Part shown: piece by piece, positions 1 through 64,000 of the stretch
Layout of the letters: every line of letters starts with the position of its first letter
How positions within the stretch are numbered: position 1 is the first letter of the stretch
NCBI GenBank assembly: GCA_964367095.1
Contig: CAYIXE010000001.1
Location: forward strand, 2,803-66,802
Direction of reading: 5' to 3'
From: an uncultured Gammaproteobacteria bacterium
Lineage (GTDB): Bacteria; Patescibacteriota; Microgenomatia; UBA10105; UBA927
DNA: 64,000 nucleotides
Position numbers and translations under genes: made by a program
The notes under the pieces: model-generated
What the model saw: the letters and a program-made list of their open reading frames with translations, nothing else
Told to the model about the DNA's origin: nothing
Database searches by the model: none

Positions 1-159
1 CTTGCGAAGAGACATTGATTGATTAATCTGCACAATAGAAAAACTCATATCACCAAAGTTCCGCTGACAATAAATTCTCGCAAAATACCCACGGTGGTCA
101 ACATGAGGCTCAGGGTCAATAAGTTTAACTTCATCAAATGCCGTTTTCGAAAAAATCAT
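1..159 (-). CDS. dTDP/CDP-4-keto-6-deoxyhexose 3,5-epimerase-like (RmlC cupin family), N-terminal fragment; the gene continues past the window start
   Basis: Reverse-complement translation from the ATG at 159-157 gives MIFSKTAFDEVKLIDPEPHVDHRGYFARIY..., which resembles RmlC N-termini (VKLIEPKVFGDERGFF). Its start forms an ATGA overlap with the stop of the 156..1115 gene. The six-frame track missed it; the plus-strand ORF 19..261 overlaps it and is likely spurious. Confidence 0.5.
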   Translation of the reverse strand, partial: MIFSKTAFDEVKLIDPEPHVDHRGYFARIYCQRNFGDMSFSIVQINQSMSLRK

Positions 160-1115
160 AACTTTGCCCTATACCATTCAATAATTGATTGTATCGTTGT
201 ATCAAAAGTAAATTTATTCTTCCATCCAAGAGCCCTAATCTTTGTATCATCTAAGTGTTGATATGGAATTTCATTATGTGCGATATTTTGAATATTATAT
301 TCAATTTTTTTCCCAAGCTTATTTTCTACTTTTTTTAGTACCTCTATAACATTCAAATGGTCAGATGAGGAAAAATTATATGCTTCACCAATTGTTTTAT
401 GCAACTTATCCAATAAAACCAGATACCCATCTACTACGTCTTTTACATACAAATAATCACGTTCATAAGTGCCATCGCTGCGCACTTCCAAAACTTCGTT
501 TTTGACAACTGACCTGCATATCCCAGGAATCAATCGGTTAAAATGAAAATCACCTTCTCCATATACATTTCCAAACCGAGTAACAACTACCGGAAGATTA
601 TACGTAACGTAATAGGCTCTCGAAATGATATCAGCACAAGCTTTTGAAGCATCATAGGGATGATCGCCAGCCAAGGGAGATAATTCAGTATAGTCAGACG
701 TAGTTTTGCCATACGCTTTATCAGAAGACGCCACAATCACTCCCTTGATTCCTTTACAAAATCTTAGCGCTTCCAGTACATTTATTGTTCCCATAATATT
801 TGTATCAAAGGCTGTACAAGGATCATCGAAACTGGATTCAACAATTGCCTCCGCTGCCAAATGATAAACATAGTCCGGCTTAATTTCCATTATTAAATTC
901 TTTACAGCATCCCGATGACGAATATCAAGGTTGATAACACGCACTTTTGAAGCAAGTTTTAATACTGTAAAATAGGATAACTCAGGGAATACATTATCAA
1001 TAACGACAACGTCCACTCCCTCAGCAACTAAACGCTCGGTTAAATGACTACCTATAAATCCAGCCCCACCCGTCACTATTATCTTTGCCTTATTTAATTT
1101 TTCCATACTTTCCAT
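156..1115 (-). CDS. NAD-dependent sugar epimerase/dehydratase (extended SDR), possibly a CDP-glucose 4,6-dehydratase-like enzyme
   Basis: Rossmann motif IIVTGGAGFIGSHL. Has SSDKAYG and YDASKACAD catalytic motifs that resemble the SDKCYD / YSNSKGCAE of CDP-glucose 4,6-dehydratases. Lies next to rfbF. Confidence 0.75.
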   Translation of the reverse strand: MESMEKLNKAKIIVTGGAGFIGSHLTERLVAEGVDVVVIDNVFPELSYFTVLKLASKVRVINLDIRHRDAVKNLIMEIKPDYVYHLAAEAIVESSFDDPCTAFDTNIMGTINVLEALRFCKGIKGVIVASSDKAYGKTTSDYTELSPLAGDHPYDASKACADIISRAYYVTYNLPVVVTRFGNVYGEGDFHFNRLIPGICRSVVKNEVLEVRSDGTYERDYLYVKDVVDGYLVLLDKLHKTIGEAYNFSSSDHLNVIEVLKKVENKLGKKIEYNIQNIAHNEIPYQHLDDTKIRALGWKNKFTFDTTIQSIIEWYRAKL

Positions 1116-1879
1116 TTCGGATCTTCTTCCCAGTATCGATTCAGACTTTCTACATCAGCATATGTATCCATGCAATGCCAAAATCCATCATGGAGGTAAA
1201 CAGATAGTTGACGTTCGGAAATTAAACGTTTTATTGCCGGATGTTCGAATTCACCCAGACGCAGGTAGTCAAAAAAACTTTGTTTAAACACCATAAAGCC
1301 ACCATTTACTCTTCCACTTAGAACTGGTTTCTCTACAAACTTAGTTGCTATATTCTGCTGATTAATCCGTAGTAACCCATACTTACTTCTTGGATATACT
1401 CCGCTTATAGATCCTATGGTTTTCTGTTTTTTATGAAAATCAACCAGATCCTTAATATTCACGTCACCCACGCCGTCCCCATACGTCACCATGAAATCCT
1501 CATCTTCGGAAGAAATATAATCTTTACACCGCAGTATTCTTTCACCTGGCAATGCTTCCTCTCCTGTGTCTACAAAAGTGATCTTAAAGTCATCAATAAG
1601 CCGACCATCCGTTTTATCACGGTGGATTCGAGTTGCGCTGGTCTTTAGATGGAGAGTAAAATCATGAAGAAAATATTTTTGATTCAAAAAATAATCCTTT
1701 ATATAATTTCCCTTATATCCAAGCGCAATAATAAATTCATTGAATCCATAATGGGCATATATCTTCATGATATGCCAAAGGATAGGCTTGCCACCGATAA
1801 GAACCATTGGCTTAGGCTTAAATTCCGTTTCCTCTTTAAGCCTGTATCCTAACCCACCACATAAAATTATTGTCTTCAT
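1094..1879 (-). CDS. rfbF: glucose-1-phosphate cytidylyltransferase
   Basis: N-terminus MKTIILCGGLGYRLKEETEFKPKPMVLIGGKPILWHIMKIYAHYGFNEFIIALGYKG closely matches RfbF/DdhA. Length 261 aa. Confidence 0.8.
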   Translation of the reverse strand: MKTIILCGGLGYRLKEETEFKPKPMVLIGGKPILWHIMKIYAHYGFNEFIIALGYKGNYIKDYFLNQKYFLHDFTLHLKTSATRIHRDKTDGRLIDDFKITFVDTGEEALPGERILRCKDYISSEDEDFMVTYGDGVGDVNIKDLVDFHKKQKTIGSISGVYPRSKYGLLRINQQNIATKFVEKPVLSGRVNGGFMVFKQSFFDYLRLGEFEHPAIKRLISERQLSVYLHDGFWHCMDTYADVESLNRYWEEDPKWKVWKN

Positions 1880-1884
1880 ATATA

Positions 1885-2877
1885 TTAATTATCTTCGTCA
1901 AAAATAAAGAAAGTTCTCACCATCCAGTATATTTCATAATAGATAAAAAAGATATTTAACACTGGAACACAGAGAATATAGGGATTCAATAATGTTGATC
2001 GAGTGATAAACATCTTCCAAGAATATACAATGGAATAAGTAAGCAATAATACTGCACCAACGACGTGAAGAAAAGGTAAAAACGGTAACAAACCCAATAC
2101 AGGCTTTATTAAAAAAACAATAATAGCCATAGGCGAAAGATCATTACTTCTAATTCTCAATACCCTACCGTAAGCTCGCGCAAACACCCATTTTCTCTTT
2201 ACTACATCTTTTATGGAAAAACTATCACCTTTGTAGTGCATGTGAATCACCTTTGCTTTGCTTTGTGCTATCTTACCAACCTTTTTGAGTCTAGCATGCA
2301 AATCAGCATCTTCACCGCCAACCGGTTTTTTACCACCAAAATTTTTTTCATCACTTCCTCCTACATCAAGAAATGTATCCTTTTTATAACAATCAAACTT
2401 TCCAGTAAGCGACGCTCTCTCTCTTCCAACTGAATTTGCAAATATATACTTTTGCCAAAAGCCATACTCATTCCAGATTTTCTCCGGTAGGAGCTCATAA
2501 GAACCACTCGCCACCACAGAAGAATCATTTAGAAAAGGTTGAATTAATTTATCTAATTCGAAAGCAGATGATAGACTCGAATCAGAGTGAAATGTCACTA
2601 AATAGTTACCTTTTGCTAACTTGGCTCCAAGATTATAACTTGCCGATACTCCGTACAATCTCTCACGCACGACGATAGTTATATTTAATTTTCTATTCTT
2701 CGTTTTAAATTCCTTAACAAGCCGCACGGAATCATCCGTTGAATGATTATCTATAACAATAATCTCCCTAACTCTGTATTTCTGTTTTTTTATACTCTCT
2801 AACGCCTCAAGTATCGTCGTTTCCGCGTTATAAACAAGAATAATTATCGATATATCAATTTTTCTAAATTTTTTCAT
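1885..2877 (-). CDS. GT2 glycosyltransferase with C-terminal transmembrane helices (ArnC/GtrB-like polyprenyl-phosphate glycosyltransferase architecture)
   Basis: IIILVYNAE...IIVIDNHSTDDS GT-A N-terminus. Hydrophobic C-terminal segment (IIVFLIKPVLGLLPFLPFLHVVGAVLLL...). About 330 aa. Confidence 0.65.
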   Translation of the reverse strand: MKKFRKIDISIIILVYNAETTILEALESIKKQKYRVREIIVIDNHSTDDSVRLVKEFKTKNRKLNITIVVRERLYGVSASYNLGAKLAKGNYLVTFHSDSSLSSAFELDKLIQPFLNDSSVVASGSYELLPEKIWNEYGFWQKYIFANSVGRERASLTGKFDCYKKDTFLDVGGSDEKNFGGKKPVGGEDADLHARLKKVGKIAQSKAKVIHMHYKGDSFSIKDVVKRKWVFARAYGRVLRIRSNDLSPMAIIVFLIKPVLGLLPFLPFLHVVGAVLLLTYSIVYSWKMFITRSTLLNPYILCVPVLNIFFIYYEIYWMVRTFFIFDEDN

Positions 2878-2925
2878 AATTCTTAGTGCTAAAGTGTATC
2901 ATATATACTATTACCTGTATGTTTA

Positions 2926-4035
2926 TCATTCGATTGATTCTAACAGTGTAAATGCTTCGTAATAATACTGCTCATATTCAAATTCTTCTGCAAAGAATTG
3001 CACGCCCTGTTGATATTGAGCGTATTGAGTTTGTATCTTTTTTAATGCAGTTGATAACTCTGATACACTCTCTATCACGAACCCTGCATGAAATTTACGT
3101 ATGAATGAAACGATGGCTGATGTATTCGTCATTATAACTGGCAGTCCCATTTCTATATATGTTTTTACCTTTCCAGGGTCAGTATAGTGTGTAGCAGTAT
3201 GTACGCCTTTTTCATACAGCGCGATTCCTACATGATGACGAATACTTAGTTTTTTGAGTTCTTCATCACTCACAAACGTGTTCGGGAACCAAACTCGATT
3301 TGAAATTTTATATTTCTTAATTAACAAAACATAGTTATCATATAGCGTCCTCTCGCATACACCAATAATTGATAACTCTACTTTCGAAGTATTTTTTATA
3401 AAAAGCAACAAATCCTCAATACCCTGAGAGGGACGGATCGCGCCTACAAATATTAATCTAAACGGAGATGTAATCGTTTTTGAAGGACCTGTATACGCTT
3501 TTACACCCCACATAACTGTTTTTTTATTCGGAAGACTAACGATCTTACCGTTATAAATACTATTTATTTTGTCACTTAAATAGTACGTAAAGGGTATTCG
3601 ATCATGGTAATATTTTTTCAGTTTTTCAAAAAGGATGAGTGACCAATGCACTGGAGGGTAATAATCTCCTATCCAGTATACATACTCCACTTTTCGCACG
3701 AGCTTGATAATACTCATGCCAAAGAATGCAATAGGATGGCCAGCCAAGATAAAAACATGTTCATTTCGAGAAAAATAGGTAAAGAGCGTCGTGGTATGGT
3801 GATAAAACCACAGAACATAATAGAGAAACAGGTTTGATGACGTCGAAATGATTCGTTTCTCTTGTACGTTTCCTTCTTTATACACCCAAAGCTCGTTTGA
3901 AATTCCACTCAACCTCGGCATAATGACATAAATGACCAGTTTTCTTGTGTGTTTGATAAAGTAATTCATCGTATTCCCGACGCTTTGCAGGCTTCCGTAC
4001 ATAAATATAGTGTCATAACGAAATATAGCTTTCAT
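2926..4035 (-). CDS. GT4 (GT-B fold) glycosyltransferase
   Basis: GT4-like C-terminal half (FVGAIRPSQGIEDLL...GLPVIMT). ATGA overlap with the gene at 4032. Confidence 0.65.
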   Translation of the reverse strand: MKAIFRYDTIFMYGSLQSVGNTMNYFIKHTRKLVIYVIMPRLSGISNELWVYKEGNVQEKRIISTSSNLFLYYVLWFYHHTTTLFTYFSRNEHVFILAGHPIAFFGMSIIKLVRKVEYVYWIGDYYPPVHWSLILFEKLKKYYHDRIPFTYYLSDKINSIYNGKIVSLPNKKTVMWGVKAYTGPSKTITSPFRLIFVGAIRPSQGIEDLLLFIKNTSKVELSIIGVCERTLYDNYVLLIKKYKISNRVWFPNTFVSDEELKKLSIRHHVGIALYEKGVHTATHYTDPGKVKTYIEMGLPVIMTNTSAIVSFIRKFHAGFVIESVSELSTALKKIQTQYAQYQQGVQFFAEEFEYEQYYYEAFTLLESIE

Positions 4036-4904
4036 TTCTTTTTAAGAATGCTGACAATATTGCTTGCTCCGTAAGAAAAACGACTAAAGTATTCATCTAC
4101 CTTTTCTCCCCTTTTGTCCCATCGCGAATCTTTCGTAAGCATTTTAAACGCTAAACAAACTATCTTTCCCAAACTCCCCGTATAATACGTCTTCATTTCT
4201 CTAAATCTACTGAAACCCACAAGAATTCGTTCCCTTGTATACCGGCGGAGATGACCAATCCTTCTATCGTGAATCATGTTTATCGGCCAAAGAAATGGCC
4301 AAACATATTTTAAATGAATGGGCATTGCAAGCATCAACAAAGCCTTATTCTTAAGCACACGCTCAATTTCTTTGATAGCTTTTTTTTCCTGCGGAAGGTG
4401 CTCTAATATTGCATTTGCCACCATCCCGTCAGCGCTTTTTGCTTTTATGGGTAACTCCTCGGAACTTGCACAGGTTAATAAAACATTTTTTTGTAATTTC
4501 AATTTTGCAATATTTACTCTAAGCTTGTGTAGTTCTGCAAACGTCAAGTCAGTTGCGATGACATGAAACCCACGTTTCGCTAACTCAATCGCCATATATC
4601 CACTTCCGGTCGCGTTATCTATGATAAGCCCCTTCGTCTGCACAGAGGAAGAAATAAAATTGTCTATATATCTTTTTTGCCATGGCTCCAATACGTATGA
4701 TTGTCGAGATAAATCTTCCTTTTCAAAATACTTCACCTGATTTTGTAAATGAGTAGGTAATGTGGAAAGATTAACAAGTATTGGTATTCCATTTACTATT
4801 GCATACTGCTTCTTACACTTTCGACAATATAAACTCTTTGATTCACTCACAAGCGAGTGTTTACATATTGGACAACAAAGGTATTTAAGCAAAAGATGAT
4901 TCAT
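4032..4904 (-). CDS. SAM-dependent methyltransferase with N-terminal Trm112-like zinc-ribbon
   Basis: N-terminus LKYLCCPICKHSL...YCRKCKKQYAIVNGIPILV (Trm112/DUF343-like CxxC...CxxC), followed by the class-I MTase motif IIDNATGSGYMAIELAKRGFHVIATDL. Confidence 0.7.
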   Translation of the reverse strand: MNHLLLKYLCCPICKHSLVSESKSLYCRKCKKQYAIVNGIPILVNLSTLPTHLQNQVKYFEKEDLSRQSYVLEPWQKRYIDNFISSSVQTKGLIIDNATGSGYMAIELAKRGFHVIATDLTFAELHKLRVNIAKLKLQKNVLLTCASSEELPIKAKSADGMVANAILEHLPQEKKAIKEIERVLKNKALLMLAMPIHLKYVWPFLWPINMIHDRRIGHLRRYTRERILVGFSRFREMKTYYTGSLGKIVCLAFKMLTKDSRWDKRGEKVDEYFSRFSYGASNIVSILKKK

Positions 4905-4937
4905 ACTCTAAAAAATGCGTGAGCTTTCGTACGTGCT

Positions 4938-4975
4938 CGTAGTATATCGTTTCTCTCATCGAATCGCCACACGAC
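4938..4975 (-). promoter_or_regulatory. conserved promoter-like motif upstream of the methyltransferase gene (copy 1 of 2)
   Basis: CGTAGTATATCGTTTCTCTCATCGAATCGCCA shares 18 identical nt plus the flanking ATCGAATCGCCA-like core with 9313-9350. On the transcribed strand it reads ...TGGCGATTCGATGAGAGAAACGATATACTAC, with TATACT as a -10 candidate about 36 nt upstream of the ATG at 4904. Confidence 0.4.
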
Positions 4976-5025
4976 TTCTAATCGCATGTTGTTCTTTGCG
5001 TATCATTATGATACGCTAAACACAT

Positions 5026-6078
5026 ATGAATGATACGCAGATAAATTCAAGACAGCATAAATTGCTCAATTATCTTCTCATTAATTCTTTTTCTTCAAGA
5101 GCAGAGCTAACAAAAGCTATTGCAGATGAAAAAGGCTCCCGTATAACTATTATACGTGATTTAAACCACCTGCTGAATCTTGGTTGGATTGAGCAATCGG
5201 GAGGTGGAAAACATATAAAGTATAGCCTTAAAATGGGTAAGGAATTGCTTATCCCAGTTGATATTGAGGAATATTTTTTAAAAACTACTGATGCTAGAAA
5301 TATCACGTATCAGCATTTCAATTTTTCAGTAATTGATAATCTGTCTGGACTATTTTCAAAAGAAGAACTTAATCTTTTTGAACTGGGAAGAATAAAATTA
5401 CAGTATAAATTTACATCGCTGGATAAAACGCTGCTTAAACGAGAGCTCGAACGATTCACCATCGAACTCAGTTGGAAATCTTCTCAAATTGAAGGAAATA
5501 CCTATTCATTATTAGAAACTGAAGAGTTAATAAAGAATAAGAAAGAAGCAAAAGGTCATGACAAAAGTGAGGCGATCATGATTCTCAACCATAAAAATAC
5601 ATTTGATACCATACTTGAAAAAAAAGATGGCTTCAAAGAAATTACTGTTTCTGGTATCAGATCAATACATTCTGAACTTATACAAGATCTCAATGTGACT
5701 TCTGGCATCCGTGAGTCAGGAGTTGGCATCACCGGCACTAAGTATCTTCCTCTTGATAACAAATGGCAAATTGAAGAAGCTTTAACAAAAATCGTCGTGT
5801 GTGCAAAAAGGACCGATGCCATAGCTGAAAAGGCGTTAACTTTCCTTGCGATGATCGCGTATTTACAACCATTTACCGATGGAAACAAGCGAACATCGCG
5901 AATGATTAGTAACGCCATTTTGTTGGCTAACGGCTACTTCCCTCTCTCATACAGAAGCGTTGATGAAGTGGAATATAAAAAGGCTTTAATTCTTTTCTAC
6001 GAACAGAATAATATGTTTCACTTAAAAAGAATATTTCTAGAGCAGCAACAATTCGCTATGGATAATTACTTCCTATAA
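5026..6078 (+). CDS. Fic/Doc family protein with N-terminal winged-HTH-like region and a non-canonical active-site motif
   Basis: Fic-fold core. The motif position reads YLQPFTDGNKRTSRMI instead of HPFx(D/E)GNGRxxR: His is replaced by Gln and GNGR by GNKR (Doc-like NKR). N-terminus KLLNYLLINSFSSRAELTKAIADEKGSRITIIRDLNHLLNLGWIEQ looks like a wHTH. Confidence 0.7.
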   Translation: MNDTQINSRQHKLLNYLLINSFSSRAELTKAIADEKGSRITIIRDLNHLLNLGWIEQSGGGKHIKYSLKMGKELLIPVDIEEYFLKTTDARNITYQHFNFSVIDNLSGLFSKEELNLFELGRIKLQYKFTSLDKTLLKRELERFTIELSWKSSQIEGNTYSLLETEELIKNKKEAKGHDKSEAIMILNHKNTFDTILEKKDGFKEITVSGIRSIHSELIQDLNVTSGIRESGVGITGTKYLPLDNKWQIEEALTKIVVCAKRTDAIAEKALTFLAMIAYLQPFTDGNKRTSRMISNAILLANGYFPLSYRSVDEVEYKKALILFYEQNNMFHLKRIFLEQQQFAMDNYFL

Positions 6079-7251
6079 TGGAGAGATGGAGCTTGTAACA
6101 ATCAATATCTTCTCAAATATCGTTTGCCACGTAAATGTACGCGCTTGTTTTCTCGCTGCCTGCTTAGCTCTTGAGAGGTTCTTTGTATCGGAAAGAATAG
6201 CGACTATCGCACGTGCGATATCTTGATTATTATACGATACTACAAACGCACATCCTACTTTCTCAAGTGTCTTTGCATTGTATGAAACATCGGTCATAAG
6301 AATCGGAACACCGCAAGAAAGATATGTTTTTATTTTTGTCGGATCTGCATAGTAACTAAAATTTGTTGTATCTCTCCCGCTTGGCATATACGTAGCCAAA
6401 GCTATATCTGATTTTATAATTTCTTTTTGTATGGCTGCTTGGTCAGATTGCCATCCCATAAACTGCACATGTTTTTCTAAAGATAGCGATTCCACAAGTT
6501 CCCGAAGCGGCTGTTCATACTCTCCGCCACCTATAATCGTCAACGAAACACGCGGCAATTTTTTTAGTATAGCGGGCATTGCGCGAATAACCTCCTGAAC
6601 CCCTTGTTTTTCAAGCAAATGCCCAACAAAAATAAGTCGGTAATCATTTTTGACTTTTATCTTCTTTACAATATCTTTTTCCCAAACGCCGATTGGTACG
6701 ACTATTTGTTTATCCTTCGTAGTTTTGAGTCCTAAAAACTTTTTTCTCCCTTCTTCTATTCGTGGCGATACATTCCAACATATATCAGAGTATCTAACCG
6801 CGAAACACTCCATACTATGATAGATGTAATTAATCAGCCAAATATTACTTCGCTTTGGACTAAAATCAATCGCATAAAACACCACTTTATCGACAATTCC
6901 AAAAACGTGAAGCAGTACCCCGACACAGGCATTTAATGGATTAACGCCTATATAAAGGTAAGACGCTTTTGTTAATTTCACACATTCAATAATTGTCGCA
7001 AGTGCATCACGGAAAAATGCTGTTACCGATCCGGCAGACACTCGCTTCACGCTTTTTGTATGGATATTTCTTCCTTTTCTATACACACGTTGTGTGTACG
7101 TTGAATTCTCTGCAAGCAATGGATGACCGATGTATATCAGTGACTGTATTTTTTGAGAAATAAGATAATCACTAAGCGCTTCTGACGCACCATAAAAAAG
7201 CGTATGCGTCACTATGATGACCTGTTCGGGAGTGTTTAGGCGACTTTGCAT
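6073..7251 (-). CDS. GT4 (GT-B fold) glycosyltransferase
   Basis: GT4-like C-terminal domain ([20 protein letters not shown]...GVPILMTD). 392 aa. Confidence 0.7.
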
Positions 7252-8282
7252 ATATCCTCCAGTATCCTATCGCCATTATAGGTATACTGCCAATTCGGAT
7301 AGTGTGATTGAAACTTCGACACATCAGAAATATACCAGATATGATCACCAATCCGCGGTGTATCGATATACGTCATTTTCGCCTTCTTGCCCACAATGGC
7401 TTCGATCTTTGCCACTGCCTCTAGAATAGAGGTATTAGAATGCCGTGATCCACCAATATTATATACTTCTCCAACTTTAGGTTTTTTGTACACTTCGTAA
7501 AATGCCGAGATCAAATCATGAGAGTGAATATTGTCCCGCACCTGCTTGCCTTTGTATCCAATGATCGAATATTGTCTTCCTTCTTTAATACACTTAATCA
7601 GATATGCCAAAAATCCATGGAGTTTGGCCGCGGAATGCGCAGGTCCTGTGAGGCACCCTCCGCGAAATATGACCGTATGGAGACCAAAGTATCTTCCGTA
7701 CTCCTGCACCATGAGGTCAGCTGCCGCTTTAGACACACCAAATACACTATGCGTGCATTGATCTATACTCATAGACTCGTCAATTCCTTTATAAAACTTG
7801 TGACTGGTCGGTAATTCGAATCGTGTCGATTTTTCCACCACTGGCAGTCGATTTGGCGTATCACCATACACTTTATTGGTCGACGTAAATATAAATGTAG
7901 CGTCTTTGGCATGTTTACGAAGATTTTCAAGAAGTAAAAGCGTCGCCTGTGCGTTTATAGAAAAATCCGTTAACGGCTCTTTGGCAGCCCAATCATGAGA
8001 TGGTTGAGCAGCAGTATGGATGATAAGATCAAATATATTTTTTTTGAAAATATCACCAATTTTTTTCTCGTCGCGTACATCTACCGCATGGTGCACATAT
8101 AAATGCTCTTCTTTGGACAGTTTTTTTCTCATCCAACTTGTGTCTCCATCAGCACCAAAAAAATACTTGCGCATATTATTATCTATTCCATGCACTTCAA
8201 ATCCTTTACCACAAAAAAATCGCACCGCTTCAGATCCGATAAGCCCCGCAGAACCCGTGATGAGAACTTTTTTCTTCTTCAT
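7236..8282 (-). CDS. CDP-paratose/tyvelose 2-epimerase-like SDR (RfbE-like)
   Basis: [12 protein letters not shown] Rossmann motif. [41 protein letters not shown] and [16 protein letters not shown] resemble CDP-tyvelose epimerase ([19 protein letters not shown]..., GNGKQVRDVLH). The track ORF start at 8333 is TTG; the ATG at 8282 ([10 protein letters not shown]) is preferred. Confidence 0.55.
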
Positions 8283-8304
8283 ATTACTTTTTACTTTCAA
8301 CTTT

Positions 8305-9279
8305 TTACTTTTTACTTTCGTTATACCACTCAATCGTTTTTTTGAGACCCTCTTCTAATTTCGTTTTCGCACGAAAACCAATTTTTTCAATAGCTTTTGT
8401 GTTATCACTATTTCTTCTCGGAGATCCGTCGGGCTTTGATGTATCAAATTCAATTTTTGTTTTCTTTCCTGACATGGACACAATCATTTCCACCAAGTCT
8501 TTTATCGATACTTCTTCATCAGTCCCAATATTGACAGGATCTGGCACAGGATATTTGTCTATGGCGTCAATGAGACCCTTGGCAAAGTCCTCCACATATA
8601 GAAACGCTCGAGTTTGTTTGCCACTTCCCCACACGCGCAAGGGATTCTCTCCATCAAACACTCGTTTGATAAGTGCCGGTATCACGTGAGATTTCTCAAT
8701 GTCGAAATGATCACGAGGTCCATATGCGTTATATGGCCTCACAATGCCCACCTTCATCCCATACTGCTGACTATAATACATTCCTAGCTTTTCTGCCATG
8801 CGCTTGGCCCATCCGTATCCGCCGTTGGTCGGCTCTGGCTCTCGTAAAAATCCTTCTGATTCGGCAGTTGGAATTTTGGCATCTGCGGGGTAAATACACG
8901 CTGACGATACAACTAAAAATCGCTCAACTTTTGTAAGTCTTGCCGCTTCAATCATAACGGAGGCAATTTTTAAATTATCAAAAAGCATGGTGGCCTGATG
9001 AGTTCGATTATATTCAATACCGCCCACTTTAGCTGCCAAATTCATCACCACCTGTTGCCCTTGACATGCTTTCAACGCATCCTGTTCACTCGCGCAGTCG
9101 CCTGAAATAAACTGAACTTTATCCTTAAGATATAGAATATTTTTGATTACTCCATCTCTCATGCGATCATATACCGTAACCTTTGCACCGAGAGACACAA
9201 GCTGTTCTACCACATGACTACCGATAAATCCAGTGCCCCCGGTCACTAACGCTTTTGTGTCCTGCCAAAAATTATTCAT
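8305..9279 (-). CDS. GDP-L-fucose synthase-like SDR (3,5-epimerase/4-reductase family; ColC/Fcl-like)
   Basis: [20 protein letters not shown] and [16 protein letters not shown] match Fcl-family signatures (SSCIYP ... VWGSG.P.REFLHVDD). The track start at 9351 is TTG and overlaps a conserved promoter motif, so the ATG at 9279 ([15 protein letters not shown]) is preferred. Confidence 0.6.
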
Positions 9280-9312
9280 AGTTCCACCAATTTCATAGTC
9301 GCTTCCTGATAG

Positions 9313-9350
9313 ATTGTAGTATATCGTTTCTCTGATTGAATCGCCATCCA
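9313..9350 (-). promoter_or_regulatory. conserved promoter-like motif (copy 2 of 2) upstream of the Fcl-like SDR gene
   Basis: TTGTAGTATATCGTTTCTCTGATTGAATCGCCA is near-identical to 4938-4975. Its distance to the downstream ATG (9279) is about 37 nt, the same as copy 1. Confidence 0.4.
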
Positions 9351-9420
9351 AACGTTACTATCGTGCTACTAGCAATACATTTTGCCTTTTAACCTAAATT
9401 TTACCAACATACTCCCTCTA

Positions 9421-9448
9421 CACTTTCATTTATCGATAAATGAAAGTG
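9421..9448. promoter_or_regulatory. 28-bp perfect palindrome CACTTTCATTTATCGATAAATGAAAGTG (copy A), directly abutting the stop codon of the TrpR-like gene; candidate operator
   Basis: Exact 14+14 palindrome read from the sequence, identical to 9840-9867. It sits about 70 bp upstream of the conserved promoter motif of the downstream sugar operon. Confidence 0.6.
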
Positions 9449-9832
9449 TTACTTGTGATACCGCCGAAGATTGTACGCGAGTGTCTTTACTACCTTTTTC
9501 CAAAAATCTTCCATCTCCTCGCTATACATGCGTTTTTGAAGAAGCTTTTTTGTACTTTCTCCACCCTTATCCAACCATTCTGACACACGATTAATAGTAG
9601 AGGTGCTTACATGTAAAATATATACAATATCTTCGTAGTTAAATTGCTTATGAAGCATCATTGCAACCGCGAGACGTTTGGCAAACATAACACGTTCTGT
9701 CTTTGTAAAAAAATCATAGTAAAACGCTTTGACATCTTGCGGATTACGAATAGATTGAAGAACCCAAAGAAAATCATCCCTAATTGAATAATATACATCT
9801 TTATCAACCGGTCTTTTTGAAAGCTGTGTCAT
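9449..9832 (-). CDS. TrpR-like (YerC/YecD family) transcriptional regulator
   Basis: 127 aa. MFAKRLAVAMMLHKQFNYEDIVYILHVSTSTINRVSEWL fits the Trp-repressor-like YerC/YecD family. Flanked on both sides by identical palindromes. Confidence 0.6.
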   Translation of the reverse strand: MTQLSKRPVDKDVYYSIRDDFLWVLQSIRNPQDVKAFYYDFFTKTERVMFAKRLAVAMMLHKQFNYEDIVYILHVSTSTINRVSEWLDKGGESTKKLLQKRMYSEEMEDFWKKVVKTLAYNLRRYHK

Positions 9833-9839
9833 ATATCCT

Positions 9840-9876
9840 CACTTTCATTTATCGATAAATGAAAGTGAAATGTCAA
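9840..9876 (-). promoter_or_regulatory. autoregulatory promoter/operator: consensus -35 TTGACA (rc of 9871-9876) followed by the 28-bp palindrome (copy B, 9840-9867), which overlaps the -10 position; GAGGA SD and ATG at 9832
   Basis: Transcribed strand reads TTGACA-TTT-CACTTTCATTTATCGATAAATGAAAGTG-AGGATAT-ATG. ATAAAT/GATAAA lie 17-18 nt after the -35, inside the palindrome. Confidence 0.55.
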
Positions 9877-9925
9877 GAGAGTATTTATAGTATTGGAGGG
9901 ATAATTATTTTCTCTAGGCTACTAT

Positions 9926-11113
9926 TCACACGTTTATCTTCGTAAATATTTTGACTATTGTATTCATTTCCTTTTTCGTCAATTCTGGATTGTTACCAAA
10001 ATAGAGCCCTTGCGTATGCACGAGCTCAGCATTTCGCGTATTCATTTTTGCGGCCTTGCCTTGATAGCGACGGAAAAAAGGCTGTTTGGTCATATCGCCA
10101 CCCACCACTGGTCGTATTTCTACTTTTCCATCACACGCTTCTACCAGCGCGTCACGAATTTTCTGCGATCTACAAATCACCGGTACAGCAAAATTAGAAA
10201 CCCTATCGATATGATTGTATCTTATGGGATAAAATAAATCTGTTCTGGCATAAATTTGTTTTGCCATATATAAAAAATTCTTTTCTCGCTTTCGTATAAT
10301 TTCAGGAAGATACTGCATTTGATTATTACCCAAAAATCCCTGAATTTCTGTCGTTCTCAAGTTATACCCCAAATCATAAAATGTGTATCGGGAATAAAAG
10401 GTAGAATTCACATCGTGTTTTACTCTCAAAAATAATTGTTTATCTTCCGTCAAATTACGATCCCACCCATGTGCACGTACTAGATGAAGCATGGTCATAA
10501 GTTCTTCGTCATCCGTCACGACTGCACCGCCCTCAACGGTCGACATATGATGACCAACATAGAATGAAAATGTACTCGCCAGTCCCCAATTACCAAGCTT
10601 TATGCCTTTATATACTGTGCCCAATGACTCACAATTGTCTTCAATAAATATAATTTTTTGTTGTTTACACAATCGGGCTATGGCATCTATATCATCACAA
10701 AACCCCAAAAGATTTGTAAGAAATAACATTTTGATCTTGTTTTTTTTGAGGACCTCTTCTAGCGTGCGTGTAGAAATATTGAGCGTGTCAAGCTCTATAT
10801 CGATGGCGATAGGATTTAGACCTAATTGTATAAGCGGCATGACGTTTGTCGACCACGTTAATGCAGAAAAACCGACTGCATCTCCTTTTTTGATCCTCCC
10901 CAAATTAAGAAGTGCTTGAATGAGAGCTAAATTTGCTGAACTCCCACTGTTTACGAAGAGACAATATTTACGATCTTGATAGTTCGAAAATTTCTGTTCG
11001 AATTTACGACATTGTTCACCAATACTTAATTTTTCTGCTTTCAAGATAAACGTGCACAACAGTTTTTTTGTATTCTTTTCGTTGTAAAACGTCGATTTAA
11101 TCAGTGGAATCAT
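9926..11113 (-). CDS. PMP/PLP-dependent sugar 3-dehydratase of the DegT family with a ColD/RfbH-type His-His active site (GDP-4-keto-6-deoxymannose 3-dehydratase-like)
   Basis: VNSGSSANLALIQALL...IKKGDAVGFSALTWSTNVMPLIQLGLNPIAIDI...IEDNCESLGTVYKG...SFYVGHHMSTVEGGAVVTDDEELMTMLHLVRAHGWDRNL parallels ColD (LEDNCESMGAT...SFYSHHIATMEGGCIVTDDEE...IRAHGWTRNL). The usual PLP lysine is replaced by His. No CxC...CxxC Fe-S motif as in RfbH/E1. Start taken at the ATG at 11113 (MIPLIKSTF...). Confidence 0.7.
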   Translation of the reverse strand: MIPLIKSTFYNEKNTKKLLCTFILKAEKLSIGEQCRKFEQKFSNYQDRKYCLFVNSGSSANLALIQALLNLGRIKKGDAVGFSALTWSTNVMPLIQLGLNPIAIDIELDTLNISTRTLEEVLKKNKIKMLFLTNLLGFCDDIDAIARLCKQQKIIFIEDNCESLGTVYKGIKLGNWGLASTFSFYVGHHMSTVEGGAVVTDDEELMTMLHLVRAHGWDRNLTEDKQLFLRVKHDVNSTFYSRYTFYDLGYNLRTTEIQGFLGNNQMQYLPEIIRKREKNFLYMAKQIYARTDLFYPIRYNHIDRVSNFAVPVICRSQKIRDALVEACDGKVEIRPVVGGDMTKQPFFRRYQGKAAKMNTRNAELVHTQGLYFGNNPELTKKEMNTIVKIFTKINV

Positions 11114-11114
11114 A

Positions 11115-12050
11115 CTATTCTCCCTGTTCTCTTTTATACCATTCATACGTTTTCAACAAGCCTCTATCAAGATTAGTTTTTGGTGTCCAGTTCATTGCGC
11201 GTTTTATCTTTTCCCACGAAACGACTTGACTTAATAATTCTTCCTCTCTTCCATCCTCAGTCTTATCTATGCGTAATTCTTTTGAGCTCATGCCAATAAT
11301 TTTGGTCATTAAGTCTCTGACGGATATTGGCTTCCCTGTTCCCACGTTATAAATTCTGTTTTTCTCAAGCTGTGCATCAGTTATTTGCCCGAGCATGCCG
11401 TACGCTCGTATCGCATCATCTATATACAAATATTCTCGTTTCGCACTTCCTCCCCACATAGTGGGATTTTTGCCACTCACGACACTTTGCATGGTCTTGG
11501 GGATCACGCGTGAAAAATTAAGATCGCCCGGACCATAAATATTTACAAATCGTGGAATTAAAACCGGTAGATTAAAACTATCTGCATAAGACTGCGCGAT
11601 AAGGTCTACACACGTCTTTGATGTTTCGTAAGGCCTTGACGGTCGTGGCGGCTCATCTTCCCGATACGGTACTGACGCTCTCCCATAGACATGTGACGTA
11701 GACGCAATAATAATCCGCTGTATATTATAGCTTCGCGAAACCTCAAGGACATTTAACGCACTCGTAATATTATTATTAAATGTCCCGTATGGCTCTTTAG
11801 AACCGGACTCGACGAGTGCTTCACTGGCTAAATGAAAACACGCATCAGGTTTAAATTGTTTGAATACTTTCAATAATTCAGCTTTATTGGCGACATCAAC
11901 TTTTTTTTCTATCGTCGAATTATACGGGTGTCTTGATAGACCAAGCACCTTTGCTTTTTTTCCCAAAAGATAGGAAACCAGATGTCTCCCGATAAATCCG
12001 CTTGATCCGGTAATAAGTACACGACTATTTTCCCAAGATTTTATTTGCAT
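11115..12050 (-). CDS. NAD(P)-dependent sugar epimerase/reductase (SDR)
   Basis: VLITGSSGFIGRHL Rossmann motif. STSHVYG and YETSKTCVD catalytic motifs. 311 aa. Confidence 0.7.
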   Translation of the reverse strand: MQIKSWENSRVLITGSSGFIGRHLVSYLLGKKAKVLGLSRHPYNSTIEKKVDVANKAELLKVFKQFKPDACFHLASEALVESGSKEPYGTFNNNITSALNVLEVSRSYNIQRIIIASTSHVYGRASVPYREDEPPRPSRPYETSKTCVDLIAQSYADSFNLPVLIPRFVNIYGPGDLNFSRVIPKTMQSVVSGKNPTMWGGSAKREYLYIDDAIRAYGMLGQITDAQLEKNRIYNVGTGKPISVRDLMTKIIGMSSKELRIDKTEDGREEELLSQVVSWEKIKRAMNWTPKTNLDRGLLKTYEWYKREQGE

Positions 12051-13071
12051 TGTAATATATTTGGTGTCTTATTATAACCCAACTATAGATAAAAACGAAT
12101 CCCACACCCATCAGAGGATGCAAAAACCATGCTCTGTCTCGAATTTTTAGAAATCCTCTACAGCTATCATAGAAAGGAACAACAAGTGTGACACAGTAAA
12201 AAATCGCCAGTACCAGACGCCAGAGTTCTTTCTTTGTAAATATTTCGTATCGTCGAACACGCTTTCGTTCAAGTGATTTCTCACCCATGTGATACTGATT
12301 CATAAACAGCATTCTTCGTTTTAGATAAGACCATATATTTCCATATCCAGTTAAATGAAGAATTGCATCATCAACAAACGCATAGGTATCAAATCCTTTG
12401 GTGATAAGATCCACATTTACATCCATGTCAAAATACTTTCCCGGTGTCGCTTGGGCATTGTTCATAAGAGTCTCACGACGCACAATGAACCCATTGGCGC
12501 CTATCGTTGGAATTCTATTTTCTGAAAATTTCACAATATAATATCCATTATCAGAAATAACCTCCCCCGCCAAATTGTAACTATCAAACATATAGGAAAG
12601 CCTATCTGATCTGCCTAAATACCATACAAAGGGATCTCCCGTGCCAAAAAGCGCAAAATATCGATCAAGTAGACCTTCTTTCTTGTCATACTGGTATCTA
12701 AGTGTCTCAACACCTATGATTTTTTTATTTTCCACAAATGGACGTACCATTTTTGATAGCCACTGCGGATGAGGCAATATATTGTCATGATCGATCATCG
12801 CCAAAAGTTCATTTTTTGCATTTTTAATACCAATACTTTTGTTATATTCTGCATTTTGTTTCTTGGGATCTATACTGATTACTTTTGCACCGAAACGCTT
12901 GGCTATTTCTATCGTCTTATCAGTTGATCCGCCATCGGCAACGATAATTTCTATTTTGTGTTTAGGATACAGTTGCGCTTGTATACTTTTCAAACAACGC
13001 TCAATCGTTCGTGTGGAGTTATATGTAGCAATGACAATAGAGATACTTGGAATTTTAGAGATTGTATTCAT
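12025..13071 (-). CDS. GT2 glycosyltransferase with C-terminal transmembrane segment
   Basis: ISIVIATYNSTRTIERCL...IIVADGGSTDKT GT-A N-terminus. Hydrophobic C-terminus (LVLAIFYCVTLVVPF...GVGFVFIYSWVII). Confidence 0.7.
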   Translation of the reverse strand: MNTISKIPSISIVIATYNSTRTIERCLKSIQAQLYPKHKIEIIVADGGSTDKTIEIAKRFGAKVISIDPKKQNAEYNKSIGIKNAKNELLAMIDHDNILPHPQWLSKMVRPFVENKKIIGVETLRYQYDKKEGLLDRYFALFGTGDPFVWYLGRSDRLSYMFDSYNLAGEVISDNGYYIVKFSENRIPTIGANGFIVRRETLMNNAQATPGKYFDMDVNVDLITKGFDTYAFVDDAILHLTGYGNIWSYLKRRMLFMNQYHMGEKSLERKRVRRYEIFTKKELWRLVLAIFYCVTLVVPFYDSCRGFLKIRDRAWFLHPLMGVGFVFIYSWVIIRHQIYYNANKILGK

Positions 13072-13904
13072 ATCTTTTGTGCAAGAATTGCGATTCCTAA
13101 TCCGCGCTTATTTTTTGTCCACCCATCCAAGAGTGATATGCCGTAAAGAAGAGGATATACAAGTGCTGTAAGAAACTGACTTTTGGCCAAAGCCATATGA
13201 TTCAGTTCCCAAGCCAAAGAGCCAAAAAAACCAAACGTGTGTGTGCTTTTTATAACACGAAAGCCAACTTTTAGAAGCTCATTAGTAAGCGTTTTGAGTT
13301 CAAATCCTTCTCGCACATGGTCGACATGTTCCCATGTTGCAAATTCACGAAAATGTCGGACTTGATGTACCTGTGGTACATGAATGTACACATAAGCTTT
13401 TGCCTTAAGTAAATGATGCATATTTTTCAGTACTCTTTTGTACTCATGTATATGCTCCAGCACGTCAATGATAATCATACAATCGTATATATTACGACCT
13501 TCATGACTTTTTACAATATCTCCAAAGACAAACTTCGTATTGGTAGCACCAAATTCTTTCTGCACCTCTCGGGCAAACGCTAATTTGCTCCTATCAATCT
13601 CCCAGCCAACTATTTTTGCGTTTGGATATTTTTTGGCCATAAAAAATGAGTAGCATCCTATCCCGCTTCCTATATCTAAAATTGTTTTTGGACTAAACGC
13701 ACCCAAAGAACGTAGCGCCTGACGAAAATACATTCCCCGTACCTGAAACCCAATTTCAGGAATTCCAAATAGCCAAACATATGCACTCGCAAACCACGAT
13801 CGTATTAGTGAAGATATCTGAATTTTTTCCTTATATACGCCATTCATCTCATGAAGCGATTGCAAAAGTATTTCAGGATGCTTGTAATAGTCAGATCCAA
13901 ACAT
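13068..13904 (-). CDS. class I SAM-dependent methyltransferase
   Basis: ILDIGSGIGCYSFFMAKKYPNAKIVGWEID motif I. Start trimmed to the ATG at 13904 to avoid overlap with the upstream gene; the track start is at 13967. Confidence 0.6.
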   Translation of the reverse strand: MFGSDYYKHPEILLQSLHEMNGVYKEKIQISSLIRSWFASAYVWLFGIPEIGFQVRGMYFRQALRSLGAFSPKTILDIGSGIGCYSFFMAKKYPNAKIVGWEIDRSKLAFAREVQKEFGATNTKFVFGDIVKSHEGRNIYDCMIIIDVLEHIHEYKRVLKNMHHLLKAKAYVYIHVPQVHQVRHFREFATWEHVDHVREGFELKTLTNELLKVGFRVIKSTHTFGFFGSLAWELNHMALAKSQFLTALVYPLLYGISLLDGWTKNKRGLGIAILAQKI

Positions 13905-13917
13905 AGGCACTACTCTA

Positions 13918-15021
13918 TCACGCTTCAACAGCGGTGTGAAGCAATGAAAGGCTTTGGTTTGCGGCATCGTTCCATGTAAATGACGTACTCCAAAAAAGAC
14001 CTCTTTTTTGCATCTTACTATATGTTATTTTATCGTTATAAAGGGTAAAGGCGCGCATAGCTAGATCCTCTGGTGTAGATAGAACGGTAAGTATCCCTGT
14101 TTGCCCATCTACGATGGTATCGCACAATGCTCCTGAAGGGTAAGCCACAGTCGGTGTGCCCTGACTTGCCGCTTCTAATACAACCAATCCCCATCCTTCC
14201 TTCACTGACGCATGAAGAAGCACATGCGATTTTGCCATAAGGTGTAATTTCTTTTTTTCAGAAACATTACCCCACCAAATGACGCGCTTCTCTATTCCCA
14301 TCTCTTTCACTTTCTCCTGAAGAACTTTGATATATCGTAAATCGCCATCACCCACTATCCACAACACAGCAGTCGGCAATGAAGAGAGAAGTATGGTAAA
14401 TGCCTTCAACACATCCTCAACACCCTTCATACGGACAACTCGTCCAACAAAAAGAAACGTAGGCACAGTATTTTTTATCGGTAGCTTGGCTATTGCAGTA
14501 TTACCTATCGGACATGGTATAGCGATGCATCGATCGCGAGAAACTCCTAAAGAAATAAGCTCATTTCTCGTAGACGGGGCATCAGTCCAAAAATAATGTG
14601 CTCTATAGACCCAGATATAGAATCGTTCAAGCATTTTTCCGATCCATGAAATCGGGAATGGATACATGACATCCCAAATAACTGAAGCGACTTCATGAAC
14701 AAACACAATGATAGGAATGCGTGCATAAAACTTTGCAAAAAACGGAATACCATGCACCTCGTCCACTATAACGTCTATATCTTTTCCATGGAAAAAATAG
14801 TACACCATGGCATAAAAAAATACACTGACACTGCTTCCCTGCCGTACAACACGTATTCCTTCTATAACTTCTTCATTTAAGGCGCCGCTATACATGGAAG
14901 TAAACCACGTTACTCTTTCGCCATTTTTCACCCAGCCTTTTGCGTGTTGTAAGGTGACGTATTCAGCGCCTCCAGAGTTGGGATTTTTAGGATCTCTCCA
15001 GTTGAGAATCAAAATATTCAT
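13918..15021 (-). CDS. GT4 (GT-B fold) glycosyltransferase
   Basis: FLFVGRVVRMKGVEDVLKAF...GWGLVVLEAASQGTPTVA, a typical GT4 C-terminal domain. Confidence 0.7.
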   Translation of the reverse strand: MNILILNWRDPKNPNSGGAEYVTLQHAKGWVKNGERVTWFTSMYSGALNEEVIEGIRVVRQGSSVSVFFYAMVYYFFHGKDIDVIVDEVHGIPFFAKFYARIPIIVFVHEVASVIWDVMYPFPISWIGKMLERFYIWVYRAHYFWTDAPSTRNELISLGVSRDRCIAIPCPIGNTAIAKLPIKNTVPTFLFVGRVVRMKGVEDVLKAFTILLSSLPTAVLWIVGDGDLRYIKVLQEKVKEMGIEKRVIWWGNVSEKKKLHLMAKSHVLLHASVKEGWGLVVLEAASQGTPTVAYPSGALCDTIVDGQTGILTVLSTPEDLAMRAFTLYNDKITYSKMQKRGLFWSTSFTWNDAANQSLSLLHTAVEA

Positions 15022-15035
15022 ACTCTATTGAACAA

Positions 15036-15839
15036 TTATGGCAATGCGATTTTGAAGTTTAATTCAGGATCAAACATCCAGTTGTGTTTGTTAATGTTGT
15101 CATAGTAATGAAGAATTTTTAAACGGTAAAAAACTGCACACGTGTCCCAAAGCATACGATACACTACTTTCCATACAGAATACGATGTAATGCTTGATAC
15201 TCCCGTAAAGTCTAATTCGATTGGCGCTTCAAATATTCGCGTATACCCTAAATGATTGGCAACAGCCAAAATTTCTATATCAAATGCAAATTGCTTCACT
15301 AATAACCTCGGCAACACATCCTCTAATACGTTCCTTCTATAAAGCTTTATCCCGACCTGCGTATCTTTCAAATTCAGACCAAATAGAACGCGAGTAAGCT
15401 GTTGATACCCAAAGGATAATATTTTTCTCTCGAGTGGGTAACGTACCTTTGACACAGGGTGACGCTTGCTCCCAACGATTATATCCGCGTTATACCAATA
15501 AAAATGCTCAAGCATCATGGAGAGTCCTAACTCACTTACATCTCCTCCGGAATCGATAAAGCCAATAATGTCCCCACGACTTTTTGCCATACCAAAACGC
15601 ACGGCATACCCTTTGCCATGATTTGTGTTATATCCTGTCACCATCAACTTATTAGAATGAACTTTATTTGCTTCTCTTTCACTGTTATCGACTTTTCCAT
15701 CTATGACGACTATTACTTCATAGGGAATAGATAACAGGGTGAGCTCGCCTAATATAGACTGGAGCTGTTTTTGAATCGATTTTTCCTGTTTATAAACTGG
15801 AATAATCAATGATAATAATTTCGGTTTATTCTTTCCCAT
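15036..15839 (-). CDS. GT2 polyprenyl-phosphate sugar synthase-like (DPM1-like)
   Basis: LSLIIPVYKQEKSI...VIVVIDGKVDNS...GKGYAVRFGMAKSRGDIIGFIDSGGD, a GT-A DPM1-like pattern. 267 aa. Confidence 0.6.
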   Translation of the reverse strand: MGKNKPKLLSLIIPVYKQEKSIQKQLQSILGELTLLSIPYEVIVVIDGKVDNSEREANKVHSNKLMVTGYNTNHGKGYAVRFGMAKSRGDIIGFIDSGGDVSELGLSMMLEHFYWYNADIIVGSKRHPVSKVRYPLERKILSFGYQQLTRVLFGLNLKDTQVGIKLYRRNVLEDVLPRLLVKQFAFDIEILAVANHLGYTRIFEAPIELDFTGVSSITSYSVWKVVYRMLWDTCAVFYRLKILHYYDNINKHNWMFDPELNFKIALP

Positions 15840-17076
15840 AGCGGTAGTATATCAAAAGAATCACACAGGTAATAAACGTAACGCCAATATTTATATATAT
15901 CACCTGATTGAGGGATGAGTGAAAAAACCATAATCCAATGCTTTGTGATACCGTGGCTCCCAAGGTAATCACCCATACGCGCGTTCTGCCGATAGCAAGA
16001 AAAATAGTGGTAAGCAAATTAACCAACGTAAAAAATGTGATAAATATACCAAATAAGCCCATAAAAGGAATAGCACCATCAAATGCAGTTCCATACATAA
16101 TCCGAACGATAAAGGCTGGTGCAATAAAATATCCAAGTGTCAGTATGCTAGAGAGTGCCGCCACGGCACCGAGAGCGCTTAGCACCATACCATGGTAGGA
16201 TTCTTTACGCTCTTTTTTCTCAACTATCATCGGAAATATCACAAACCCTAATGCAGATGATGCGTAAAATATTACCTTTCCAAGCACTGCAAGAGATGCG
16301 TAAATCCCCGCTTCATAGGGAGAGAAAAAATGCTTTACCAATAAAACGTCTTGACTATAGAGTGCAATGGTGCCTAGGGTAGCCAATAACATCGGGAGAC
16401 TATAGACCGCCGCATCGGCCTTTGTGATTGATAATGGTTTTGACTTTACCCGTATTAGACCCCAAATCGGCACAAAATTTATAACGTATGAAATCACGTT
16501 GGATATGATATTTCCTATAAGTACTCCTATGAGCCCAAATGGCGCTCCTAATACCCCAAATACTAATCGCAAAAGCATTCCGATATTGGTCACCACACTG
16601 GATGCCAAAAATAGTTGAAATGATTGCAAGATACTTATGTTTATGACAGAAAATATGAAACTCACAAATATGAAATAGAGCCAAATAAAGTAGCTTGAAG
16701 ATATATGCAAAAATTCAGCCAATGCGTTCGCTGAAACTACCGCGACCAAAAACCCAATCAATGAGACTAGAGAGATATATCGAAACGCTGCCCAAAAAAG
16801 ACTGGGAACTTCCTCTAAAAGTTTTCTTGCACGAAGTTGTGAAAAAAACTTCGCAAGGATCGTTTGGACTACGCCGGATCCTATGTTGATTATGTAAAAT
16901 AACGACAAGAGTGCAGAAAATTCTCCATAAATAACCGGGCCTAATAACCGTCCAACAAGTACGTGATAGGCATATGCACCGACGTTGGCTACCATCGAGC
17001 CCACCAAAATTATGAAACTTCCTTTCGCTAGAGGATGTGCTATAAACGCATGAAGTTTGAGAATTATTTTTTTCAT
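15826..17076 (-). CDS. Wzx-type oligosaccharide flippase (MOP/PST family)
   Basis: About 12 predicted TM segments. N-terminus KGSFIILVGSMVANVGAYAYHVLVGRLLGPVIYGEF is typical of PST flippases. The track start at 17085 is TTG; the ATG at 17076 forms an ATGA overlap with the upstream gene. Confidence 0.65.
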   Translation of the reverse strand: MKKIILKLHAFIAHPLAKGSFIILVGSMVANVGAYAYHVLVGRLLGPVIYGEFSALLSLFYIINIGSGVVQTILAKFFSQLRARKLLEEVPSLFWAAFRYISLVSLIGFLVAVVSANALAEFLHISSSYFIWLYFIFVSFIFSVINISILQSFQLFLASSVVTNIGMLLRLVFGVLGAPFGLIGVLIGNIISNVISYVINFVPIWGLIRVKSKPLSITKADAAVYSLPMLLATLGTIALYSQDVLLVKHFFSPYEAGIYASLAVLGKVIFYASSALGFVIFPMIVEKKERKESYHGMVLSALGAVAALSSILTLGYFIAPAFIVRIMYGTAFDGAIPFMGLFGIFITFFTLVNLLTTIFLAIGRTRVWVITLGATVSQSIGLWFFHSSLNQVIYINIGVTFITCVILLIYYRYGKE

Positions 17077-17762
17077 GGCGACCAAAATCGTAATCGCAAG
17101 AGAGTAAAGAGAGCGACAATACCATCACGCCATGTCAGCTTTTTTCCCTCAGAAAATTTTCTGCCAAAGTATGAAATAGGCACTTCATATATTTGATACC
17201 CGCTTCGAAGTATCTTCGCCGTAATCTCCGGTTCAAAGTCAAATCGTTTTGCTTTGATCGTAATGCCTTTCAGTACTACGGCATCAAATACTTTGCATCC
17301 TGTTTCCATATCCGTAATATTGGTGTTGTAGAGAATGTTGGTGACGAGTGTTACAAATTTATTACCTAACTCATAAATAAACATCGTCGAAAGATGTCCG
17401 CCCAAAAATCGTGATCCGTATACGACATGAACCCGATCATTTTCAAAAGGGGCTAACAGTACTGGATAGTCAGAAGGGCTGTATTCTAAATCCGCGTCTT
17501 GAATAAGGATGATATCTCCTGTGGCCTTTGCAATTCCAATCGTTACTGCCGATCCTTTGCCCTCATTTTTCTTCTTAAAAATGACCTTTACCCTCTTCAC
17601 CCATTTTTTGAGTAGATCTTCTGTACCGTCGGTCGATCCGTCATCTATGATAATAATTTCTTTCTCCCACCCTAAAACTTTCGTTTGGGAAACGAGATTG
17701 AGTACTTCTTCTACCGTCTTCTTTTCGTTGTATACAGGAATGATTATAGAAAGTTTTTTCAT
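17073..17762 (-). CDS. GT2 polyprenyl-phosphate sugar synthase (DPM1-like, soluble form)
   Basis: LSIIIPVYNEKKTVEEVL...IIIIDDGSTDGTEDLL...GKGSAVTIGIAKATGDIILIQDADLEY, a DPM1/GtrB-like GT-A core. 229 aa. Confidence 0.7.
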   Translation of the reverse strand: MKKLSIIIPVYNEKKTVEEVLNLVSQTKVLGWEKEIIIIDDGSTDGTEDLLKKWVKRVKVIFKKKNEGKGSAVTIGIAKATGDIILIQDADLEYSPSDYPVLLAPFENDRVHVVYGSRFLGGHLSTMFIYELGNKFVTLVTNILYNTNITDMETGCKVFDAVVLKGITIKAKRFDFEPEITAKILRSGYQIYEVPISYFGRKFSEGKKLTWRDGIVALFTLLRLRFWSP

Positions 17763-19120
17763 GCGTTGAAAAATGCCTTACCATGGAAGACTAACCACGC
17801 CCAGAGCGGAATAAATTCCAATGTTTTTCCCTCTATCTTTTGTATAGCCGAATAGTTTTTCGTCAATACGTATCCTTTTTCCTTATTAAACTCCTGCAAT
17901 CCTTCTACCATGCCCTGTGTTTCTCTCTCATGCGGCTGATCAGTATATGAAACATTATAAAAAGCCAACGCAGGATCCATAGTCACAAAATCTATCTCTT
18001 TCTTACCTTTCCAATAGTAAATCGCCTGCGATTGTTTTTTTAACTCCATGTATACTACATTTTCCGCACATTGCCCGATATCAGGTCGTAAAAGCGGCAC
18101 GTTAAAATTTCGCAGTCCATTATCGACTACGTACATCTTTCGGGCTCTTTGCACATCCTGCGTCTCCTTCGTTTTATACGAATAATGCTTACTCTCAAAG
18201 AGTAAATATGCCCGCTGAAAATACTCTATGTAGGATTTGGTAGTCTCTAAAGAGAGTTTCTGCGGTCGAGATAAACTACTGTATGTATGCGTTTTCGTAA
18301 AATCAGACATAATCTGAAGTCCTAATACTTCTACTTCCTGCTGATTTCGAACACCATTGGGCACCACAACGTCTCTTGAAACCGTATCTCTAAAATAATT
18401 TGATGCCAATGTCCGTTTGACATCTTCATCTTCGGTAAGCACTATCTCAGGATATCCGCCTTCTTTCATATAATTCCCCAAGTGATGCAGAATTTTCGTT
18501 TGTTGGAAAAAATTAGCCTTGAGAATCGATGATATATTCGCTTGCCCTTCTATAGTAATTCCTTTTATGCGCAAATATTCATAAAAATTAAAGGGGTAGA
18601 CGTCTACTTGAACGTTTCTGCCGGTCAAAACTGTCGCCGACTCTGACTCAACCAACGATCGGCGTGATCCGGAAAGTATAAACTTAACAGGATCTTTCCG
18701 CTCATACTTACTGCTTATCCAACGATTGAAGTCTTTAATTCCTTGAATTTCATCCAAAAATATATAAACTTTCCCTTGCGGGTTGTAAGTCTCCATATAA
18801 TAGATAAAAATATCTTCCAAGAGTTTCCAGCCTTGTGTCAAATACTGCTGCACCAATATATCCTCCAAAAACAAATACACCACGTTTTTGGCCGGTATGC
18901 CTTTCTCAACGATAAGATGCTCCATAAGCTGATGCATCAGCGTTGATTTCCCTGCACGACGAACACCAGTAAGGATTAACACATGACGAATATCCAGAAG
19001 TTTTTTGAGGCGCTCAAGATACTTTTCTCGAGGCACAGTATGTATCCATTTACCTTTCAAAGGATCAGTAAAGTGAGGGTTCCATGTCGAAATTAACGTT
19101 TGACACACTTCTCTATCCAT
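17759..19120 (-). CDS. AAA-family ATPase (AAA_14 + DUF4143 architecture)
   Basis: Walker A LTGVRRAGKSTLM. Walker B-like IFLDEIQ. About 450 aa, typical for this widespread orphan ATPase family. Unrelated to glycan synthesis. Confidence 0.65.
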   Translation of the reverse strand: MDREVCQTLISTWNPHFTDPLKGKWIHTVPREKYLERLKKLLDIRHVLILTGVRRAGKSTLMHQLMEHLIVEKGIPAKNVVYLFLEDILVQQYLTQGWKLLEDIFIYYMETYNPQGKVYIFLDEIQGIKDFNRWISSKYERKDPVKFILSGSRRSLVESESATVLTGRNVQVDVYPFNFYEYLRIKGITIEGQANISSILKANFFQQTKILHHLGNYMKEGGYPEIVLTEDEDVKRTLASNYFRDTVSRDVVVPNGVRNQQEVEVLGLQIMSDFTKTHTYSSLSRPQKLSLETTKSYIEYFQRAYLLFESKHYSYKTKETQDVQRARKMYVVDNGLRNFNVPLLRPDIGQCAENVVYMELKKQSQAIYYWKGKKEIDFVTMDPALAFYNVSYTDQPHERETQGMVEGLQEFNKEKGYVLTKNYSAIQKIEGKTLEFIPLWAWLVFHGKAFFNA

Positions 19121-19188
19121 AGTTGCAGTATATACTCGTATTGCCTACCTGTCAAGTATAATCTAAGGTTTATATGTCAAACCCTACG

Positions 19189-20250
19189 TTATATCGAAGG
19201 GTTAATAACAGTATTATACACAGCTATTGTTTCGCGAGCTACACGATCCCAACTAAATTTGTTAGCCCACGTATGACCCTCACGTATCAATTCTTCCCGT
19301 TTTGATTGCGGAAATGAAAATGCTTCTTCTATCTTTTGTACAATACTTTCTCTATCATTTGGATCACAAATGAGTGATGGGCCAGCAATTTCTTTCAAAC
19401 TCCCACCATGCGTCGCAATCACCACCGTACCTGCAGACATCGCCTCAAGAACCGGCAATCCAAACCCTTCATAATACGAAGGAAGTACGCACATACTCGC
19501 TTGAGAAAGAAACGCGGGCAAATCATCATCCGATACTCGATCTACTCTCTCTACAGAAGATTCGAGATGAAATTTTTTAATATAGGTATCAATCGTTTTC
19601 GCTTCCATTGAATCACCCAAAAATGCTTGTCCCACTAGAAACAGCTTCTCTCCGGATCGCATCATACCTTTCGTAATCAGAATTTGCCACGCGTTGAGAA
19701 GTCCAAGAATATTTTTGTTCCAATTGATGTCCCCTACATACACTGCAAATCGTTTGGGGAGTGCATACTTTTTTGCCACACGCTTCACGACATCGGTGCT
19801 AATAGATTTTGTAAACGCACTGCTTGGGGCTAACGGCACTACATCAATTGTATCTGCAGGTCTACGCAATATGTTTACGACATCATTTTTTGAACTGATA
19901 CTATCAGTAATAATCCTTCTGGCTCGCGACAAATTCCACTTTTGTATTTGCCATTTAAGCTCCCCCCGCATGCCTCTTGGGAAATGCTCCGGAAACACGA
20001 GCGGCGTAAGGTCGTGCACCGTCACTACAAATGGTTTCTTAATAAATAACGGCAATGTAATAAAAAATGGATCAAAATTTGTGAAGTGAACAATATCTAC
20101 TTCTTTTGAAATATCACGAAAACTAGAAAATTCGTGGATGGAAACGCTGTTATTTTTTTTGAGTGCGTTGATGAGTTCTCGGGTGTACACGCCCACTCCC
20201 CGTGTTTTGTGGCCGCTTGAGAGAGGTGACGTGCTTATGGCTATATTCAT
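19189..20250 (-). CDS. GT4 (GT-B fold) glycosyltransferase
   Basis: MNIAISTSPLSSGHKTRGVGVYTRELI N-terminus. C-terminal GFGLPVLEAMSAGTVVIAT. Start at the ATG at 20250 preferred over 20355, which would overlap the Bro-N ORF. Confidence 0.7.
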   Translation of the reverse strand: MNIAISTSPLSSGHKTRGVGVYTRELINALKKNNSVSIHEFSSFRDISKEVDIVHFTNFDPFFITLPLFIKKPFVVTVHDLTPLVFPEHFPRGMRGELKWQIQKWNLSRARRIITDSISSKNDVVNILRRPADTIDVVPLAPSSAFTKSISTDVVKRVAKKYALPKRFAVYVGDINWNKNILGLLNAWQILITKGMMRSGEKLFLVGQAFLGDSMEAKTIDTYIKKFHLESSVERVDRVSDDDLPAFLSQASMCVLPSYYEGFGLPVLEAMSAGTVVIATHGGSLKEIAGPSLICDPNDRESIVQKIEEAFSFPQSKREELIREGHTWANKFSWDRVARETIAVYNTVINPSI

Positions 20251-20326
20251 AAAGTATGTTATTTTTTCTTTCCCCTGGATAATTTCTTTACAAAAATATC
20301 CTTTCCTGCTCGCAAACTTTTTTGCA

Positions 20327-20578
20327 TTAGCAGAGGTGATAACGTTTTTTTCCATCAGTAGAAATCATTTTCAACTGTACGATTCTTTCGTACACTTCAC
20401 TCCCTTCACCCTGAAGTTTACTTTTTAAATCTGTCCAATAACGTCTGGGGATTGTGGAGTCAGTCAACACCTCTATAACATCAATAACAGAAAAATACCA
20501 GATTTCTTTATCACCATTCCAATGTCTTCGAACAGTCTTTTGATTAAAAAATGCAATACTTTGGTCTTTTTTTTTCAT
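20327..20578 (-). CDS. short Bro-N-like ORF (83 aa), probably a truncated remnant of a longer phage-associated Bro-N/KilA-N-type gene
   Basis: IAFFNQKTVRRHWNGDKEIWYFSVIDVIEVLTDS...RYWTDLKSKL...VQLKMISTDGKK. Full-length relatives continue past ...TDGKK; here the ORF stops (…RYHLC). Confidence 0.35.
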   Translation of the reverse strand: MKKKDQSIAFFNQKTVRRHWNGDKEIWYFSVIDVIEVLTDSTIPRRYWTDLKSKLQGEGSEVYERIVQLKMISTDGKKRYHLC

Positions 20579-20684
20579 AGGATCATTACCTAAGATTTTA
20601 TCAACATTTAAACCTTCTGAAAGGGAGTACTTTCAAGTATACCAAAATGTCAGAAGCGAGACACAAATTGAGAGATAAGAGCGG

Positions 20685-20903
20685 TTACGCATCTTCAAGT
20701 TCCTGCTTAGTTACATTCGCTTGCTTTAATAGCGAAGCAAGCGTACCCAACGCAATTTCTTTATGATTCGGAACAATAGTTGTTTGAAGCTTGCCACCTC
20801 GAACGCCTCGCATTTTTATATGACTTCCTTTTTGGGATACAATCATAAAACCTAATCGCTTCAGACGTGTAATTATATCTCTTCCTGAATACAATTTAGG
20901 CAT
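20685..20903 (-). CDS. hicA: HicA toxin (type II TA, mRNA interferase)
   Basis: 72 aa. RLKRLGFMIVSQKGSHIKM...TTIVPNHKEIALGTLASLLKQANV matches the HicA consensus. Confidence 0.75.
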   Translation of the reverse strand: MPKLYSGRDIITRLKRLGFMIVSQKGSHIKMRGVRGGKLQTTIVPNHKEIALGTLASLLKQANVTKQELEDA

Positions 20904-21156
20904 ACTGAAACTTTGGGAATAATTTCTCCAATCGAAGATCAGGCAATATCTTCAAAGAATCTGCCGAAACTTTTTCATCTTCAAAATAAAGCTCAATGGC
21001 TTCATTTAAATTTATAAGTGCCTCACTCATAGATTTTCCTTGGCTGGCTATATCAATTTCCACGGCTTTGGCTACAAACCATGCACCTTCACGCCAAACG
21101 AGGGCATTCATTCCATAAGAGGCTATTTTTTGTTTTTTCTCTAATCGTTTCATCAT
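20896..21156 (-). CDS. hicB: HicB antitoxin (UPF0150 family)
   Basis: ALVWREGAWFVAKAVEIDIASQGKSMSEALINLNEAIELYFE, the HicB N-domain pattern. Overlaps hicA by 8 nt. The track start is TTG; the ATG at 21156 is preferred. Confidence 0.6.
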   Translation of the reverse strand: MMKRLEKKQKIASYGMNALVWREGAWFVAKAVEIDIASQGKSMSEALINLNEAIELYFEDEKVSADSLKILPDLRLEKLFPKFQYA

Positions 21157-21170
21157 ATAATCGTAGTATA

Positions 21171-22760
21171 TCACATCAAACAAGTCATTCTTCTTGCATA
21201 TTTACGATGAGCATAACGTACTTTGCGTATACCGAAAGCTAACAAAGAGAACAAACTGAGTAGTGATATCCCGTCGGCCAATAGCCGCAAGGGAGTCTCT
21301 TCAAATCTAACGATTAGTTGATGCTCTCCACTGGGCATATTCACATGGATAATACCGTCAGATTTATAGATGATAGTAGTTTCTTTACCGTCAACATACG
21401 CTTTCCACCCGGGAAAATAGAGTATATTCGCTGAGACAGTGCTTTCTGTTTTAGCATTGATAGTCATCTCATAGGAAAGTGGGGTCTCTTTGTACACATT
21501 TATAGCGGCATCCCCAGTGCTCGCTTGAAACCTTGTAGAAAACCGCTCTTTTTTCCATCCTGTCCATATTGTCGAGAAGCTATTACCTAAAGATGATGTG
21601 CCATCTGTAAATTCACGCCGAGAAAGGTAATGTGCATCATCCCGCTTTTCATACGTCACAGGCTTCATATATGAAAAACTTGCTATAAAAGCCAGAACGG
21701 TGAGCCCCACCATAATCCATCGTGGTGTCACAGTGGTAAGAAGCGCTCCAAGATACCCAGTGGCAATGGTGGTAACCACCAATAATCTCCATGGATACTG
21801 AATATTGCCCATAAGCGGCACGTATCGCCATAATGACAACGAGTACTCTGTCATACCAAAGATTGCAACCCCTACCACACAAAGAACGGGGAAAATTATC
21901 GCTCGTAATGCTTTCTTTCTCACTGCCGCAAAAAAACTGATACATACGATAAGAAGCGACACGATGCCAATTTGATACGACATCTCATCAGCGGTAATCC
22001 CTACACCCGAAAATCCCGTTCCCCACGATGGGAAGAGCAGCTGAAAAAGATCCGGAAAATGATCAGCATACGAAACACTATTTAAACCCACCATAAAACG
22101 GCTCTCAACGAGTGCCGGCAGCCAAAAATACGTTGCTAACCCAATTCCCGTAACAATTACTAAGATGTTGCCTCGTTTGCGATACCATGTATACAAAAAA
22201 ATAATTGGAATAAATATGAGCGCTGTAATATTGTGACTTACTATAATACCGGCTATCCCTATTGCTACACCAAAGGAAACACCATATTCTAACGCTGCAA
22301 GGGTTAACAACACAAAAGAAAGCGCCCACACCTCTCCTACTGATCCCCGTACATAAATATCCACAAACCAATACGGCACCATCGAACATATAATCGTACC
22401 TATAAGTGCTGGCTTTTTTCCAAACACTTTACGTAACCACAAAAAACACCAAAGTATAGCCGTAAGATACCCTGTAGCCAAGGTCAGCTTCACGCTGTCG
22501 ACAAACGTCGCGCCCAATGCATGGAATAAACTTCCTATATAGTTAGGGAATGGATAATGAAAAAGAAAAAGCGGTAAGCCGTATCCACTATTTAAATCAG
22601 GCGCCCATCGAGGAAATACATACCCTTGAGACAACATCTTATAAAACTGCCAGAAACGAATAATATGATACTCTCCGTCATGCGTCGGGATAAATCGAGC
22701 ACCAAAAAGCCATTGCGATGCAAATATTGCCGGAATAAGCGCGAGCAATAAAAATTTCAT
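21171..22760 (-). CDS. GT-C fold membrane glycosyltransferase, short YfhO-like paralog (1 of 5)
   Basis: About 12 TM. First-loop motif THDGEYHIIRFWQF...FPRWAPDLNSGYGLPLFLFHYP. C-terminal soluble domain with YFPGWKAYVDGKE...PSGEHQL. Confidence 0.5.
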   Translation of the reverse strand: MKFLLLALIPAIFASQWLFGARFIPTHDGEYHIIRFWQFYKMLSQGYVFPRWAPDLNSGYGLPLFLFHYPFPNYIGSLFHALGATFVDSVKLTLATGYLTAILWCFLWLRKVFGKKPALIGTIICSMVPYWFVDIYVRGSVGEVWALSFVLLTLAALEYGVSFGVAIGIAGIIVSHNITALIFIPIIFLYTWYRKRGNILVIVTGIGLATYFWLPALVESRFMVGLNSVSYADHFPDLFQLLFPSWGTGFSGVGITADEMSYQIGIVSLLIVCISFFAAVRKKALRAIIFPVLCVVGVAIFGMTEYSLSLWRYVPLMGNIQYPWRLLVVTTIATGYLGALLTTVTPRWIMVGLTVLAFIASFSYMKPVTYEKRDDAHYLSRREFTDGTSSLGNSFSTIWTGWKKERFSTRFQASTGDAAINVYKETPLSYEMTINAKTESTVSANILYFPGWKAYVDGKETTIIYKSDGIIHVNMPSGEHQLIVRFEETPLRLLADGISLLSLFSLLAFGIRKVRYAHRKYARRMTCLM

Positions 22761-23881
22761 CGTTTGTTCACAAAAATTTTATACCAAAAACTATAACAAG
22801 CCAACGGCATCCATGTCACAAAAAGCCGTATCATGGGTCCTGTGCCTCCATATTCTCTCGTCGCTATCCACGGCAAATACCGCAGCATTAATCCAAAGCT
22901 TAACATATACGCGGCTCCATGAATAAAGGATCTTTTGCCCATAGGCAACAGTGATACAAATACAAGAAACCATATGGCGTACCACGGATACATTTCTTCC
23001 CGAAGGGGGGTTAATAAAAAAACGCCAAACATACAAATTCCTACAAACAAAGCACGCTTTTCGTCTGATAAGTGACGAAAAAAAATAAAAAGCGGCAACA
23101 CCACTATAGTTGCTCCTTTCACCAATACCGAGGAGAGCATAAAACCCAATCCCATAATCCATACTGCTAACTGCGTATTACGCCAAAGATAAATTCCATA
23201 AAGAAGGAGAGCCATCATAAATGTATCATTATGGCCAGATACAAATGTCTCAATAATCACAAGCGGATTAAACGCAAAAAATAAGACGTTTCGCACGTTC
23301 TTTGTCATCCGATAAATAAGAACTCCTATCGCTACATACGAGCTGATTACCAACAATTTAAATGTGTACAACGCGACCAATACATTACCAAAAGAAAGTA
23401 CGTACGGAATCCACGTGGCAAGTATCCATATTGGCCCGTACAGTGCGAGTTTATTGGCGGCTCTGGTAAACCCAAGCATCGGCTCACCGAGAAATTCAGT
23501 CGGCATCACAAGATAGGGATTTTCGTGATAAAAAAATGCAACCTTTGCCGTAAGAATGTAGTTAAAAATGTCATGAGACAATGCAGGGTATGATAAGAAA
23601 AAGATACAACCTATCAATAACAAAAATTTCCAATATGTTTTTAGCGTTGGTAGCGTCTGTATCCTAATAATCAATGCATACAAGATAAACAAAATGAAAA
23701 CAAAAATTATATATATAATCGCGGCAACAATCGGCGTTTTATACACGATGTGAGTCAACGAATTGAGGACTGATAATGCCCACGGATGCGTCGAGATACT
23801 AAAATTTGGATCAACGAACCCAAATGAAAAAAGTGAAAATAAGAATCCGACTACTGCAAACCAAACAAGTATTGCTTTCAT
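22757..23881 (-). CDS. polytopic membrane protein, DUF2029/GT87-like putative GT-C glycosyltransferase
   Basis: SYPALSHDIFNYILTAKVAFFYHENPY motif, shared with the genes at 58659 and 31756. About 10 TM. ATGA overlap with the downstream gene. Confidence 0.4.
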   Translation of the reverse strand: MKAILVWFAVVGFLFSLFSFGFVDPNFSISTHPWALSVLNSLTHIVYKTPIVAAIIYIIFVFILFILYALIIRIQTLPTLKTYWKFLLLIGCIFFLSYPALSHDIFNYILTAKVAFFYHENPYLVMPTEFLGEPMLGFTRAANKLALYGPIWILATWIPYVLSFGNVLVALYTFKLLVISSYVAIGVLIYRMTKNVRNVLFFAFNPLVIIETFVSGHNDTFMMALLLYGIYLWRNTQLAVWIMGLGFMLSSVLVKGATIVVLPLFIFFRHLSDEKRALFVGICMFGVFLLTPLREEMYPWYAIWFLVFVSLLPMGKRSFIHGAAYMLSFGLMLRYLPWIATREYGGTGPMIRLFVTWMPLACYSFWYKIFVNKR

Positions 23882-23882
23882 A

Positions 23883-24416
23883 TTATGGATTCATACTATT
23901 CTCCCGTATATTTTGACGAAGCTTTATAGAAGCAGTCAACCGCTCATGAATGGATAACACCGTTGAGGAAATTTTTTCCGGTGTCCATATAAATTCTGGA
24001 GGCAATTCTCTATATAACTTTGTAAGTAACTTCTCGTGAGTGCTCATCTGTTCTTTTAATGATGCAACAACCAATGACATATTTTTCTTTTCCGCTTTTC
24101 CCGATTGAATACGTTCTGGTAGCTGAATAATTTCATTGTCAGAATGATTCAAGGCATCAAATGCCAATAAATATTGTTTGTACTCAAATAATATTTTCGC
24201 TTCAACCAGATATTTATCTGCCATGTTCATGATATGTTTTGCCTGCGCGATACTCCCAAAACTCCAATATCGTTTCACATGATCCAAGACGCGTGATACT
24301 CTATACATTTTATTTCCGGGCATAGCTGATGGATATGGGAGCACATATTCAGAAAATACAAGCGAAGGTGTGGAAAAAATTAAAGTCAAAAGAAAAAATG
24401 AAAGGAAATACTTCAT
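23883..24416 (-). CDS. secreted hypothetical protein with N-terminal signal peptide
   Basis: From the ATG at 24416: MKYFLSFFLLTLIFSTPSLVFSEY..., a signal-peptide-like N-terminus. No recognizable domain. The N-terminal extension in the track is probably untranslated. Confidence 0.45.
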   Translation of the reverse strand: MKYFLSFFLLTLIFSTPSLVFSEYVLPYPSAMPGNKMYRVSRVLDHVKRYWSFGSIAQAKHIMNMADKYLVEAKILFEYKQYLLAFDALNHSDNEIIQLPERIQSGKAEKKNMSLVVASLKEQMSTHEKLLTKLYRELPPEFIWTPEKISSTVLSIHERLTASIKLRQNIRENSMNP

Positions 24417-24417
24417 A

Positions 24418-25188
24418 TCACGATGCAGACATAAACTTTTTGTATGCCATAGGAAAATGGATGCTCGAGAATAGCGCAAACTGAAACCCCTGCCATCCGT
24501 CTACAAACCCCTTATGGCGAAGATAGATCGAAAAAAACGTACCAATCGGTTTGACCAAACAATACGATAAAAATAAATTAAACGTGGGTGTTTTATATAT
24601 CTTTCGCAAATCTAGAGCTGTAAGCGAGGTATACGTGTCTGCCTTTGCCCAGTATTCCTCAAGAGTATTGTTGGTGTAATGCAAAAGCGGTTCTTTAAGC
24701 GTTCCGATCTCTCCATCTATGACAATCTGTTCATGTACTGACTTGCAAGGTAACATGCCTTTACCCCTTTTAAACAATCGAACAAGATAGTCAGGATACT
24801 GTCCGCCTTTGGAAAGCCATTTGCCAATGAAGAAATTTTTGCGCGGCATTTGATACCCGGCATTTGTATTCTTTTTCTTTATTACTGACAGAATTTCGGC
24901 GCGAAGCTTTGGGCTTATGACTTCATCAGCGTCCAACTGCAATATCCAATCGCTCTTGCATGCATCTATGGCATACTGCTTATTGATATGAAACATCGCT
25001 GGATTATCTCGTTTAGAAATGTTCGCACCATACTTCTTTGCAATTTCAAGAGTTCCGTCAGTTGATCCGCCATCGACCAAGACTATTTCATCAACCCACG
25101 AAACTACAGAGGCTAAACATGCTTCTAATTTAATAACTTCGTTATATGTAGCAATTGCCACTGATAATGTTACCTTCTTTTTTGCCAT
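24418..25188 (-). CDS. GT2 glycosyltransferase (WaaE/KdtX-like)
   Basis: LSVAIATYNEVIKLEACL...IVLVDGGSTDGTLEIAKKYGA...LQLDADE. Confidence 0.7.
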   Translation of the reverse strand: MAKKKVTLSVAIATYNEVIKLEACLASVVSWVDEIVLVDGGSTDGTLEIAKKYGANISKRDNPAMFHINKQYAIDACKSDWILQLDADEVISPKLRAEILSVIKKKNTNAGYQMPRKNFFIGKWLSKGGQYPDYLVRLFKRGKGMLPCKSVHEQIVIDGEIGTLKEPLLHYTNNTLEEYWAKADTYTSLTALDLRKIYKTPTFNLFLSYCLVKPIGTFFSIYLRHKGFVDGWQGFQFALFSSIHFPMAYKKFMSAS

Positions 25189-26852
25189 AACCGCATTGTA
25201 ACAAGAAACCCCAAGAGTACAAAAATACCACCTATAGAAATCCAGTTAGAGAGTTTTCGAAACTTTGTATCGGAAAATATAATTTCAACATCATGCACTC
25301 CCTCGGGAACATCAAATGTTAACAGTCCTCGATAATTAGGGTTTTGAAATTCAATAGGAACGCGCGTTTTATCGACAAATACTTCCCAATTGGGAAAATA
25401 AAGCGTATTTTCGACAAATTTCATGGATGTTGATGAAGAAACAGCATATGAATGATATGTGCTATTTCTACGTCCGACTTCAATAGTCACATCCTTTCCA
25501 CTGATTAGCTCAATCGGCGCTTTGGCTCTCGTTTCCATAAAACGAATAGACCAAATCGGTGAACTTTCTCCTGTATCCGTAGTGCCGTTATAGACGCTGG
25601 TGAAATTACTGTCAGGCATCGATACATACTCTTTTGCGTGCCACATGGGAATGGTTCCGACAATTGCGATAGTACACAATAATCCCATCATCCATATCTT
25701 CTCTTTTTTAGAAACTATACTTATCCCAATAGCACCAACAATCGACGTTGCAAATACTGCAACACTCATCAGCCGCCAAGGAAATTGAAACTTTTGCAGA
25801 AGCGATATCGATTGCCAAACAGGCAACGCTGCATTGGTCATAAGGAAAAGTGAGAAAATAAATATGGCGACTGCCGCTATAGTGAATATCTGCATTTTTC
25901 GATTCGCTTTGGAAAACTTCACCAAGACCAATACCAACCCCAGAAGCTGTGCCACACCAAGGCTCTTACTAAACTCATTTCCACCCCCATAGTTCCACGC
26001 TGACCACAGAAACCACCGCAGCGGCACAAATCGAGTCTGAAAATCTCCGACGGTCACGATATCTCGAAGCGTATATTTCCCCTCAACAAATGCAGGTATC
26101 CAAAAAAATGCTGATAATATGAACCCAAGTGTAATACAGATAACGCTTGTGATGAAAAACCGACGTTTATCTTTTGACTCATAGACAAAAAGGTATAAAG
26201 CGTAGACACCTGCTATAGGCAAAAACATAATACTCAATGCATTATGTGAAAGAATTAATCCCGCCACACCCAACGCAACTATAACCTCCGCCTTTATTAT
26301 TCTCATATATCGATATATGAGAATTTTGGGAGTATCAAAAGATTGCTTAGCTAACATATAAAGTCCAAACATCACAAACGGTAAAAAAATAAAAGCCATA
26401 TGTTCCCCAATCGCCCCGCGAATATAGATATCGACAAACCGATAGGGAGCAAATCCATAAAGGATAGCCGCTGTAATCCCCGCTTCCATGCCCCATGCGG
26501 CATTAACCCACAGAAACATGGCAAACATGCTTGCAATAAACCCAAATGCAAAAACGAGCTTGACACTTTCTACCAATGAAAATCCAATCGTATGAAACGC
26601 TGACGCGATGTAGGATGGCAGCGGATACAAAAACATCATCACCGGATGCCCGTATCCCCAATTAAGGTTGCCAGCCCATCGCGGAACAAGGTTGCCTTCA
26701 GAAAGTGATTGATAGAAGTTGGCAATCCTTGCCACATGATCCTTACCATCATGCGTTATGGGCAATCCTGAGTTAAACAAGTCAAAAAGGGGCAAGATGG
26801 AAACAATAAGAAGTACGAACCAGATAACCAAGAGTGGAAGTAATCGCTTCAT
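25170..26852 (-). CDS. GT-C fold membrane glycosyltransferase, short YfhO-like paralog (2 of 5)
   Basis: ITHDGKDHVARIANFYQSL...VPRWAGNLNWGYGHPVMMFLYP. C-terminal YFPNWEVFVDKTRVPIEF...VPEGVHDVEIIF. Confidence 0.5.
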   Translation of the reverse strand: MKRLLPLLVIWFVLLIVSILPLFDLFNSGLPITHDGKDHVARIANFYQSLSEGNLVPRWAGNLNWGYGHPVMMFLYPLPSYIASAFHTIGFSLVESVKLVFAFGFIASMFAMFLWVNAAWGMEAGITAAILYGFAPYRFVDIYIRGAIGEHMAFIFLPFVMFGLYMLAKQSFDTPKILIYRYMRIIKAEVIVALGVAGLILSHNALSIMFLPIAGVYALYLFVYESKDKRRFFITSVICITLGFILSAFFWIPAFVEGKYTLRDIVTVGDFQTRFVPLRWFLWSAWNYGGGNEFSKSLGVAQLLGLVLVLVKFSKANRKMQIFTIAAVAIFIFSLFLMTNAALPVWQSISLLQKFQFPWRLMSVAVFATSIVGAIGISIVSKKEKIWMMGLLCTIAIVGTIPMWHAKEYVSMPDSNFTSVYNGTTDTGESSPIWSIRFMETRAKAPIELISGKDVTIEVGRRNSTYHSYAVSSSTSMKFVENTLYFPNWEVFVDKTRVPIEFQNPNYRGLLTFDVPEGVHDVEIIFSDTKFRKLSNWISIGGIFVLLGFLVTMRLWQKRR

Positions 26853-28492
26853 AACGTAAATGCAATAATTGCTTCTTTCCCGTCAAGATTCTTAAATATA
26901 TTTACCACGCGTTTTTGCGTAGGCGCATCTTTACTATCAGCAATATACAGCGTATCAGCTTTGAGCACTTCTGTAGACCAGTTTATTGAGCGAAATTCCA
27001 CATTCCCAAATCTATGCGGCTTGTCATATCCGCCTGACACACTGCCGCCGAGTGTTTGATAGAGGTTAGGATCAAACGATGAATAAAAAAGGTAAAACAT
27101 ATACGACTGGTACAAATTGCCGTTATTTGAAAAGACGATTTGTTTATATTCATTTTTCGTTCCCTGTACAAAAGCCATCGTATCTTCCATGGCATACTGA
27201 AACGAATCTGATTGTGTACGAGGAAACGTTATAAAATACCCTTTTCCAAACTGCATGAGGCTTAATAAAATAATTCCTCCTACGATAATCCATCGCGTCC
27301 ACGTAAATTTTCTTGCGACATACCATAATTCCAACACGCCGACCCCGCTTAATAACGCCAATGGAGGAAGCCATGTAAAGCTGCGCATTGCGTGTGGCGC
27401 TTGGGTTGTAATCGCGGCGGGCAATGGGCCTGAAAGTCCCCACACCAATAAAAAAAGCAGTACACGAAAATCTATATTACTAAAAACAATAAGATAAATA
27501 AGCCCCACAAGTATACTTACCAATTCCCATGAATACAAAAGGCCCATATTCGGTACTTTGTGTGCTTCCCGTTCGCTTCCCATAAATAACCATGATGGGA
27601 CAAAGTGAGAAAAGTAATTACTGGCAAAAACTCGTGCCATAACTACTTTACGATTATGTATTATCTTTCCTATAACGTCGTTAGAACTTTTTGCAATTTG
27701 TAAGGCTTGAAACGCTTGTGTATACACTGGGGCATCGACAGAGAATGCACTCGTACCTTTAAGCCTGCTCAATCCCTCACCGGTAACCGTTACATACACA
27801 GCAGGAAGTACAATAAGAAGAAATACACCTGCTGATATACACACCACTTTTATATGTTTTACGCATTCTTTCCAATACATTGCGCCAAATGCTATAAGAA
27901 GAATTGGAGTGATGAGTTTTTGGCTTTGATACCCATGAAGTGAGACGCCAAACAATATTGATGCCCACAAAAGATACCATTGTTTTTTTTCTATAATAAA
28001 CACACACAGTGCGTACACTCCCGCAAGCGTTAACGTAAATCCTAAATTCGCTTCATGTCCTAAACGGGAAATGTAAATATGCCACGGCGATATTGCCATA
28101 AGAAACGATACTGCCTCACCTAAATATCGTAATCGGCTGTTATACCGCGAAAAAAGCTTACCGAGACAAAACATCAGATACACAGCAAAAAGCGACAAAA
28201 TTATAGATGGAAATCGAACAGCTAAAGATGAAAGACCCATAAATTTTACAAACGGGATGACAATGTATACGTACATCGAAGGACGCCAATCATCATACGC
28301 GCGAAGAAGAAGCGGCAATCTATACCCGTATTCATCTTTGCCCGTCGTAAGTATGGAATATGCGTTATAGCCGATGGAAACTTCGTCAAGAGAAGGTGAA
28401 GGCGGCACAATAGCCAATGCATATAGCCGCAAAAATGCTGAAAGAAGTAAAATGAACGTGAAACCTAAATATGTACGATTAAACATAGACAT
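26849..28492 (-). CDS. PMT_2 / GT39-GT83-like (ArnT/PMT family) GT-C glycosyltransferase (1 of 5)
   Basis: PSLDEVSIGYNAYSILTTGKDEYGYRLPLLLRAYDDWRP...VRFPS, with the first-loop DE motif and a DDW/DDY second motif. About 11 TM plus a C-terminal soluble domain. Confidence 0.65.
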   Translation of the reverse strand: MSMFNRTYLGFTFILLLSAFLRLYALAIVPPSPSLDEVSIGYNAYSILTTGKDEYGYRLPLLLRAYDDWRPSMYVYIVIPFVKFMGLSSLAVRFPSIILSLFAVYLMFCLGKLFSRYNSRLRYLGEAVSFLMAISPWHIYISRLGHEANLGFTLTLAGVYALCVFIIEKKQWYLLWASILFGVSLHGYQSQKLITPILLIAFGAMYWKECVKHIKVVCISAGVFLLIVLPAVYVTVTGEGLSRLKGTSAFSVDAPVYTQAFQALQIAKSSNDVIGKIIHNRKVVMARVFASNYFSHFVPSWLFMGSEREAHKVPNMGLLYSWELVSILVGLIYLIVFSNIDFRVLLFLLVWGLSGPLPAAITTQAPHAMRSFTWLPPLALLSGVGVLELWYVARKFTWTRWIIVGGIILLSLMQFGKGYFITFPRTQSDSFQYAMEDTMAFVQGTKNEYKQIVFSNNGNLYQSYMFYLFYSSFDPNLYQTLGGSVSGGYDKPHRFGNVEFRSINWSTEVLKADTLYIADSKDAPTQKRVVNIFKNLDGKEAIIAFTL

Positions 28493-28497
28493 GCCTT

Positions 28498-30159
28498 TTA
28501 CTCTGCAATTCGTATCGCCTCAAATCCATTAAGAAATGAAATTCTGTATATGGGATCTGTACTAATTTCCCGCGGTGTTCCTACATACAAAATTGAACCG
28601 TCGTGCAATTCATTAGGCCAGTTAATAGGCCGAAATTCATACACATCAAATTTATTTCTCACCTCAGCAAATCCACCCGACGCTGTACCGCCTCCAGCTA
28701 GATATAATCTGGGATCATATTTCATAAAAAATAAATAGAACATGTGCGGTTGTTCTAATTTCGTAGACACAACTATCTTCTTATACTTTGATTTATGCGC
28801 CTCTGTATACTCGACTGCTTGTTTGTATCCATATTGCCAAAATTGTGAATACTCAATATTCATGTGCGAATAGTACATATGAAAGTAATAGCCGATGTTA
28901 CATATTGCAGCAACAAAACTAGAAACGATAATGACGAACACAACGAGTCTCATTTGTTTTGTGACATGCTTAATCGTTTCTTTTCCATACATATACGCGC
29001 TGTATAAACCAAAGGCAGTAAAAACCTGAAGTAGCGGCAATGTGACAAGAGTTCTTATCGCGTGAGGAGTTTCAGACGTGGGAGATGCAGCGATGGGGGC
29101 TAAAAGAAGCCAGCCAAAAAGCAAATTTCGTATAACCCCTCCGCGCTTTATCACCACTACCATGCCCCACAATAAAAATGGCAGCTCCCAAAGGTACAAA
29201 AGTCCCGTATCAGGCGCATGATGTCTATCGTTGTCCCCGCTTAAAAACAACCATTTGAGAGAAAAGTGCGACAAATATCCTTCTGCAATTGTTTTTATAT
29301 AGACGATTCTTCTGTTCTCCCAAATTAATCCCATCAGATTTCCGTTTTGTAGATCATCCTCTAACTTTGATACGCTTTTAGCGAGTAACCCCGTCTGATC
29401 AGAGAGACTGCTAGTGCCTTTGAGCCGCGTAAGTCCGTCTTTTCCAAAAACGACGGGTAATAATGGACCGACGATAATAATTCCTATAAATATCGATACC
29501 AATACATATTTCCACTTTGAAAGAAATTTCTTAAAAAACACTATGAATGCCAAAAGTATAAGAAGTGGTATAAATACGCGCTGACTATGATACGCGTAAA
29601 ATCCTAAGCCCAAAATAAGCGCCGATACCGGCATATATTTTCCGTTTGTCAAAGACTTCAGAAGAAAATAAAGACCCCAAATATTCAGCGTTACCCCAAT
29701 ATTAGCTTCAAATGCAATGCGCGAAAATTGCAAATGCCACGGGGAAATTGCCAACAAAAACATAACCATAAACGGCAAAACGGCAGTAATATCTGTGTAT
29801 TTTCTTTTTTGTGTCTCAATAAGACTTAAAAGTGCGACCGTAAGAAAATATGCGCCTATAACACCCAACACGCCATTTATAGCTGCCGGTAGACGAACAC
29901 TATACGTAGACAATCCCAAATACTTCACCGTTGGGATCGCAAGATATGCATAAAGCGGCGGTTTATAATCATCAAATGATCGAAGTGCCAGGGGCCACCG
30001 CGTCCCGTACTCATCTTTGCCAGTTTTAAGCAACGAATATGCGTTGTATCCTAACGCCGCTTCATCCCAATCAGGGCTTGGCGGCACGACGCCTAACTGC
30101 CAAAACCGTAGTATTGCGGCAAGTATGACAATTGATATAAGTATTAATGTTTTTTTCAT
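28498..30159 (-). CDS. PMT_2 / GT39-like GT-C glycosyltransferase (2 of 5)
   Basis: PSPDWDEAALGYNAYSLLKTGKDEYGTRWPLALRSFDDYKP...VRLPAA. Confidence 0.65.
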   Translation of the reverse strand: MKKTLILISIVILAAILRFWQLGVVPPSPDWDEAALGYNAYSLLKTGKDEYGTRWPLALRSFDDYKPPLYAYLAIPTVKYLGLSTYSVRLPAAINGVLGVIGAYFLTVALLSLIETQKRKYTDITAVLPFMVMFLLAISPWHLQFSRIAFEANIGVTLNIWGLYFLLKSLTNGKYMPVSALILGLGFYAYHSQRVFIPLLILLAFIVFFKKFLSKWKYVLVSIFIGIIIVGPLLPVVFGKDGLTRLKGTSSLSDQTGLLAKSVSKLEDDLQNGNLMGLIWENRRIVYIKTIAEGYLSHFSLKWLFLSGDNDRHHAPDTGLLYLWELPFLLWGMVVVIKRGGVIRNLLFGWLLLAPIAASPTSETPHAIRTLVTLPLLQVFTAFGLYSAYMYGKETIKHVTKQMRLVVFVIIVSSFVAAICNIGYYFHMYYSHMNIEYSQFWQYGYKQAVEYTEAHKSKYKKIVVSTKLEQPHMFYLFFMKYDPRLYLAGGGTASGGFAEVRNKFDVYEFRPINWPNELHDGSILYVGTPREISTDPIYRISFLNGFEAIRIAE

Positions 30160-30161
30160 GG

Positions 30162-31787
30162 TTACAACTCAAATATCACAAGCCCGATAAAGCCATTTAA
30201 TAGCGGAATGTTTTTTAAAACCTTTGCGTTCTGCGGGACTTCGTTTACCGGAAGTATATAGAGCACGCGACCCTCATACTTCTCATTGACGTGTCGCACA
30301 AATCGATATTTGCCAAACCGATAAACATTATAAAATCCCTCTTTATCAAACGAGGCATTTTTGGTCGTTTGAAAAAATGAAAGATCATACTTTCCATAAA
30401 ACAAAGTATAAATATATGGTCTCCCGATACTCTCAGTTAGAACAATAACGTCGTAATCATCCTTCACACTCTCGGCATATTGAATTGCCTCACGGTATCC
30501 ATACTGCCATTCGCCAGAATATTCTTTTTTATAATGTGTCGTATACGTATGCCAAAAATAACCAAAGTTTCCAAGCACTAAAAGAACCATGACAATACCA
30601 ACCAATAACCGCAGTTTTTTGCCAACAAACACACCCAAAAACTGTACGCATCCATATGCCGTGACGATGATCCATACCGGTAAACCGTTTTCCACCCGAA
30701 GCGCATGAGGCGTCTCACGAGCAACCGCTGCGGGCGCTATGGAGGCTAAAAGCCAAAATAGAAGCAATCCCGCTATTTTCGTCTGTCGCGAAAATAGTGT
30801 TAACCATCCGATAAAAACAAACGGAGCTGTGACAAGGAGTAACTGTCCTATATCCTGGGTAGAAAATTTCGGATTCCCGTCGCCCTTTATAAAAAGAAAC
30901 CGCGGCTCGAGATTATCAAAAAAATGCAGCAAATATTCCCTTCCGTATCCAATTCTACGATTATGAACAATTTTGGACCACCAGGCGTTGCTGTCTGCCA
31001 AGCTTCTGACATTTGAAATTAATACCGTTTCAAGATTTGTAAATATACTCACCTCCTGGAACCGAAGTCTGGCTTCTTTCGAAACAAGGTGAGGCATAAG
31101 CGGCAGTAAAGCAATTACAGCGATAATCAATCCTTTATAAAAAGAAGTTTTCGCTTTCGAAATTGCATTCCACGAAAAAACCAACACTCCAAAAGCGATA
31201 AGAGGTCCTGCATATCGTGCTGAATTAAACGTATACATGCCTAAGACAAATGGTAAAAATGCGAAGGGCAATACGCTTGAATTCTTTCGTGAAACTAATA
31301 GAAGATACACGCCAAGTGAAATAAAAAATGTAGCAATATTTGCTTCAAATCCAGCTCGAGAGAGCATAATGTGCCACGGAGAGATAGCCAAAAATAAGGC
31401 GCTTGTCAGCGCAAGTCTTTGATTGGAAAACAACTCCTTCACAAGAAAATAGATAAGTAACACCGTCAGTATTCCAAAAATAGCCGATGGCAACCGAACT
31501 GCCAAATCAGATAAACCAAAAATTGCGATAAAAGGTATAGTAAGATAAATAGGAAGTGATGGTTTGTAATCACCAAATGCGGCAAAGGCACCCAAGGGAA
31601 ACCGTACACCATGCTCATCAGTGCCACTTGTTAAAATAGTATACGCGTTGTAGCCTATAGATACTTCATCCCACGAAAGCGCTGGCGGATTAGAGGTAAG
31701 ATTTGTAAGTCTAAACCATACTGCAAAAACAACAATAATTCCCAATAGAATAGAGCTAACTTTCATATTTTTCCAAAATTTTTTCAT
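30162..31787 (-). CDS. PMT_2 / GT39-like GT-C glycosyltransferase (3 of 5)
   Basis: PPALSWDEVSIGYNAYTILTSGTDEHGVRFPL...FGDYKP...VRLPSA. Confidence 0.65.
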   Translation of the reverse strand: MKKFWKNMKVSSILLGIIVVFAVWFRLTNLTSNPPALSWDEVSIGYNAYTILTSGTDEHGVRFPLGAFAAFGDYKPSLPIYLTIPFIAIFGLSDLAVRLPSAIFGILTVLLIYFLVKELFSNQRLALTSALFLAISPWHIMLSRAGFEANIATFFISLGVYLLLVSRKNSSVLPFAFLPFVLGMYTFNSARYAGPLIAFGVLVFSWNAISKAKTSFYKGLIIAVIALLPLMPHLVSKEARLRFQEVSIFTNLETVLISNVRSLADSNAWWSKIVHNRRIGYGREYLLHFFDNLEPRFLFIKGDGNPKFSTQDIGQLLLVTAPFVFIGWLTLFSRQTKIAGLLLFWLLASIAPAAVARETPHALRVENGLPVWIIVTAYGCVQFLGVFVGKKLRLLVGIVMVLLVLGNFGYFWHTYTTHYKKEYSGEWQYGYREAIQYAESVKDDYDVIVLTESIGRPYIYTLFYGKYDLSFFQTTKNASFDKEGFYNVYRFGKYRFVRHVNEKYEGRVLYILPVNEVPQNAKVLKNIPLLNGFIGLVIFEL

Positions 31788-33030
31788 TCATAAATAATAT
31801 TCCTGCTGTCAAAAAAATAAGTGATATATATCCTATATGACTATTATTAAAATATCGACTCATATACCAAAACAATGTAAGAAATGTTCCGTAGGTGAAT
31901 AACACAGTAGATAACAAAGGTCTTTTTATAATCCACCGAAGAAGAATTACCATAAGAGGCAATCCAAATAGAAGTTGATACAGATAAAAAAGATAGAACT
32001 CATGTATATTTTTAATAACTCCGGCGCTTAAAAGCACCATGCTTAATCCGTATCCTGATATAGGATAGCTTGCCGCAGTACCTCCGGTAAGATACAAGAA
32101 TACGCTATCGATATACGCCTTTGAATCCCACAAAAGAAATGGAAGCGTTAGGCCCAAACAAACAAGGAAGGTAATGATTACTGACCACCACATGCGACTT
32201 TTGCGTTTGACCTCTGTGACAAAAAGATACATAAAATAAAACGGCACAGCTATCCAAATCGTTTGCTTGCTCATGACGGCCAAACCAAAAATAAATCCAG
32301 CAATCAAAGGCTTTTTTAGTGATAACAGATAGAGAGAAAGGATCAACCAGAAAAATGCAAACACATCGCTTCTTCCCTCAATAAAATAATCAAATACTGA
32401 CGGTGAAAGAGAAACGAGTACTACTGCCAATCGCCGTAAATTCTGGTCCTTTATCCACTTCCAAAGTATAAACAAAATTCCTGCCATACTAAATAAAAGT
32501 GCCATGCGGGCATCAAAAAATCCAAACACTTTCACTCCTACTACATAAAATCCAAAGGGAAACAAAAGATACCAAGGAGGCATCACAAAGTGATAGAGCG
32601 CAGGATTGACGGCGTCAGGATTATCAGGCTCATCGTAATTAAATGATTCAACTGGTGTGCCAAAATACGTCTCTTTGTACGGATTTTTTCCGTTTATCAA
32701 ATACCGCATGGCAGCTTCTTGTTGCAAGATAATATCATGTACTCCCCACACAGGCGCTACGCTTTTGCGATCAACCATGGAAGTTATCAAAGTTAAGAAC
32801 ACAACGACAAAAATCACAAACCATGTCAAAATATCACGCCATCGTTCGACTAAAAGACTTACTTTTGTAAGAATCATTGATCGGTACGCGAGTAAAACAT
32901 TGAGGACCAACGAAAGAAACACTAATCCAAACAACCAATATGGTGTTCCCTCAATCGGAAGGATACGATACTTCATGACCACGGGAATGGAAAGCAGGAA
33001 AAGAAGCACGCTGTCAATAATTGGCGACAT
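31756..33030 (-). CDS. polytopic membrane protein, DUF2029/GT87-like putative GT-C glycosyltransferase
   Basis: VHDIILQQEAAMRYLINGKNPY motif (D...A...G.NPY class, shared with 22757 and 58659). Start trimmed to the ATG at 33030. Confidence 0.4.
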   Translation of the reverse strand: MSPIIDSVLLFLLSIPVVMKYRILPIEGTPYWLFGLVFLSLVLNVLLAYRSMILTKVSLLVERWRDILTWFVIFVVVFLTLITSMVDRKSVAPVWGVHDIILQQEAAMRYLINGKNPYKETYFGTPVESFNYDEPDNPDAVNPALYHFVMPPWYLLFPFGFYVVGVKVFGFFDARMALLFSMAGILFILWKWIKDQNLRRLAVVLVSLSPSVFDYFIEGRSDVFAFFWLILSLYLLSLKKPLIAGFIFGLAVMSKQTIWIAVPFYFMYLFVTEVKRKSRMWWSVIITFLVCLGLTLPFLLWDSKAYIDSVFLYLTGGTAASYPISGYGLSMVLLSAGVIKNIHEFYLFYLYQLLFGLPLMVILLRWIIKRPLLSTVLFTYGTFLTLFWYMSRYFNNSHIGYISLIFLTAGILFMNEKILEKYES

Positions 33031-33037
33031 AATAGGT

Positions 33038-34531
33038 CTATTGTACCCCAAACAACACGATAACATCATCAGTTTTTACTATGCGCGTCATATACTGGTC
33101 CAAATCAACTATAGGATATGTGCCTTTGCAATGATCTTCATAACAAAGTGTTTGTATCTTGCCTCCATGATCAACAAAGGGACAGACTCGATTCTCGCAT
33201 ACAAGCACAATTTGATTATCATTGCCTGTTATTTTCCCGGCAGTCGTTCCGCGTAAAGAGAAGCCTGCACGATAGTGAAGATCCGAAAACGACGGCGAGG
33301 AAACCAACCCAAAGCTAAACACGTTACTTCCCAATTCTTTTTTCACTATATCAATAACTTTCTCCACTTTTAAAATATCATTGCGAACAGGCGTTCTAGA
33401 AACCAATAAAACACTTTGATAAAAAGCGAGGGCAAGAAAAATCCCAAGTATGATAAAGACAATCGGTTTGATCCTTCGTATACGTACTACTTCCTCAATC
33501 CAAGTCCCAAACACTACATACGCCGCCGGAATGAGAAAATACAGGTAATGATCATACACAACCCCCCTATACAAAGACATCGCTCCCACTCCCCCAACTA
33601 TCCAAATAAGCAGAAGAAAAGAAAGATCGTTCTTTGAGACTATAAACCACAGCATCGTAAAGAAAATAATAATCCCGGCACCTAAAGGAAGCCCAAGTGA
33701 GAAAGGGAGCGTCTTTCCTGTAACCCGGCCTGCATAGTCAATGAAGTTGGCAAGTATTTGCCTTTTTCTGATTGGTGCAAGAGTGGGATATATAAATTGT
33801 GAAATAACACTTCCGATATTCTCAAAACCATGAGTGAATTCATACACAAGAAATGGAGACAGAACAAAAAGAAATATAATGATCCACGCGGCGGCAAGCT
33901 TTACCCATACTTCCCGACTTTCCTTGTCCTTGTAAAACAAAATAATAAATACTAATCCGGAGAGAGGAATAAATAATAAATTTGGATAATGAAGCTGTAC
34001 GAGTATTCCTGTAGACAGACCCATGAGAAGACTCCCGAGAAATTTTCTTTCTGTACGAAGGATCAAAGCTGCGGCATACACAAAAAGCATGACAAAAGAA
34101 GGAACGATATTTGGCTCCCAAAGAAATCGATCTTTAGCCACACCAAACGGGCTTAGTGCCCACAAGGCAGTAAGAAATACGGCAACTGGTGGAGTAAATA
34201 ATAGACGAAACGCCAACGCACTAAATAGTATTCCTAAACATCCGTAAAAAATTACGGCATATGCTCCCCAAACAAGTTGAAATCCTGACATAATAAGAAA
34301 TGGAGCGATCAAAAAATAATATGCTGGGCCTAAATGTTGACCGCTAAGAACTGTAGGTCCTAAAAGCGGCACTGTTTTTGATTCCCACGCGGTCAATACA
34401 TGAAGAAATGTTCTTCCTTGATCTCCTAAAAACTCTGTGCCTGCTGTAAGATTCCATAATCGCAGTGCCATAACGATGATAAAAAGTATTATAATAAAGA
34501 TAGTTTGTCCGCTCATCTGTCTTATGCGCAT
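33038..34531 (-). CDS. ArnT-like GT-C glycosyltransferase
   Basis: FLGDQGRTFLHVLTAWESKTVPLLGPTVLSGQHLGPAYYFLIAPF parallels FLGDEGRDML...LLGPTASVGGFFLGPIYYYFMLPF of the gene at 60574. D-E/Q first-loop motif. Polytopic. Confidence 0.45.
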   Translation of the reverse strand: MRIRQMSGQTIFIIILFIIVMALRLWNLTAGTEFLGDQGRTFLHVLTAWESKTVPLLGPTVLSGQHLGPAYYFLIAPFLIMSGFQLVWGAYAVIFYGCLGILFSALAFRLLFTPPVAVFLTALWALSPFGVAKDRFLWEPNIVPSFVMLFVYAAALILRTERKFLGSLLMGLSTGILVQLHYPNLLFIPLSGLVFIILFYKDKESREVWVKLAAAWIIIFLFVLSPFLVYEFTHGFENIGSVISQFIYPTLAPIRKRQILANFIDYAGRVTGKTLPFSLGLPLGAGIIIFFTMLWFIVSKNDLSFLLLIWIVGGVGAMSLYRGVVYDHYLYFLIPAAYVVFGTWIEEVVRIRRIKPIVFIILGIFLALAFYQSVLLVSRTPVRNDILKVEKVIDIVKKELGSNVFSFGLVSSPSFSDLHYRAGFSLRGTTAGKITGNDNQIVLVCENRVCPFVDHGGKIQTLCYEDHCKGTYPIVDLDQYMTRIVKTDDVIVLFGVQ

Positions 34532-36161
34532 GCACTCATTTAAGCACTATTTGGCTATACTGACAATCTCGACTCTTCCGTTTATATCCATGTTTCTCAC
34601 ATCCTCCATGCCGCACACGCATGACGGACCGGTACACCTTGCCAGACTCGCTTCCTATTATAAGGAGCTTTCTTACGGTCAAATTCCACCGCGTTGGGCA
34701 AGCGAATTAAATTTTGGAGTGGGTATGCCTCTTTTTAATTTCATATATCATCTTCCGTATCTTGTCGCCTCCATTCCCCTCTTTTTTTCATTTGGCCTTG
34801 TCGCATCGTTTAAGATATCGCTTCTTATAAGTTTTCTCCTCTCAGGAATTGGTATGTTTCTTTTCAGTCGTAAACTCTTTGGCGACATACCACGCGCATA
34901 CTTGGTGACTATTCTTTATCAATTTGCGCCATTTCATCTCGTCGAACTGGTCGTTCGTGGAAGTGTGGGTGAAGCATATACCTACTCGTTTCTACCATTC
35001 GTGCTTTATGGAATATTGTTAGTATCAGAAAATCCAAAACCACTCTATCTGCTAAACACAAGTATCGCTGTTTCGTTCTTAGTGCTTTCCCATAATGCAA
35101 TTAGTTTAGTAAGTTTCTCTGTCGCATTTCTTTTTGCTCTCTACTTTACACCGAAAACAAAAAATCGTCTCATCACACTTTTGCCGCTTATCATCGGACT
35201 GGGATTAACAACTTTCTACTGGTTACCAGCAGTTTTGGAGCGAAAATATACGTACGGCGATTTGTTTATGAAAGATATGTATCTATCACACTTTGCACCA
35301 ATTCAGAATTTTTTTATTCCTAATTTCACCAATTCCGCTAGGCTTCAAACCGGAGGCATTACCGTATATCTTGGACTCATTCAAAGCATCCTTCTCATTT
35401 CTTCTTTCTATCTTTTATTGGTCAAAAAAATCAAAAGTTCCAGTCTTTTATCAATAACATTTTTTAGTCTCATTCTTATCATGATGAGCTTTTTTTTCAT
35501 GCAGCCGATTTCCTCTCCTATTTGGGAACGGGTAAAAACCTTACGCATGTTTCAGTTTCCGTGGAGACTTCTCTCCATTGTAGGATTAGGTACAGCACTT
35601 CTTGGCGCCATAATAGTTTTCAAAAATAAAAAGCTCAACTTGATAATTGTTTCTTTCTTTTCCGTCGTTTCAGTCATTTCAACAATTGTATTTTGGAATC
35701 CGCCATTAGGCTACGACAAAATAATAGAAACTGATTATTGGAACTATCCTTTAAACACAACGTATTTTGGTGAGACCGATCTTATATGGTCTGACGGACC
35801 GGCGTCATCATACCCGATTGCCCCATTTGAAATCATCGAGGGTGAGGGTGAGATCACCAATCCATACAAAAAAAGCATCAAACACTCATTTACCATAAAC
35901 GCACAGACGCCGGTACGTATGATAGACAACACGCAATACTTCCCGGGTTGGCGTGTCTTTGTAGATTCTGTAAAAACACCTATTGAATTTCAAGACCAAA
36001 ACCATAGAGGCAGGATCACATTTAACGTCCCTGAAGGATTACACAAAGTCGAGGTTATTTTTGGCAATTCTCCAATAAGAACGATTGGCAATACGGCAAG
36101 CATCCTTACTCTCCTCTCGTCGACAATTGTATATATAATTTTTCAACGTAAACGATTATGA
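34530..36161 (+). CDS. GT-C fold membrane glycosyltransferase, short YfhO-like paralog (3 of 5)
   Basis: MPHTHDGPVHLARLASYYKEL...PPRWASELNFGVGMPLFNFIYHLP. C-terminal YFPGWRVFVDSVKTPIEF...VPEGLHKVEVIF. Start taken at an internal ATG (34524 or 34530); the track start at 34437 overlaps the divergent gene. Confidence 0.5.
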   Translation: MHSFKHYLAILTISTLPFISMFLTSSMPHTHDGPVHLARLASYYKELSYGQIPPRWASELNFGVGMPLFNFIYHLPYLVASIPLFFSFGLVASFKISLLISFLLSGIGMFLFSRKLFGDIPRAYLVTILYQFAPFHLVELVVRGSVGEAYTYSFLPFVLYGILLVSENPKPLYLLNTSIAVSFLVLSHNAISLVSFSVAFLFALYFTPKTKNRLITLLPLIIGLGLTTFYWLPAVLERKYTYGDLFMKDMYLSHFAPIQNFFIPNFTNSARLQTGGITVYLGLIQSILLISSFYLLLVKKIKSSSLLSITFFSLILIMMSFFFMQPISSPIWERVKTLRMFQFPWRLLSIVGLGTALLGAIIVFKNKKLNLIIVSFFSVVSVISTIVFWNPPLGYDKIIETDYWNYPLNTTYFGETDLIWSDGPASSYPIAPFEIIEGEGEITNPYKKSIKHSFTINAQTPVRMIDNTQYFPGWRVFVDSVKTPIEFQDQNHRGRITFNVPEGLHKVEVIFGNSPIRTIGNTASILTLLSSTIVYIIFQRKRL

Positions 36162-38488
36162 AATTCAAAGACATATTCATTGGGGCAGGAATAAGCATAA
36201 TTCTTGTTTGTTTTCTTTTTTACAAATCTATTTTTTATGGGGCAATCCCGTTTCCCGGAGATTCTCTTCTTTCTCACTTCAAACCGTGGCAAGTTACTTC
36301 CTATGATGGCTATGGCGCTGGCGGCATACCAAATAAAGCACAATACCCAGATGTAATACGACAAATGTATCCTTGGCGAATAGAGGCTATACGCCAATGG
36401 AAAGAAGGAAATGTTCCACTTTGGAATCCCTATAGTTTTTCAGGCACTCCGCTTCTTGCCAATTTTCAATCAGCAAGTTTATACCCTTTCAATACCCTTT
36501 TTCTTTTCTTACGCGAGACAACTGCATGGACCGTACTTATAGCATTGCAGCCCTTACTCGCAATCTTTTTTACATTCCTCTATTTACGTATCATGAAGCT
36601 AAGCATTCTCGCTTCTCTATTTGGTGGGATATCGTACGGCATAAGCGGATTTATGACCGTATGGCTGGAGTACAACACGGTCGGACACATTATGGCGTGG
36701 TTTCCGTTAGCACTTTATGCAATTGAACATTTTAACCCCACATTGCTCACTATTTCAATCACTCTTTCATTACTATCAGGTCATCCGCAAGTCGCACTCT
36801 ATGCTATTTTATTTACCTCCATATACGCAGCTTTTCGATTACAAGGAAAGAATAAACTCTATGCACTTCTCTCACTTTTTGTAGGATTTGGCATTTCAGC
36901 CGTCCAACTTGTCCCCGGTATTGAGCTTTTAAGTGTCGCCGCGCGAGCTAATCACTCTTATGAACAAATGATGAAAACCATACTCATCCAGCCATGGCAA
37001 ATACTCATGGCTTTTTTTCCAAATCTTTATGGCAATCCTGTTTCTCGCACGTATTGGCCGTTAGACACTTATGTAGGAAAAGTAACGTCCATAGGTCTTA
37101 TTCCATTATTTTTTCTTCTTTCTTCGATACGACTCTATAAAGAGTCTCTCATACGTTTTTATGCTCTTTCAATACTTTTTCTTGGCATATACATTACAGC
37201 AAATCCTATCACAGCCCTCCTCTACTCATTCTCAATTCCTATCATATCGTCAAGCAGCCCGACGCTTTCAATATTTATATTTTCATTTTGCTTATCAGTA
37301 CTTGCAGCTTTCGGCGTCGATTTGTGGATACAAGAAACACATAGTGTCAAAAAGCTTATCATTCGGGCAATTGAAGTATGTGCAGGAATACTTATCATCG
37401 CAAGCATCTTTATGCTTCTTCCGTCGCTTAAAACCCATGCGTCGGTCGCTCTCCGTGCACTTTTTTATGGCGGCGCTATTTCCGCATTAACCGTATGTAT
37501 CTTTTACATTGCCATTCGTTATAAAAAATGGATGATCCCAATACTGTGGATTCTTTTGGCAATTCATTTTTTTGATCTCTCGTACGCATTTTTCAAGTTT
37601 AACCCGTTTGTCCCAACGTCATATATGTATCCTGACCATACCGTGAGCGATTACCTCAAAAGTCAAAAAAAACCGATGCGGTTTTGGGGGTATGGCACTG
37701 CGGCGATTGACGCAAATATTCCGACACTCTGGCGAGTTTACTCTCCCAATGGCTATGATCCACTGTATCCTAAATGGTACGGCGAATTTATAGGCGCGTC
37801 CAAAGACGGCAAGCTTCTTCGTTTATTTGGAAATAATAATCGCTCTGATGCGACCATTGCATCCGGATTTGGTGAGGCTGACTTTCAAGACAATACCTAC
37901 CGAAAACAAATTCTTCGCTCACTTGGTGTTTCCCTTATCATTGATAGACAAGAAAACGGCACGAGTGAAAAAACATTCCCGCCAAAAAATTATTCACTCA
38001 CCACCGTTTCAGATTGGCGTGTATTTACCGATATTGACGCACCACTAATTGTTAGGATAGCAACTAGATCAAGCGTTGCCAACACAAAAGAAGATTTTGA
38101 ACGGATATTTTTTCATCCATCCTTTAACCCAAAAGCAGATGTCATTGTTTCTGATCCCGCCATACCAACTCTTAGCGGAAATGGGAGTGTAGAAATGAAT
38201 ATCTATTCTCCAAATTTCATACAAGCAACAACAAAAACGAAAGGGATTACCATGCTTGTAATCGCAGACACCTACTACAAAGGATGGAACGCGTATATTG
38301 ATAAAAACCCTGCTCCCTTATATCGCGTGAACTGGACTATGAATGGGATATTGCTTCCCGAAGGCGACCATACGATCGACTTTTTGTATGAACCTATCTC
38401 TTTCACCATAGGATTATGGGCATCAGCCTTGTCATTGGGGTTATTAGTTGGTATCGTCGTATTCACACACCAAAAAAGGAAGCAATGA
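36158..38488 (+). CDS. YfhO-family GT-C glycosyltransferase (long form, 776 aa)
   Basis: PFPGDSLLSHFKPWQV...YPWRIEAIRQWKEGNVPLWNPYSFSGTPLLANFQSASLYPFN. C-terminal YYKGWNAYIDKNP...LPEGDHTIDFLYEP. Confidence 0.55.
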   Translation: MKFKDIFIGAGISIILVCFLFYKSIFYGAIPFPGDSLLSHFKPWQVTSYDGYGAGGIPNKAQYPDVIRQMYPWRIEAIRQWKEGNVPLWNPYSFSGTPLLANFQSASLYPFNTLFLFLRETTAWTVLIALQPLLAIFFTFLYLRIMKLSILASLFGGISYGISGFMTVWLEYNTVGHIMAWFPLALYAIEHFNPTLLTISITLSLLSGHPQVALYAILFTSIYAAFRLQGKNKLYALLSLFVGFGISAVQLVPGIELLSVAARANHSYEQMMKTILIQPWQILMAFFPNLYGNPVSRTYWPLDTYVGKVTSIGLIPLFFLLSSIRLYKESLIRFYALSILFLGIYITANPITALLYSFSIPIISSSSPTLSIFIFSFCLSVLAAFGVDLWIQETHSVKKLIIRAIEVCAGILIIASIFMLLPSLKTHASVALRALFYGGAISALTVCIFYIAIRYKKWMIPILWILLAIHFFDLSYAFFKFNPFVPTSYMYPDHTVSDYLKSQKKPMRFWGYGTAAIDANIPTLWRVYSPNGYDPLYPKWYGEFIGASKDGKLLRLFGNNNRSDATIASGFGEADFQDNTYRKQILRSLGVSLIIDRQENGTSEKTFPPKNYSLTTVSDWRVFTDIDAPLIVRIATRSSVANTKEDFERIFFHPSFNPKADVIVSDPAIPTLSGNGSVEMNIYSPNFIQATTKTKGITMLVIADTYYKGWNAYIDKNPAPLYRVNWTMNGILLPEGDHTIDFLYEPISFTIGLWASALSLGLLVGIVVFTHQKRKQ

Positions 38489-40122
38489 AATCCATCCATA
38501 AAATACTCTTTACCCTCATCATCCTCTTTGCTTCTTTTTTACGACTGTATGATCTCTCAAGTATTCCGGCGGGCGTTAATAGGGATGAAGCAAGTATAGG
38601 ATATACCGCGTACTCAATCCTTCAAACTGGAAAAGATGAATATGGAAAGCGGTTGCCCCTCTCGTTTGAATCATTTGGAGATTGGAAGCTTCCATTATAT
38701 ATATATACAACTATCCCTTTTGTGAAGGTTTTAGGCCTTACAGAGTTGAGCGTCAGGCTTCCCTCCGCACTCGCCGGCATATTCACCATTGGCGCATTAT
38801 TTGCACTGGTGCGCGTCTTGTTTGCAAACATCCCGCTTGCTCTTCTTTCTTCATTTATCTTAAGCATCATGCCATGGCATATACATATATCGCGGGTTGA
38901 AAGTGAATCAAACATCGCAATACTTTTCGTGACCCTTGCAACAATCTTGTTTTTAAAAGCTCTTACGTACAAACGTACGATATTTCTTACAATATCAGGC
39001 GTTCTTTTTGCACTTACCTACTACACCTATCATGGAAATCATATATTTACGACACTCTTTGCTTTAGGGCTTATTTTCCTGTACCGAGATGAAGTATTTC
39101 GCATTCCAAAATGGTTTGTGAGCGCGGGGGTATCTTTAGCACTTGTCGCGATAATCTTATCGTTTACACTCTTTAGTGCTAATAAAACAAAAATATCCGG
39201 TATAGGAATATTTGGCGATCCGACAATTGTTCATACAAAAATTGAACTTGTTCGCCTATCCCACGCCAACCCGTCCGCATTATTTTCGAGGCTGTTGCAT
39301 AACAAGCCCATATACGCACTTTCTACCATAACGCAAAATTATCTCAAATCATATTCACCTGAATTTCTTTTTATCACGGGCGGCAAAAATCATGCTCACA
39401 ACATACAAGGGTATGGAAATATGCATCCTATAGAAAGCATCTTTCTTCTCTTGGGTCTATGCTTTGTCCTGACCCAAATAAAAAAGAAAAAATATTTACT
39501 CATCCTTTGGTGGCTACTTGCAGCTGGAGTCGCTCCAGCAATTACCAAAGACGCGCCACACTCCAATCGCATGTTTGCCGTGGTTCCCGCACTATCTATT
39601 CTTGTGGCCCTCGGTATCCAGCAAGCGCAAACTTTCATTCAAGGAAATAAGAAATTGCTTTTCTCTGTCATCGTTGGTTTTCTCTACGCTTGGTCGCTTT
39701 TAGTGTATAAAGACGCATACTTTATTCACTTTCCCTACGAAGAAGCTCAATATTGGGGCTCAAGCTACAAACAACTCTCTGTCATCGTGAATAAACCTGA
39801 GTACAAAGATAAAAATATTATTATTTCTACTCCTCAAGAGTCTCCCTATATTTATATGCTCTTTTATGGAAACTATGTTCCAGCGCTTTATCAAAAACAG
39901 GCGATACGATATCCAATCTCTTCCGACGGATTTACCGATGTGAAAGCGTTTGGAAGATTCACATTTCGCGCTATTGATTGGGGCAGCGATATCAATTTAC
40001 CAAACACACTTTTGATCACAAAAGCCAACGAAGCACCATCATCTTTATCGTCTAAAATAGTCAATACTATCTCTCTACCAAATGGGCAAGCTCACTTTGT
40101 TGTCATTGATACCAATAAATAA
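38485..40122 (+). CDS. PMT_2 / GT39-like GT-C glycosyltransferase (4 of 5)
   Basis: NRDEASIGYTAYSILQTGKDEYGKRLPLSFESFGDWKLP...VRLPSALAG. ATG at 38485 is preceded by an AAGGAAG SD and overlaps the upstream stop (ATGA). Confidence 0.65.
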   Translation: MKSIHKILFTLIILFASFLRLYDLSSIPAGVNRDEASIGYTAYSILQTGKDEYGKRLPLSFESFGDWKLPLYIYTTIPFVKVLGLTELSVRLPSALAGIFTIGALFALVRVLFANIPLALLSSFILSIMPWHIHISRVESESNIAILFVTLATILFLKALTYKRTIFLTISGVLFALTYYTYHGNHIFTTLFALGLIFLYRDEVFRIPKWFVSAGVSLALVAIILSFTLFSANKTKISGIGIFGDPTIVHTKIELVRLSHANPSALFSRLLHNKPIYALSTITQNYLKSYSPEFLFITGGKNHAHNIQGYGNMHPIESIFLLLGLCFVLTQIKKKKYLLILWWLLAAGVAPAITKDAPHSNRMFAVVPALSILVALGIQQAQTFIQGNKKLLFSVIVGFLYAWSLLVYKDAYFIHFPYEEAQYWGSSYKQLSVIVNKPEYKDKNIIISTPQESPYIYMLFYGNYVPALYQKQAIRYPISSDGFTDVKAFGRFTFRAIDWGSDINLPNTLLITKANEAPSSLSSKIVNTISLPNGQAHFVVIDTNK

Positions 40123-40125
40123 TTA

Positions 40126-41796
40126 ATGAACCGAACGAAACAAACATTTTTTGCACTTTTTGCAGTCTTAGTACTCGGATCTTTTTTACGTTTCTTTCAC
40201 CTCACGACAGTCCCTCCTTCACTCTCACACGACGAAGTAGCAATCGCGTATAACGCATACTCAATACTTAAAACCGGCAAGGATGAATACGGCAAGCCGT
40301 ACCCATTACTTTTCCGATCTTTTGATGATTACAAATTATCAGGTATGGTGTATGCAAGCATCCCTGCAGTAGCACTCTTTGGTAAAACCGCTATGGGCGC
40401 GCGCTTTACTTCAGCTTTTTTGGGGTCACTTACCATACTCTTCGTCTATCTATTAGTCGTTGAGCTGATGGCAAATAATCAGTCGCGCTCGGGCTATCGG
40501 CAGATCCATAATCCGCATCTTTATGCCTTAACATCCGCTTTTTTCTTTGTTATATCCCCATGGCACATAAACTTTTCCCGACAATTATTTGAATCAAATG
40601 GTGCACTCTTTTTCATCACACTCGCAACATATTTATTACTAAAGTCACAAAAAACTATTTACTTTCTCATGCTCTCATCATTCCTTTTTGGAATATCCGT
40701 TTACTTTTATTATTCTGTCCGACTTGTAATCCCATTTATCATCCTTGCATATTTTCTCGTTAATAAAAAACAACTACTCTTAAACAAAACCATAGTAATC
40801 ATATCGGCAATCATATTTCTTATAAGCGTCTTCCCTGTGGCAAGACTCATGTTTTCCAAAGAAGGACTTGAACGAGTAAACATAGTAAGTCTTGTGAACG
40901 ACCCAAATTATTATAAATGGAAGGATATATTCATACAGCGGTATGCAAAAAATCAAAACATACTCAATAAAATATTTTTTAACCAAAAAACAGCGCTTGT
41001 TATGACCGCTTTTGATAATTACTGGAAAAATATGTCACCGCTTCATGTTTTTTCTAATGGCACAACAACGTACGGATTACAGCACCCGTTTGAAATCCCC
41101 TTTATTTTTATCGGCATTCTCTTTTTGGTAACGTATCCTAATCCTTTTAAATGGGTATTGATCGCTTGGTTTGCTGCGGCATTTTTGCCGGGAGCCCTGA
41201 GTACCAATCAACCCAATGCGCTTAGAACACTTCTGGGGAGTCCATTTCTCTCGATATGCTCAGGAATAGGAGCTGTTGAGCTATTTTTTTCAGTGAAAAA
41301 AAGCAAACGTTTTCGATTCGGCATCGTACCATTTGGTCTGCTTTTCATCTTTTTCTTCTACGCGTTTTATCAGTCTTATTTCATCGTCAATCCTACACGC
41401 AATTCTCTCGCATTTGCCGACGGCTACGAACAGATGATCAGCTACGTCAAATCCCATGAGACACAATATGATCGAGTCGTCATCTCCGGCTACTATTGGC
41501 GACCCTATATTTTTATGCTTTATTGGGGAGACACCGATTCTACGCTCTTTCAACGTGAAGGCACAAGAAGCGGATGGGGCAAATATGTATTTACCGGAGC
41601 CGAGTGGGATAAAAACGAAATCTTTCTTAAAGACCCTTTATACGACCCCAAACAACTCATGGGTAAAGCATCTGATAAAACGCTGTTTATACTTGCCTCT
41701 CCTGAATATGAAAATAATCTCCAACGCTACAAACTTATCGAAAAAATATCCGGAAGACACGCTCCGTCAGTATTTGTGGCAGTTTTAGCAACGTAA
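40126..41796 (+). CDS. PMT_2 / GT39-like GT-C glycosyltransferase (5 of 5)
   Basis: SHDEVAIAYNAYSILKTGKDEYGKPYPLLFRSFDDYKLS. Confidence 0.65.
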   Translation: MNRTKQTFFALFAVLVLGSFLRFFHLTTVPPSLSHDEVAIAYNAYSILKTGKDEYGKPYPLLFRSFDDYKLSGMVYASIPAVALFGKTAMGARFTSAFLGSLTILFVYLLVVELMANNQSRSGYRQIHNPHLYALTSAFFFVISPWHINFSRQLFESNGALFFITLATYLLLKSQKTIYFLMLSSFLFGISVYFYYSVRLVIPFIILAYFLVNKKQLLLNKTIVIISAIIFLISVFPVARLMFSKEGLERVNIVSLVNDPNYYKWKDIFIQRYAKNQNILNKIFFNQKTALVMTAFDNYWKNMSPLHVFSNGTTTYGLQHPFEIPFIFIGILFLVTYPNPFKWVLIAWFAAAFLPGALSTNQPNALRTLLGSPFLSICSGIGAVELFFSVKKSKRFRFGIVPFGLLFIFFFYAFYQSYFIVNPTRNSLAFADGYEQMISYVKSHETQYDRVVISGYYWRPYIFMLYWGDTDSTLFQREGTRSGWGKYVFTGAEWDKNEIFLKDPLYDPKQLMGKASDKTLFILASPEYENNLQRYKLIEKISGRHAPSVFVAVLAT

Positions 41797-41810
41797 ATTA
41801 CGTTTCACGA

Positions 41811-42680
41811 TTACCCACGTCTTTTTTGAGCAATAACGACCATATTATCCATCATAGGAATATACACAGGCAGCCGGGCAAGGAAAGTGTTACCAATCAA
41901 CGTATAAAGAAATGCTGCCAGCTTACTCTCCCCCGTAGTTCTACCAAGATGCAACACATATCCTAAACTTAACCACTTGCCGATCCTATACCATTTCATG
42001 GGCTTTAAACCTGCCTTGTGAAGGGCAACAGTCATATTTTCGCGATTAAAAAAGAACAAATGCTGGGGAGGGATAAAAAATGTCCATCGACGCCCAAAAA
42101 TCTTTGCGGCAAAACTTTTCGCATCTCCTGTGGCGATAATCATGACCCCATCATCCGCAAGATAATTTGTAAGTTGTTTCATATCGCCAATTGGATCGGA
42201 TAAATGTTCAAATACATCAAATAGGCTAATCACATCAAATGATTTCGCCTTGTATAAAACCTCTGTAATCAACCCTTGTTTAATTCGTTTGTCTCCAACA
42301 AGTTTTTTTGCTTCCGAAACGGCGTGTTCTGACGCGTCAAATCCATAAGCCTCATATCCATTCTGTACAGCAAGCTCTACCGCATACCCATACGCACATC
42401 CCACATCAAGAAACATGCCTGTTGATTTTTGTGATTTGATGAATCGCAAAAATTTCAAAAGATTTTTTGTGATGTACGCTTTATCTCTCCCATAATCAGC
42501 ATACGCACTTCTTGTAGGGTCACCGGTAAAGTAACCTCGAGAATAATGTTTGTGAACAAATGATTGGTATTTTTCGAGAAGATCAGTCCGAATTAACCCG
42601 CAGTGCGTACACTTATACAAGTCGTACCCATTTTTATGAAGATACATATCTGTCGGTGAACCGCAAAGATAGCACTTCAT
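41811..42680 (-). CDS. SAM-dependent methyltransferase with N-terminal zinc-ribbon (CxxC...CxxC)
   Basis: MKCYLCGSP...YKCTHCGLIRTD N-terminus. FLDVGCAYGYAVELAVQNGYEAYGFD motif I. ISLFDVFEHL. Confidence 0.65.
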   Translation of the reverse strand: MKCYLCGSPTDMYLHKNGYDLYKCTHCGLIRTDLLEKYQSFVHKHYSRGYFTGDPTRSAYADYGRDKAYITKNLLKFLRFIKSQKSTGMFLDVGCAYGYAVELAVQNGYEAYGFDASEHAVSEAKKLVGDKRIKQGLITEVLYKAKSFDVISLFDVFEHLSDPIGDMKQLTNYLADDGVMIIATGDAKSFAAKIFGRRWTFFIPPQHLFFFNRENMTVALHKAGLKPMKWYRIGKWLSLGYVLHLGRTTGESKLAAFLYTLIGNTFLARLPVYIPMMDNMVVIAQKRRG

Positions 42681-43600
42681 ATGCGTAGAGAGAGCTCACC
42701 ATCAGTACGAGTCCATAGCTGCATCGCCTTTTTACGCGACGAAAGAACATGCGGCAATTGAAATACCGCGTCAATAAATCCCACAATCATCATAAAATCT
42801 CCTCGAAATAAAGACTGAAATAATCGGATTGGCGTCCAAACCATATAAGAAAATAGTATACGCGAATCAGAGAGATTCTTCCATATAAAGAAAAACTGAT
42901 TACGATATGCTATCCGATTCACATCAAAAGTTGAATAACTTGTTTTTATCTTTCCCTCATCATGAAAATGTCCGACAATACTTTTCGGTTCAAATAACGT
43001 TTGAAACCCAGCCTTTCTTGCTGTATACGAAAGATCTATATCTTCCCAATAAAAGGGATTGTACAACGTGTCCATGCCGCCAATTTCATCCCACATCGAC
43101 TTTCTGTACGCCCCACTCCCGCCGGACACCCATGCCGTCTTTCCCTTAGTCACATTGGCTTTACTGTGAATGAAATATCCTTTTTCCCACCATGCCAGCC
43201 CCCTCCCGCGTTCTACAATGCCCTCTTTCTCATGACTTCTCTCTAAGCATCCTACTGCAAATACGCTCGGGTCATCAAAATGCGGCAAGAGTGCATCCAA
43301 AAAATTCTTCGTCGGCCGCACATCAGTATTTAATAAAACTACAATATCGCCTGCAGCGCGTGCCACACAACTATTGACGTTTCCGGAAAATCCTTGCTGT
43401 TTTCTGTTTATAACAACATTCACATCAGGAAATTTTTCCTTTAGCATCAAAACTGAGCCATCAGTCGATGCATCATCAGCGACTATAATCTCAGCACCAT
43501 GGGACGCAAGAATAACTTCGTCAAGATTCTTTAGAAGTAATGCCTCCCCATTCCAGTTAGGCAAGACGATACTGACACTATATTTTCCTATTTTTTTCAT
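42677..43600 (-). CDS. GT2 glycosyltransferase
   Basis: VSIVLPNWNGEALL...IIVADDASTDGS...GFSGNVNSCVARAAGDIVVLLNTDVRP. Confidence 0.7.
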   Translation of the reverse strand: MKKIGKYSVSIVLPNWNGEALLLKNLDEVILASHGAEIIVADDASTDGSVLMLKEKFPDVNVVINRKQQGFSGNVNSCVARAAGDIVVLLNTDVRPTKNFLDALLPHFDDPSVFAVGCLERSHEKEGIVERGRGLAWWEKGYFIHSKANVTKGKTAWVSGGSGAYRKSMWDEIGGMDTLYNPFYWEDIDLSYTARKAGFQTLFEPKSIVGHFHDEGKIKTSYSTFDVNRIAYRNQFFFIWKNLSDSRILFSYMVWTPIRLFQSLFRGDFMMIVGFIDAVFQLPHVLSSRKKAMQLWTRTDGELSLRI

Positions 43601-43609
43601 AAACGTATA

Positions 43610-45775
43610 TTACAACGGTCTAAACGATAATTTTACCGTATGCTCTCCTTTTGGCACCTCTATTGCTTGAAATAAAGTGTTGGTTCTTTTAACTGGCGTA
43701 CTTTTGCCGTCAACCAATGCATGCCAACCCGTATCGTATCTATTAAGGATTACCAAAAGTCGCGTGGTATATGAAACTGTGTTTATTATTAACGCATTAT
43801 CAGAGTAGTACTCAATAGAGGCAAACTCACTTTTTAATGCTATTGGCTCTGTCACATCCTCAATGGGGGCAAGATATACTCGATTCAAGCCTTTATTGTA
43901 TTGATACACTTTTGTTTCACCTTCTTCAAACACTTTCACAAAATCAGGATTATTTATCTCAACGAATGACAATACGTATCGGATATTTAAATATGGAAGT
44001 TTTGGATTAGTAAGATCATGAAGGGTGAATATCCGCTGAAGTGCTGTTGTTTGAGAATTATCTCCATAGAGAAATGATCGATAATCATTAGGATATAGCG
44101 GATCATATCCTTCAATACTCTCTATCCCAAAGTAGCCGCTGGTGTTTGGCGGCAGAATCCTATCATCCATGCTCATGACGCGAAATGGCTTTTTCTGCGC
44201 TTGTAAAAATGAAATTGTTTTCGTCAGCGGAAAAAAATATTCTCTTGGATTAAATGGTGTAAATTTCCAACCAAATCGAAACAAATCAAGAATAGAAAGC
44301 AAAATAATTATTGCGATAAACACACGCCCATCCAACCTCTTGACCAACCTTTTAATCCAAAGTAACCCTCCAAAACCAATCAATAATACAAGAGGGACCA
44401 TAAGATTGCGCTTTGCAACCGCAAGATTTGTAAGCATTAAAGTATCATTTGTGGTGCTTCTGATAACCAATACACCTATAAGGATAATTAAAAATACTAT
44501 TGAAATAATGCTATACGATCTCATCAATCTTGAAAGCTTCTTTGTAAACAACGCCTCAAGACCAAACGCCGCCAAGATGGAAAGCGACAAATCAACGAGT
44601 ACCAATAACCTTGTCGGTTGTAATGACGAAAAAATTGGGATACTCATACTGTAGATCGCATGAGTCACTGGACTCTCAATCATCAAGATGAGGGAAGCGA
44701 TCAAAACGACGCTCCAAAATGTCGCTACCCCTCCCAAAAAAATGGAAGAGACTGCCAAGACAAGCGGAACAATTCCTATATATCCTATGAATTCACCATA
44801 ATTCCATACGCCCCAATAATTAAGTGTCGCCGGATTTCCAAAAAAATCAGGTGCAATAAACTGCACTAAATGTTGCACAGGCAACAACCAGCCAGGTATG
44901 TTTGACAGATCAACAGGTATTGATCGTGCAGTCTCAAGATAAAATCGTGCGAAAGGCACCCATACGACTGACGATGTAAGAAATGCTACTGCAAGCGATA
45001 CGATGATATGTGTTATGAGACGTGTTCGCCCTGCTATACCCCAAAAGCGATACATTCCATACAAAAGTGCTACAAAAAATCCATAGAGCGCAATCTGCAC
45101 ATGCCCTGAAACAATCAATAATGCACCCGATAATCCGAGCCATACAGAAGAAACAATGATGCGAAACCATGACGTTTTTTTATCCTCAAGAAGTATTTTC
45201 GACTTATCAATCCTATAAAGAAGCAGAGGAATAAGACCTGCTGTCCATACAATAGTTCCCCATGTAAGCCACGCTATTGAGAATCCGCAAAATGTCCATA
45301 CGACCGCACCAAAATATGCACTCGTTTGCGACAGTTTCAAATTACCAAGATACAGATATAAAAATAATGCCCCAAAAAATGACTGCACTATAATAACGAG
45401 AATCCACGCGACGGGAAAGTCAAAAAATCTAAAAAGAACATTTGCAGGTTGATACGCGCCAGCTTGAATGTTTGCCGCAAGTGGTGTTCCCAAAAATGAA
45501 TACGGATTCCATCCCGGCATCTCGCCTTTATTCCATTGGTCCATTGCTATTTTTCGCCATGGAATTTGCTGACGCACAGGATCAGTGATAAGAAAGTTTT
45601 TAAACGGTACGCCTCTTGGGTTTTTTGTAGCATACAAATCGCGCCATGGATGAAAGAGACCGACAAGCGTATCTGTAGGGCTGGGAATAAATCCATAAAA
45701 AACACTTTTATAAAAAAATCCTACCACCGTCAGAATAATAATGCTTATTGGAAGTAAGAATAAAAGTCGTTTCAT
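43610..45775 (-). CDS. YfhO-family GT-C glycosyltransferase (long form, 721 aa)
   Basis: PSPTDTLVGLFHPWRD...IPWRKIAMDQWNKGEMPGWNPYSFLGTPLAANIQAGAYQP. C-terminal YDTGWHALVDGKSTPVKR...VPKGEHTVKLSFRP. Confidence 0.55.
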   Translation of the reverse strand: MKRLLFLLPISIIILTVVGFFYKSVFYGFIPSPTDTLVGLFHPWRDLYATKNPRGVPFKNFLITDPVRQQIPWRKIAMDQWNKGEMPGWNPYSFLGTPLAANIQAGAYQPANVLFRFFDFPVAWILVIIVQSFFGALFLYLYLGNLKLSQTSAYFGAVVWTFCGFSIAWLTWGTIVWTAGLIPLLLYRIDKSKILLEDKKTSWFRIIVSSVWLGLSGALLIVSGHVQIALYGFFVALLYGMYRFWGIAGRTRLITHIIVSLAVAFLTSSVVWVPFARFYLETARSIPVDLSNIPGWLLPVQHLVQFIAPDFFGNPATLNYWGVWNYGEFIGYIGIVPLVLAVSSIFLGGVATFWSVVLIASLILMIESPVTHAIYSMSIPIFSSLQPTRLLVLVDLSLSILAAFGLEALFTKKLSRLMRSYSIISIVFLIILIGVLVIRSTTNDTLMLTNLAVAKRNLMVPLVLLIGFGGLLWIKRLVKRLDGRVFIAIIILLSILDLFRFGWKFTPFNPREYFFPLTKTISFLQAQKKPFRVMSMDDRILPPNTSGYFGIESIEGYDPLYPNDYRSFLYGDNSQTTALQRIFTLHDLTNPKLPYLNIRYVLSFVEINNPDFVKVFEEGETKVYQYNKGLNRVYLAPIEDVTEPIALKSEFASIEYYSDNALIINTVSYTTRLLVILNRYDTGWHALVDGKSTPVKRTNTLFQAIEVPKGEHTVKLSFRPL

Positions 45776-46827
45776 ATAGTTTTATAACAAATCCTATCAA
45801 GAAGTTTGTCAAAAGCTATGGTAAACACATCTCTTCCATATGCATGACTTGAATTGAGGGCCTCACTCGATAATCGTGTAAATAATGCCGAATCTTCAAT
45901 TATCCGGAGCGTCTTGTCACAAAGCTCCCCCAACGTATTCCACAACATCCCGTTTTCATTATCCCGTACAATCTCAACTTGCCCGCCGCCTTGATACACG
46001 ATAGGAATAATTCCAGCGCTCATGGCTTCAACAGTCGAAATGCCAAAGTGTTCCATAAATTGCGGATCATTCTCTCCAAAACCAGCCGCGTGCCAATAAA
46101 GAGAAGCTTTTTTATATAACAAAAGAATTTCTGCATGAGAAATATTTGGCAGTAAAGAAATAGCATGACCTACAATCTTCTTCTGCAGGCTATCAAAATA
46201 CTCTTGATCACTCTTAAGAAGCCCTCCCGCCAACACAAGTCGCCACCCGTTAAGTTTTGACTCTATAGCAATAAATGCATCGATGAGTTCTGCCTGTTTT
46301 TTTGCCGTATGAACACTCGTAAATCGTCCGATGGAAAGAATTATCTTTGATTTCTTTGTACTTGAAGTCTTTAATATCCTATCTACCGGCGGATAGATTA
46401 CCGTGACCTTCGAGCGCAATTTCGCATCGAGATTATTTTTCGTAAAGAGCGAATTACATACGATTGCGTTCATACGAGACATATGGAGTTTCGTCGTAGC
46501 AACGACGCTAAATGGTACTTGAAAATGTAAAATATTATATTTTGCAAGTGAGAAAGGAATACTGCCATCACTCAGGAAAAAAATAAGATCATACTCTTTC
46601 GTTTTTATGGCTTTTAAAAGTGCGTTTTTGCCAGAAAAAATATTAGGTACGACCGAAATGCGCGATAAATCAAGTCCAAATCTATCCTCACTTTTTTTCA
46701 CTATCGAAAAATCATCCCAAAAAATAGACACGTCGTTATTTTTTGACCAATGACTGGCAAGTGTTAACGTGTAGCGTTCCCCACCACCAAAACCATCAAG
46801 GTATGGATTATAAAAGCCTATTTTCAT
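45772..46827 (-). CDS. GT4 (GT-B fold) glycosyltransferase
   Basis: KIGFYNPYLDGFGGGERY N-terminus. FGISTVEAMSAGIIPIV C-terminal E-x7-E-like region. Confidence 0.65.
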   Translation of the reverse strand: MKIGFYNPYLDGFGGGERYTLTLASHWSKNNDVSIFWDDFSIVKKSEDRFGLDLSRISVVPNIFSGKNALLKAIKTKEYDLIFFLSDGSIPFSLAKYNILHFQVPFSVVATTKLHMSRMNAIVCNSLFTKNNLDAKLRSKVTVIYPPVDRILKTSSTKKSKIILSIGRFTSVHTAKKQAELIDAFIAIESKLNGWRLVLAGGLLKSDQEYFDSLQKKIVGHAISLLPNISHAEILLLYKKASLYWHAAGFGENDPQFMEHFGISTVEAMSAGIIPIVYQGGGQVEIVRDNENGMLWNTLGELCDKTLRIIEDSALFTRLSSEALNSSHAYGRDVFTIAFDKLLDRICYKTI

Positions 46828-49129
46828 ATTTTTTTACAAACAACGATCCTAATGCTATCGTCAATAATGACACAAAGCCCACGATAATTCCCCATCGAAA
46901 ACTTTTCGGTTGATACCGAAAGATGACCGTGTGTTCGCCTGAAGGGACTGCGACTGCCCGAAACGTATAGTCAGCACGTTGAATCGGTGTACTTTTGCCA
47001 TCAACCGTTGCTTTCCACCCGGTGTCATACGTATCAGACAAAAATAAAAGCTTTGCGCCATCGCTTTTTGTCTTTATGACTACCTCTTCGGGATCATACG
47101 ATATGATTGTTGCCTCACCTGTGCCAATCTCTGGCTCGATAATGGGTTTGTCTTCCAGTAATATAGTATCGCGTCCGTCTATAGTATCTGAAAACATCAT
47201 CTGCAATAATTCCAATTTATCGCGTACTATCTTATAGCTTGAAGCTAAGAACGTCCTAGGATACGCTTTTTTATTTTCAAATAACTCGTAGGTCTCATCT
47301 TTAAAGATAGACTGATATTGCGGATACTCCCAAAACGGATACGCCCATGCAAACCTGCCGTCACTGAATTTATGAAGATAGAATCGTACACCCAGTAACT
47401 CAAGAGTGCTTTGCGTATAGGGCCCGTGTTTATCGAGGATAACTACCGACCGCGAAGGTACATTCATTTTGCCATTTGAGAGAAACGATACGAATTCCCC
47501 GTATCGTCTTTTATACATGGCATCATATCCTTCCAAAGAAGGAACGTGATACATGCCGCCTAGCTCATTGCCATAATTACCAACGACTCTTGAGGCCGAA
47601 GTTTTAAGCATTTCATCAAGCTTTTTGGTGATTGCCATAGATGGATACAAAAATTCTTTCTCTTCAAACGGCATCCATTTAGCGGCAAATCTGACCACAT
47701 CAAACATCGTTATACATAAAAGAATCCATAAAAGCCATACTCTTTTTCTTTTATCGATAACCCGACCGATTAAAAATACTGCGCTCGAGATCAAAAGGAT
47801 AACGCTTGGTAGTAGTGAATTTCGTACCGCTATAGTAAGTTTATCGGTGAGTAGCGGATGAAAAAAATAAAGAATAATCCAAAACGATGTTAAAAATACC
47901 CCAAAACCCAATACAAAGAATACGACCGTACGCTTCTTTTTTTCTTCCCACAAAAACGATAACGCGTCTGCGCCATATGCTGATAGGACTGCTAATGCAA
48001 AGCTCACCAAAAGAATAATCCGTGAAGCGGAACTAGTCGATAATACAGGTATATGAGCTCTATACATAAGGTCGGTAAGTAATGTGGGGGTTGCCAACAA
48101 TAACGAAAACGAAAAAAGACCGGTAAAAAACCATTTACTGGACTTTTTTACGGTCAATGCGATACATGAGAGCAAAAGAGGCACAACACCTATAAATCCC
48201 GCCCACTCTGCGTAATGCCCGAACCAATCATTACGGGTGACCGGATTACCATAAAAATCAGGTGCAAAAAAAGTAATCAAGTAGGACCACGGAATAATTT
48301 CCCCTTTAGAAAACGTTGTACTTCGAACTGATTGAATATATGCGTCATAGGTGATAAAAAGCTGAGGACTTGCCAAAAGTACTCCGAGGACCACAAATAC
48401 TGCAAGATAGAAAGCACGTGCATACCTTCTTGTCACGATGCCGCGATAAAGAAGGTAAAAAATAGTACCCATCAAGACATATATGCTCGTTTGGAAATGT
48501 CCGGAGACCAAAGAAAACCAAATAGCCAAAGACATGAGGGGAAACGCCCACCATTTTTTATCGTTTATCACTTTATTGACACTATAAAAACAAAGCGGGA
48601 GAAAAATGGCAGCAAAGCCGAGTGTTTGATATGCCATCCATGTGACGAGAAATCCGCAAAACATAAACGCCAATGATCCGATGATCCGTCCCTCCCTGGA
48701 TATCTTCTCGCTTGTTAAAAACAAATACATAAATAATCCAGCCAGAAGCGGCTGAAGCAGTACGCTGATACTCCATGCTATGGGCTGCGAAAGAATAAAA
48801 TATAATAAGTTTATCGGAGAAAACACCGCGGTTTGATAGTTTGCGGCATGTACAGTACCTGAAAAACTATACGGGTTCCATAAAGGAACCTTGCCTCGCT
48901 TCCAACTCTCAATAGTAATATTTTTCCATGGATAAATTTGGGTAATCACATCGGGCATTGAGCCGCTTTTGACCGGCATACCATATTGAGTACTCCACGG
49001 AGCAAATGTCGTCACAAGGTAACGAGTCGGAAACGGAAGTAGCCCTTTCACAAAAAAGGGCGATGAAAATATACCCCATGCCGCGATGATAATCAGTACT
49101 CCCCAATGTCTGATAAACATTTTTTTCAT
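46808..49129 (-). CDS. YfhO-family GT-C glycosyltransferase (long form, 773 aa)
   Basis: LPFPTRYLVTTFAPWSTQ...YPWKNITIESWKRGKVPLWNPYSFSGTVHAANYQTAVFSP. C-terminal YDTGWKATVDGKSTPIQR...VPSGEHTVIFRYQP. Confidence 0.55.
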   Translation of the reverse strand: MKKMFIRHWGVLIIIAAWGIFSSPFFVKGLLPFPTRYLVTTFAPWSTQYGMPVKSGSMPDVITQIYPWKNITIESWKRGKVPLWNPYSFSGTVHAANYQTAVFSPINLLYFILSQPIAWSISVLLQPLLAGLFMYLFLTSEKISREGRIIGSLAFMFCGFLVTWMAYQTLGFAAIFLPLCFYSVNKVINDKKWWAFPLMSLAIWFSLVSGHFQTSIYVLMGTIFYLLYRGIVTRRYARAFYLAVFVVLGVLLASPQLFITYDAYIQSVRSTTFSKGEIIPWSYLITFFAPDFYGNPVTRNDWFGHYAEWAGFIGVVPLLLSCIALTVKKSSKWFFTGLFSFSLLLATPTLLTDLMYRAHIPVLSTSSASRIILLVSFALAVLSAYGADALSFLWEEKKKRTVVFFVLGFGVFLTSFWIILYFFHPLLTDKLTIAVRNSLLPSVILLISSAVFLIGRVIDKRKRVWLLWILLCITMFDVVRFAAKWMPFEEKEFLYPSMAITKKLDEMLKTSASRVVGNYGNELGGMYHVPSLEGYDAMYKRRYGEFVSFLSNGKMNVPSRSVVILDKHGPYTQSTLELLGVRFYLHKFSDGRFAWAYPFWEYPQYQSIFKDETYELFENKKAYPRTFLASSYKIVRDKLELLQMMFSDTIDGRDTILLEDKPIIEPEIGTGEATIISYDPEEVVIKTKSDGAKLLFLSDTYDTGWKATVDGKSTPIQRADYTFRAVAVPSGEHTVIFRYQPKSFRWGIIVGFVSLLTIALGSLFVKKYENRLL

Positions 49130-49134
49130 ATTTG

Positions 49135-49932
49135 CTATTCGCCTGCCCCGCGTATCCCGCCAACGGCGGGAGAAGTGGGGTTTTTTTGTTGCCGCTCATA
49201 GAGCTTTGCGTAAGTGATAAACATGCTAAACGCTTGATACATGCTCTCTATAACTCCGGCCGTCCCGACTCTCCATCCGCCTCTTTTTATATAGGAATCA
49301 TAAAATCCTGTTAACATAACACGAAATATGCGCCACCATACGATAGGTGGATGATTGGCTTTCAAACGAAGCCCTGCTTCAATTATTGACCACTTGTTTG
49401 TCTTTTCTACCATAGAGGTAAGTGTTCGATGCGTATCGTGTCGCAAGACTCCAACAAGATCACCTACTGTCCCTCGTATCAGTGGTGTTTCATGCACTTC
49501 CCCCACCCAACAATCGAGATCTGATCTTTTCATCAAACGAACCATATACTCAGAGTCGTAAAACTCAACTCCAAGGTATGTATTTACACGTTGAATCCTA
49601 TATGCGCTGTATTGGCGCTTCGCGCCTTTTACTGCTTCTAAAATACTCAATTGCAGCTTCTCAGAGACGAGTTCATCAGCATCAATATATAAAAGCCATT
49701 CTGCTTTCGATTCTTGGTATGCCTGATTTCTTAAATCTGCAAATGATGAAAGATCGAGTGAAATAACGCGGGCATTTGCTTTTGCTGCTACGACTTTTGT
49801 AGCATCAGTAGATTTATTATCTATGACGATAATTTCATCACAAAAAGACACCGATTGGATACATTCATCTATCCTTTCCTGCTCATCTTTAGCAAGAATT
49901 ATAGCAGAGATTCCTGATAATTTATCACTCAT
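49135..49932 (-). CDS. GT2 glycosyltransferase (WaaE/KdtX-like)
   Basis: ISAIILAKDEQERIDECIQSV...IIVIDNKSTDAT...YIDADE. Start at the ATG at 49932 (MSDKLSG...). Confidence 0.65.
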   Translation of the reverse strand: MSDKLSGISAIILAKDEQERIDECIQSVSFCDEIIVIDNKSTDATKVVAAKANARVISLDLSSFADLRNQAYQESKAEWLLYIDADELVSEKLQLSILEAVKGAKRQYSAYRIQRVNTYLGVEFYDSEYMVRLMKRSDLDCWVGEVHETPLIRGTVGDLVGVLRHDTHRTLTSMVEKTNKWSIIEAGLRLKANHPPIVWWRIFRVMLTGFYDSYIKRGGWRVGTAGVIESMYQAFSMFITYAKLYERQQKNPTSPAVGGIRGAGE

Positions 49933-50827
49933 ATCTTTTTCCCCATTTACCAAAAAGCGCATCCAAAACCGCGCGTTTTTTTATAGCACTGCCAGATGCC
50001 AAAAATCGTACTGCCTCACGAATAAGCGCAAATTTGGTTTTAAAAGGCGCGAAACGCATGCCTACCAATAATCTGTTTCTGGTCATGTAATACTCGTGAA
50101 GCTTGCTTCCAGACCCGCCCGATGACCCTGCGTTTACATGCCAAATAATAGACGATGGGAAATAACGCAAATTAAATCCGAATCGCTTTACTGCCAAACA
50201 ATAATCCAAATCCTCAAGGTATAAATAATACTTCTCGTCCAGTAATCCTACTTTCTTTATCACTTCTTTAGAAATCATAAATGAACATCCTGTCACAAAG
50301 GGCGTATCACCCGCTTTATCGTATTGTCCGTGATCCACCTCATCTACACCATTGTGTGATGCGTACATATTATCCCAATCCACAATTCCCCCGGCATACC
50401 AAAATACTCTTCCTTGCTCTTTTTTAGTATAGCGCTCTTTGTGATATTCATGCCCTGCTTGAAAATATATCTTTGAACCTACGACACCTACTGATTCGTC
50501 CTCAAAAGCGTTAAGAATGGTCAATGCATTTAGGTCGACAATTGTATCGTTATTAAGAAGCCATACATAATCAGCACCTCTCAACAGTGCTTCGCGTATA
50601 CCAACATTATTTCCACCGGTAAAACCTAGATTATCGGATAATTTAATAATTCTAGCCCAAGGATGTGCAGTTTTAATAGCGAAAACTGAATCATTCGTCG
50701 ATCCATTGTCAACCACGATAGTGTCAACTACCGCGTCTGTTTTTCTCATCGCTTTAATCGACGCCAAGCACGCAATCGTGTCTTTTTTCCCATTCCAATT
50801 GACGATAACTATAAAAACATGCTTCAT
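49925..50827 (-). CDS. GT2 glycosyltransferase (rhamnosyltransferase-like)
   Basis: MKHVFIVIVNWNGKKDTIACL...IVVDNGSTNDS...LSDNLGFTGGNNVGI. ATGA overlap with the downstream gene. Confidence 0.7.
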   Translation of the reverse strand: MKHVFIVIVNWNGKKDTIACLASIKAMRKTDAVVDTIVVDNGSTNDSVFAIKTAHPWARIIKLSDNLGFTGGNNVGIREALLRGADYVWLLNNDTIVDLNALTILNAFEDESVGVVGSKIYFQAGHEYHKERYTKKEQGRVFWYAGGIVDWDNMYASHNGVDEVDHGQYDKAGDTPFVTGCSFMISKEVIKKVGLLDEKYYLYLEDLDYCLAVKRFGFNLRYFPSSIIWHVNAGSSGGSGSKLHEYYMTRNRLLVGMRFAPFKTKFALIREAVRFLASGSAIKKRAVLDALFGKWGKRYE

Positions 50828-51744
50828 AGAGGACATATGCGAATAAACCGACGCTTAATTTGATACCACAAAGAACGAATAGGATTTGAAGCATCGCGCA
50901 TTTTTGAGGTTAACATCCAGTACGATACATCCTTTCCCTGACGTGATAGTTCATCAGTCACGTCAAAAAGTTTAATTTCCTTTTCTCTAAACCCTTCTCT
51001 TTCCCACAGTTTTACAAATACTATAAACATATAAAATCCCTGAAGCATGGAAAGTACAAGTCCATGAAGTCCGTCTTTATATCCTCTCTGGGCAAAATAA
51101 ATTTTCACAAAATCCCGCAAAGGAAAACGCAGTGCGTCGTACCATACGACGTTGTAGCCTGAGGCAATAAACTTTTCGACCTCGCTTACCGTATAAATAT
51201 GTTCCATTTTATATAAAAACTGCTCAATGGAGTGATAATTATGATGAATAAATGGCTCATCGAGTGTTTCTGTTTGGCCATCTACATGAAGATATTCATG
51301 GACATGTTTTTCTGGGAACTTTCCTTTTCCTTTTCGAAATAACCGAAGCTGCGGGTCAGGCCACCATACACCATGACGTATCCATGTACCAAAAATAATA
51401 TTTTTGCGAGGTATCCAATACCCCGAAATAGCCGGATTATTTTCATGAAGGACTTTACCAATTGCCAAAACGAGATCTTTCGTCAGTTCTTCATCGTCAT
51501 CTAAATTAAGTATCCAATCAGTCGTCACTTTGGTAAATCCATAGTTTTTATTACTATTTAACATGAGGCTATTCTCTCGATCTATATGCGTTGCATTATA
51601 TTTTTGGGAAATAAGAAGTGTTTCCATGTCTTTCGCACTGGAAACGACAATAATCTTTGCATGGAGGGGCGCGACGGACTTTAAGCATCGGTCCAACTGA
51701 AACGGTCTTTTGTATGTAGAAACGACCACGGTACAATTTGTCAT
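50824..51744 (-). CDS. GT2 glycosyltransferase
   Basis: CTVVVSTYKRPFQLDRCL...NLDDDEE...RLFRKGKGKF. Confidence 0.65.
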   Translation of the reverse strand: MTNCTVVVSTYKRPFQLDRCLKSVAPLHAKIIVVSSAKDMETLLISQKYNATHIDRENSLMLNSNKNYGFTKVTTDWILNLDDDEELTKDLVLAIGKVLHENNPAISGYWIPRKNIIFGTWIRHGVWWPDPQLRLFRKGKGKFPEKHVHEYLHVDGQTETLDEPFIHHNYHSIEQFLYKMEHIYTVSEVEKFIASGYNVVWYDALRFPLRDFVKIYFAQRGYKDGLHGLVLSMLQGFYMFIVFVKLWEREGFREKEIKLFDVTDELSRQGKDVSYWMLTSKMRDASNPIRSLWYQIKRRFIRICPL

Positions 51745-51745
51745 A

Positions 51746-53188
51746 TTAGCTTCTCAATGATTTTATAAAGCCTAGAACGCGACTTTTATCTGTAAGATAT
51801 ATACACCCCGTGTAAAGTATAACACCCGAAAGTCCGACAAAAAAAAGTGTTACGTATGTACTCGGAACAATTTTTAGAATGGTCACATACCACAGCGCTT
51901 GTATCAAAGATGATACGACTGCACTAGAGATATTTCTTATAAATGTAAACGGCACGATCTTTTGCATCTCTTTTACAACAATCCCTATTGTAAATGTGAT
52001 AAGAAAAATAGAAAATGCGACGCCTTGGAATCCAAAAAAGTGAATAAATATCACCGTAACGACCCATGTAAGGGTAGTCCACATCACCATCAAAAGAAGT
52101 GTTGTTTTAATCTTTCCTATTGCATTGAGTGCATTGGTAAGAGGCGTTGTCAGTCCTGCAATCGCCGCGGCTCCGACGAAAAAATAAAATGACAAAAGTG
52201 CTGGTTCCCATTTCGTATACTTAGGTATCAAATGCACAAGCGGTCGGACGAAAAATAGAAGTGCTATCGAGATAGGAAAAATGGTGAGAGATAATCCGTA
52301 AATAGTTTTCTCAAGTGCTTTCCCCAAAAGTATTTTGTCATGCTGGATACGGGAAAATGCCGGAAAGGTGACGCGTATGACGCTATCCATGATAAGGCGC
52401 AAAGGAACCTCTGCCCACTTTTTCGCCCACCCCAAATATCCGACTTCAGAAAAAGGGAGCGCCTTCCCCAAAAAGATAATCAATAAATCATCTTTCACCA
52501 CAGCTAAAAATGAATTCATCTGAAACGGTATACCGAACTTTAAAAGTTTATGCGCCACACTTCTTGATATCCCAAAGCTAGGCATCCAAGGCCAAACGAT
52601 ATATGCCGTTATCACACCTAATATACCCCGACATAATACGGCCCATGAAAAGCTTGCCACACCAAGCCCCTTCCATGCCAAAAATACTGCAACGACATAA
52701 AATCCAAGTGTCTCGACAATCGTGGGGATCACGAGCCGATTAAAAGCCAAGGACCGCTCCATAAGTATTGATGGAATAGTTTTTAACGATGATAAGAAAA
52801 ATGACACGACGAGAGCGCGAAACAGCCACACGCCTGATGCATCCAGCATATAAAAATCGCCTATCTTATATGAAAAAAATAAGGCAATGGTTACAGCAGA
52901 ACCTACCAGAAGCTGCTGGATGGTAAAGGTCGTCTGAAGATCTTCTGTAGTAAGATCATCCTTTTTTTGCACGAGGGCGGCGGCCAATCCTATATCTGAA
53001 AAGTATCCCAAAAACGAAATAACAGCAGACACGACATAGTACACACCAAATATCGAAGGAGTCAAAAGAAGTGTCAAAAGAAACGTCGCAACAAATCCTA
53101 CAATCTGCAACGTAAAAGTTCTTGCGGTAAGAGCCACCATCCCTTTTACTGACTTTGATTTAATGTCTTTTATATCAGTGTCTGTCAT
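51746..53188 (-). CDS. Wzx-type oligosaccharide flippase (MOP/PST family)
   Basis: 480 aa, about 12-14 TM. N-terminus SVKGMVALTARTFTLQIVGFVATFLLTLLLTPSIFGVYYVVSAVISFLGYFSDIGLAAALVQ. Confidence 0.7.
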   Translation of the reverse strand: MTDTDIKDIKSKSVKGMVALTARTFTLQIVGFVATFLLTLLLTPSIFGVYYVVSAVISFLGYFSDIGLAAALVQKKDDLTTEDLQTTFTIQQLLVGSAVTIALFFSYKIGDFYMLDASGVWLFRALVVSFFLSSLKTIPSILMERSLAFNRLVIPTIVETLGFYVVAVFLAWKGLGVASFSWAVLCRGILGVITAYIVWPWMPSFGISRSVAHKLLKFGIPFQMNSFLAVVKDDLLIIFLGKALPFSEVGYLGWAKKWAEVPLRLIMDSVIRVTFPAFSRIQHDKILLGKALEKTIYGLSLTIFPISIALLFFVRPLVHLIPKYTKWEPALLSFYFFVGAAAIAGLTTPLTNALNAIGKIKTTLLLMVMWTTLTWVVTVIFIHFFGFQGVAFSIFLITFTIGIVVKEMQKIVPFTFIRNISSAVVSSLIQALWYVTILKIVPSTYVTLFFVGLSGVILYTGCIYLTDKSRVLGFIKSLRS

Positions 53189-53915
53189 ACTGTAAATTTT
53201 TCCAGGGACGCGTCATAAACAGACGGTACAAACCCTTAAGATCGCCGAATGCAGTTTTTAGAACTCGTACTGTGGACCCAGGATTATCTACCCACCGAAC
53301 CGGTTCTTCATAAATGCGTATCCCGCTTTTTTCGGCAAGAACAAGTAATTCTGTATCAAAAAACCACTCGTTATCTCTAATTCTTGGAAGAATTGTGCGG
53401 GCAATCGTCGAGGACATGGCTTTAAATCCACACTGTGCATCCGAAAAATTAACAAAAAAGAATAGTTTAATGAGGATAATATACATTTTTGATGTAATAG
53501 TTCGAAGCGCTGATCTGCCGTACACAAGTGATCCAGCCGCATTTCGCGTCCCGATTGAGATGTCGTATCCTCGGGAAAGCGAATGAATCAGAGCTGGTAA
53601 ATGCCTAAGATCGCTTGATAAATCAATATCCATATAACAAACAAATCGTGCCGTGCTTTGAAGCCAGGCTTTTTTCACTGCTCGGCCTCTTCCTTTTTCT
53701 TTAAGGTGAATGCTTGAGACGATGGCGTATTTTTTTGTCATCGCATTGGCTATTTCATACGTTTTATCGGTTGATGCATTATCAGCAATTACGATTGTTG
53801 TTTTATACTCTTTAAGATGTGTGGTAACAAAAAAGACAAGCGTCTCCACACTTGAAGAAAGATCCTCTTCTTCGTTGTACACCGGCAATATTATGTCAAG
53901 CGTTATTTTTTTCAT
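53175..53915 (-). CDS. GT2 polyprenyl-phosphate sugar synthase-like (DPM1-like)
   Basis: LDIILPVYNEEEDL...IVIADNASTDKTYEIA...KGRGRAVKKAW. Confidence 0.65.
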   Translation of the reverse strand: MKKITLDIILPVYNEEEDLSSSVETLVFFVTTHLKEYKTTIVIADNASTDKTYEIANAMTKKYAIVSSIHLKEKGRGRAVKKAWLQSTARFVCYMDIDLSSDLRHLPALIHSLSRGYDISIGTRNAAGSLVYGRSALRTITSKMYIILIKLFFFVNFSDAQCGFKAMSSTIARTILPRIRDNEWFFDTELLVLAEKSGIRIYEEPVRWVDNPGSTVRVLKTAFGDLKGLYRLFMTRPWKNLQYDRH

Positions 53916-55560
53916 ATCGAATATAAAAAACTATACAAAACACGCCGGTTAAAAAGCTTAGTATATTTGCTGCCCGCCGCACAGGCGTATCAGATAGACG
54001 TAATTCTACTACACTCTCGCCTTCTAATACTTGAAGGATTGGAAATCCATCCGCAATCGTTGCCTTTATTTCTTTTCCATTGACACTATAATGCCATCCC
54101 GGAAACCACGCCTTCAATATGCGCACAGGCTGAGCAGAAGAAGAAACGATTCTTGCTTTCAAATAGTTTGATTTTTGGACAATGCTTACACTCTTAATCA
54201 AACCCTCAGATTCAAAAATAGAATCATTCTTAAGTGAAGAACTCTTAGGGCGGATAAGATCATAAGGCAAATACTCATCAGATATTTTGGAGACGCGCAC
54301 CTTTAATTCGTTGACTGATTCATAATCGTCAATCGGTCTATACGTTTTTTGCTGCGGCCGAAATTCCTGCTGGTTTACGATGAGAACAAGTATGATAATA
54401 CTGACGGCAAAGACTCGCCTCATCAAAGATCTACTTTGTGTAAATGCCGTCGCAGCAACTACCGACAGAGCAAACGAAGCACTGCTTAAAAACCGCCACG
54501 GATATTGAATATACGAAAAACCCGGAATATACTCCCAAACACTAGCTGATATTGGAAGCATAAAAAATACACTAAGAAAAAATATAATAAACCCAAAAAG
54601 AAGAATCCGACGGGTATTTGATAGAGTAAATCGATGCACAAAGAAAAGAAACATAGCATAGAGAAACAGTGCCAAATGAATAGTTCCAAGCTTAAATGAC
54701 ATGCCGTCAATACATCCTGAAGTGGAACCCCCAAAGCCCCATGGGGAATTGATAAATTGTGATACACACACAAAATGCGATCGAAAATCAGCAGAGCCGC
54801 CTGCCTGGGCTGCAACATTTGTATACCCCATCTCAAAAAGTGCCGGCAGCCAAAAAAACGCACTGAGTAATAATCCAATACCAACCTCTAAAAGATAAAT
54901 AGAAAGCACTGAATCAACGTTCTTCTTTCGAAATTTTGAAACACCCGCATACACTCCAATCCATAACACATAAAATATCACCCAAACATATCCTGATATC
55001 GTGTGGGATAAAATAGTAAGTGCGATGCCAAGAGAACCGACAAACACAGTCTTAGGCTTCACCTTTGACAATAAAGGTGCCGCAATACCATAAAAAAGAA
55101 GAGGCAAAAATGCCGTCGCGTAGAGCTCTCCTACGGCCCCTCGTACATACAATTGCACCGCATGGTACGGCGCGTACATAAAAAGAATCGCGGAGACAGC
55201 CGCCGCCATAACACCAAGAAACTGTTCAAGTACTAAAAATGCCAATAAAGGAGCCAAAATCATGCCAAGTCCCATCATGATCTTTGTAGCAAACATCGCA
55301 GGAATCCCTAAATTTGTTAACGCACCGCCTATATAGTATGGAAGCGGTCCATAAAAATTAAATATCGGATATCCATAGCCGTATCCTAAATCACTCACCC
55401 AACGCACGGGAAACTGTCCATCAGAAAGTGATCGTGCCATAGATACAACTCTGCCAACTTGGGTGTCATCATGCATCGGGAAATACGATGGCCCCAAAAG
55501 AGACAAGATGCCAAATGTAGAAAGGAGAATAACTGCAAGAAGGACAATTATTTTTTTCAT
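53896..55560 (-). CDS. GT-C fold membrane glycosyltransferase, short YfhO-like paralog (4 of 5)
   Basis: FPMHDDTQVGRVVSMARSL...FPVRWVSDLGYGYGYPIFNFYGPLPYY. C-terminal WFPGWHYSVNGKEI...LEGESVVELR. Confidence 0.5.
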   Translation of the reverse strand: MKKIIVLLAVILLSTFGILSLLGPSYFPMHDDTQVGRVVSMARSLSDGQFPVRWVSDLGYGYGYPIFNFYGPLPYYIGGALTNLGIPAMFATKIMMGLGMILAPLLAFLVLEQFLGVMAAAVSAILFMYAPYHAVQLYVRGAVGELYATAFLPLLFYGIAAPLLSKVKPKTVFVGSLGIALTILSHTISGYVWVIFYVLWIGVYAGVSKFRKKNVDSVLSIYLLEVGIGLLLSAFFWLPALFEMGYTNVAAQAGGSADFRSHFVCVSQFINSPWGFGGSTSGCIDGMSFKLGTIHLALFLYAMFLFFVHRFTLSNTRRILLFGFIIFFLSVFFMLPISASVWEYIPGFSYIQYPWRFLSSASFALSVVAATAFTQSRSLMRRVFAVSIIILVLIVNQQEFRPQQKTYRPIDDYESVNELKVRVSKISDEYLPYDLIRPKSSSLKNDSIFESEGLIKSVSIVQKSNYLKARIVSSSAQPVRILKAWFPGWHYSVNGKEIKATIADGFPILQVLEGESVVELRLSDTPVRRAANILSFLTGVFCIVFYIRYEKNNA

Positions 55561-57095
55561 GGTTTAAATTTCATTCGTATCATCCACTCGATATATAAAA
55601 TAATAAACCCCAATGAAATGATATCTGCCACCAACCGGAATCCCGTCTCACGAAATGATGCCTCCAACCTGTGTTTGCCTTTAGGGACTGTAATATGCAT
55701 TACTCCGTATGGATTTTTATACTCGATAGGGGTAAGTACGCCATTTAATGCAACTCCCCATCCTGGATAATAAATTGTATTTATAGAAATCAGACTTTCA
55801 GCCTTGGCATCTATAATGCCGTCTATCCGTTGTACAGTATCCTGACTGGAAAAAAATTCTGCATCTCCTGACAGGACTTCTACTTTTTGGGCAGCACGGA
55901 TGGTTTGTATCGTTTGTACCCACCGAGGCATATATTCATTCTTCACGGTAGTCGTCGCTTCGTTTGTACTGTAATACCCTTCACCATGATCGACATAAAC
56001 GATTGCACTCTGCGAAACTAAAACAATATATACGAGTGAACACGTCAGAATAAATACAACGATACCTTTTATTTTGTTGGGTACAAATGACAGCATGGAA
56101 GACACCGTAAATGCACCAATAAAAGACGCCAATGATAAGAATCGATAGGGAAATTGGACATAAAAGCTAAGTTGTGGAATCAATTTCCAGACAAACATAC
56201 TTATGGGTAACGCCAGCGCCGCACTGCAAAGTGTTACTACAGCAGATGTTTTTTCAAAAACAGTAATTTTATGCTTTGCAAAAAATAATAGAACAAGTGA
56301 TGAGATAAAACCTATTCCTAAAAGCGGCCACTGATCAAGCCGTATGAAATACGATAACGAATCAGCGACACGTATGCTGTCAAACAACACAAATCGTCTT
56401 TCGTAAAGCGCCGGCAGCCAAAAAAATGTCGCCATCCCTATACCAATACCTATACTTTTTATATAAAGAAAACGCTTGCTTTGCATGAATGAAAACAAAA
56501 GAAAAACACCCAAAAATAAAAGTGCTAACGAATTATGACTGACGAGCAAAACAGCAGTTGCGACAGGGATAACCCATAAAACATTTGAAACAATACCGTA
56601 AAACAGAATACTTGCCGGAAGAAACGCAAACAGCTCTCCCACCGACCCTCTTTTAAATAAATCAAATACGACATACGGACTTAATACAAACGATATGGCG
56701 CCTACTGTTGCTTCAAGCAAATGATATTTTTTCCTAAGCGTCAAATATAATACTACTGCCGACCCGACGACAGATATCGAAAGCACGATCTTTATAACAT
56801 CGACATACGAAAATCCAAAAAGTCGAACGAATGATCCAACATACAAAAATCCAGGATATAAAAAATTTGCGACCGGATACCCGTAATTATGGTATAAACG
56901 GCCCAAGAATCGTACAGGAAATTGACCCTCTGCCAAACTTTGATAAAACGCCGAGAGACGAATGATCATCCAGTCTCCATCATCCGTGACAAAAAATCCG
57001 CGGTAAAACAACGGCCACAATAAAAGTATCGATGCTAATAATATGGCGCCAATTCCAAGCCATTCGTATGGAGTCTTGTGTGGTTTTATGGTCAT
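55557..57095 (-). CDS. GT-C fold membrane glycosyltransferase, short YfhO-like paralog (5 of 5)
   Basis: FFVTDDGDWMIIRLSAFYQSL...FPVRFLGRLYHNYGYPVANFLYP. C-terminal YYPGWGVALNGVLTPIEY...VPKGKHRLEASF. Confidence 0.5.
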   Translation of the reverse strand: MTIKPHKTPYEWLGIGAILLASILLLWPLFYRGFFVTDDGDWMIIRLSAFYQSLAEGQFPVRFLGRLYHNYGYPVANFLYPGFLYVGSFVRLFGFSYVDVIKIVLSISVVGSAVVLYLTLRKKYHLLEATVGAISFVLSPYVVFDLFKRGSVGELFAFLPASILFYGIVSNVLWVIPVATAVLLVSHNSLALLFLGVFLLFSFMQSKRFLYIKSIGIGIGMATFFWLPALYERRFVLFDSIRVADSLSYFIRLDQWPLLGIGFISSLVLLFFAKHKITVFEKTSAVVTLCSAALALPISMFVWKLIPQLSFYVQFPYRFLSLASFIGAFTVSSMLSFVPNKIKGIVVFILTCSLVYIVLVSQSAIVYVDHGEGYYSTNEATTTVKNEYMPRWVQTIQTIRAAQKVEVLSGDAEFFSSQDTVQRIDGIIDAKAESLISINTIYYPGWGVALNGVLTPIEYKNPYGVMHITVPKGKHRLEASFRETGFRLVADIISLGFIILYIEWMIRMKFKP

Positions 57096-58621
57096 TGTTT
57101 TGATGGTGGCGTAGGGAGAGGAAGTGCCACTTTATAAAGTCGCATATATTTGCCTTCCCGCTTGCCTTTTTGATATTCCCCTAAAAGAGTCAAAGCCCAT
57201 CCTATTGGAGGTGTTTGTTTTGCATTGAGCACAAGATACGTTGATCCCTTTTTGACAGCCGTAAATACCTCGGCTGGAGTCTCTTCCGGTATAGGCCAAA
57301 TGCCTTTGATCGTGACATTGGGGTTTGATACCAAATATATCTCAAGTGCATATGGGAGTAACCCGAATGTCCCATCGGTAAAAACACTAATAGGAGAAAC
57401 AGACGCTTCATTTCGTAAAAATGAAACCACCTGCGGCACTCCCCATCCTGATGGCCAATCTTCTAAATACTGCGACCTATCAGAAACGGGAAGTGATGCA
57501 TTCCATGGATCAGAAATTACCGAATAACTTATCACCATGCTTGGCAAAATAAGAATTAACACAAACACTATTTTTATAATAGGACGTGTTATTCTATCCC
57601 AAATTCTAACAATCGCATCAGCCCCAACGATAAGAAGCGGAATGGTCATAAAAAGTATAAATCTGGGATACAACACTTTCCCGAAGTTAGAAAGGGCCAC
57701 AAACGGCAACCCCCACCAAAGATAGAGAAGAATCCGTTCTCGCCACTTAGGAGTCATAAATAATAATGGTGCAAAAACAGCTACAAATATTGGGAGTGTC
57801 AAATATGAACGCAGCCAATCAAACATGCCTCTTAGATTTCCTGTCAAATACCGGAAAGGCTCAAGCATCCACTCTGAAAAAGTAAACAAAAACACACCGT
57901 TTTTTTGACCTACCATGTGAAAAAATGGTGAGAGACGTAAAATACTATATACCACTTGCGACAATACGGCTGCTATAAAAACAAACCCGACAAATTGCAA
58001 TAATCTTTTTATCAATTGATCTTTCCGCCAATCAAATAAAATCAAGCTAAATGGTACTAAATAGAGGCTTAAAAATCCTGAACTTTTATTGAGCATTCCC
58101 GCTCCCAATAAAAGCCCCAATAGAAGCGCCGTATCAAGTCGCGGCTTGGACACCAGAAGTATAGCAAGGTATAAATTCCATATAGAAAACGCACTCACCA
58201 TCGAATCATAGAGTGCCATCCGGTCATACAGCATGGTAAACGGAGATAACAAATATATAATTGATGCAACCCACGCTACCCTGACACTTAAAAATAACCT
58301 GTATGCCACTGCCCATACTCCAAGAAGCGTTAAAGCGCCGGCCAATACAGAGGTGAGCCTTCCGACAAACAGTGGGTCAAAAGGCACGAGGCGCAGCAAA
58401 ATCATCATGATCCATGTAAACATCGGCTGCTTCCCGTCGGTTAACGATATGAATCGCCAATTAGCGTCTTGTGCGCCAATTTGAGACCATCGTATATATA
58501 TTGCTTCATCCGTGAATATAGGAAGAGCAGTCAAGTTGGCAAGCCTCGTCCACGCGTAGACTGCTAAGATAAGTACAGCGCCTAAAACAAATCCAAAGAG
58601 GCTCTTTTTATTCCACCGCAT
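57092..58621 (-). CDS. ArnT-like GT-C glycosyltransferase
   Basis: LPIFTDEAIYIRWSQ first-loop DE motif. Polytopic. The track start at 58687 is TTG; the ATG at 58621 (MRWNKKSLFGF...) is preferred. Confidence 0.45.
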   Translation of the reverse strand: MRWNKKSLFGFVLGAVLILAVYAWTRLANLTALPIFTDEAIYIRWSQIGAQDANWRFISLTDGKQPMFTWIMMILLRLVPFDPLFVGRLTSVLAGALTLLGVWAVAYRLFLSVRVAWVASIIYLLSPFTMLYDRMALYDSMVSAFSIWNLYLAILLVSKPRLDTALLLGLLLGAGMLNKSSGFLSLYLVPFSLILFDWRKDQLIKRLLQFVGFVFIAAVLSQVVYSILRLSPFFHMVGQKNGVFLFTFSEWMLEPFRYLTGNLRGMFDWLRSYLTLPIFVAVFAPLLFMTPKWRERILLYLWWGLPFVALSNFGKVLYPRFILFMTIPLLIVGADAIVRIWDRITRPIIKIVFVLILILPSMVISYSVISDPWNASLPVSDRSQYLEDWPSGWGVPQVVSFLRNEASVSPISVFTDGTFGLLPYALEIYLVSNPNVTIKGIWPIPEETPAEVFTAVKKGSTYLVLNAKQTPPIGWALTLLGEYQKGKREGKYMRLYKVALPLPTPPSKQ

Positions 58622-58658
58622 AGCCTCATTATATAAAATAAGAGACAACACAAGCAAA

Positions 58659-59807
58659 TCAGCGAAAACGACCGCTTCTTCTCTCAAAAACGAAAAATGA
58701 AATAATGGAGCTAATGATGGAGACGATAATTATCGTTGTTTTTACCTGTTGACCGTAAGGCGTAAAGCTTCCTATATACAAATATGGCACGTATGAAAGC
58801 AATAAACCACATGAAAGTATAGAAAAGGCAATGTACATGCCTTTTTGTGACGGCTCTAAAGCAACAAATGGCATCACCCAGACAAGATACCACGGTAGAA
58901 ACTCGCGCTTTAGTATAACGATTACCAGTCCAACTATCATTGCTACTAGCATCCAGCTCGTACGCTTTTTAAGCATATACAAAGGAACCAGCATTATAGT
59001 CATCAGCTTTGATGCTATCGACATCGAAAGCCAAAACAATGCCGATATCATATCCCTTTTCTGTAGATACCAAAGACTCACGAGTACAAATGCTGAAAGC
59101 ACGATATCATTGTGAGAACTCACCAGCGTTTCAACGATTATCAAGGGGTTTAAAGCAAACAACGCCAAGCCAAATGCCGCTTCTGTTGGTTTTTCTCTTG
59201 AAAGAATTTTTTCAATCATTTTACATGCGAGAAGATAAAATAATGCGACCAATAGTTTCATGTTTACCATAATGAGGATAAAGTATCCGAATCCCAAAAG
59301 ATATGGAATAAGTGAGAAAAATATCCATAATGGAGCGTATGCTGTGGATAAATGTGTCCATCGCATAAAATTTAGCCATGGATCTATACCTGCAAACATA
59401 AGGGGAATAATCTCATATGGGTTTTTGTGATACACAAGTATTGTTTTAGCAGTGAACATATAATTGAAAAAATCATACGAAAGAAAAGCGGGATAAGAAA
59501 AAATAAGAACTACTACCAGTATATAAATTATCTTCCATATTTTATTGCGATTTATACTCTTATTCTTGACAAGTGACAAAACCTGAAAATACAACAAATA
59601 AAACAGAGAAACAATACCAATGTACGCAAACGTTGAAAGAGGCCGATTATAAAACCCAATATATTGAAAGGATTTTTGCAGGGACTGGACGATACTTGCC
59701 CGAGAAAGCGTTAAGTTCAAATCAACTTGTGTATACGAGTATAAAAACAACGCGATAACAGAAATGATGTACCCTATGATAACAAAATGTGACGGTTTGT
59801 TTTTCAC
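58659..59807 (-). CDS. polytopic membrane protein, DUF2029/GT87-like putative GT-C glycosyltransferase (GTG start)
   Basis: SYPAFLSYDFFNYMFTAKTILVYHKNPY, paralogous to 22757 (SYPALSHDIFNYILTAKVAFFYHENPY). The start codon reads GTG at 59805-59807, with no in-frame ATG nearby. Confidence 0.4.
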   Translation of the reverse strand: MKNKPSHFVIIGYIISVIALFLYSYTQVDLNLTLSRASIVQSLQKSFQYIGFYNRPLSTFAYIGIVSLFYLLYFQVLSLVKNKSINRNKIWKIIYILVVVLIFSYPAFLSYDFFNYMFTAKTILVYHKNPYEIIPLMFAGIDPWLNFMRWTHLSTAYAPLWIFFSLIPYLLGFGYFILIMVNMKLLVALFYLLACKMIEKILSREKPTEAAFGLALFALNPLIIVETLVSSHNDIVLSAFVLVSLWYLQKRDMISALFWLSMSIASKLMTIMLVPLYMLKKRTSWMLVAMIVGLVIVILKREFLPWYLVWVMPFVALEPSQKGMYIAFSILSCGLLLSYVPYLYIGSFTPYGQQVKTTIIIVSIISSIISFFVFERRSGRFR

Positions 59808-59824
59808 AATTTTATAATTTGGGC

Positions 59825-60577
59825 CTACGTATACAGACCGCGTAACGCATGTATGCGAATACGAATAATATCAATAAATCCTCGCAAAGAGTCCTTTAGG
59901 GGATTGACGCGGCGTGTTTCTACATAATGCCATTCGACAGGAACTTCTTTGATCTTATACCCAAATTTCTTTCCTAAAAACAACACTTCTATATCAAACC
60001 CGGCTGTCACCATAGGGCCGTCAACTTTTGAAATACTCGTATACAACGCTAATTTTTGAAATATTTTACTTGAAACTTCACGTTTGAAGGCTTTAAATCC
60101 GCACTGTGTGTCGGTGATTCCCTTTAAACCTAAAATAAGGGATCTTAGAAACATAAATCCTCGGGCCATGATGACCCTAGACACTGGCGCCCCCTGTCTA
60201 TCGCGATTTCTTGATCCTATAACTATGTCATATCCTTTATCAAAAAACGGCAATAATTTTTCTAACTCTTCAATCGGTGTTGCCTGATCAAGGTCTGAAA
60301 ACAAAACAATATCGCCTTTGGCCGAAAGCATCCCTGCTATCACCGTACCCGCTTTTCCAACATGTCTGTTATGAAGGATTGTAAATCCTCTATTGGCTTT
60401 GCCGAAAATATCAAGAAGCTTTGGGGACTGATCCATTGATCCATCATCGACAATGATTACCTCCCATAAAAATGATTGTCGGTCAAGATACCGCGCCACT
60501 TTATCCAGTGACCCTAATCGAATATTGGTCTCTTCATTAAAACACGGTATGACAACCGACAAATATGGCTTTATCAT
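59825..60577 (-). CDS. GT2 polyprenyl-phosphate sugar synthase-like (DPM1-like)
   Basis: LSVVIPCFNEETNI...VIIVDDGSMDQSPKLL...GKAGTVIAGMLSAKGDIVLFSDLDQATPIEE. ATGA overlap with the upstream gene. Confidence 0.7.
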   Translation of the reverse strand: MIKPYLSVVIPCFNEETNIRLGSLDKVARYLDRQSFLWEVIIVDDGSMDQSPKLLDIFGKANRGFTILHNRHVGKAGTVIAGMLSAKGDIVLFSDLDQATPIEELEKLLPFFDKGYDIVIGSRNRDRQGAPVSRVIMARGFMFLRSLILGLKGITDTQCGFKAFKREVSSKIFQKLALYTSISKVDGPMVTAGFDIEVLFLGKKFGYKIKEVPVEWHYVETRRVNPLKDSLRGFIDIIRIRIHALRGLYT

Positions 60578-62148
60578 TTATTAATCTCCTTTATTGGATC
60601 GTAGTGTACGAGTTTCATGATGCGAACAAACGAGCTTGGCCACTCACCGACCACTTCTGCTCGACCAAAACCAGCTATTTCCCACAAAGGATGTCCTAAG
60701 GGTTTACACTCTGGCAGGTCACATATTACGATGAGCTGATCAGTGACAGTGGTCCGCAAAGGATCTACATCGTTGCGTTCAATGGTCACAGGCGGAGATC
60801 CCCAAATTTCAAAAAAATACCGATACACATGATCAGAATTAAAATTTGCAAGAAGTGCAAAATTAAATGGCTTTCCCTCGGCTTTTTCATACGCTTCTTT
60901 TGCAATCATGCGCGCTTGAGCTAATTGATTGTTTGGTAGAAATTTAAAAGGTCTTCCTTCCCAATTAAAGATCACCAGAATACTTAAAAAAATTCCGGCA
61001 AACACTATTCCCATCCGAGAGCTCCCCAAGACCCGCAACAGCATAGCAACAAATAAAAACGGCAAAGGGAAGAAAATACCAAAATAATAATCATAAATAC
61101 CCTTTTTATAGAAGCCAAACAATACAAGAGGGATAATAAACCATACTGCAAAAAGTACCATCGTACGATACCATGAAGTATCACCTTTTTTTATCCATGC
61201 AGGTTTGAGAAATCCTACAAGGAAACTTATGACCATCGCTATTGAGGCCCACAGGGAAAATTTTATAACACTCTCCCATAACAGACGACCGACAAGCGAC
61301 ACATTCACAAACTGCTCAGGAGGCGGCAGTCGAAACACGAGACGCCCGAATAATCGATAGGAAACATCCGTAATAATTGATATAAATTGAGCGGAATTAA
61401 ATCCTGTATCACTTCCCGAAAGTAAAAAGCGGGTGATAGAAATCGTGTTGGGAAAGCCGTGTCGCAATTCAAACGCTAAAAACGGCGCATACCCCACAAG
61501 AAAACCAAATACGCCAATACCATAAAGCTTCAAGTATTTTATATTTCTCCCATAAAAAAGAAACCACACGCCGACAACGGGAAAGAGAAAAAGAAACAAA
61601 TAATGAAGCTGCATCCCAATGCCCAACGCTACACCAATCAAAAATAATGAAAGCCGCGACATTTCTCTGCCAGCGCGCCATAAAAGATAGATAAGAGACA
61701 ATGCAAAAAAGGGAACAACATTTGGATTCCATGAGGATCGGGAGTACGCGATGACAAGAGGAGACACACTGTAAAGAAGTGCTGCTATAAGTCCGGTCCA
61801 CACATCAATAAAATCTTTTCCGACTTTATAGAGAAGTACCACTGTAGCAATGCCAAACAATCCAACCATCGCTGCAGCTCCAGCTGGATTCATCCCGGAC
61901 GCCCACACAAACGGCAGCATAAAATAATAATAAATAGGACCCAAAAAAAATCCGCCTACAGATGCAGTCGGACCCAAAAGTGTGAACTTGTGGTCAACAA
62001 TCATACGTTTGACCACCAGCATATCCCGGCCTTCATCTCCCAAAAATGTCATGTACTCTGAAATCTTATACAGTCGAAGGTATCCGGCCAAAAGAACAAT
62101 ACATAAAAGAAGAACATGATGCCAATGATGGGAAAAAAAGCGCTTCAT
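60574..62148 (-). CDS. ArnT-like GT-C glycosyltransferase
   Basis: From the ATG at 62148: MKRFFSHHWHHVLLLCIVLLAGYLRLYKISEYMTFLGDEGRDMLVVKRM..., paralogous to 33038. Polytopic. The track N-terminal extension starts at a TTG. Confidence 0.45.
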   Translation of the reverse strand: MKRFFSHHWHHVLLLCIVLLAGYLRLYKISEYMTFLGDEGRDMLVVKRMIVDHKFTLLGPTASVGGFFLGPIYYYFMLPFVWASGMNPAGAAAMVGLFGIATVVLLYKVGKDFIDVWTGLIAALLYSVSPLVIAYSRSSWNPNVVPFFALSLIYLLWRAGREMSRLSLFLIGVALGIGMQLHYLFLFLFPVVGVWFLFYGRNIKYLKLYGIGVFGFLVGYAPFLAFELRHGFPNTISITRFLLSGSDTGFNSAQFISIITDVSYRLFGRLVFRLPPPEQFVNVSLVGRLLWESVIKFSLWASIAMVISFLVGFLKPAWIKKGDTSWYRTMVLFAVWFIIPLVLFGFYKKGIYDYYFGIFFPLPFLFVAMLLRVLGSSRMGIVFAGIFLSILVIFNWEGRPFKFLPNNQLAQARMIAKEAYEKAEGKPFNFALLANFNSDHVYRYFFEIWGSPPVTIERNDVDPLRTTVTDQLIVICDLPECKPLGHPLWEIAGFGRAEVVGEWPSSFVRIMKLVHYDPIKEINK

Positions 62149-62156
62149 GAAAAATA

Positions 62157-63269
62157 TTACTTTGACTTCCAAATTACTCTGGAATACATAATGTAATTCC
62201 AAATAAGACCTATACTGACGCCAATAATATACCAAGGAAAATATGAATCTCTTCCCGTAATGTTTGTCCCAAATAACACAGTTCCTGATTGGATTAAAAG
62301 CCCGCCAAGGGCTGCTAAGTTAAACTGGATAAACTTCGGTAGCAGGGCAACTCCGGAAATCTTACGTGCATGAAATGTCCACGTGTTGTTTAATATAAAA
62401 TTAGAAATGATTGCAAACTCAGCACCACTGGCACTCCCCATGGCTGGATGAAACCCAAAAAACACAAATATCTCAAGAATGGCTGTATTTATCAAAAATC
62501 CGATACTGCCAACGATTGCAAATCTTGGGAATGTTCCTTTCATAATCGCTTTATACCGGGATGAAAAAACAAACATAATAATGCTCATAATGTATTCAAG
62601 TGGTGCTATTTTAGAGCGTCCGAACCTTCTATCAGTAAAGATAATCGGCACTTCCCCCACATGTGCGCCATTTTGTATCGATGTATAAAGAAATGCGATC
62701 TGAAAAACATATCCGCTATACGGCGAAACGATAGTTTTCGCTTTTTGAAAATAATTTGCATTAAAAGCACGATATCCGCCAGTCCAATCATGAACTTGAG
62801 TCTTTCCTAAACCGAAACGGACAAATGTGTTTCCGATCACGCTGTAAATTTTTCGATGAAGTCCCCAATTAGCAGGTATTGAACCGCCGGGGATATATCT
62901 GCTTCCCACGACGAAATCATTTCCTTTTTTAAGTTTTTGTATAAATTGAGGCAGTACCTTAGGATCATGCGACATATCCGCATCCATCTGAATAATAATA
63001 TCGGCCTTCAGATGTAAAACCGCGTACGTCATGCCGGCAAGAAGCGCTTTGCCTAAGCCCTCTTTTTTTCTCGACAGAATATGAATATTTTTATGCGATT
63101 TTTGAAAGGCCGCTGCTAGATCTTTGGTGCCATCCGGCGACATATCATCAACGACTAAGATATGAAATGTCATATCAGGAATCGTTTTAAGTACGGCTGA
63201 TACGGATTCCAACATGGTAGTAATGTTTTCCCGCTCGTTGTACGTCGGTAAAATTATGACCGTGTTCAT
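62157..63269 (-). CDS. GT2 polyprenyl-phosphate sugar synthase with C-terminal GtrA-like membrane domain (Ppm1/dolichol-phosphate-mannose synthase architecture)
   Basis: VIILPTYNERENI...ILVVDDMSPDGTKDLA...GLGKALLAGM...IQMDADMSHDP. C-terminus FAIVGSIGFLINTAILEIFVFFGF...NNTWTF is GtrA-like. Confidence 0.7.
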   Translation of the reverse strand: MNTVIILPTYNERENITTMLESVSAVLKTIPDMTFHILVVDDMSPDGTKDLAAAFQKSHKNIHILSRKKEGLGKALLAGMTYAVLHLKADIIIQMDADMSHDPKVLPQFIQKLKKGNDFVVGSRYIPGGSIPANWGLHRKIYSVIGNTFVRFGLGKTQVHDWTGGYRAFNANYFQKAKTIVSPYSGYVFQIAFLYTSIQNGAHVGEVPIIFTDRRFGRSKIAPLEYIMSIIMFVFSSRYKAIMKGTFPRFAIVGSIGFLINTAILEIFVFFGFHPAMGSASGAEFAIISNFILNNTWTFHARKISGVALLPKFIQFNLAALGGLLIQSGTVLFGTNITGRDSYFPWYIIGVSIGLIWNYIMYSRVIWKSK

Positions 63270-63281
63270 ATAGTTGAGGCG

Positions 63282-64000
63282 CTAAACGCGAGCTCTCCAA
63301 TAATCAAGAAGATCTTTAAGCGTCTTCTCAAAGGGGATTTCCGGCTTCCAGCCGGTTTTTGCAACAAATTTGGAATTATCTCCAATAAGAATTGGAACGT
63401 CAGACGGACGCATTCTCGCGGGATCCTGTTTTATCTGTACTTTCACATTGGAAAACGACAACAACATGTCAAGCACCGCTTTCATCTGAAACGCTTTCCC
63501 TGTGCAAATGTTATATACCTCACCCGGATCACATTTTTCTACAGCTAAAGTATACGCTCGCACCATGTCCCGCACGTCTGTATAATCACGCTCTGCTTCC
63601 AAGTTCCCTACAAAAATAATCGGCTCTTGCTTACCCTTTTCTATAAGTGCAATTTGCTTTGCAAATGTTGATTCTGCAAACGTCTCGCCTCTTCGCGGCC
63701 CCGTGTGATTAAATCCTCGGGTTCTCACTATCCTTAGCTTATACGACTCAAAATACTGATACCCCAAATAATCCATAGCAACTTTAGATACAGCATATGG
63801 CGAAAGAGGTCGCAATGGATTGGTTTCACGAATTGGAACTTCATTTGGAAATACCATGCCGTATTCTTCAGATGAACACGCAATTTGAATCACCGGATCA
63901 ATACCCGATCGTCTGACTGCTTCAAAAAGATTTGCTGATCCGACGATGTTTACTTCAAGCGTGATGGCAGGAGATCCCCATGACGTCGGCACAAAAGATT
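63282..64000 (-). CDS. gmd: GDP-mannose 4,6-dehydratase, C-terminal part; the N-terminus lies beyond the window end
   Basis: RPLSPYAVSKVAMDYLGYQYFESYKLRIVRTRGFNHTGPRRGETFAESTFAKQIALI matches Gmd ([22 protein letters not shown]...[20 protein letters not shown]). The ORF runs open to position 64000. Confidence 0.65.
   Translation of the reverse strand, partial: SFVPTSWGSPAITLEVNIVGSANLFEAVRRSGIDPVIQIACSSEEYGMVFPNEVPIRETNPLRPLSPYAVSKVAMDYLGYQYFESYKLRIVRTRGFNHTGPRRGETFAESTFAKQIALIEKGKQEPIIFVGNLEAERDYTDVRDMVRAYTLAVEKCDPGEVYNICTGKAFQMKAVLDMLLSFSNVKVQIKQDPARMRPSDVPILIGDNSKFVAKTGWKPEIPFEKTLKDLLDYWRARV

Follow-up and report, generated by a model that had tools for sequence, protein, structure and literature searches.

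The 64,000-nt stretch analysed here (the window) comes from a Patescibacteria genome of the Microgenomates group, obtained from Hainich-aquifer groundwater, and raises the question of what such an organism would build with 19 polytopic membrane proteins encoded within some 42 kb. The genome had been suspected to be reduced, which is confirmed; related closed chromosomes measure 0.76-1.0 Mb. Considering the enzymes, their order and their relatives, the locus probably encodes a multi-component system for transmembrane glycosylation, much enlarged, in a bacterium of the Microgenomates group (Patescibacteria). A literature search found no published description of such a locus.

All 19 large ORFs (374-776 aa, designated here by their left coordinate) were found where the first-pass annotation had placed them, between positions 21171 and 63269, an interval of 42,099 nt of which GT-C genes take 31,671 nt (75%). 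The tight coupling reported for these genes was also observed, eight gene junctions having the 4-nt ATGA overlap. A hydropathy scan gave 6-13 membrane segments for each of the 19 ORFs, and both homology and fold identified them as GT-C enzymes and not transporters, each being linked to this fold by Pfam, by a Pfam-positive paralog or orthologue, or by a structure model. Gathering scores were reached for PMT_2/PMT by 26849, 30162, 38416, 57092 and 60574, for YfhO by 36158, 43610, 46808 and 53896, for PTPS_related by 34437 and 53896, and for GT87 by 31756 and 58659. Three further ORFs (21171, 28498 and 40126) have sub-threshold Pfam scores, yet each has a paralog in one of the families at 31-34% identity (E 7e-69 to 8e-102). 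The top structural neighbours were ALG12, ALG9, ALG3, ALG6, Pmt1/2/4 and STT3B, and every polytopic ORF of the window could be assigned either to GT-C or to the MOP flippases.

Features of the window. GT-C families: A, short YfhO/PTPS_related; B, long YfhO; C, PMT_2; C2, divergent PMT_2/ArnT-like; D, GT87/MptA_B-like.
Feature	Position	Strand	Evidence or remark
Left arm, nucleotide-sugar and transferase genes	156..15021	-	
Dehydratases/epimerases	156-1115, 7236-8333, 8305-9351, 11115-12050	-	
Glc-1-P cytidylyltransferase	1094-1879	-	
GT2, TM-anchored	1885, 12025	-	
GT4	2926, 6073, 13918	-	
Methyltransferases	4032, 13068	-	
Fic gene	5026-6078	+	
Trp-repressor-like gene	9449-9832		
DegT aminotransferase	9926-11146	-	
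GT2-Wzx-GT2 triplet	15036..17762	-	outside 21171-63269
DPM-like GT2	15036-15839	-	PpgS and ArnC rank high (NCBIfam)
Divergent MOP flippase	15826-17085	-	homologues carry PF01943/PF13440
DPM-like GT2	17073-17762	-	DPMS 5MLZ E 3.5e-19, then ArnC, GtrB
GT4 adjoining core block	19189..20355	-	Glycos_transf_1 95.6 bits
GT-C, A, 529 aa	21171..22760	-	YfhO C-terminal 26.3 bits, below gathering score; 31% identity to 25170, E 2e-72; 11 TM; THDG after TM1
GT-C, D, 374 aa	22757..23881	-	30% identity to 58659, E 1e-43; no Pfam match (local copy)
DUF5667-like helical protein, secreted or membrane-anchored	23883..24479	-	DUF5667 26.3 bits, below gathering score
Soluble GT2, GmaR/SunS-like, not DPM1-like	24418..25188	-	Pfam GT2; PDB best GmaR E 1.6e-13, SunS
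GT-C, A, 560 aa	25170..26852	-	
GT-C, C, 547 aa	26849..28492	-	PMT_2 26.5 bits, at gathering score; DE motif
GT-C, C, 553 aa	28498..30159	-	PMT_2 24.8 bits; 34% identity to 26849, E 8e-102
GT-C, PMT_2/PMT (C), 541 aa	30162..31787	-	PMT_2 49.9 bits, PMT 42.8 bits
GT-C, GT87-like, 437 aa	31756..33069	-	GT87 28.2 bits (gathering score 25), PMT_2 23.6 bits
GT-C, C2, 497 aa	33038..34531	-	
GT-C, A, 574 aa	34437..36161	+	PTPS_related 40.3 bits; true start probably 3' of listed GTG
GT-C, B, 776 aa	36158..38488	+	YfhO 64 bits
GT-C, PMT_2/PMT (C), 568 aa	38416..40122	+	PMT_2 36.7 bits, PMT 24.2 bits
GT-C, C, 556 aa	40126..41796	+	TMEM260-like and PMT_2 22.3 bits each, below gathering scores; 31% identity to 26849, E 7e-69
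SAM-dependent methyltransferase	41811..42680	-	Methyltransf_23 92.8 bits
Ordinary GT2, MftF/EpsD-like	42677..43600	-	
GT-C, B, 721 aa	43610..45775	-	YfhO 45.4 bits
GT4 (GT-B fold), cytoplasmic	45772..46827	-	Glycos_transf_1 76.5 bits
GT-C, B, 773 aa	46808..49129	-	YfhO 103.9 bits
Three ordinary GT2s (span 49135..51744)	49135-49962, 49925-50836, 50824-51744	-	Pfam GT2
Wzx/MOP-family flippase, 480 aa	51746..53188	-	Polysacc_synt_3 160 bits; NCBIfam MOP flippase and O-glycosylation Wzx models
Soluble GT2, candidate polyprenyl-P-sugar synthase	53175..53915	-	NCBIfam top: PgfS, ArnC, AglJ, Dol-P-hexose transferase
GT-C, A, 554 aa	53896..55560	-	PTPS_related 50.4 bits, YfhO 42.7 bits
GT-C, A, 512 aa	55557..57095	-	28% identity to 25170, E 9e-55; 13 TM; no Pfam match
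GT-C, PMT_2/PMT, 531 aa	57092..58687	-	PMT_2 50.4 bits, PMT 22.8 bits
GT-C, D, 382 aa	58659..59807	-	GT87 27.6 bits
Soluble GT2, candidate polyprenyl-P-sugar synthase	59825..60577	-	PDB best ArnC E 5e-15, GtrB, DPMS; NCBIfam first ranks PgfS, ArnC
GT-C, C2 (divergent PMT_2), 553 aa	60574..62235	-	PMT_2 36.9 bits
GT2 with fused GtrA/DPMS-type 4-TM domain	62157..63269	-	Pfam GT2 and GtrA_DPMS_TM
NAD-dependent sugar epimerase/dehydratase, cut at window end	63282..63992	-	GDP_Man_Dehyd 185.7 bits; full length 320 aa in L006

The earlier grouping into five short and three long YfhO/PTPS_related, five close PMT_2, three divergent PMT_2 and three GT87/MptA_B-like enzymes was reproduced, and the identity between paralogs, estimated before at 30-40%, was measured at 24-34%. 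Two ORFs fall outside the BLAST clusters and were placed by Pfam alone, 31756 having no paralog match at E<=1e-3 and 57092 a single borderline one (E 1e-5). For the D family, the assignment relies on weak Pfam scores (27-28 bits) and on precomputed PF26314 (MptA_B_family) matches, which are carried by the syntenic orthologues of 22757 and by a syntenic 382-aa protein matching 58659 on contigs of the same population; a profile of D-family orthologues matched no PDB sequence. D24, D104 and the NPY motif do not vary across 13 orthologues of 22757. The acidic first-loop motifs described for these families (DE, T-H/D-D-G, GD(Q/E)GR and HD..NY...NPY) were indeed located directly after TM1 in each of them. 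Since this Asp-containing motif follows TM1 and a basic N-terminus precedes it, the positive-inside rule predicts that the motif should face outward.

Eight or nine polyprenyl-phosphate-sugar synthases had been counted to serve these enzymes, but only five GT2s (15036, 17073, 53175, 59825 and 62157) resemble such synthases, the remaining seven of the window being ordinary GT2s unlike them. Homology nevertheless agrees with the presence of DPM1/ArnC/GtrB-like GT2s interleaved with GT-C genes. The protein encoded at 62157 aligns over its full length with the P. furiosus Dol-P-Man synthase 5MLZ (E 3.6e-38) and is, judged by its sequence, an archaeal DPMS-type polyprenyl-P-hexose synthase. In NCBIfam, no GT2 match comes near its curated cut-off; for the three ordinary GT2s of 49135..51744, the first ranks were of rhamnosyltransferase, MftF or SunS type, not DPM type. 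The hydropathy scan showed no convincing membrane anchor in four of the five candidate synthases.

Both flippases named in the first-pass annotation are of the Wzx/MOP type; 51746 lies inside the interval and 15826 to the left of its start. Likewise, only one of the three methyltransferases attributed to the cluster (41811) is within it, 4032 and 13068 being also left of position 21171. The DUF5667-like protein has a signal-peptide-like N-terminus and its gene is conserved within the core block, while the Trp-repressor-like and Fic genes are probably not members of the system. Altogether, two Wzx/MOP flippases, five GT4, seven ordinary GT2 and the nucleotide-sugar enzymes argue that a sizeable lipid-linked stage in the cytoplasm precedes flipping. 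Consequently, the proposal of an extracytoplasmic assembly by GT-C enzymes and their synthases is supported in its components, but not in its purely extracytoplasmic framing.

The conservation of the locus was assessed in 51 loci, each 20 kb or longer, of genomes that represent species; where titles are informative, they name Gottesman-, Woese- and Levybacteria. The arrangement recurs among these Microgenomates-group relatives, which points to an elaborate surface-glycan pathway outside the cell membrane. The core order A-GT2-DUF5667-D-A is kept in 35 of the 51 loci when one extra gene after the GT2 is tolerated, and there are 5-9 GT-C genes per 21.6 kb (median 8). A DPM-like GT2 adjoins Wzx in 38 of them, 21 have the complete GT2-Wzx-GT2 triplet, and 39 hold an ORF, mostly after the core block, whose best window match is the GT4 at 19189. 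Syntenic orthologues are 63-92% identical in a close relative (L002) and mostly 42-56% in a distant genome (L004), with 35% for 36158 and 28% for 33038; the orthologue of 31756 in a distant genome shows 42% identity. Set against the 24-34% between paralogs, these values show the duplications to be old and the copies to be maintained; the gene-for-gene conservation of the block in Gottesman-, Woese- and Levybacteria, as these relatives are labelled, similarly indicates that the paralogs are ancient. Divergence from L002 is mosaic, since 25170 is 63% identical as compared to 89-92% for 21171, 26849 and 30162 of the same block. The periphery of the block differs among genomes, 33038-type and other PMT_2 genes being present in some and absent from others and relatives carrying extra polytopic families. 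The window resembles a junction of two or more conserved modules that have separate Wzx and GT2 sets.

From these elements a pathway can be proposed in which the nucleotide-sugar enzymes would supply activated sugars, from which the cytoplasmic GT4 and ordinary GT2 enzymes would build a lipid-linked (or lipid-anchored) core, while the five DPM1/ArnC/GtrB-like GT2s would load polyprenyl phosphate with single sugars. These lipid intermediates would cross the membrane via the two Wzx/MOP flippases and possibly also the GtrA-like domain of 62157. On the outer face, the 19 GT-C enzymes of at least four families would then move sugars from polyprenyl-P donors to envelope acceptors, each donor being common to several enzymes that diverge in acceptor or linkage. 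Inferred here are the chemistry of the donors, what the flippases carry, whether the acceptor is a glycan, a lipoglycan or a protein, whether the steps follow in sequence, and likewise the separate sugar or linkage first suggested for every enzyme.

A sharper version of this pathway, and the view first taken of the locus, is that the 19 GT-C enzymes act successively on a single conserved glycan, lipid-linked or lipid-anchored, giving a lineage-wide defined envelope polymer. Such sequential assembly on one glycan is carried out by ALG3/9/12/6/8/10 in the ER lumen and by PimE, MptA/MptB/MptC, Emb and Aft in mycobacteria, where many transferases are served by few donor synthases, as would be 19 by five here. 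Also in its favour are the one-to-one orthologues, which keep their order throughout the Microgenomates group whereas O-antigen and capsule loci vary with serotype, and the match of GT4, Wzx, DPM-like GT2 and GT-C to the parts of the ER pathway. Step order cannot be read from the sequence, however, the periphery is variable, and relatives have additional polytopic families. The two or more apparent modules with separate Wzx and GT2 sets fit more than one product, and this version is possible, though doubtful. It is equally possible, and as doubtful, that independent sets of GT2, flippase and GT-C each add one sugar to a different pre-existing polymer (a teichoic-acid-like polymer, wall polysaccharide or glycolipid), like CsbB/GtcA/YfhO, GtlA/GtlB and CsdAB/CD/EF of Firmicutes. 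YfhO and PMT_2 are the GT-C families of these Firmicutes decoration systems (PMC8035078), two separable modules each contain Wzx and GT2 genes, and the mosaic divergence between close relatives would suit surface variation. On the other hand, known modules pair synthase and GT-C 1:1, a ratio that 19 GT-C for five synthases does not approach, the core order persists throughout the group, and no TagF/LtaS-type backbone-polymer gene was found in the window.

Protein O-glycosylation, in which the PMT/PMT_2-type and perhaps other enzymes would modify Ser/Thr-rich regions in proteins that are secreted or displayed at the surface (pili, S-layer, adhesins), is modelled on actinobacterial Pmt or streptococcal PgfS/PgfM, the latter system glycosylating Ser/Thr-rich regions (PMC12041528), and seems rather unlikely. 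As in Pgf and actinobacterial Pmt, a PgfS-like GT2, GT-C membrane enzymes and an epimerase are found in a single locus, and PgfS is among the top NCBIfam ranks of 53175, 59825 and 62157; these scores, however, all fall well short of the 500-bit PgfS cut-off, and the GT-C genes are far more numerous. Improbable in turn is an ordinary Wzx/Wzy capsule or O-antigen-type locus with GT-C enzymes adding only side branches and with PGT, Wzy and chain-length genes elsewhere or undetected. The operon-like block of two Wzx, five GT4, seven ordinary GT2, methyltransferases and a full nucleotide-sugar enzyme set resembles such loci, and Wzy proteins are notoriously difficult to detect with profiles. Against it, no window ORF matches Wzy_C, Wzz, Bac_transf or Glycos_transf_4, in line with the reported absence of Wzy, Wzz and a priming phosphoglycosyltransferase, and none of these was present in about 10 kb of right and 4 kb of left flank. 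Neither the window nor the flanks showed a ligase, LCP or oligosaccharyltransferase. In 79 related loci, the recurrent ORFs without assignment that were sampled proved to be more polytopic proteins (some PMT_2) and a methyltransferase, with no match to PGT, Wzy or LCP models. The predominance of GT-C genes and the conserved order free of serotype-like variability also set this locus apart from Wzx/Wzy loci, and the expanded transmembrane glycosylation system remains the preferred reading.

Among known systems, three-component transmembrane glycosylation is represented by GtrA/GtrB/Gtr(type), CsbB/GtcA/YfhO, GtlA/GtlB, GacI/GacJ/GacK/GacL and ArnC/ArnEF/ArnT (PMC8035078; PMC11127046). These share with the locus a GT2 polyprenyl-P-sugar synthase, a flippase (GtrA- or Wzx-type) and a polytopic GT-C whose extracytoplasmic loop is acidic, as well as the GT-C families YfhO and PMT_2. 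GacK, a Wzx-type flippase for C55-P-monosaccharide, and GacI, a soluble GT-A needing the membrane partner GacJ (PMC8035078), are precedents for its Wzx-type flippases and soluble GT2s. Each of those modules has one GT-C, in contrast to 19 of at least four families with five synthases over 42 kb here; moreover, this locus lacks a free-standing GtrA and its order is kept across the Microgenomates group instead of varying between strains. The assembly of mycobacterial and corynebacterial lipomannan, lipoarabinomannan and arabinogalactan, with Ppm1, PimE, MptA/B/C, EmbA/B/C and AftA-D, is also among the closest known systems. In the ER lumen of eukaryotes, glycans are assembled with the DPM1/ALG5 synthases, RFT1, ALG3/9/12/6/8/10, PMTs and STT3. 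Although the locus is bacterial, with no STT3/PglB-type oligosaccharyltransferase Pfam match in the window and no ALG7-type priming enzyme seen, it shares with ER-lumen assembly both logic and parts list, its GT-C enzymes having ALG, Pmt and STT3B proteins as structural neighbours and 62157 being a full-length DPMS homologue.

The window, which is nearly all coding, has a G+C content of about 36-42% and is read predominantly from the minus strand. Between 21171 and 63269, 31 genes were found (each named by the left-end window coordinate of its ORF), 19 of which encode proteins of 374-776 aa with 6-13 predicted membrane segments; these 19 cover 31,671 of 42,099 nt, and ATGA overlaps occur at 8 junctions. 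Their number agrees with the approximately 19 GT-C glycosyltransferase paralogs proposed for this segment in the first-pass annotation, and BLAST clustering together with Pfam reproduced the families distinguished there (see the table of features). The identity between paralogs, on the other hand, had been put at 30-40%, and BLAST measured 24-34% within families.

Twelve of the 19 candidates reach a Pfam gathering score, and the Pfam GT-C clan includes PTPS_related, PMT, PMT_2 and GT87 (PMC7801869). Sub-threshold matches to the same families were obtained for 21171, 28498 and 40126, which share 31-34% identity with Pfam-positive paralogs (E 7e-69 to 8e-102); the YfhO score of 21171 is 26.3, under the gathering score of 28.5. 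Four candidates have no Pfam match, among them 55557, which is 28% identical to 25170 (E 9e-55), and 22757, which is 30% identical to 58659 (E 1e-43). For 22757, the local Pfam copy gave no match and GT87 was matched in just 2 of 13 orthologues, and precomputed PF26314 (MptA_B_family) matches are carried by its syntenic orthologues. No Pfam YfhO match is present in 25170, 34437 and 55557, which were placed by paralogy, PTPS_related or fold, and two genes outside the BLAST clusters, 31756 (no match) and 57092 (borderline match), were placed by Pfam only. Searches of the PDB with single sequences (46808, 30162 and 15826) returned no useful match and a profile of GT87/MptA_B-like orthologues matched no PDB sequence, PimE included; fold comparison was needed in their place.

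In each family an acidic motif directly follows the first transmembrane segment, which is itself preceded by a basic N-terminus. The motif Asp is invariant in 22 orthologues of the short YfhO family and in 13 of the GT87/MptA_B-like family. Judged from their sequences, the proteins correspond to GT-C enzymes as polytopic transferases with a DxD-like acidic motif in a predicted extracytoplasmic loop. As Pfam and paralogy tie the polytopic ORFs to GT-C families, the view that they are transporters instead is not borne out, the only polytopic proteins outside GT-C being two MOP/Wzx flippases.

Features of the window by gene (left-end coordinate) or position
Feature	Genes or positions	Strand	Remarks
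GT-C family A, short YfhO/PTPS_related	21171, 25170, 34437, 53896, 55557		5 genes; motif T-H/D-D-G
GT-C family B, long YfhO	36158, 43610, 46808		3 genes
GT-C family C, close PMT_2	26849, 28498, 30162, 38416, 40126		5 genes; motifs DE + GKDEYG
GT-C family C2, divergent PMT_2	33038, 60574, 57092		3 genes; motif GD(Q/E)GR
GT-C family D, GT87/MptA_B-like	22757, 58659, 31756		3 genes; motifs VDPN + HD..NY...NPY
Pfam-positive, PMT_2/PMT	26849, 30162, 38416, 57092, 60574		at or above gathering score
Pfam-positive, YfhO (PF09586)	36158, 43610, 46808, 53896		64, 45.4, 103.9 and 42.7 bits, respectively; gathering score 28.5
Pfam-positive, PTPS_related	34437, 53896
Pfam-positive, GT87	31756, 58659		28.2 and 27.6 bits, barely over gathering score 25
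Candidate synthase	62157		GT2 fused with a GtrA/DPMS transmembrane domain (GtrA_DPMS_TM); end-to-end match to Pyrococcus Dol-P-Man synthase 5MLZ, E 3.6e-38
Candidate synthases	17073, 59825		GT2; nearest solved relatives DPMS, ArnC, GtrB
Candidate synthases	53175, 15036		GT2; top NCBIfam ranks ArnC, PgfS, AglJ, PpgS, Dol-P-hexose transferase, far under curated cut-offs
Soluble GT2 paralog trio	24418-25188, 49135-49962, 50824-51744	-	grouped
Other GT2	42677, 49925		NCBIfam ranks MftF/EpsD and rhamnosyltransferase/GlfT1 models
GT2-Wzx-GT2 triplet	15036-17762	-
Divergent flippase	15826-17085		12 TM
Region resembling the second recurring module	41811-57095
Fic/DOC-domain protein	5026-6078	+	sole plus-strand gene of the left arm; amid glycosyltransferase and methyltransferase genes
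AAA_14/DUF4143 ATPase	17759-19120	-	between GT4 and the GT2-Wzx-GT2 triplet
815-bp gap region	20327-21183	-	sole sizeable intergenic gap in the cluster
83-aa ORF	20327-20578	-
HicA toxin	20685-20903	-	Pfam 60.7 bits
DUF7387 partner, probably antitoxin	20896-21183	-	upstream of HicA
DUF5667-like protein	23883-24479	-	small; signal-peptide-like N-terminus, helical body

Five of the 12 GT2 genes resemble polyprenyl-phosphate-sugar synthases and, by homology, encode candidate GT-A/GT2 enzymes making polyprenyl-phosphate-monosaccharides. Since the other seven are not synthase-like, the 8-9 synthases previously counted are too many. The two C-terminal helices of the TM-anchored 1885 and 12025 had made them candidates for GtrB-type synthases. 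Both were dismissed, their PDB matches being chondroitin synthase, GalT1 and other ordinary GT2s, with no DPMS, ArnC or GtrB. The soluble GT2s of the 24418 type were likewise dismissed, the closest solved relatives of 24418 being GmaR, which transfers O-GlcNAc to flagellin in Listeria (E 1.6e-13), and SunS, a peptide S-glycosyltransferase; a SunS model also ranked high in NCBIfam for 49135. The kinship of 24418 is a hint that proteins or peptides are glycosylated in the cytoplasm, rather than of lipid-sugar synthesis.

Two flippases had been announced and both were recovered as Wzx/MOP-type proteins. For 51746, a Polysacc_synt_3 score of 160 bits makes the Wzx assignment clear. The other flippase, 15826, has no Pfam or NCBIfam match. 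Its homologues, which reach about 50% identity, are annotated as oligosaccharide flippases and contain PF01943/PF13440 (Polysacc_synt/Polysacc_synt_3); it is therefore assigned by homology as a divergent MOP/Wzx family member, and the alternatives of an undetected Wzy or of one more GT-C, the twentieth, were dismissed on the same domains and names. Flippases of the Wzx type are thus encoded with the system, together with the GtrA_DPMS_TM domain of 62157. Among 51 related loci, a DPM-like GT2 adjoins a MOP/Wzx gene in 38 and the GT2-Wzx-GT2 triplet is present in 21. By analogy with what has been proposed for GacK, the Wzx protein of the triplet may be dedicated to polyprenyl-P-monosaccharides.

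No Pfam match to Wzy_C, Wzz, Bac_transf or Glycos_transf_4 was found on any window ORF, nor was an initiating phosphoglycosyltransferase (PGT) matched in the window ORFs or the readable flanks, and all polytopic ORFs were assigned to GT-C or MOP. Ten recurrent unassigned ORFs from 79 related loci were also scanned and revealed no PGT, Wzy or LCP; seven had no Pfam match, two matched PMT_2 and the tenth was a methyltransferase. Apart from the methyltransferase group, they are polytopic. Of the components of a Wzx/Wzy-dependent locus, the window and its flanks thus contain Wzx, with neither PGT nor Wzy and Wzz/PCP, so that an adjacent canonical cluster does not account for the locus as far as this could be followed. 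Genes for synthesis of an acceptor backbone (LTA, WTA, O-antigen, wall polysaccharide or lipid A) were not recognised in the window either.

The remaining genes of the window comprise five GT4, the expected three methyltransferases, a DegT aminotransferase, a Glc-1-P cytidylyltransferase and several 4,6-dehydratase/epimerase genes; no tRNA or Rfam family was found in it. The DUF5667-like protein could serve as a GT-C acceptor, scaffold or chaperone. In syntenic relatives the short YfhO gene is followed directly by GT4, and the HicA/DUF7387 region consequently looks like an insertion. The AAA_14/DUF4143 ATPase is 99.3% identical to its copy in a close relative (L002), the neighbouring genes being 85-95% identical; a distant relative (L004) has a different 364-aa gene at this position, and just 2 of the 51 large loci from relatives contain a homologue, which suggests from sequence comparison a recently exchanged or mobile gene.

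Flanking sequence was taken from contigs sharing window proteins, the longest on record being about 84.5 kb. The right flank carries additional nucleotide-sugar genes, namely an epimerase, UDP-glucose dehydrogenase, RmlD-/RmlB-like genes and a nucleotidyltransferase, then the housekeeping genes TsaD, Sua5 and TsaE, and the left flank a dTDP-sugar isomerase, another GT2 and a methyltransferase. Exact-sequence matches came from 0.1-um-filtered groundwater metagenomes of Hainich well H52. More than 2,000 homologues of 25170 were present among the candidates scored, the few with a named source being Patescibacteria, Microgenomates-group or Gottesmanbacteria records. Relatives were scanned at one genome per species, which gave 198 loci. 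Of these, 79 were fetched, and synteny was counted on the 51 of at least 20 kb. Informative titles among the loci were those of Gottesman-, Woese- and Levybacteria (and one Parcubacteria), that is, of the Microgenomates group. Many species-representative MAG records with the same arrangement (L016, L018, L024, L025 and others) are titled 'uncultured Gammaproteobacteria bacterium' and appear to be mislabelled.

These 51 loci contain 5-9 GT-C genes per 21.6 kb (median 8), and the order A-GT2-DUF5667-D-A was found in 35 of them, one intervening gene being permitted. A second recurring module, A-A-GT2-Wzx-GT2-GT2-A-B-GT2-GT4-B-GT2-GT2, has its counterpart in the window, which thus joins at least two conserved modules. 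Identity between syntenic orthologues is 63-92% with the close relative and mostly 42-56% with the distant one (a 1.02-Mb genome; 35% for 36158 and 28% for 33038), compared with 24-34% between paralogs. It follows that the duplications are older than the split between the lineages and that every copy was kept. Divergence from the close relative is mosaic across 21171-36161, with 63.5% identity for 25170, 68.5% for 23883, 74% for 31756 and 76% for 34437, and 89-92% for 21171, 26849 and 30162; this pattern could stem from replacement of alleles or from diversifying selection acting on certain GT-C genes. Other polytopic families that lack a Pfam match recur in L025-L053, each in 4-21 loci (for example L027:17699-18943 and L031:14935-16377), and one contains a 'DGEHYLNIAKYGY' motif somewhat like that of GT-C enzymes of the PIG-V type. 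The window thus probably shows only part of the GT-C repertoire of the Microgenomates group.

How the GT-C enzymes share the work can be read in several ways. They might act in sequence on one product, which is a tentative reading; the conserved gene order speaks for a defined product. The presence of two modules and a periphery that varies, on the other hand, favour more than one product, as would be the case if the enzymes formed parallel decoration modules, an equally tentative arrangement. Glycosylation of proteins by the PMT_2 group would be slightly less likely. PMT is matched at or over the gathering score by 30162, 38416 and 57092, and each of the five close PMT_2 paralogs has the DE motif; MIR and PMT_4TMC domains gave no Pfam match in any ORF, and the PMT-like enzymes are by their predicted domains of the PMT_2 type, not canonical GT39 members. 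A speculative proposal, built on the reading of one product, is that Microgenomates-group bacteria with genomes of about 1 Mb assemble one conserved, highly complex envelope glycan or lipoglycan almost wholly outside the membrane, with some 20 GT-C enzymes acting in order and supplied by five polyprenyl-P-sugars.

All components come from known families, and their genes are already in public MAGs, where they are sparsely annotated. The interest of the locus rests on the density of GT-C genes, on their conservation in a genome of reduced size and on the fact that these organisms have no known glycoconjugate. Patescibacteria account for a large part of bacterial diversity and, to our knowledge, almost nothing is known of their envelope chemistry; in the open-access literature no paper was found on a GT-C expansion or such a locus in this group, an absence that is not proof. 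Should the genome be similar in size to those of closed relatives (0.76-1.0 Mb), about 32 kb would be spent on the 19 GT-C genes and roughly 70 kb on the whole glycan locus, an outlay which, with the same genes and order in Gottesman-, Woese- and Levybacteria, argues for an important, conserved and undescribed surface glycoconjugate. The locus also provides a parts list for heterologous reconstitution (five candidate lipid-sugar synthases, two Wzx flippases and 19 transferases of at least four families) and natural material on what determines donor and acceptor specificity in the YfhO, PTPS_related and PMT_2 families, whose members are for the most part not known to have a function. With the recurrent GT2-Wzx-GT2 triplet, the idea that a Wzx-type protein can flip polyprenyl-P-monosaccharides becomes open to testing.

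In multi-component transmembrane glycosylation, a GT-A enzyme makes a C55-P-sugar, a GtrA- or Wzx-type flippase transfers it and a GT-C enzyme works on the outer side of the membrane (PMC8035078; PMC11127046). The present locus resembles these systems in that its Wzx-type flippase is precedented by GacK and its soluble GT2 variants by GacI/GacJ, and differs from them in having 19 GT-C genes for five synthases in one block, with a block order conserved across the Microgenomates group. Alongside the extracytoplasmic GT-C steps, the pathway would also include a cytoplasmic lipid-linked stage, implied by the GT4, ordinary GT2 and Wzx proteins. In the ER-lumen ALG pathway and in mycobacterial LM/LAM and arabinogalactan assembly, GT4 steps in the cytoplasm and flipping come first, and a few donors then serve a large number of GT-C enzymes. 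The same logic may apply here, as an analogy and not as membership in those pathways. If the proposed envelope glycan exists, it would be a bacterial counterpart of ER-lumen ALG or of mycobacterial LAM/arabinogalactan assembly inherited as a single block, and may be central to Microgenomates surface biology, including any cell-cell attachment.

Follow-up and report, generated by a model that had tools for sequence, protein, structure and literature searches.

Gene content of the locus

We report on a groundwater Patescibacteria locus for putative sugar decoration, in which short paralogs of approximately 540 residues lie beside three full-length YfhO glycosyltransferases. The source organism is uncultured and known from a groundwater metagenome; the window, i.e. 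the whole stretch of DNA that was analysed, comprises 64,000 nucleotides. HMM classification of the window gave exactly five short (S) and three long (L) members (Table 1), with short-family HMM scores of e.g. 537 bits for S25170 and 442 bits for S55557. The three long proteins are unremarkable members of the YfhO family, and NCBI gives orthologs of L36158 the name "YfhO family protein". The S34530 open reading frame opens upstream at a GTG (34437), giving 574 aa, and the adjacent genes S55557 and S53896 overlap by 4 nt.

Several predicted genes for glycan synthesis lie nearby. The GT2 protein encoded directly downstream of S53896 matched the Pyrococcus dolichol-phosphate mannose synthase 5mlz (E 5.5e-15) as well as ArnC and GtrB, and is a likely donor-making partner. 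The GT2 adjoining S25170 belongs to another type and is GmaR/SunS-like.

Table 1 Short and long YfhO-like genes and neighbouring glycan genes in the window; first-loop stretches and C-terminal modules lie on the strand of their gene
Feature	Coordinates	Strand	First-loop stretch (from translation)	C-terminal module	Remarks
S21171, short, compact YfhO-like GT-C	21171-22760	-	22572-22685 (T26-P63)	21276-21554 (beta-sandwich, residues 403-495)	529 aa
S25170, short	25170-26852	-	26643-26756	25257-25535	560 aa
S34530, short	34530-36161	+	34617-34730	35802-36080	543 aa from ATG 34530
L36158, long YfhO family protein	36158-38488	+	36344-36451	38138-38416	776 aa
L43610, long YfhO family protein	43610-45775	-	45482-45589	43613-43873	721 aa; without terminal membrane helix
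L46808, long YfhO family protein	46808-49129	-	48851-48958 (M58-V93: D60...P82-L-W84-N-P86...S90-G91)	46886-47164	773 aa
Wzx-type polysaccharide flippase	51746-53188	-			PF13440, E 9e-47; same minus-strand gene string
GT2, polyprenyl-phosphate sugar synthase type	53175-53915	-			PF00535; directly downstream of S53896, overlapping
S53896, short	53896-55560	-	55366-55476	53965-54243	554 aa
S55557, short	55557-57095	-	56874-56987	55629-55907	512 aa
GT2 fused to GtrA/DPMS-type membrane domain	62157-63269	-			PF00535, E 2.8e-28; PF04138, E 1.4e-19

Full-length homology and fold

Judged from profile comparison, homology between the short and long proteins covers their full length. When the deep profiles of the two families were compared (55 short-family and 53 long-family sequences), the match had a probability of 99.6% and an E-value of 2.4e-24; it was colinear, pairing 1-528 of the short profile with 8-779 of the long, and the short family showed a gap of approximately 180 to 230 residues. 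Both groups have a membrane core of several helices in which one His is invariant, present as SHN in the short family and as SGH in the long. The long proteins are larger by approximately two membrane helices, by an alpha/beta domain of approximately 175 residues before the beta-sandwich and by approximately 30 residues in the first loop. Between their last two membrane helices, the short proteins have a loop of approximately 125 aa (residues 366-489 of S21171) and the long proteins one of 255-260 aa. In B. subtilis YfhO, which has approximately 13 membrane helices, the corresponding extracytoplasmic loop is 389 aa (PMC5836110), and this large loop is a feature of the long proteins but not of the short.

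The long-family HMM scored 81 to 194 bits against canonical YfhO from Microvirga, Bacteroides and Bacillus. The match covered most of the YfhO length in Microvirga, as a single stretch, and in Bacteroides; in Bacillus it was split into two stretches. With the short-family HMM the C-terminal module alone was matched, at 24-39 bits for YfhO of Bacillus thuringiensis, Bacteroides finegoldii and Microvirga.

The short proteins were modelled as GT-C folds, i.e. multi-helix membrane folds, and the best structural matches of the short-protein model were enzymes; the non-GT-C fold that a sequence-only reading of this locus had named as speaking against a YfhO lineage is not what the models predict. 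Identity to solved GT-C enzymes (yeast Pmt4 9e61, AglB 3waj, ArnT 5f15, AftA 8if8, AftD 6wbx, PglB 5ogl and STT3B 6s7t) is 8-14%, and their soluble domains differ (MIR, the OST C-terminal domain and the AftD carbohydrate-binding modules). No sequence match to any PDB chain was detectable, and no solved YfhO structure was found for comparison.

The C-terminal module

The C-terminal signature Y..GW.a.vDG…G.H, a form of which the sequence-only reading had reported for both groups, is present in all eight proteins. Comparing the 93-aa C-terminal segments of short and long proteins, hhalign gave a probability of 97.9% and an E-value of 5e-13. Moreover, in an unanchored test of C-terminal HMMs on all 88 ORFs of the window that reach 100 aa in six-frame translation, the next matches of the long-group HMM were the five short proteins (E 5e-10 to 0.013; noise at E ≥0.77), and with the short-group HMM all three long proteins were matched at E 6e-10 to 5e-5, noise starting at E 0.02. 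The weakest match to the long group was that of S53896 (8-13 bits), and the other 11 GT-C genes of the window, which are of similar composition, matched neither HMM. Because the hhalign E-value is this low and the reciprocal searches find only the other group, the likeness is homology and not composition, and the purely compositional similarity that had been put forward as a possible refutation fails.

The module corresponds to the end of canonical YfhO: Pfam YfhO positions 757-835 match it, and so do the C-termini of PgfM1/PgfM2 and of YfhO from Bacillus, Bacteroides and Microvirga. In the short model the strands (411-486) are followed by a helix (490-528), and in the long model strands 671-739 are followed by helix 742-771. 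Such a terminal membrane helix follows the soluble domain in all but L43610, the sequence of which ends "...KLSFRPL" directly after the beta-sandwich; the earlier description of proteins ending with a soluble domain holds for L43610 and not for the other seven.

The first-loop motif

Translations read directly bear out the motif [T/M][HD]D[GD]…G…P.RW…G.G.P in the first loop of all five short paralogs (THDGEYHIIRFWQFYKMLSQGYVFPRWAPDLNSGYGLP; THDGKDHVARIANFYQSLSEGNLVPRWAGNLNWGYGHP; THDGPVHLARLASYYKELSYGQIPPRWASELNFGVGMP; MHDDTQVGRVVSMARSLSDGQFPVRWVSDLGYGYGYP; TDDGDWMIIRLSAFYQSLAEGQFPVRFLGRLYHNYGYP), as a consensus and not as a strict pattern: the second His is absent in S53896 and S55557, RF replaces RW in S55557 (TDDG...PVRF), and the "LN.GYG" part is variable. 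Residues D28, R35, G46, R51, G61 and P63 of S21171 are invariant across the 55 short-family members, and D60, P82, W84, N85, P86 and G91 of L46808 across the 53 long-family members. The motif had been presented as a trait of the short proteins, but the Asp-x21-P-x-W spacing occurs in five of five long-family ORFs as well as in 142 of 151 short-family ORFs. The 787 other ORFs, with 331,416 residues in all, contain two instances, neither of them within the first 200 residues.

As in GT-C enzymes, both groups conserve an acidic residue in their first extracytoplasmic loop (D28, n = 55; D60, n = 53), at the point where this loop begins. In the models the Asp marks the start of an amphipathic helix: D28 is at the N-terminus of helix 29-44 of S21171, and D60 at the start of helix 59-77 of L46808. 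For the first loops hhalign favoured a different pairing (39.6% probability), and in ungapped profile scoring the Asp-to-Asp pairing did not stand out; the suggested equivalence of the short and long first loops draws on the shared spacing and on the secondary structure of the two models, each taken separately.

Pfam assignment

The Pfam gathering cut-offs are 28.5 bits for PF09586 (YfhO) and 26.4 bits for PF10131 (PTPS_related). The long proteins score 64, 45.4 and 103.9 bits with PF09586, all above the cut-off (E 1.2e-17 for L36158; E 5.2e-12 for L43610, in its C-terminal part only). Among the short proteins S53896 passes (42.7 bits, E 3.4e-11) and S21171 falls just below (26.3 bits; E 3e-6 for its C-terminus), while S25170, S34530 and S55557 have no match to PF09586. 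PF10131 matches S53896 (50.4 bits, E 1.7e-13) and S34530 (40.3 bits, E 1.9e-10, residues 75-390), in both covering profile positions 1-324 of 621 only, and does not match S21171, S25170 or S55557. S25170 and S55557 are without any Pfam match. By label, 31 of the 55 short-family members are PF10131, matched over profile positions 1 to ~320, and 28 are PF09586 (E ≤1e-3 for PF09586), and one ortholog is named "6-pyruvoyl-tetrahydropterin synthase-related protein" by NCBI. The short family is large, old and inconsistently labelled in Pfam and NCBI (YfhO, "PTPS-related", hypothetical). PF10131 is treated in the literature as a GT-C relative of unknown function (PMC7801869), and its name is unrelated to what these proteins probably do.

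Discussion

Our data make it quite probable that the five short proteins form a compact subfamily within the YfhO branch of the GT-C membrane glycosyltransferases, with a predicted transferase activity. They resemble YfhO in the C-terminal beta-sandwich signature with its terminal membrane helix, in full-length profile homology to the long members, in the Asp-x21-P-x-W spacing and, probably, in the pairing of GT2 lipid-phosphate sugar synthases with these genes. They differ in being approximately 230 residues shorter, in lacking the two or so membrane helices and the alpha/beta domain, and in that four of the five are below the Pfam YfhO threshold.

The short proteins had been described as a trimmed YfhO lineage; the shared descent stands. 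As the direction of change, loss is plausible, favoured by distribution only. The extra region of the long form is aligned in YfhO of Pseudomonadota (Microvirga), Bacteroidota (Bacteroides) and Patescibacteria, and not in the one Bacillus YfhO tested (B. thuringiensis); the named sources of the short family, as sampled, are all Patescibacteria MAGs, many records being unnamed or mislabelled. Loss is the more economical reading because the extra region is this widespread in YfhO while the named short-family sources are all from Patescibacteria. It is possible, if somewhat unlikely, that the short form is instead ancestral, representing the PF10131 lineage or a common ancestor of PF10131 and YfhO, and that long YfhO gained two helices and the alpha/beta domain by insertion. 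The membrane core fits PF10131 at least as well as PF09586 (both models pass in S53896, with the higher score for PF10131; S34530 has PF10131 only), the family labels are divided between the two, one ortholog carries the pterin-synthase-related NCBI name, and there are proteins of intermediate length (600-700 aa) with the same C-terminal module on either core type. Against an ancestral short form stand the distribution just described and the C-terminal end, which agrees with the YfhO model but not with positions 325-621 of PF10131.

It is improbable that the short proteins are accessory membrane proteins (scaffolds, or factors in recycling or flipping the lipid carrier) that kept the GT-C shape without being transferases. 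Their transferase activity is a prediction only, and Rismondo et al. raised that YfhO may also flip lipid-linked sugar (PMC5836110); however, the first-loop Asp, R35, R51, R138, E143 and H176 are invariant (n = 55), as an active site would be, the best structural matches are enzymes, and the genes adjoin lipid-phosphate sugar synthases.

The eight copies had also been taken for an unusual local expansion. Eight homologs do lie within 36 kb, with S53896 and S55557 adjacent and overlapping, but a recent, lineage-specific tandem expansion in the source genome is very improbable. The paralogs are just 28-32% identical to each other, whereas orthologs of S21171, S25170 and S53896 are found in Gottesmanbacteria, Woesebacteria and Levybacteria at a median identity of 45-49%, scoring approximately twice as high with the nearest window paralog as with the next one; the top 120 database matches of S53896 are all its orthologs (39-92% identity). 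Moreover, most of the 80 related genomes fetched have the S25170...S21171 arrangement as well, with the S25170 ortholog approximately 4 kb upstream of the S21171 ortholog and on the same strand in most related loci. Of the five short paralogs, at least three represent old orthogroups distributed across the Microgenomates, which contradicts recent expansion for these three; orthologs were sampled for S21171, S25170 and S53896 and not for S34530 or S55557. Finally, it is hardly credible that the C-terminal resemblance reflects chance or the composition of beta-rich hydrophobic sequence in groups sharing only the general GT-C fold, since, although just W and G are invariant in the alignment of all eight modules (pairwise identity 16-35%), the hhalign E-value, the clear gap to noise in the reciprocal searches, the Pfam YfhO match of the S21171 C-terminus and the same strand order followed by a terminal helix in both models all speak against it.

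Given a YfhO-branch assignment, the likely function, by analogy, is the transfer of sugar from polyprenyl-phosphate carriers to putative surface acceptors. The three-component model of Firmicutes has lipoteichoic acid, wall teichoic acid and Ser/Thr-rich protein regions as known acceptors (PMC8035078, PMC5836110, PMC12041528), and a B. thuringiensis plasmid provides a reference arrangement, GT2-GtrA-YfhO. From these systems we infer a mechanism in which neighbouring GT2 enzymes of the dolichol-phosphate-mannose-synthase type would, within the cytoplasm, charge polyprenyl phosphate with sugar, the sugar would be flipped across the membrane on its lipid carrier, and each GT-C paralog would then pass it on to a surface polymer or protein outside the membrane. 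The first-loop Asp would act as catalytic base and the beta-sandwich may help to hold the acceptor, and differences between the paralogs would most likely concern the sugar, the linkage or the acceptor.

In mycobacteria, arabinogalactan and lipoarabinomannan are made outside the membrane from lipid-phosphate monosaccharides. We tentatively raise the rather doubtful possibility that the short proteins are a distinct, Patescibacteria-specific glycosyltransferase family meriting its own definition and that, together with 14 other GT-C genes in a 41-kb stretch, they build a complex surface glycan wholly outside the membrane in this way. If so, extracytoplasmic glycan building would be a large investment for a genome of approximately 1 Mb, and such a surface glycan might relate to host-cell attachment.

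Full-length relationship and family assignment

In architecture, the short proteins represent a compact form of a known enzyme family; they are abundant and poorly named. Homologs were collected per group, and comparison of the resulting deep alignments (55 short-family and 53 long-family sequences; residues are numbered here on the 21171-22760 and 46808-49129 proteins, respectively) gave a colinear full-length profile alignment, 1-528 against 8-779, with a probability of 99.6% and E 2.4e-24, which supports the homology of short and long proteins proposed in the sequence-only reading. In the short family, one big gap falls where 46808-49129 has roughly residues 416-595, and the first loop is shorter. 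Invariant in both families are a core His (H176 in SHN, short; H211 in SGH, long) and, in the C-terminal module, a Trp (W452/W705) and a Gly (G478/G731).

AlphaFold2 models were obtained for 21171-22760 (pLDDT 92.1, pTM 0.92) and 46808-49129 (pLDDT 90.4, pTM 0.91). After its last core helix (347-365), the short model runs through a loop and eight to nine strands (411-486) into a long terminal helix (490-528). The aligned helix of the long model (399-423) leads to two further helices (428-454 and 460-485), an alpha/beta domain (approximately 499-660), strands (671-739) and a terminal helix (742-771); helix numbers are approximate and taken from the model secondary structure, and a helix count from hydropathy fused adjacent helices together and gave no reliable number. 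As modelled, the two extra helices of the long form would leave the topology unchanged. Structural matches of the long model were AftD (19.2), PglB (17.7) and STT3B (17.0), with about 100 more residues aligned. Searching the PDB sequences with both family profiles gave no relative, and therefore no solved YfhO was available for comparison.

The long proteins are plain YfhO: they match PF09586 (Pfam YfhO) at E 1e-12 to 1e-30 and their orthologs carry the NCBI name "YfhO family protein". The short proteins straddle two Pfam models of the GT-C clan, PF10131 ("PTPS_related") and PF09586. The PF10131 threshold is passed by 34530 and 53896 over the core region only, and that of PF09586, among the short proteins, by 53896; 21171 falls slightly under the latter with a match confined to the C-terminal module, and the Pfam scan of 25170 and 55557 gave no match. 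Among the 55 short-family members, 31 match PF10131 and 28 match PF09586, and its public names are inconsistent accordingly (YfhO family, 6-pyruvoyl-tetrahydropterin synthase-related or hypothetical). Sampled short-family proteins are 510-614 residues long (median 541) and sampled long-family proteins 721-801 (median 773). Two database searches, each limited to 8,000 candidates, returned at least 902 and at least 1,970 short-family clusters over threshold. We found nothing relevant in the literature on GT-C, YfhO or glycosyltransferase in Patescibacteria, candidate phyla radiation or Gottesmanbacteria.

The C-terminal module

The eight open reading frames are present in the window as originally described, and their translations have the C-terminal signature in common (8/8, short and long). 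The soluble domain carrying it had been taken as the end of the protein, which is incorrect for seven of the eight, where a hydrophobic helix and a basic tail come after. Unlike these seven, 43610-45775 terminates directly behind the beta-sandwich and has no terminal membrane helix; the equal length of a database relative (P0159, 721 residues) suggests a conserved variant and not a truncation.

The possibility that the C-terminal similarity is compositional only, raised in the sequence-only reading itself, was tested with profiles and the outcome was against it. Segments of 93 residues from short and long proteins matched in a profile-profile comparison with a probability of 97.9% and E 5e-13. 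Since these segments had been cut around the motif, the comparison was repeated unanchored over every six-frame ORF of 100 residues or more in the window, 88 in total. Here the next matches of the long-group profile were the five short proteins (E 5e-10 to 0.013, noise from E 0.77), while the short-group profile picked out all three long ones (E 6e-10 to 5e-5, noise from E 0.02); the eleven remaining GT-C membrane proteins of the window, which are similar in composition, matched neither C-terminal profile. On the profile-profile E value and this reciprocal specificity we reject a compositional artefact.

This module is how YfhO proteins ordinarily end, and it is widespread, as seen from the Pfam, NCBIfam and plasmid YfhO matches and from an exhaustive database search. 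The Pfam YfhO model alone matches the C-terminus of 21171-22760 (profile positions 757-824, E 3e-6), and the NCBIfam models PgfM1 and PgfM2 match the C-termini of two long proteins, over the C-terminal part only; the NCBIfam scan of the short proteins gave zero matches. The same signature is present in plasmid-encoded YfhO of Bacillus thuringiensis (IPYDKGWKATVDGKE...GTHTIELKY), Bacteroides finegoldii (VYYPGWQATIDGQP...GEHTIEMWF) and Microvirga (IFYPGWEVWVDGER), where the short-family profile scores it at 24-39 bits. With a profile of the eight modules the exhaustive search returned 48,659 cluster representatives at E ≤ 1e-3, of which 7,484 reach E ≤ 1e-10. Where the match is full-length, the module typically lies at most about 40 residues from the end of the protein or of the fused unit. 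Its carriers are about 540, 770-810 or 840-1000 residues long, or are fusions of 1,500-3,300 residues, and the cores bearing it in nine scanned examples are of the YfhO or PF10131 type. Several giant proteins in the database (P0361, 1670 aa; P0362, 3329 aa; P0363-P0368 and others) have two to four module copies and are apparently end-to-end fusions of YfhO-like units; P0361 combines them with a DUF3105 domain and a core of the PF10131 type.

The first loop

The first-loop motif described for the five short proteins holds as a consensus of the translations, not as a strict pattern: the second His is missing from 53896, which reads MHDD, and 55557 has TDDG, with RF instead of RW at the motif end. 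It had also been credited to the short proteins only; the HDG motif is indeed found there, but it is not exclusive, since the Asp-x21-P-x-W spacing also occurs in the long group. In the short family an invariant Asp is followed 22 residues on by P-x-W (D28...P50-R-W52-A-P54...S58-G59), and the spacing is identical in the long family (D60...P82-L-W84-N-P86...S90-G91) and in the Microvirga YfhO (D50...PLWNP); the Bacteroides YfhO has HD36 with the Trp at +24. Among the ORFs of the fetched loci, Asp-x21-P-x-W falls within the first 200 residues in 142 of 151 from the short family and in 5 of 5 from the long family. None of the 787 remaining ORFs has it in that region, and over their whole length (331,416 residues) it occurs just twice.

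Aligning the N-terminal sub-alignments with hhalign favoured a different, gapped alignment at just 39.6% probability, and ungapped profile scoring of 45 columns failed to set the Asp-to-Asp alignment apart, with 306 of 500 shuffles reaching as high a score. Because both failed, we claim no alignment-based homology of the loop and rely on the spacing and on the position of the Asp, which in the short and long model alike sits at the N-terminus of the first-loop helix. On these grounds D28 and D60 are taken as equivalent, and we infer that they would correspond to the catalytic acid in the first loop of other GT-C enzymes. The original observation is thus confirmed and strengthened, with two motifs, not one, common to both groups.

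Direction of change and age of the copies

The long-family profile aligns the extra region of the long form in the Microvirga and Bacteroides YfhO, not in that of B. thuringiensis, and the named short-family sources encountered are all Patescibacteria MAGs. The former presence and the latter restriction favour loss, so that the short form has, on a slight balance, probably arisen in this way. The description of the short proteins as a trimmed lineage is accordingly plausible by distribution, the extra region being found beyond Patescibacteria, but it is unproven in view of module-bearing proteins of 600-700 residues found in the exhaustive search and of the affinity to PF10131.

An exact copy of the 21171-22760 protein is recorded from Hainich groundwater metagenomes (well H52) and in the MAG GCA_964358845.1, and close relatives are found in Patescibacteria MAGs, mainly Gottesmanbacteria, Woesebacteria and Levybacteria; scanning one genome per species gave at least 542 relative-encoding loci. 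The paralogs are mutually just 28-32% identical. All ORFs of at least 300 residues in 80 fetched loci were classified with both family profiles, and most loci have a second short paralog in the same orientation as the 21171 ortholog and approximately 4 kb upstream of it; 62 of these upstream copies match 25170 best. Given this recurrence, the block of 25170, GT2, the DUF5667 protein, the MptA/B-like GT-C and 21171 is ancient. The spacing between the two paralogs in the relatives fits the same DUF5667 and MptA/B-like block.

For 53896, 120 of 120 top matches are its own orthologs (median identity 45%), and several long contigs appear to carry short and long members together. Orthologs were sampled for 21171, 25170 and 53896, and for these three of the five short copies the recurring 25170/21171 arrangement and the ortholog sets lead us to reject recent tandem duplication. 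The "unusual expansion" is therefore wrong as a local event, three copies having old orthologs across related genomes, and the multiple copies are a standing feature of Microgenomates; the GT-C density is still striking for a genome this small. A large number of MAG records headed "uncultured Gammaproteobacteria bacterium" (among them loci L005 and L008-L011) have loci that are 40-91% identical to the Patescibacteria gene examined here, with its synteny kept, and these third-party assemblies appear to bear the wrong organism label.

Gene neighbourhood

The window (about 39-41% G+C) is nearly all a glycan-assembly locus, and 41 kb of it (21171-62235) has 19 GT-C-type genes among about 33 genes, which is very dense for a roughly 1-Mb Patescibacteria genome.

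Table. GT-C genes and associated features of the locus (window positions; strand in brackets)
Feature	Position	Remark
Short YfhO-like GT-C (five)	21171-22760(-), 25170-26852(-), 34530-36161(+), 53896-55560(-), 55557-57095(-)
Long YfhO GT-C (three)	36158-38488(+), 43610-45775(-), 46808-49129(-)
PMT_2-like GT-C (eight)	26849, 28498, 30162, 33038, 38416, 40126, 57092, 60574	By Pfam; 33038 as paralog of 60574 (E 3e-28)
GT87/MptA-B-like GT-C (three)	22757, 31756, 58659	22757-23881 between short paralogs 25170 and 21171
DUF5667 protein	23883-24479	Between short paralogs 25170 and 21171; N-terminal hydrophobic segment
GT2, GT4 and methyltransferase genes	within 21171-62235	Interspersed among GT-C genes
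Wzx-type flippase	within 21171-62235	Among GT-C genes
GT2	53175-53915	Matches dolichol-phosphate mannose synthase, ArnC, GtrB; overlaps end of 53896
GT2 fused to GtrA/DPMS membrane domain	62157-63269

In Firmicutes three-component systems a GT2 makes an undecaprenyl-phosphate sugar, GtrA flips it and a YfhO or PMT_2 protein transfers the sugar outside (PMC8035078, PMC5836110). With a putative lipid-phosphate-sugar GT2, a GtrA domain and YfhO/PMT_2 genes the present locus would be alike in logic; the reference order on the B. thuringiensis plasmid is GT2-GtrA-YfhO. YfhO proteins are known to use lipoteichoic acid, wall teichoic acid and Ser/Thr-rich disordered regions of proteins as acceptors (PMC8035078, PMC5836110, PMC12041528). 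Judged from its sequence, the DUF5667 protein might be exported, and hence an acceptor or accessory factor.

The start codons of the divergent 33038-34531(-) and 34530-36161(+) overlap in one CATG (34529-34532), leaving zero intergenic room for promoters, and no ribosome-binding site upstream of 34530 was obvious by eye. The true starts may differ from the calls; any start of 34530 further downstream would cost the short protein its first membrane helix. Just downstream of 21171-22760 are two small ORFs (20327-21183), the equivalents of which in sibling contigs (locus L001, 3605-5137) are called a DUF7387-like protein and a HicA toxin and look like a toxin-antitoxin pair. Beyond this pair the sibling contigs have a Fic/MerR gene and the window a GT4 gene (19189-20355), and thus strains differ at this edge of the locus. 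An AAA_14/DUF4143 ATPase gene (17759-19120), inside the glycosylation locus between a small ORF (17073-17762) and the GT4 gene, looks unrelated to glycan synthesis.

Implications

These findings do not overturn current understanding. Placing the short family as compact YfhO-like GT-C enzymes would mend annotation across Microgenomates genomes, and the short form suggests a natural minimal YfhO in which the alpha/beta domain and two membrane helices are dispensable for the core design. Rismondo et al. found no conserved catalytic residues in YfhO on inspecting its large loop (PMC5836110); the parts singled out here for mutation are the first-loop Asp-x21-P-x-W element, the core His and the C-terminal beta-sandwich. 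Finally, 19 GT-C genes in 41 kb suggest that surface glycans are of great importance for these ultra-small bacteria.
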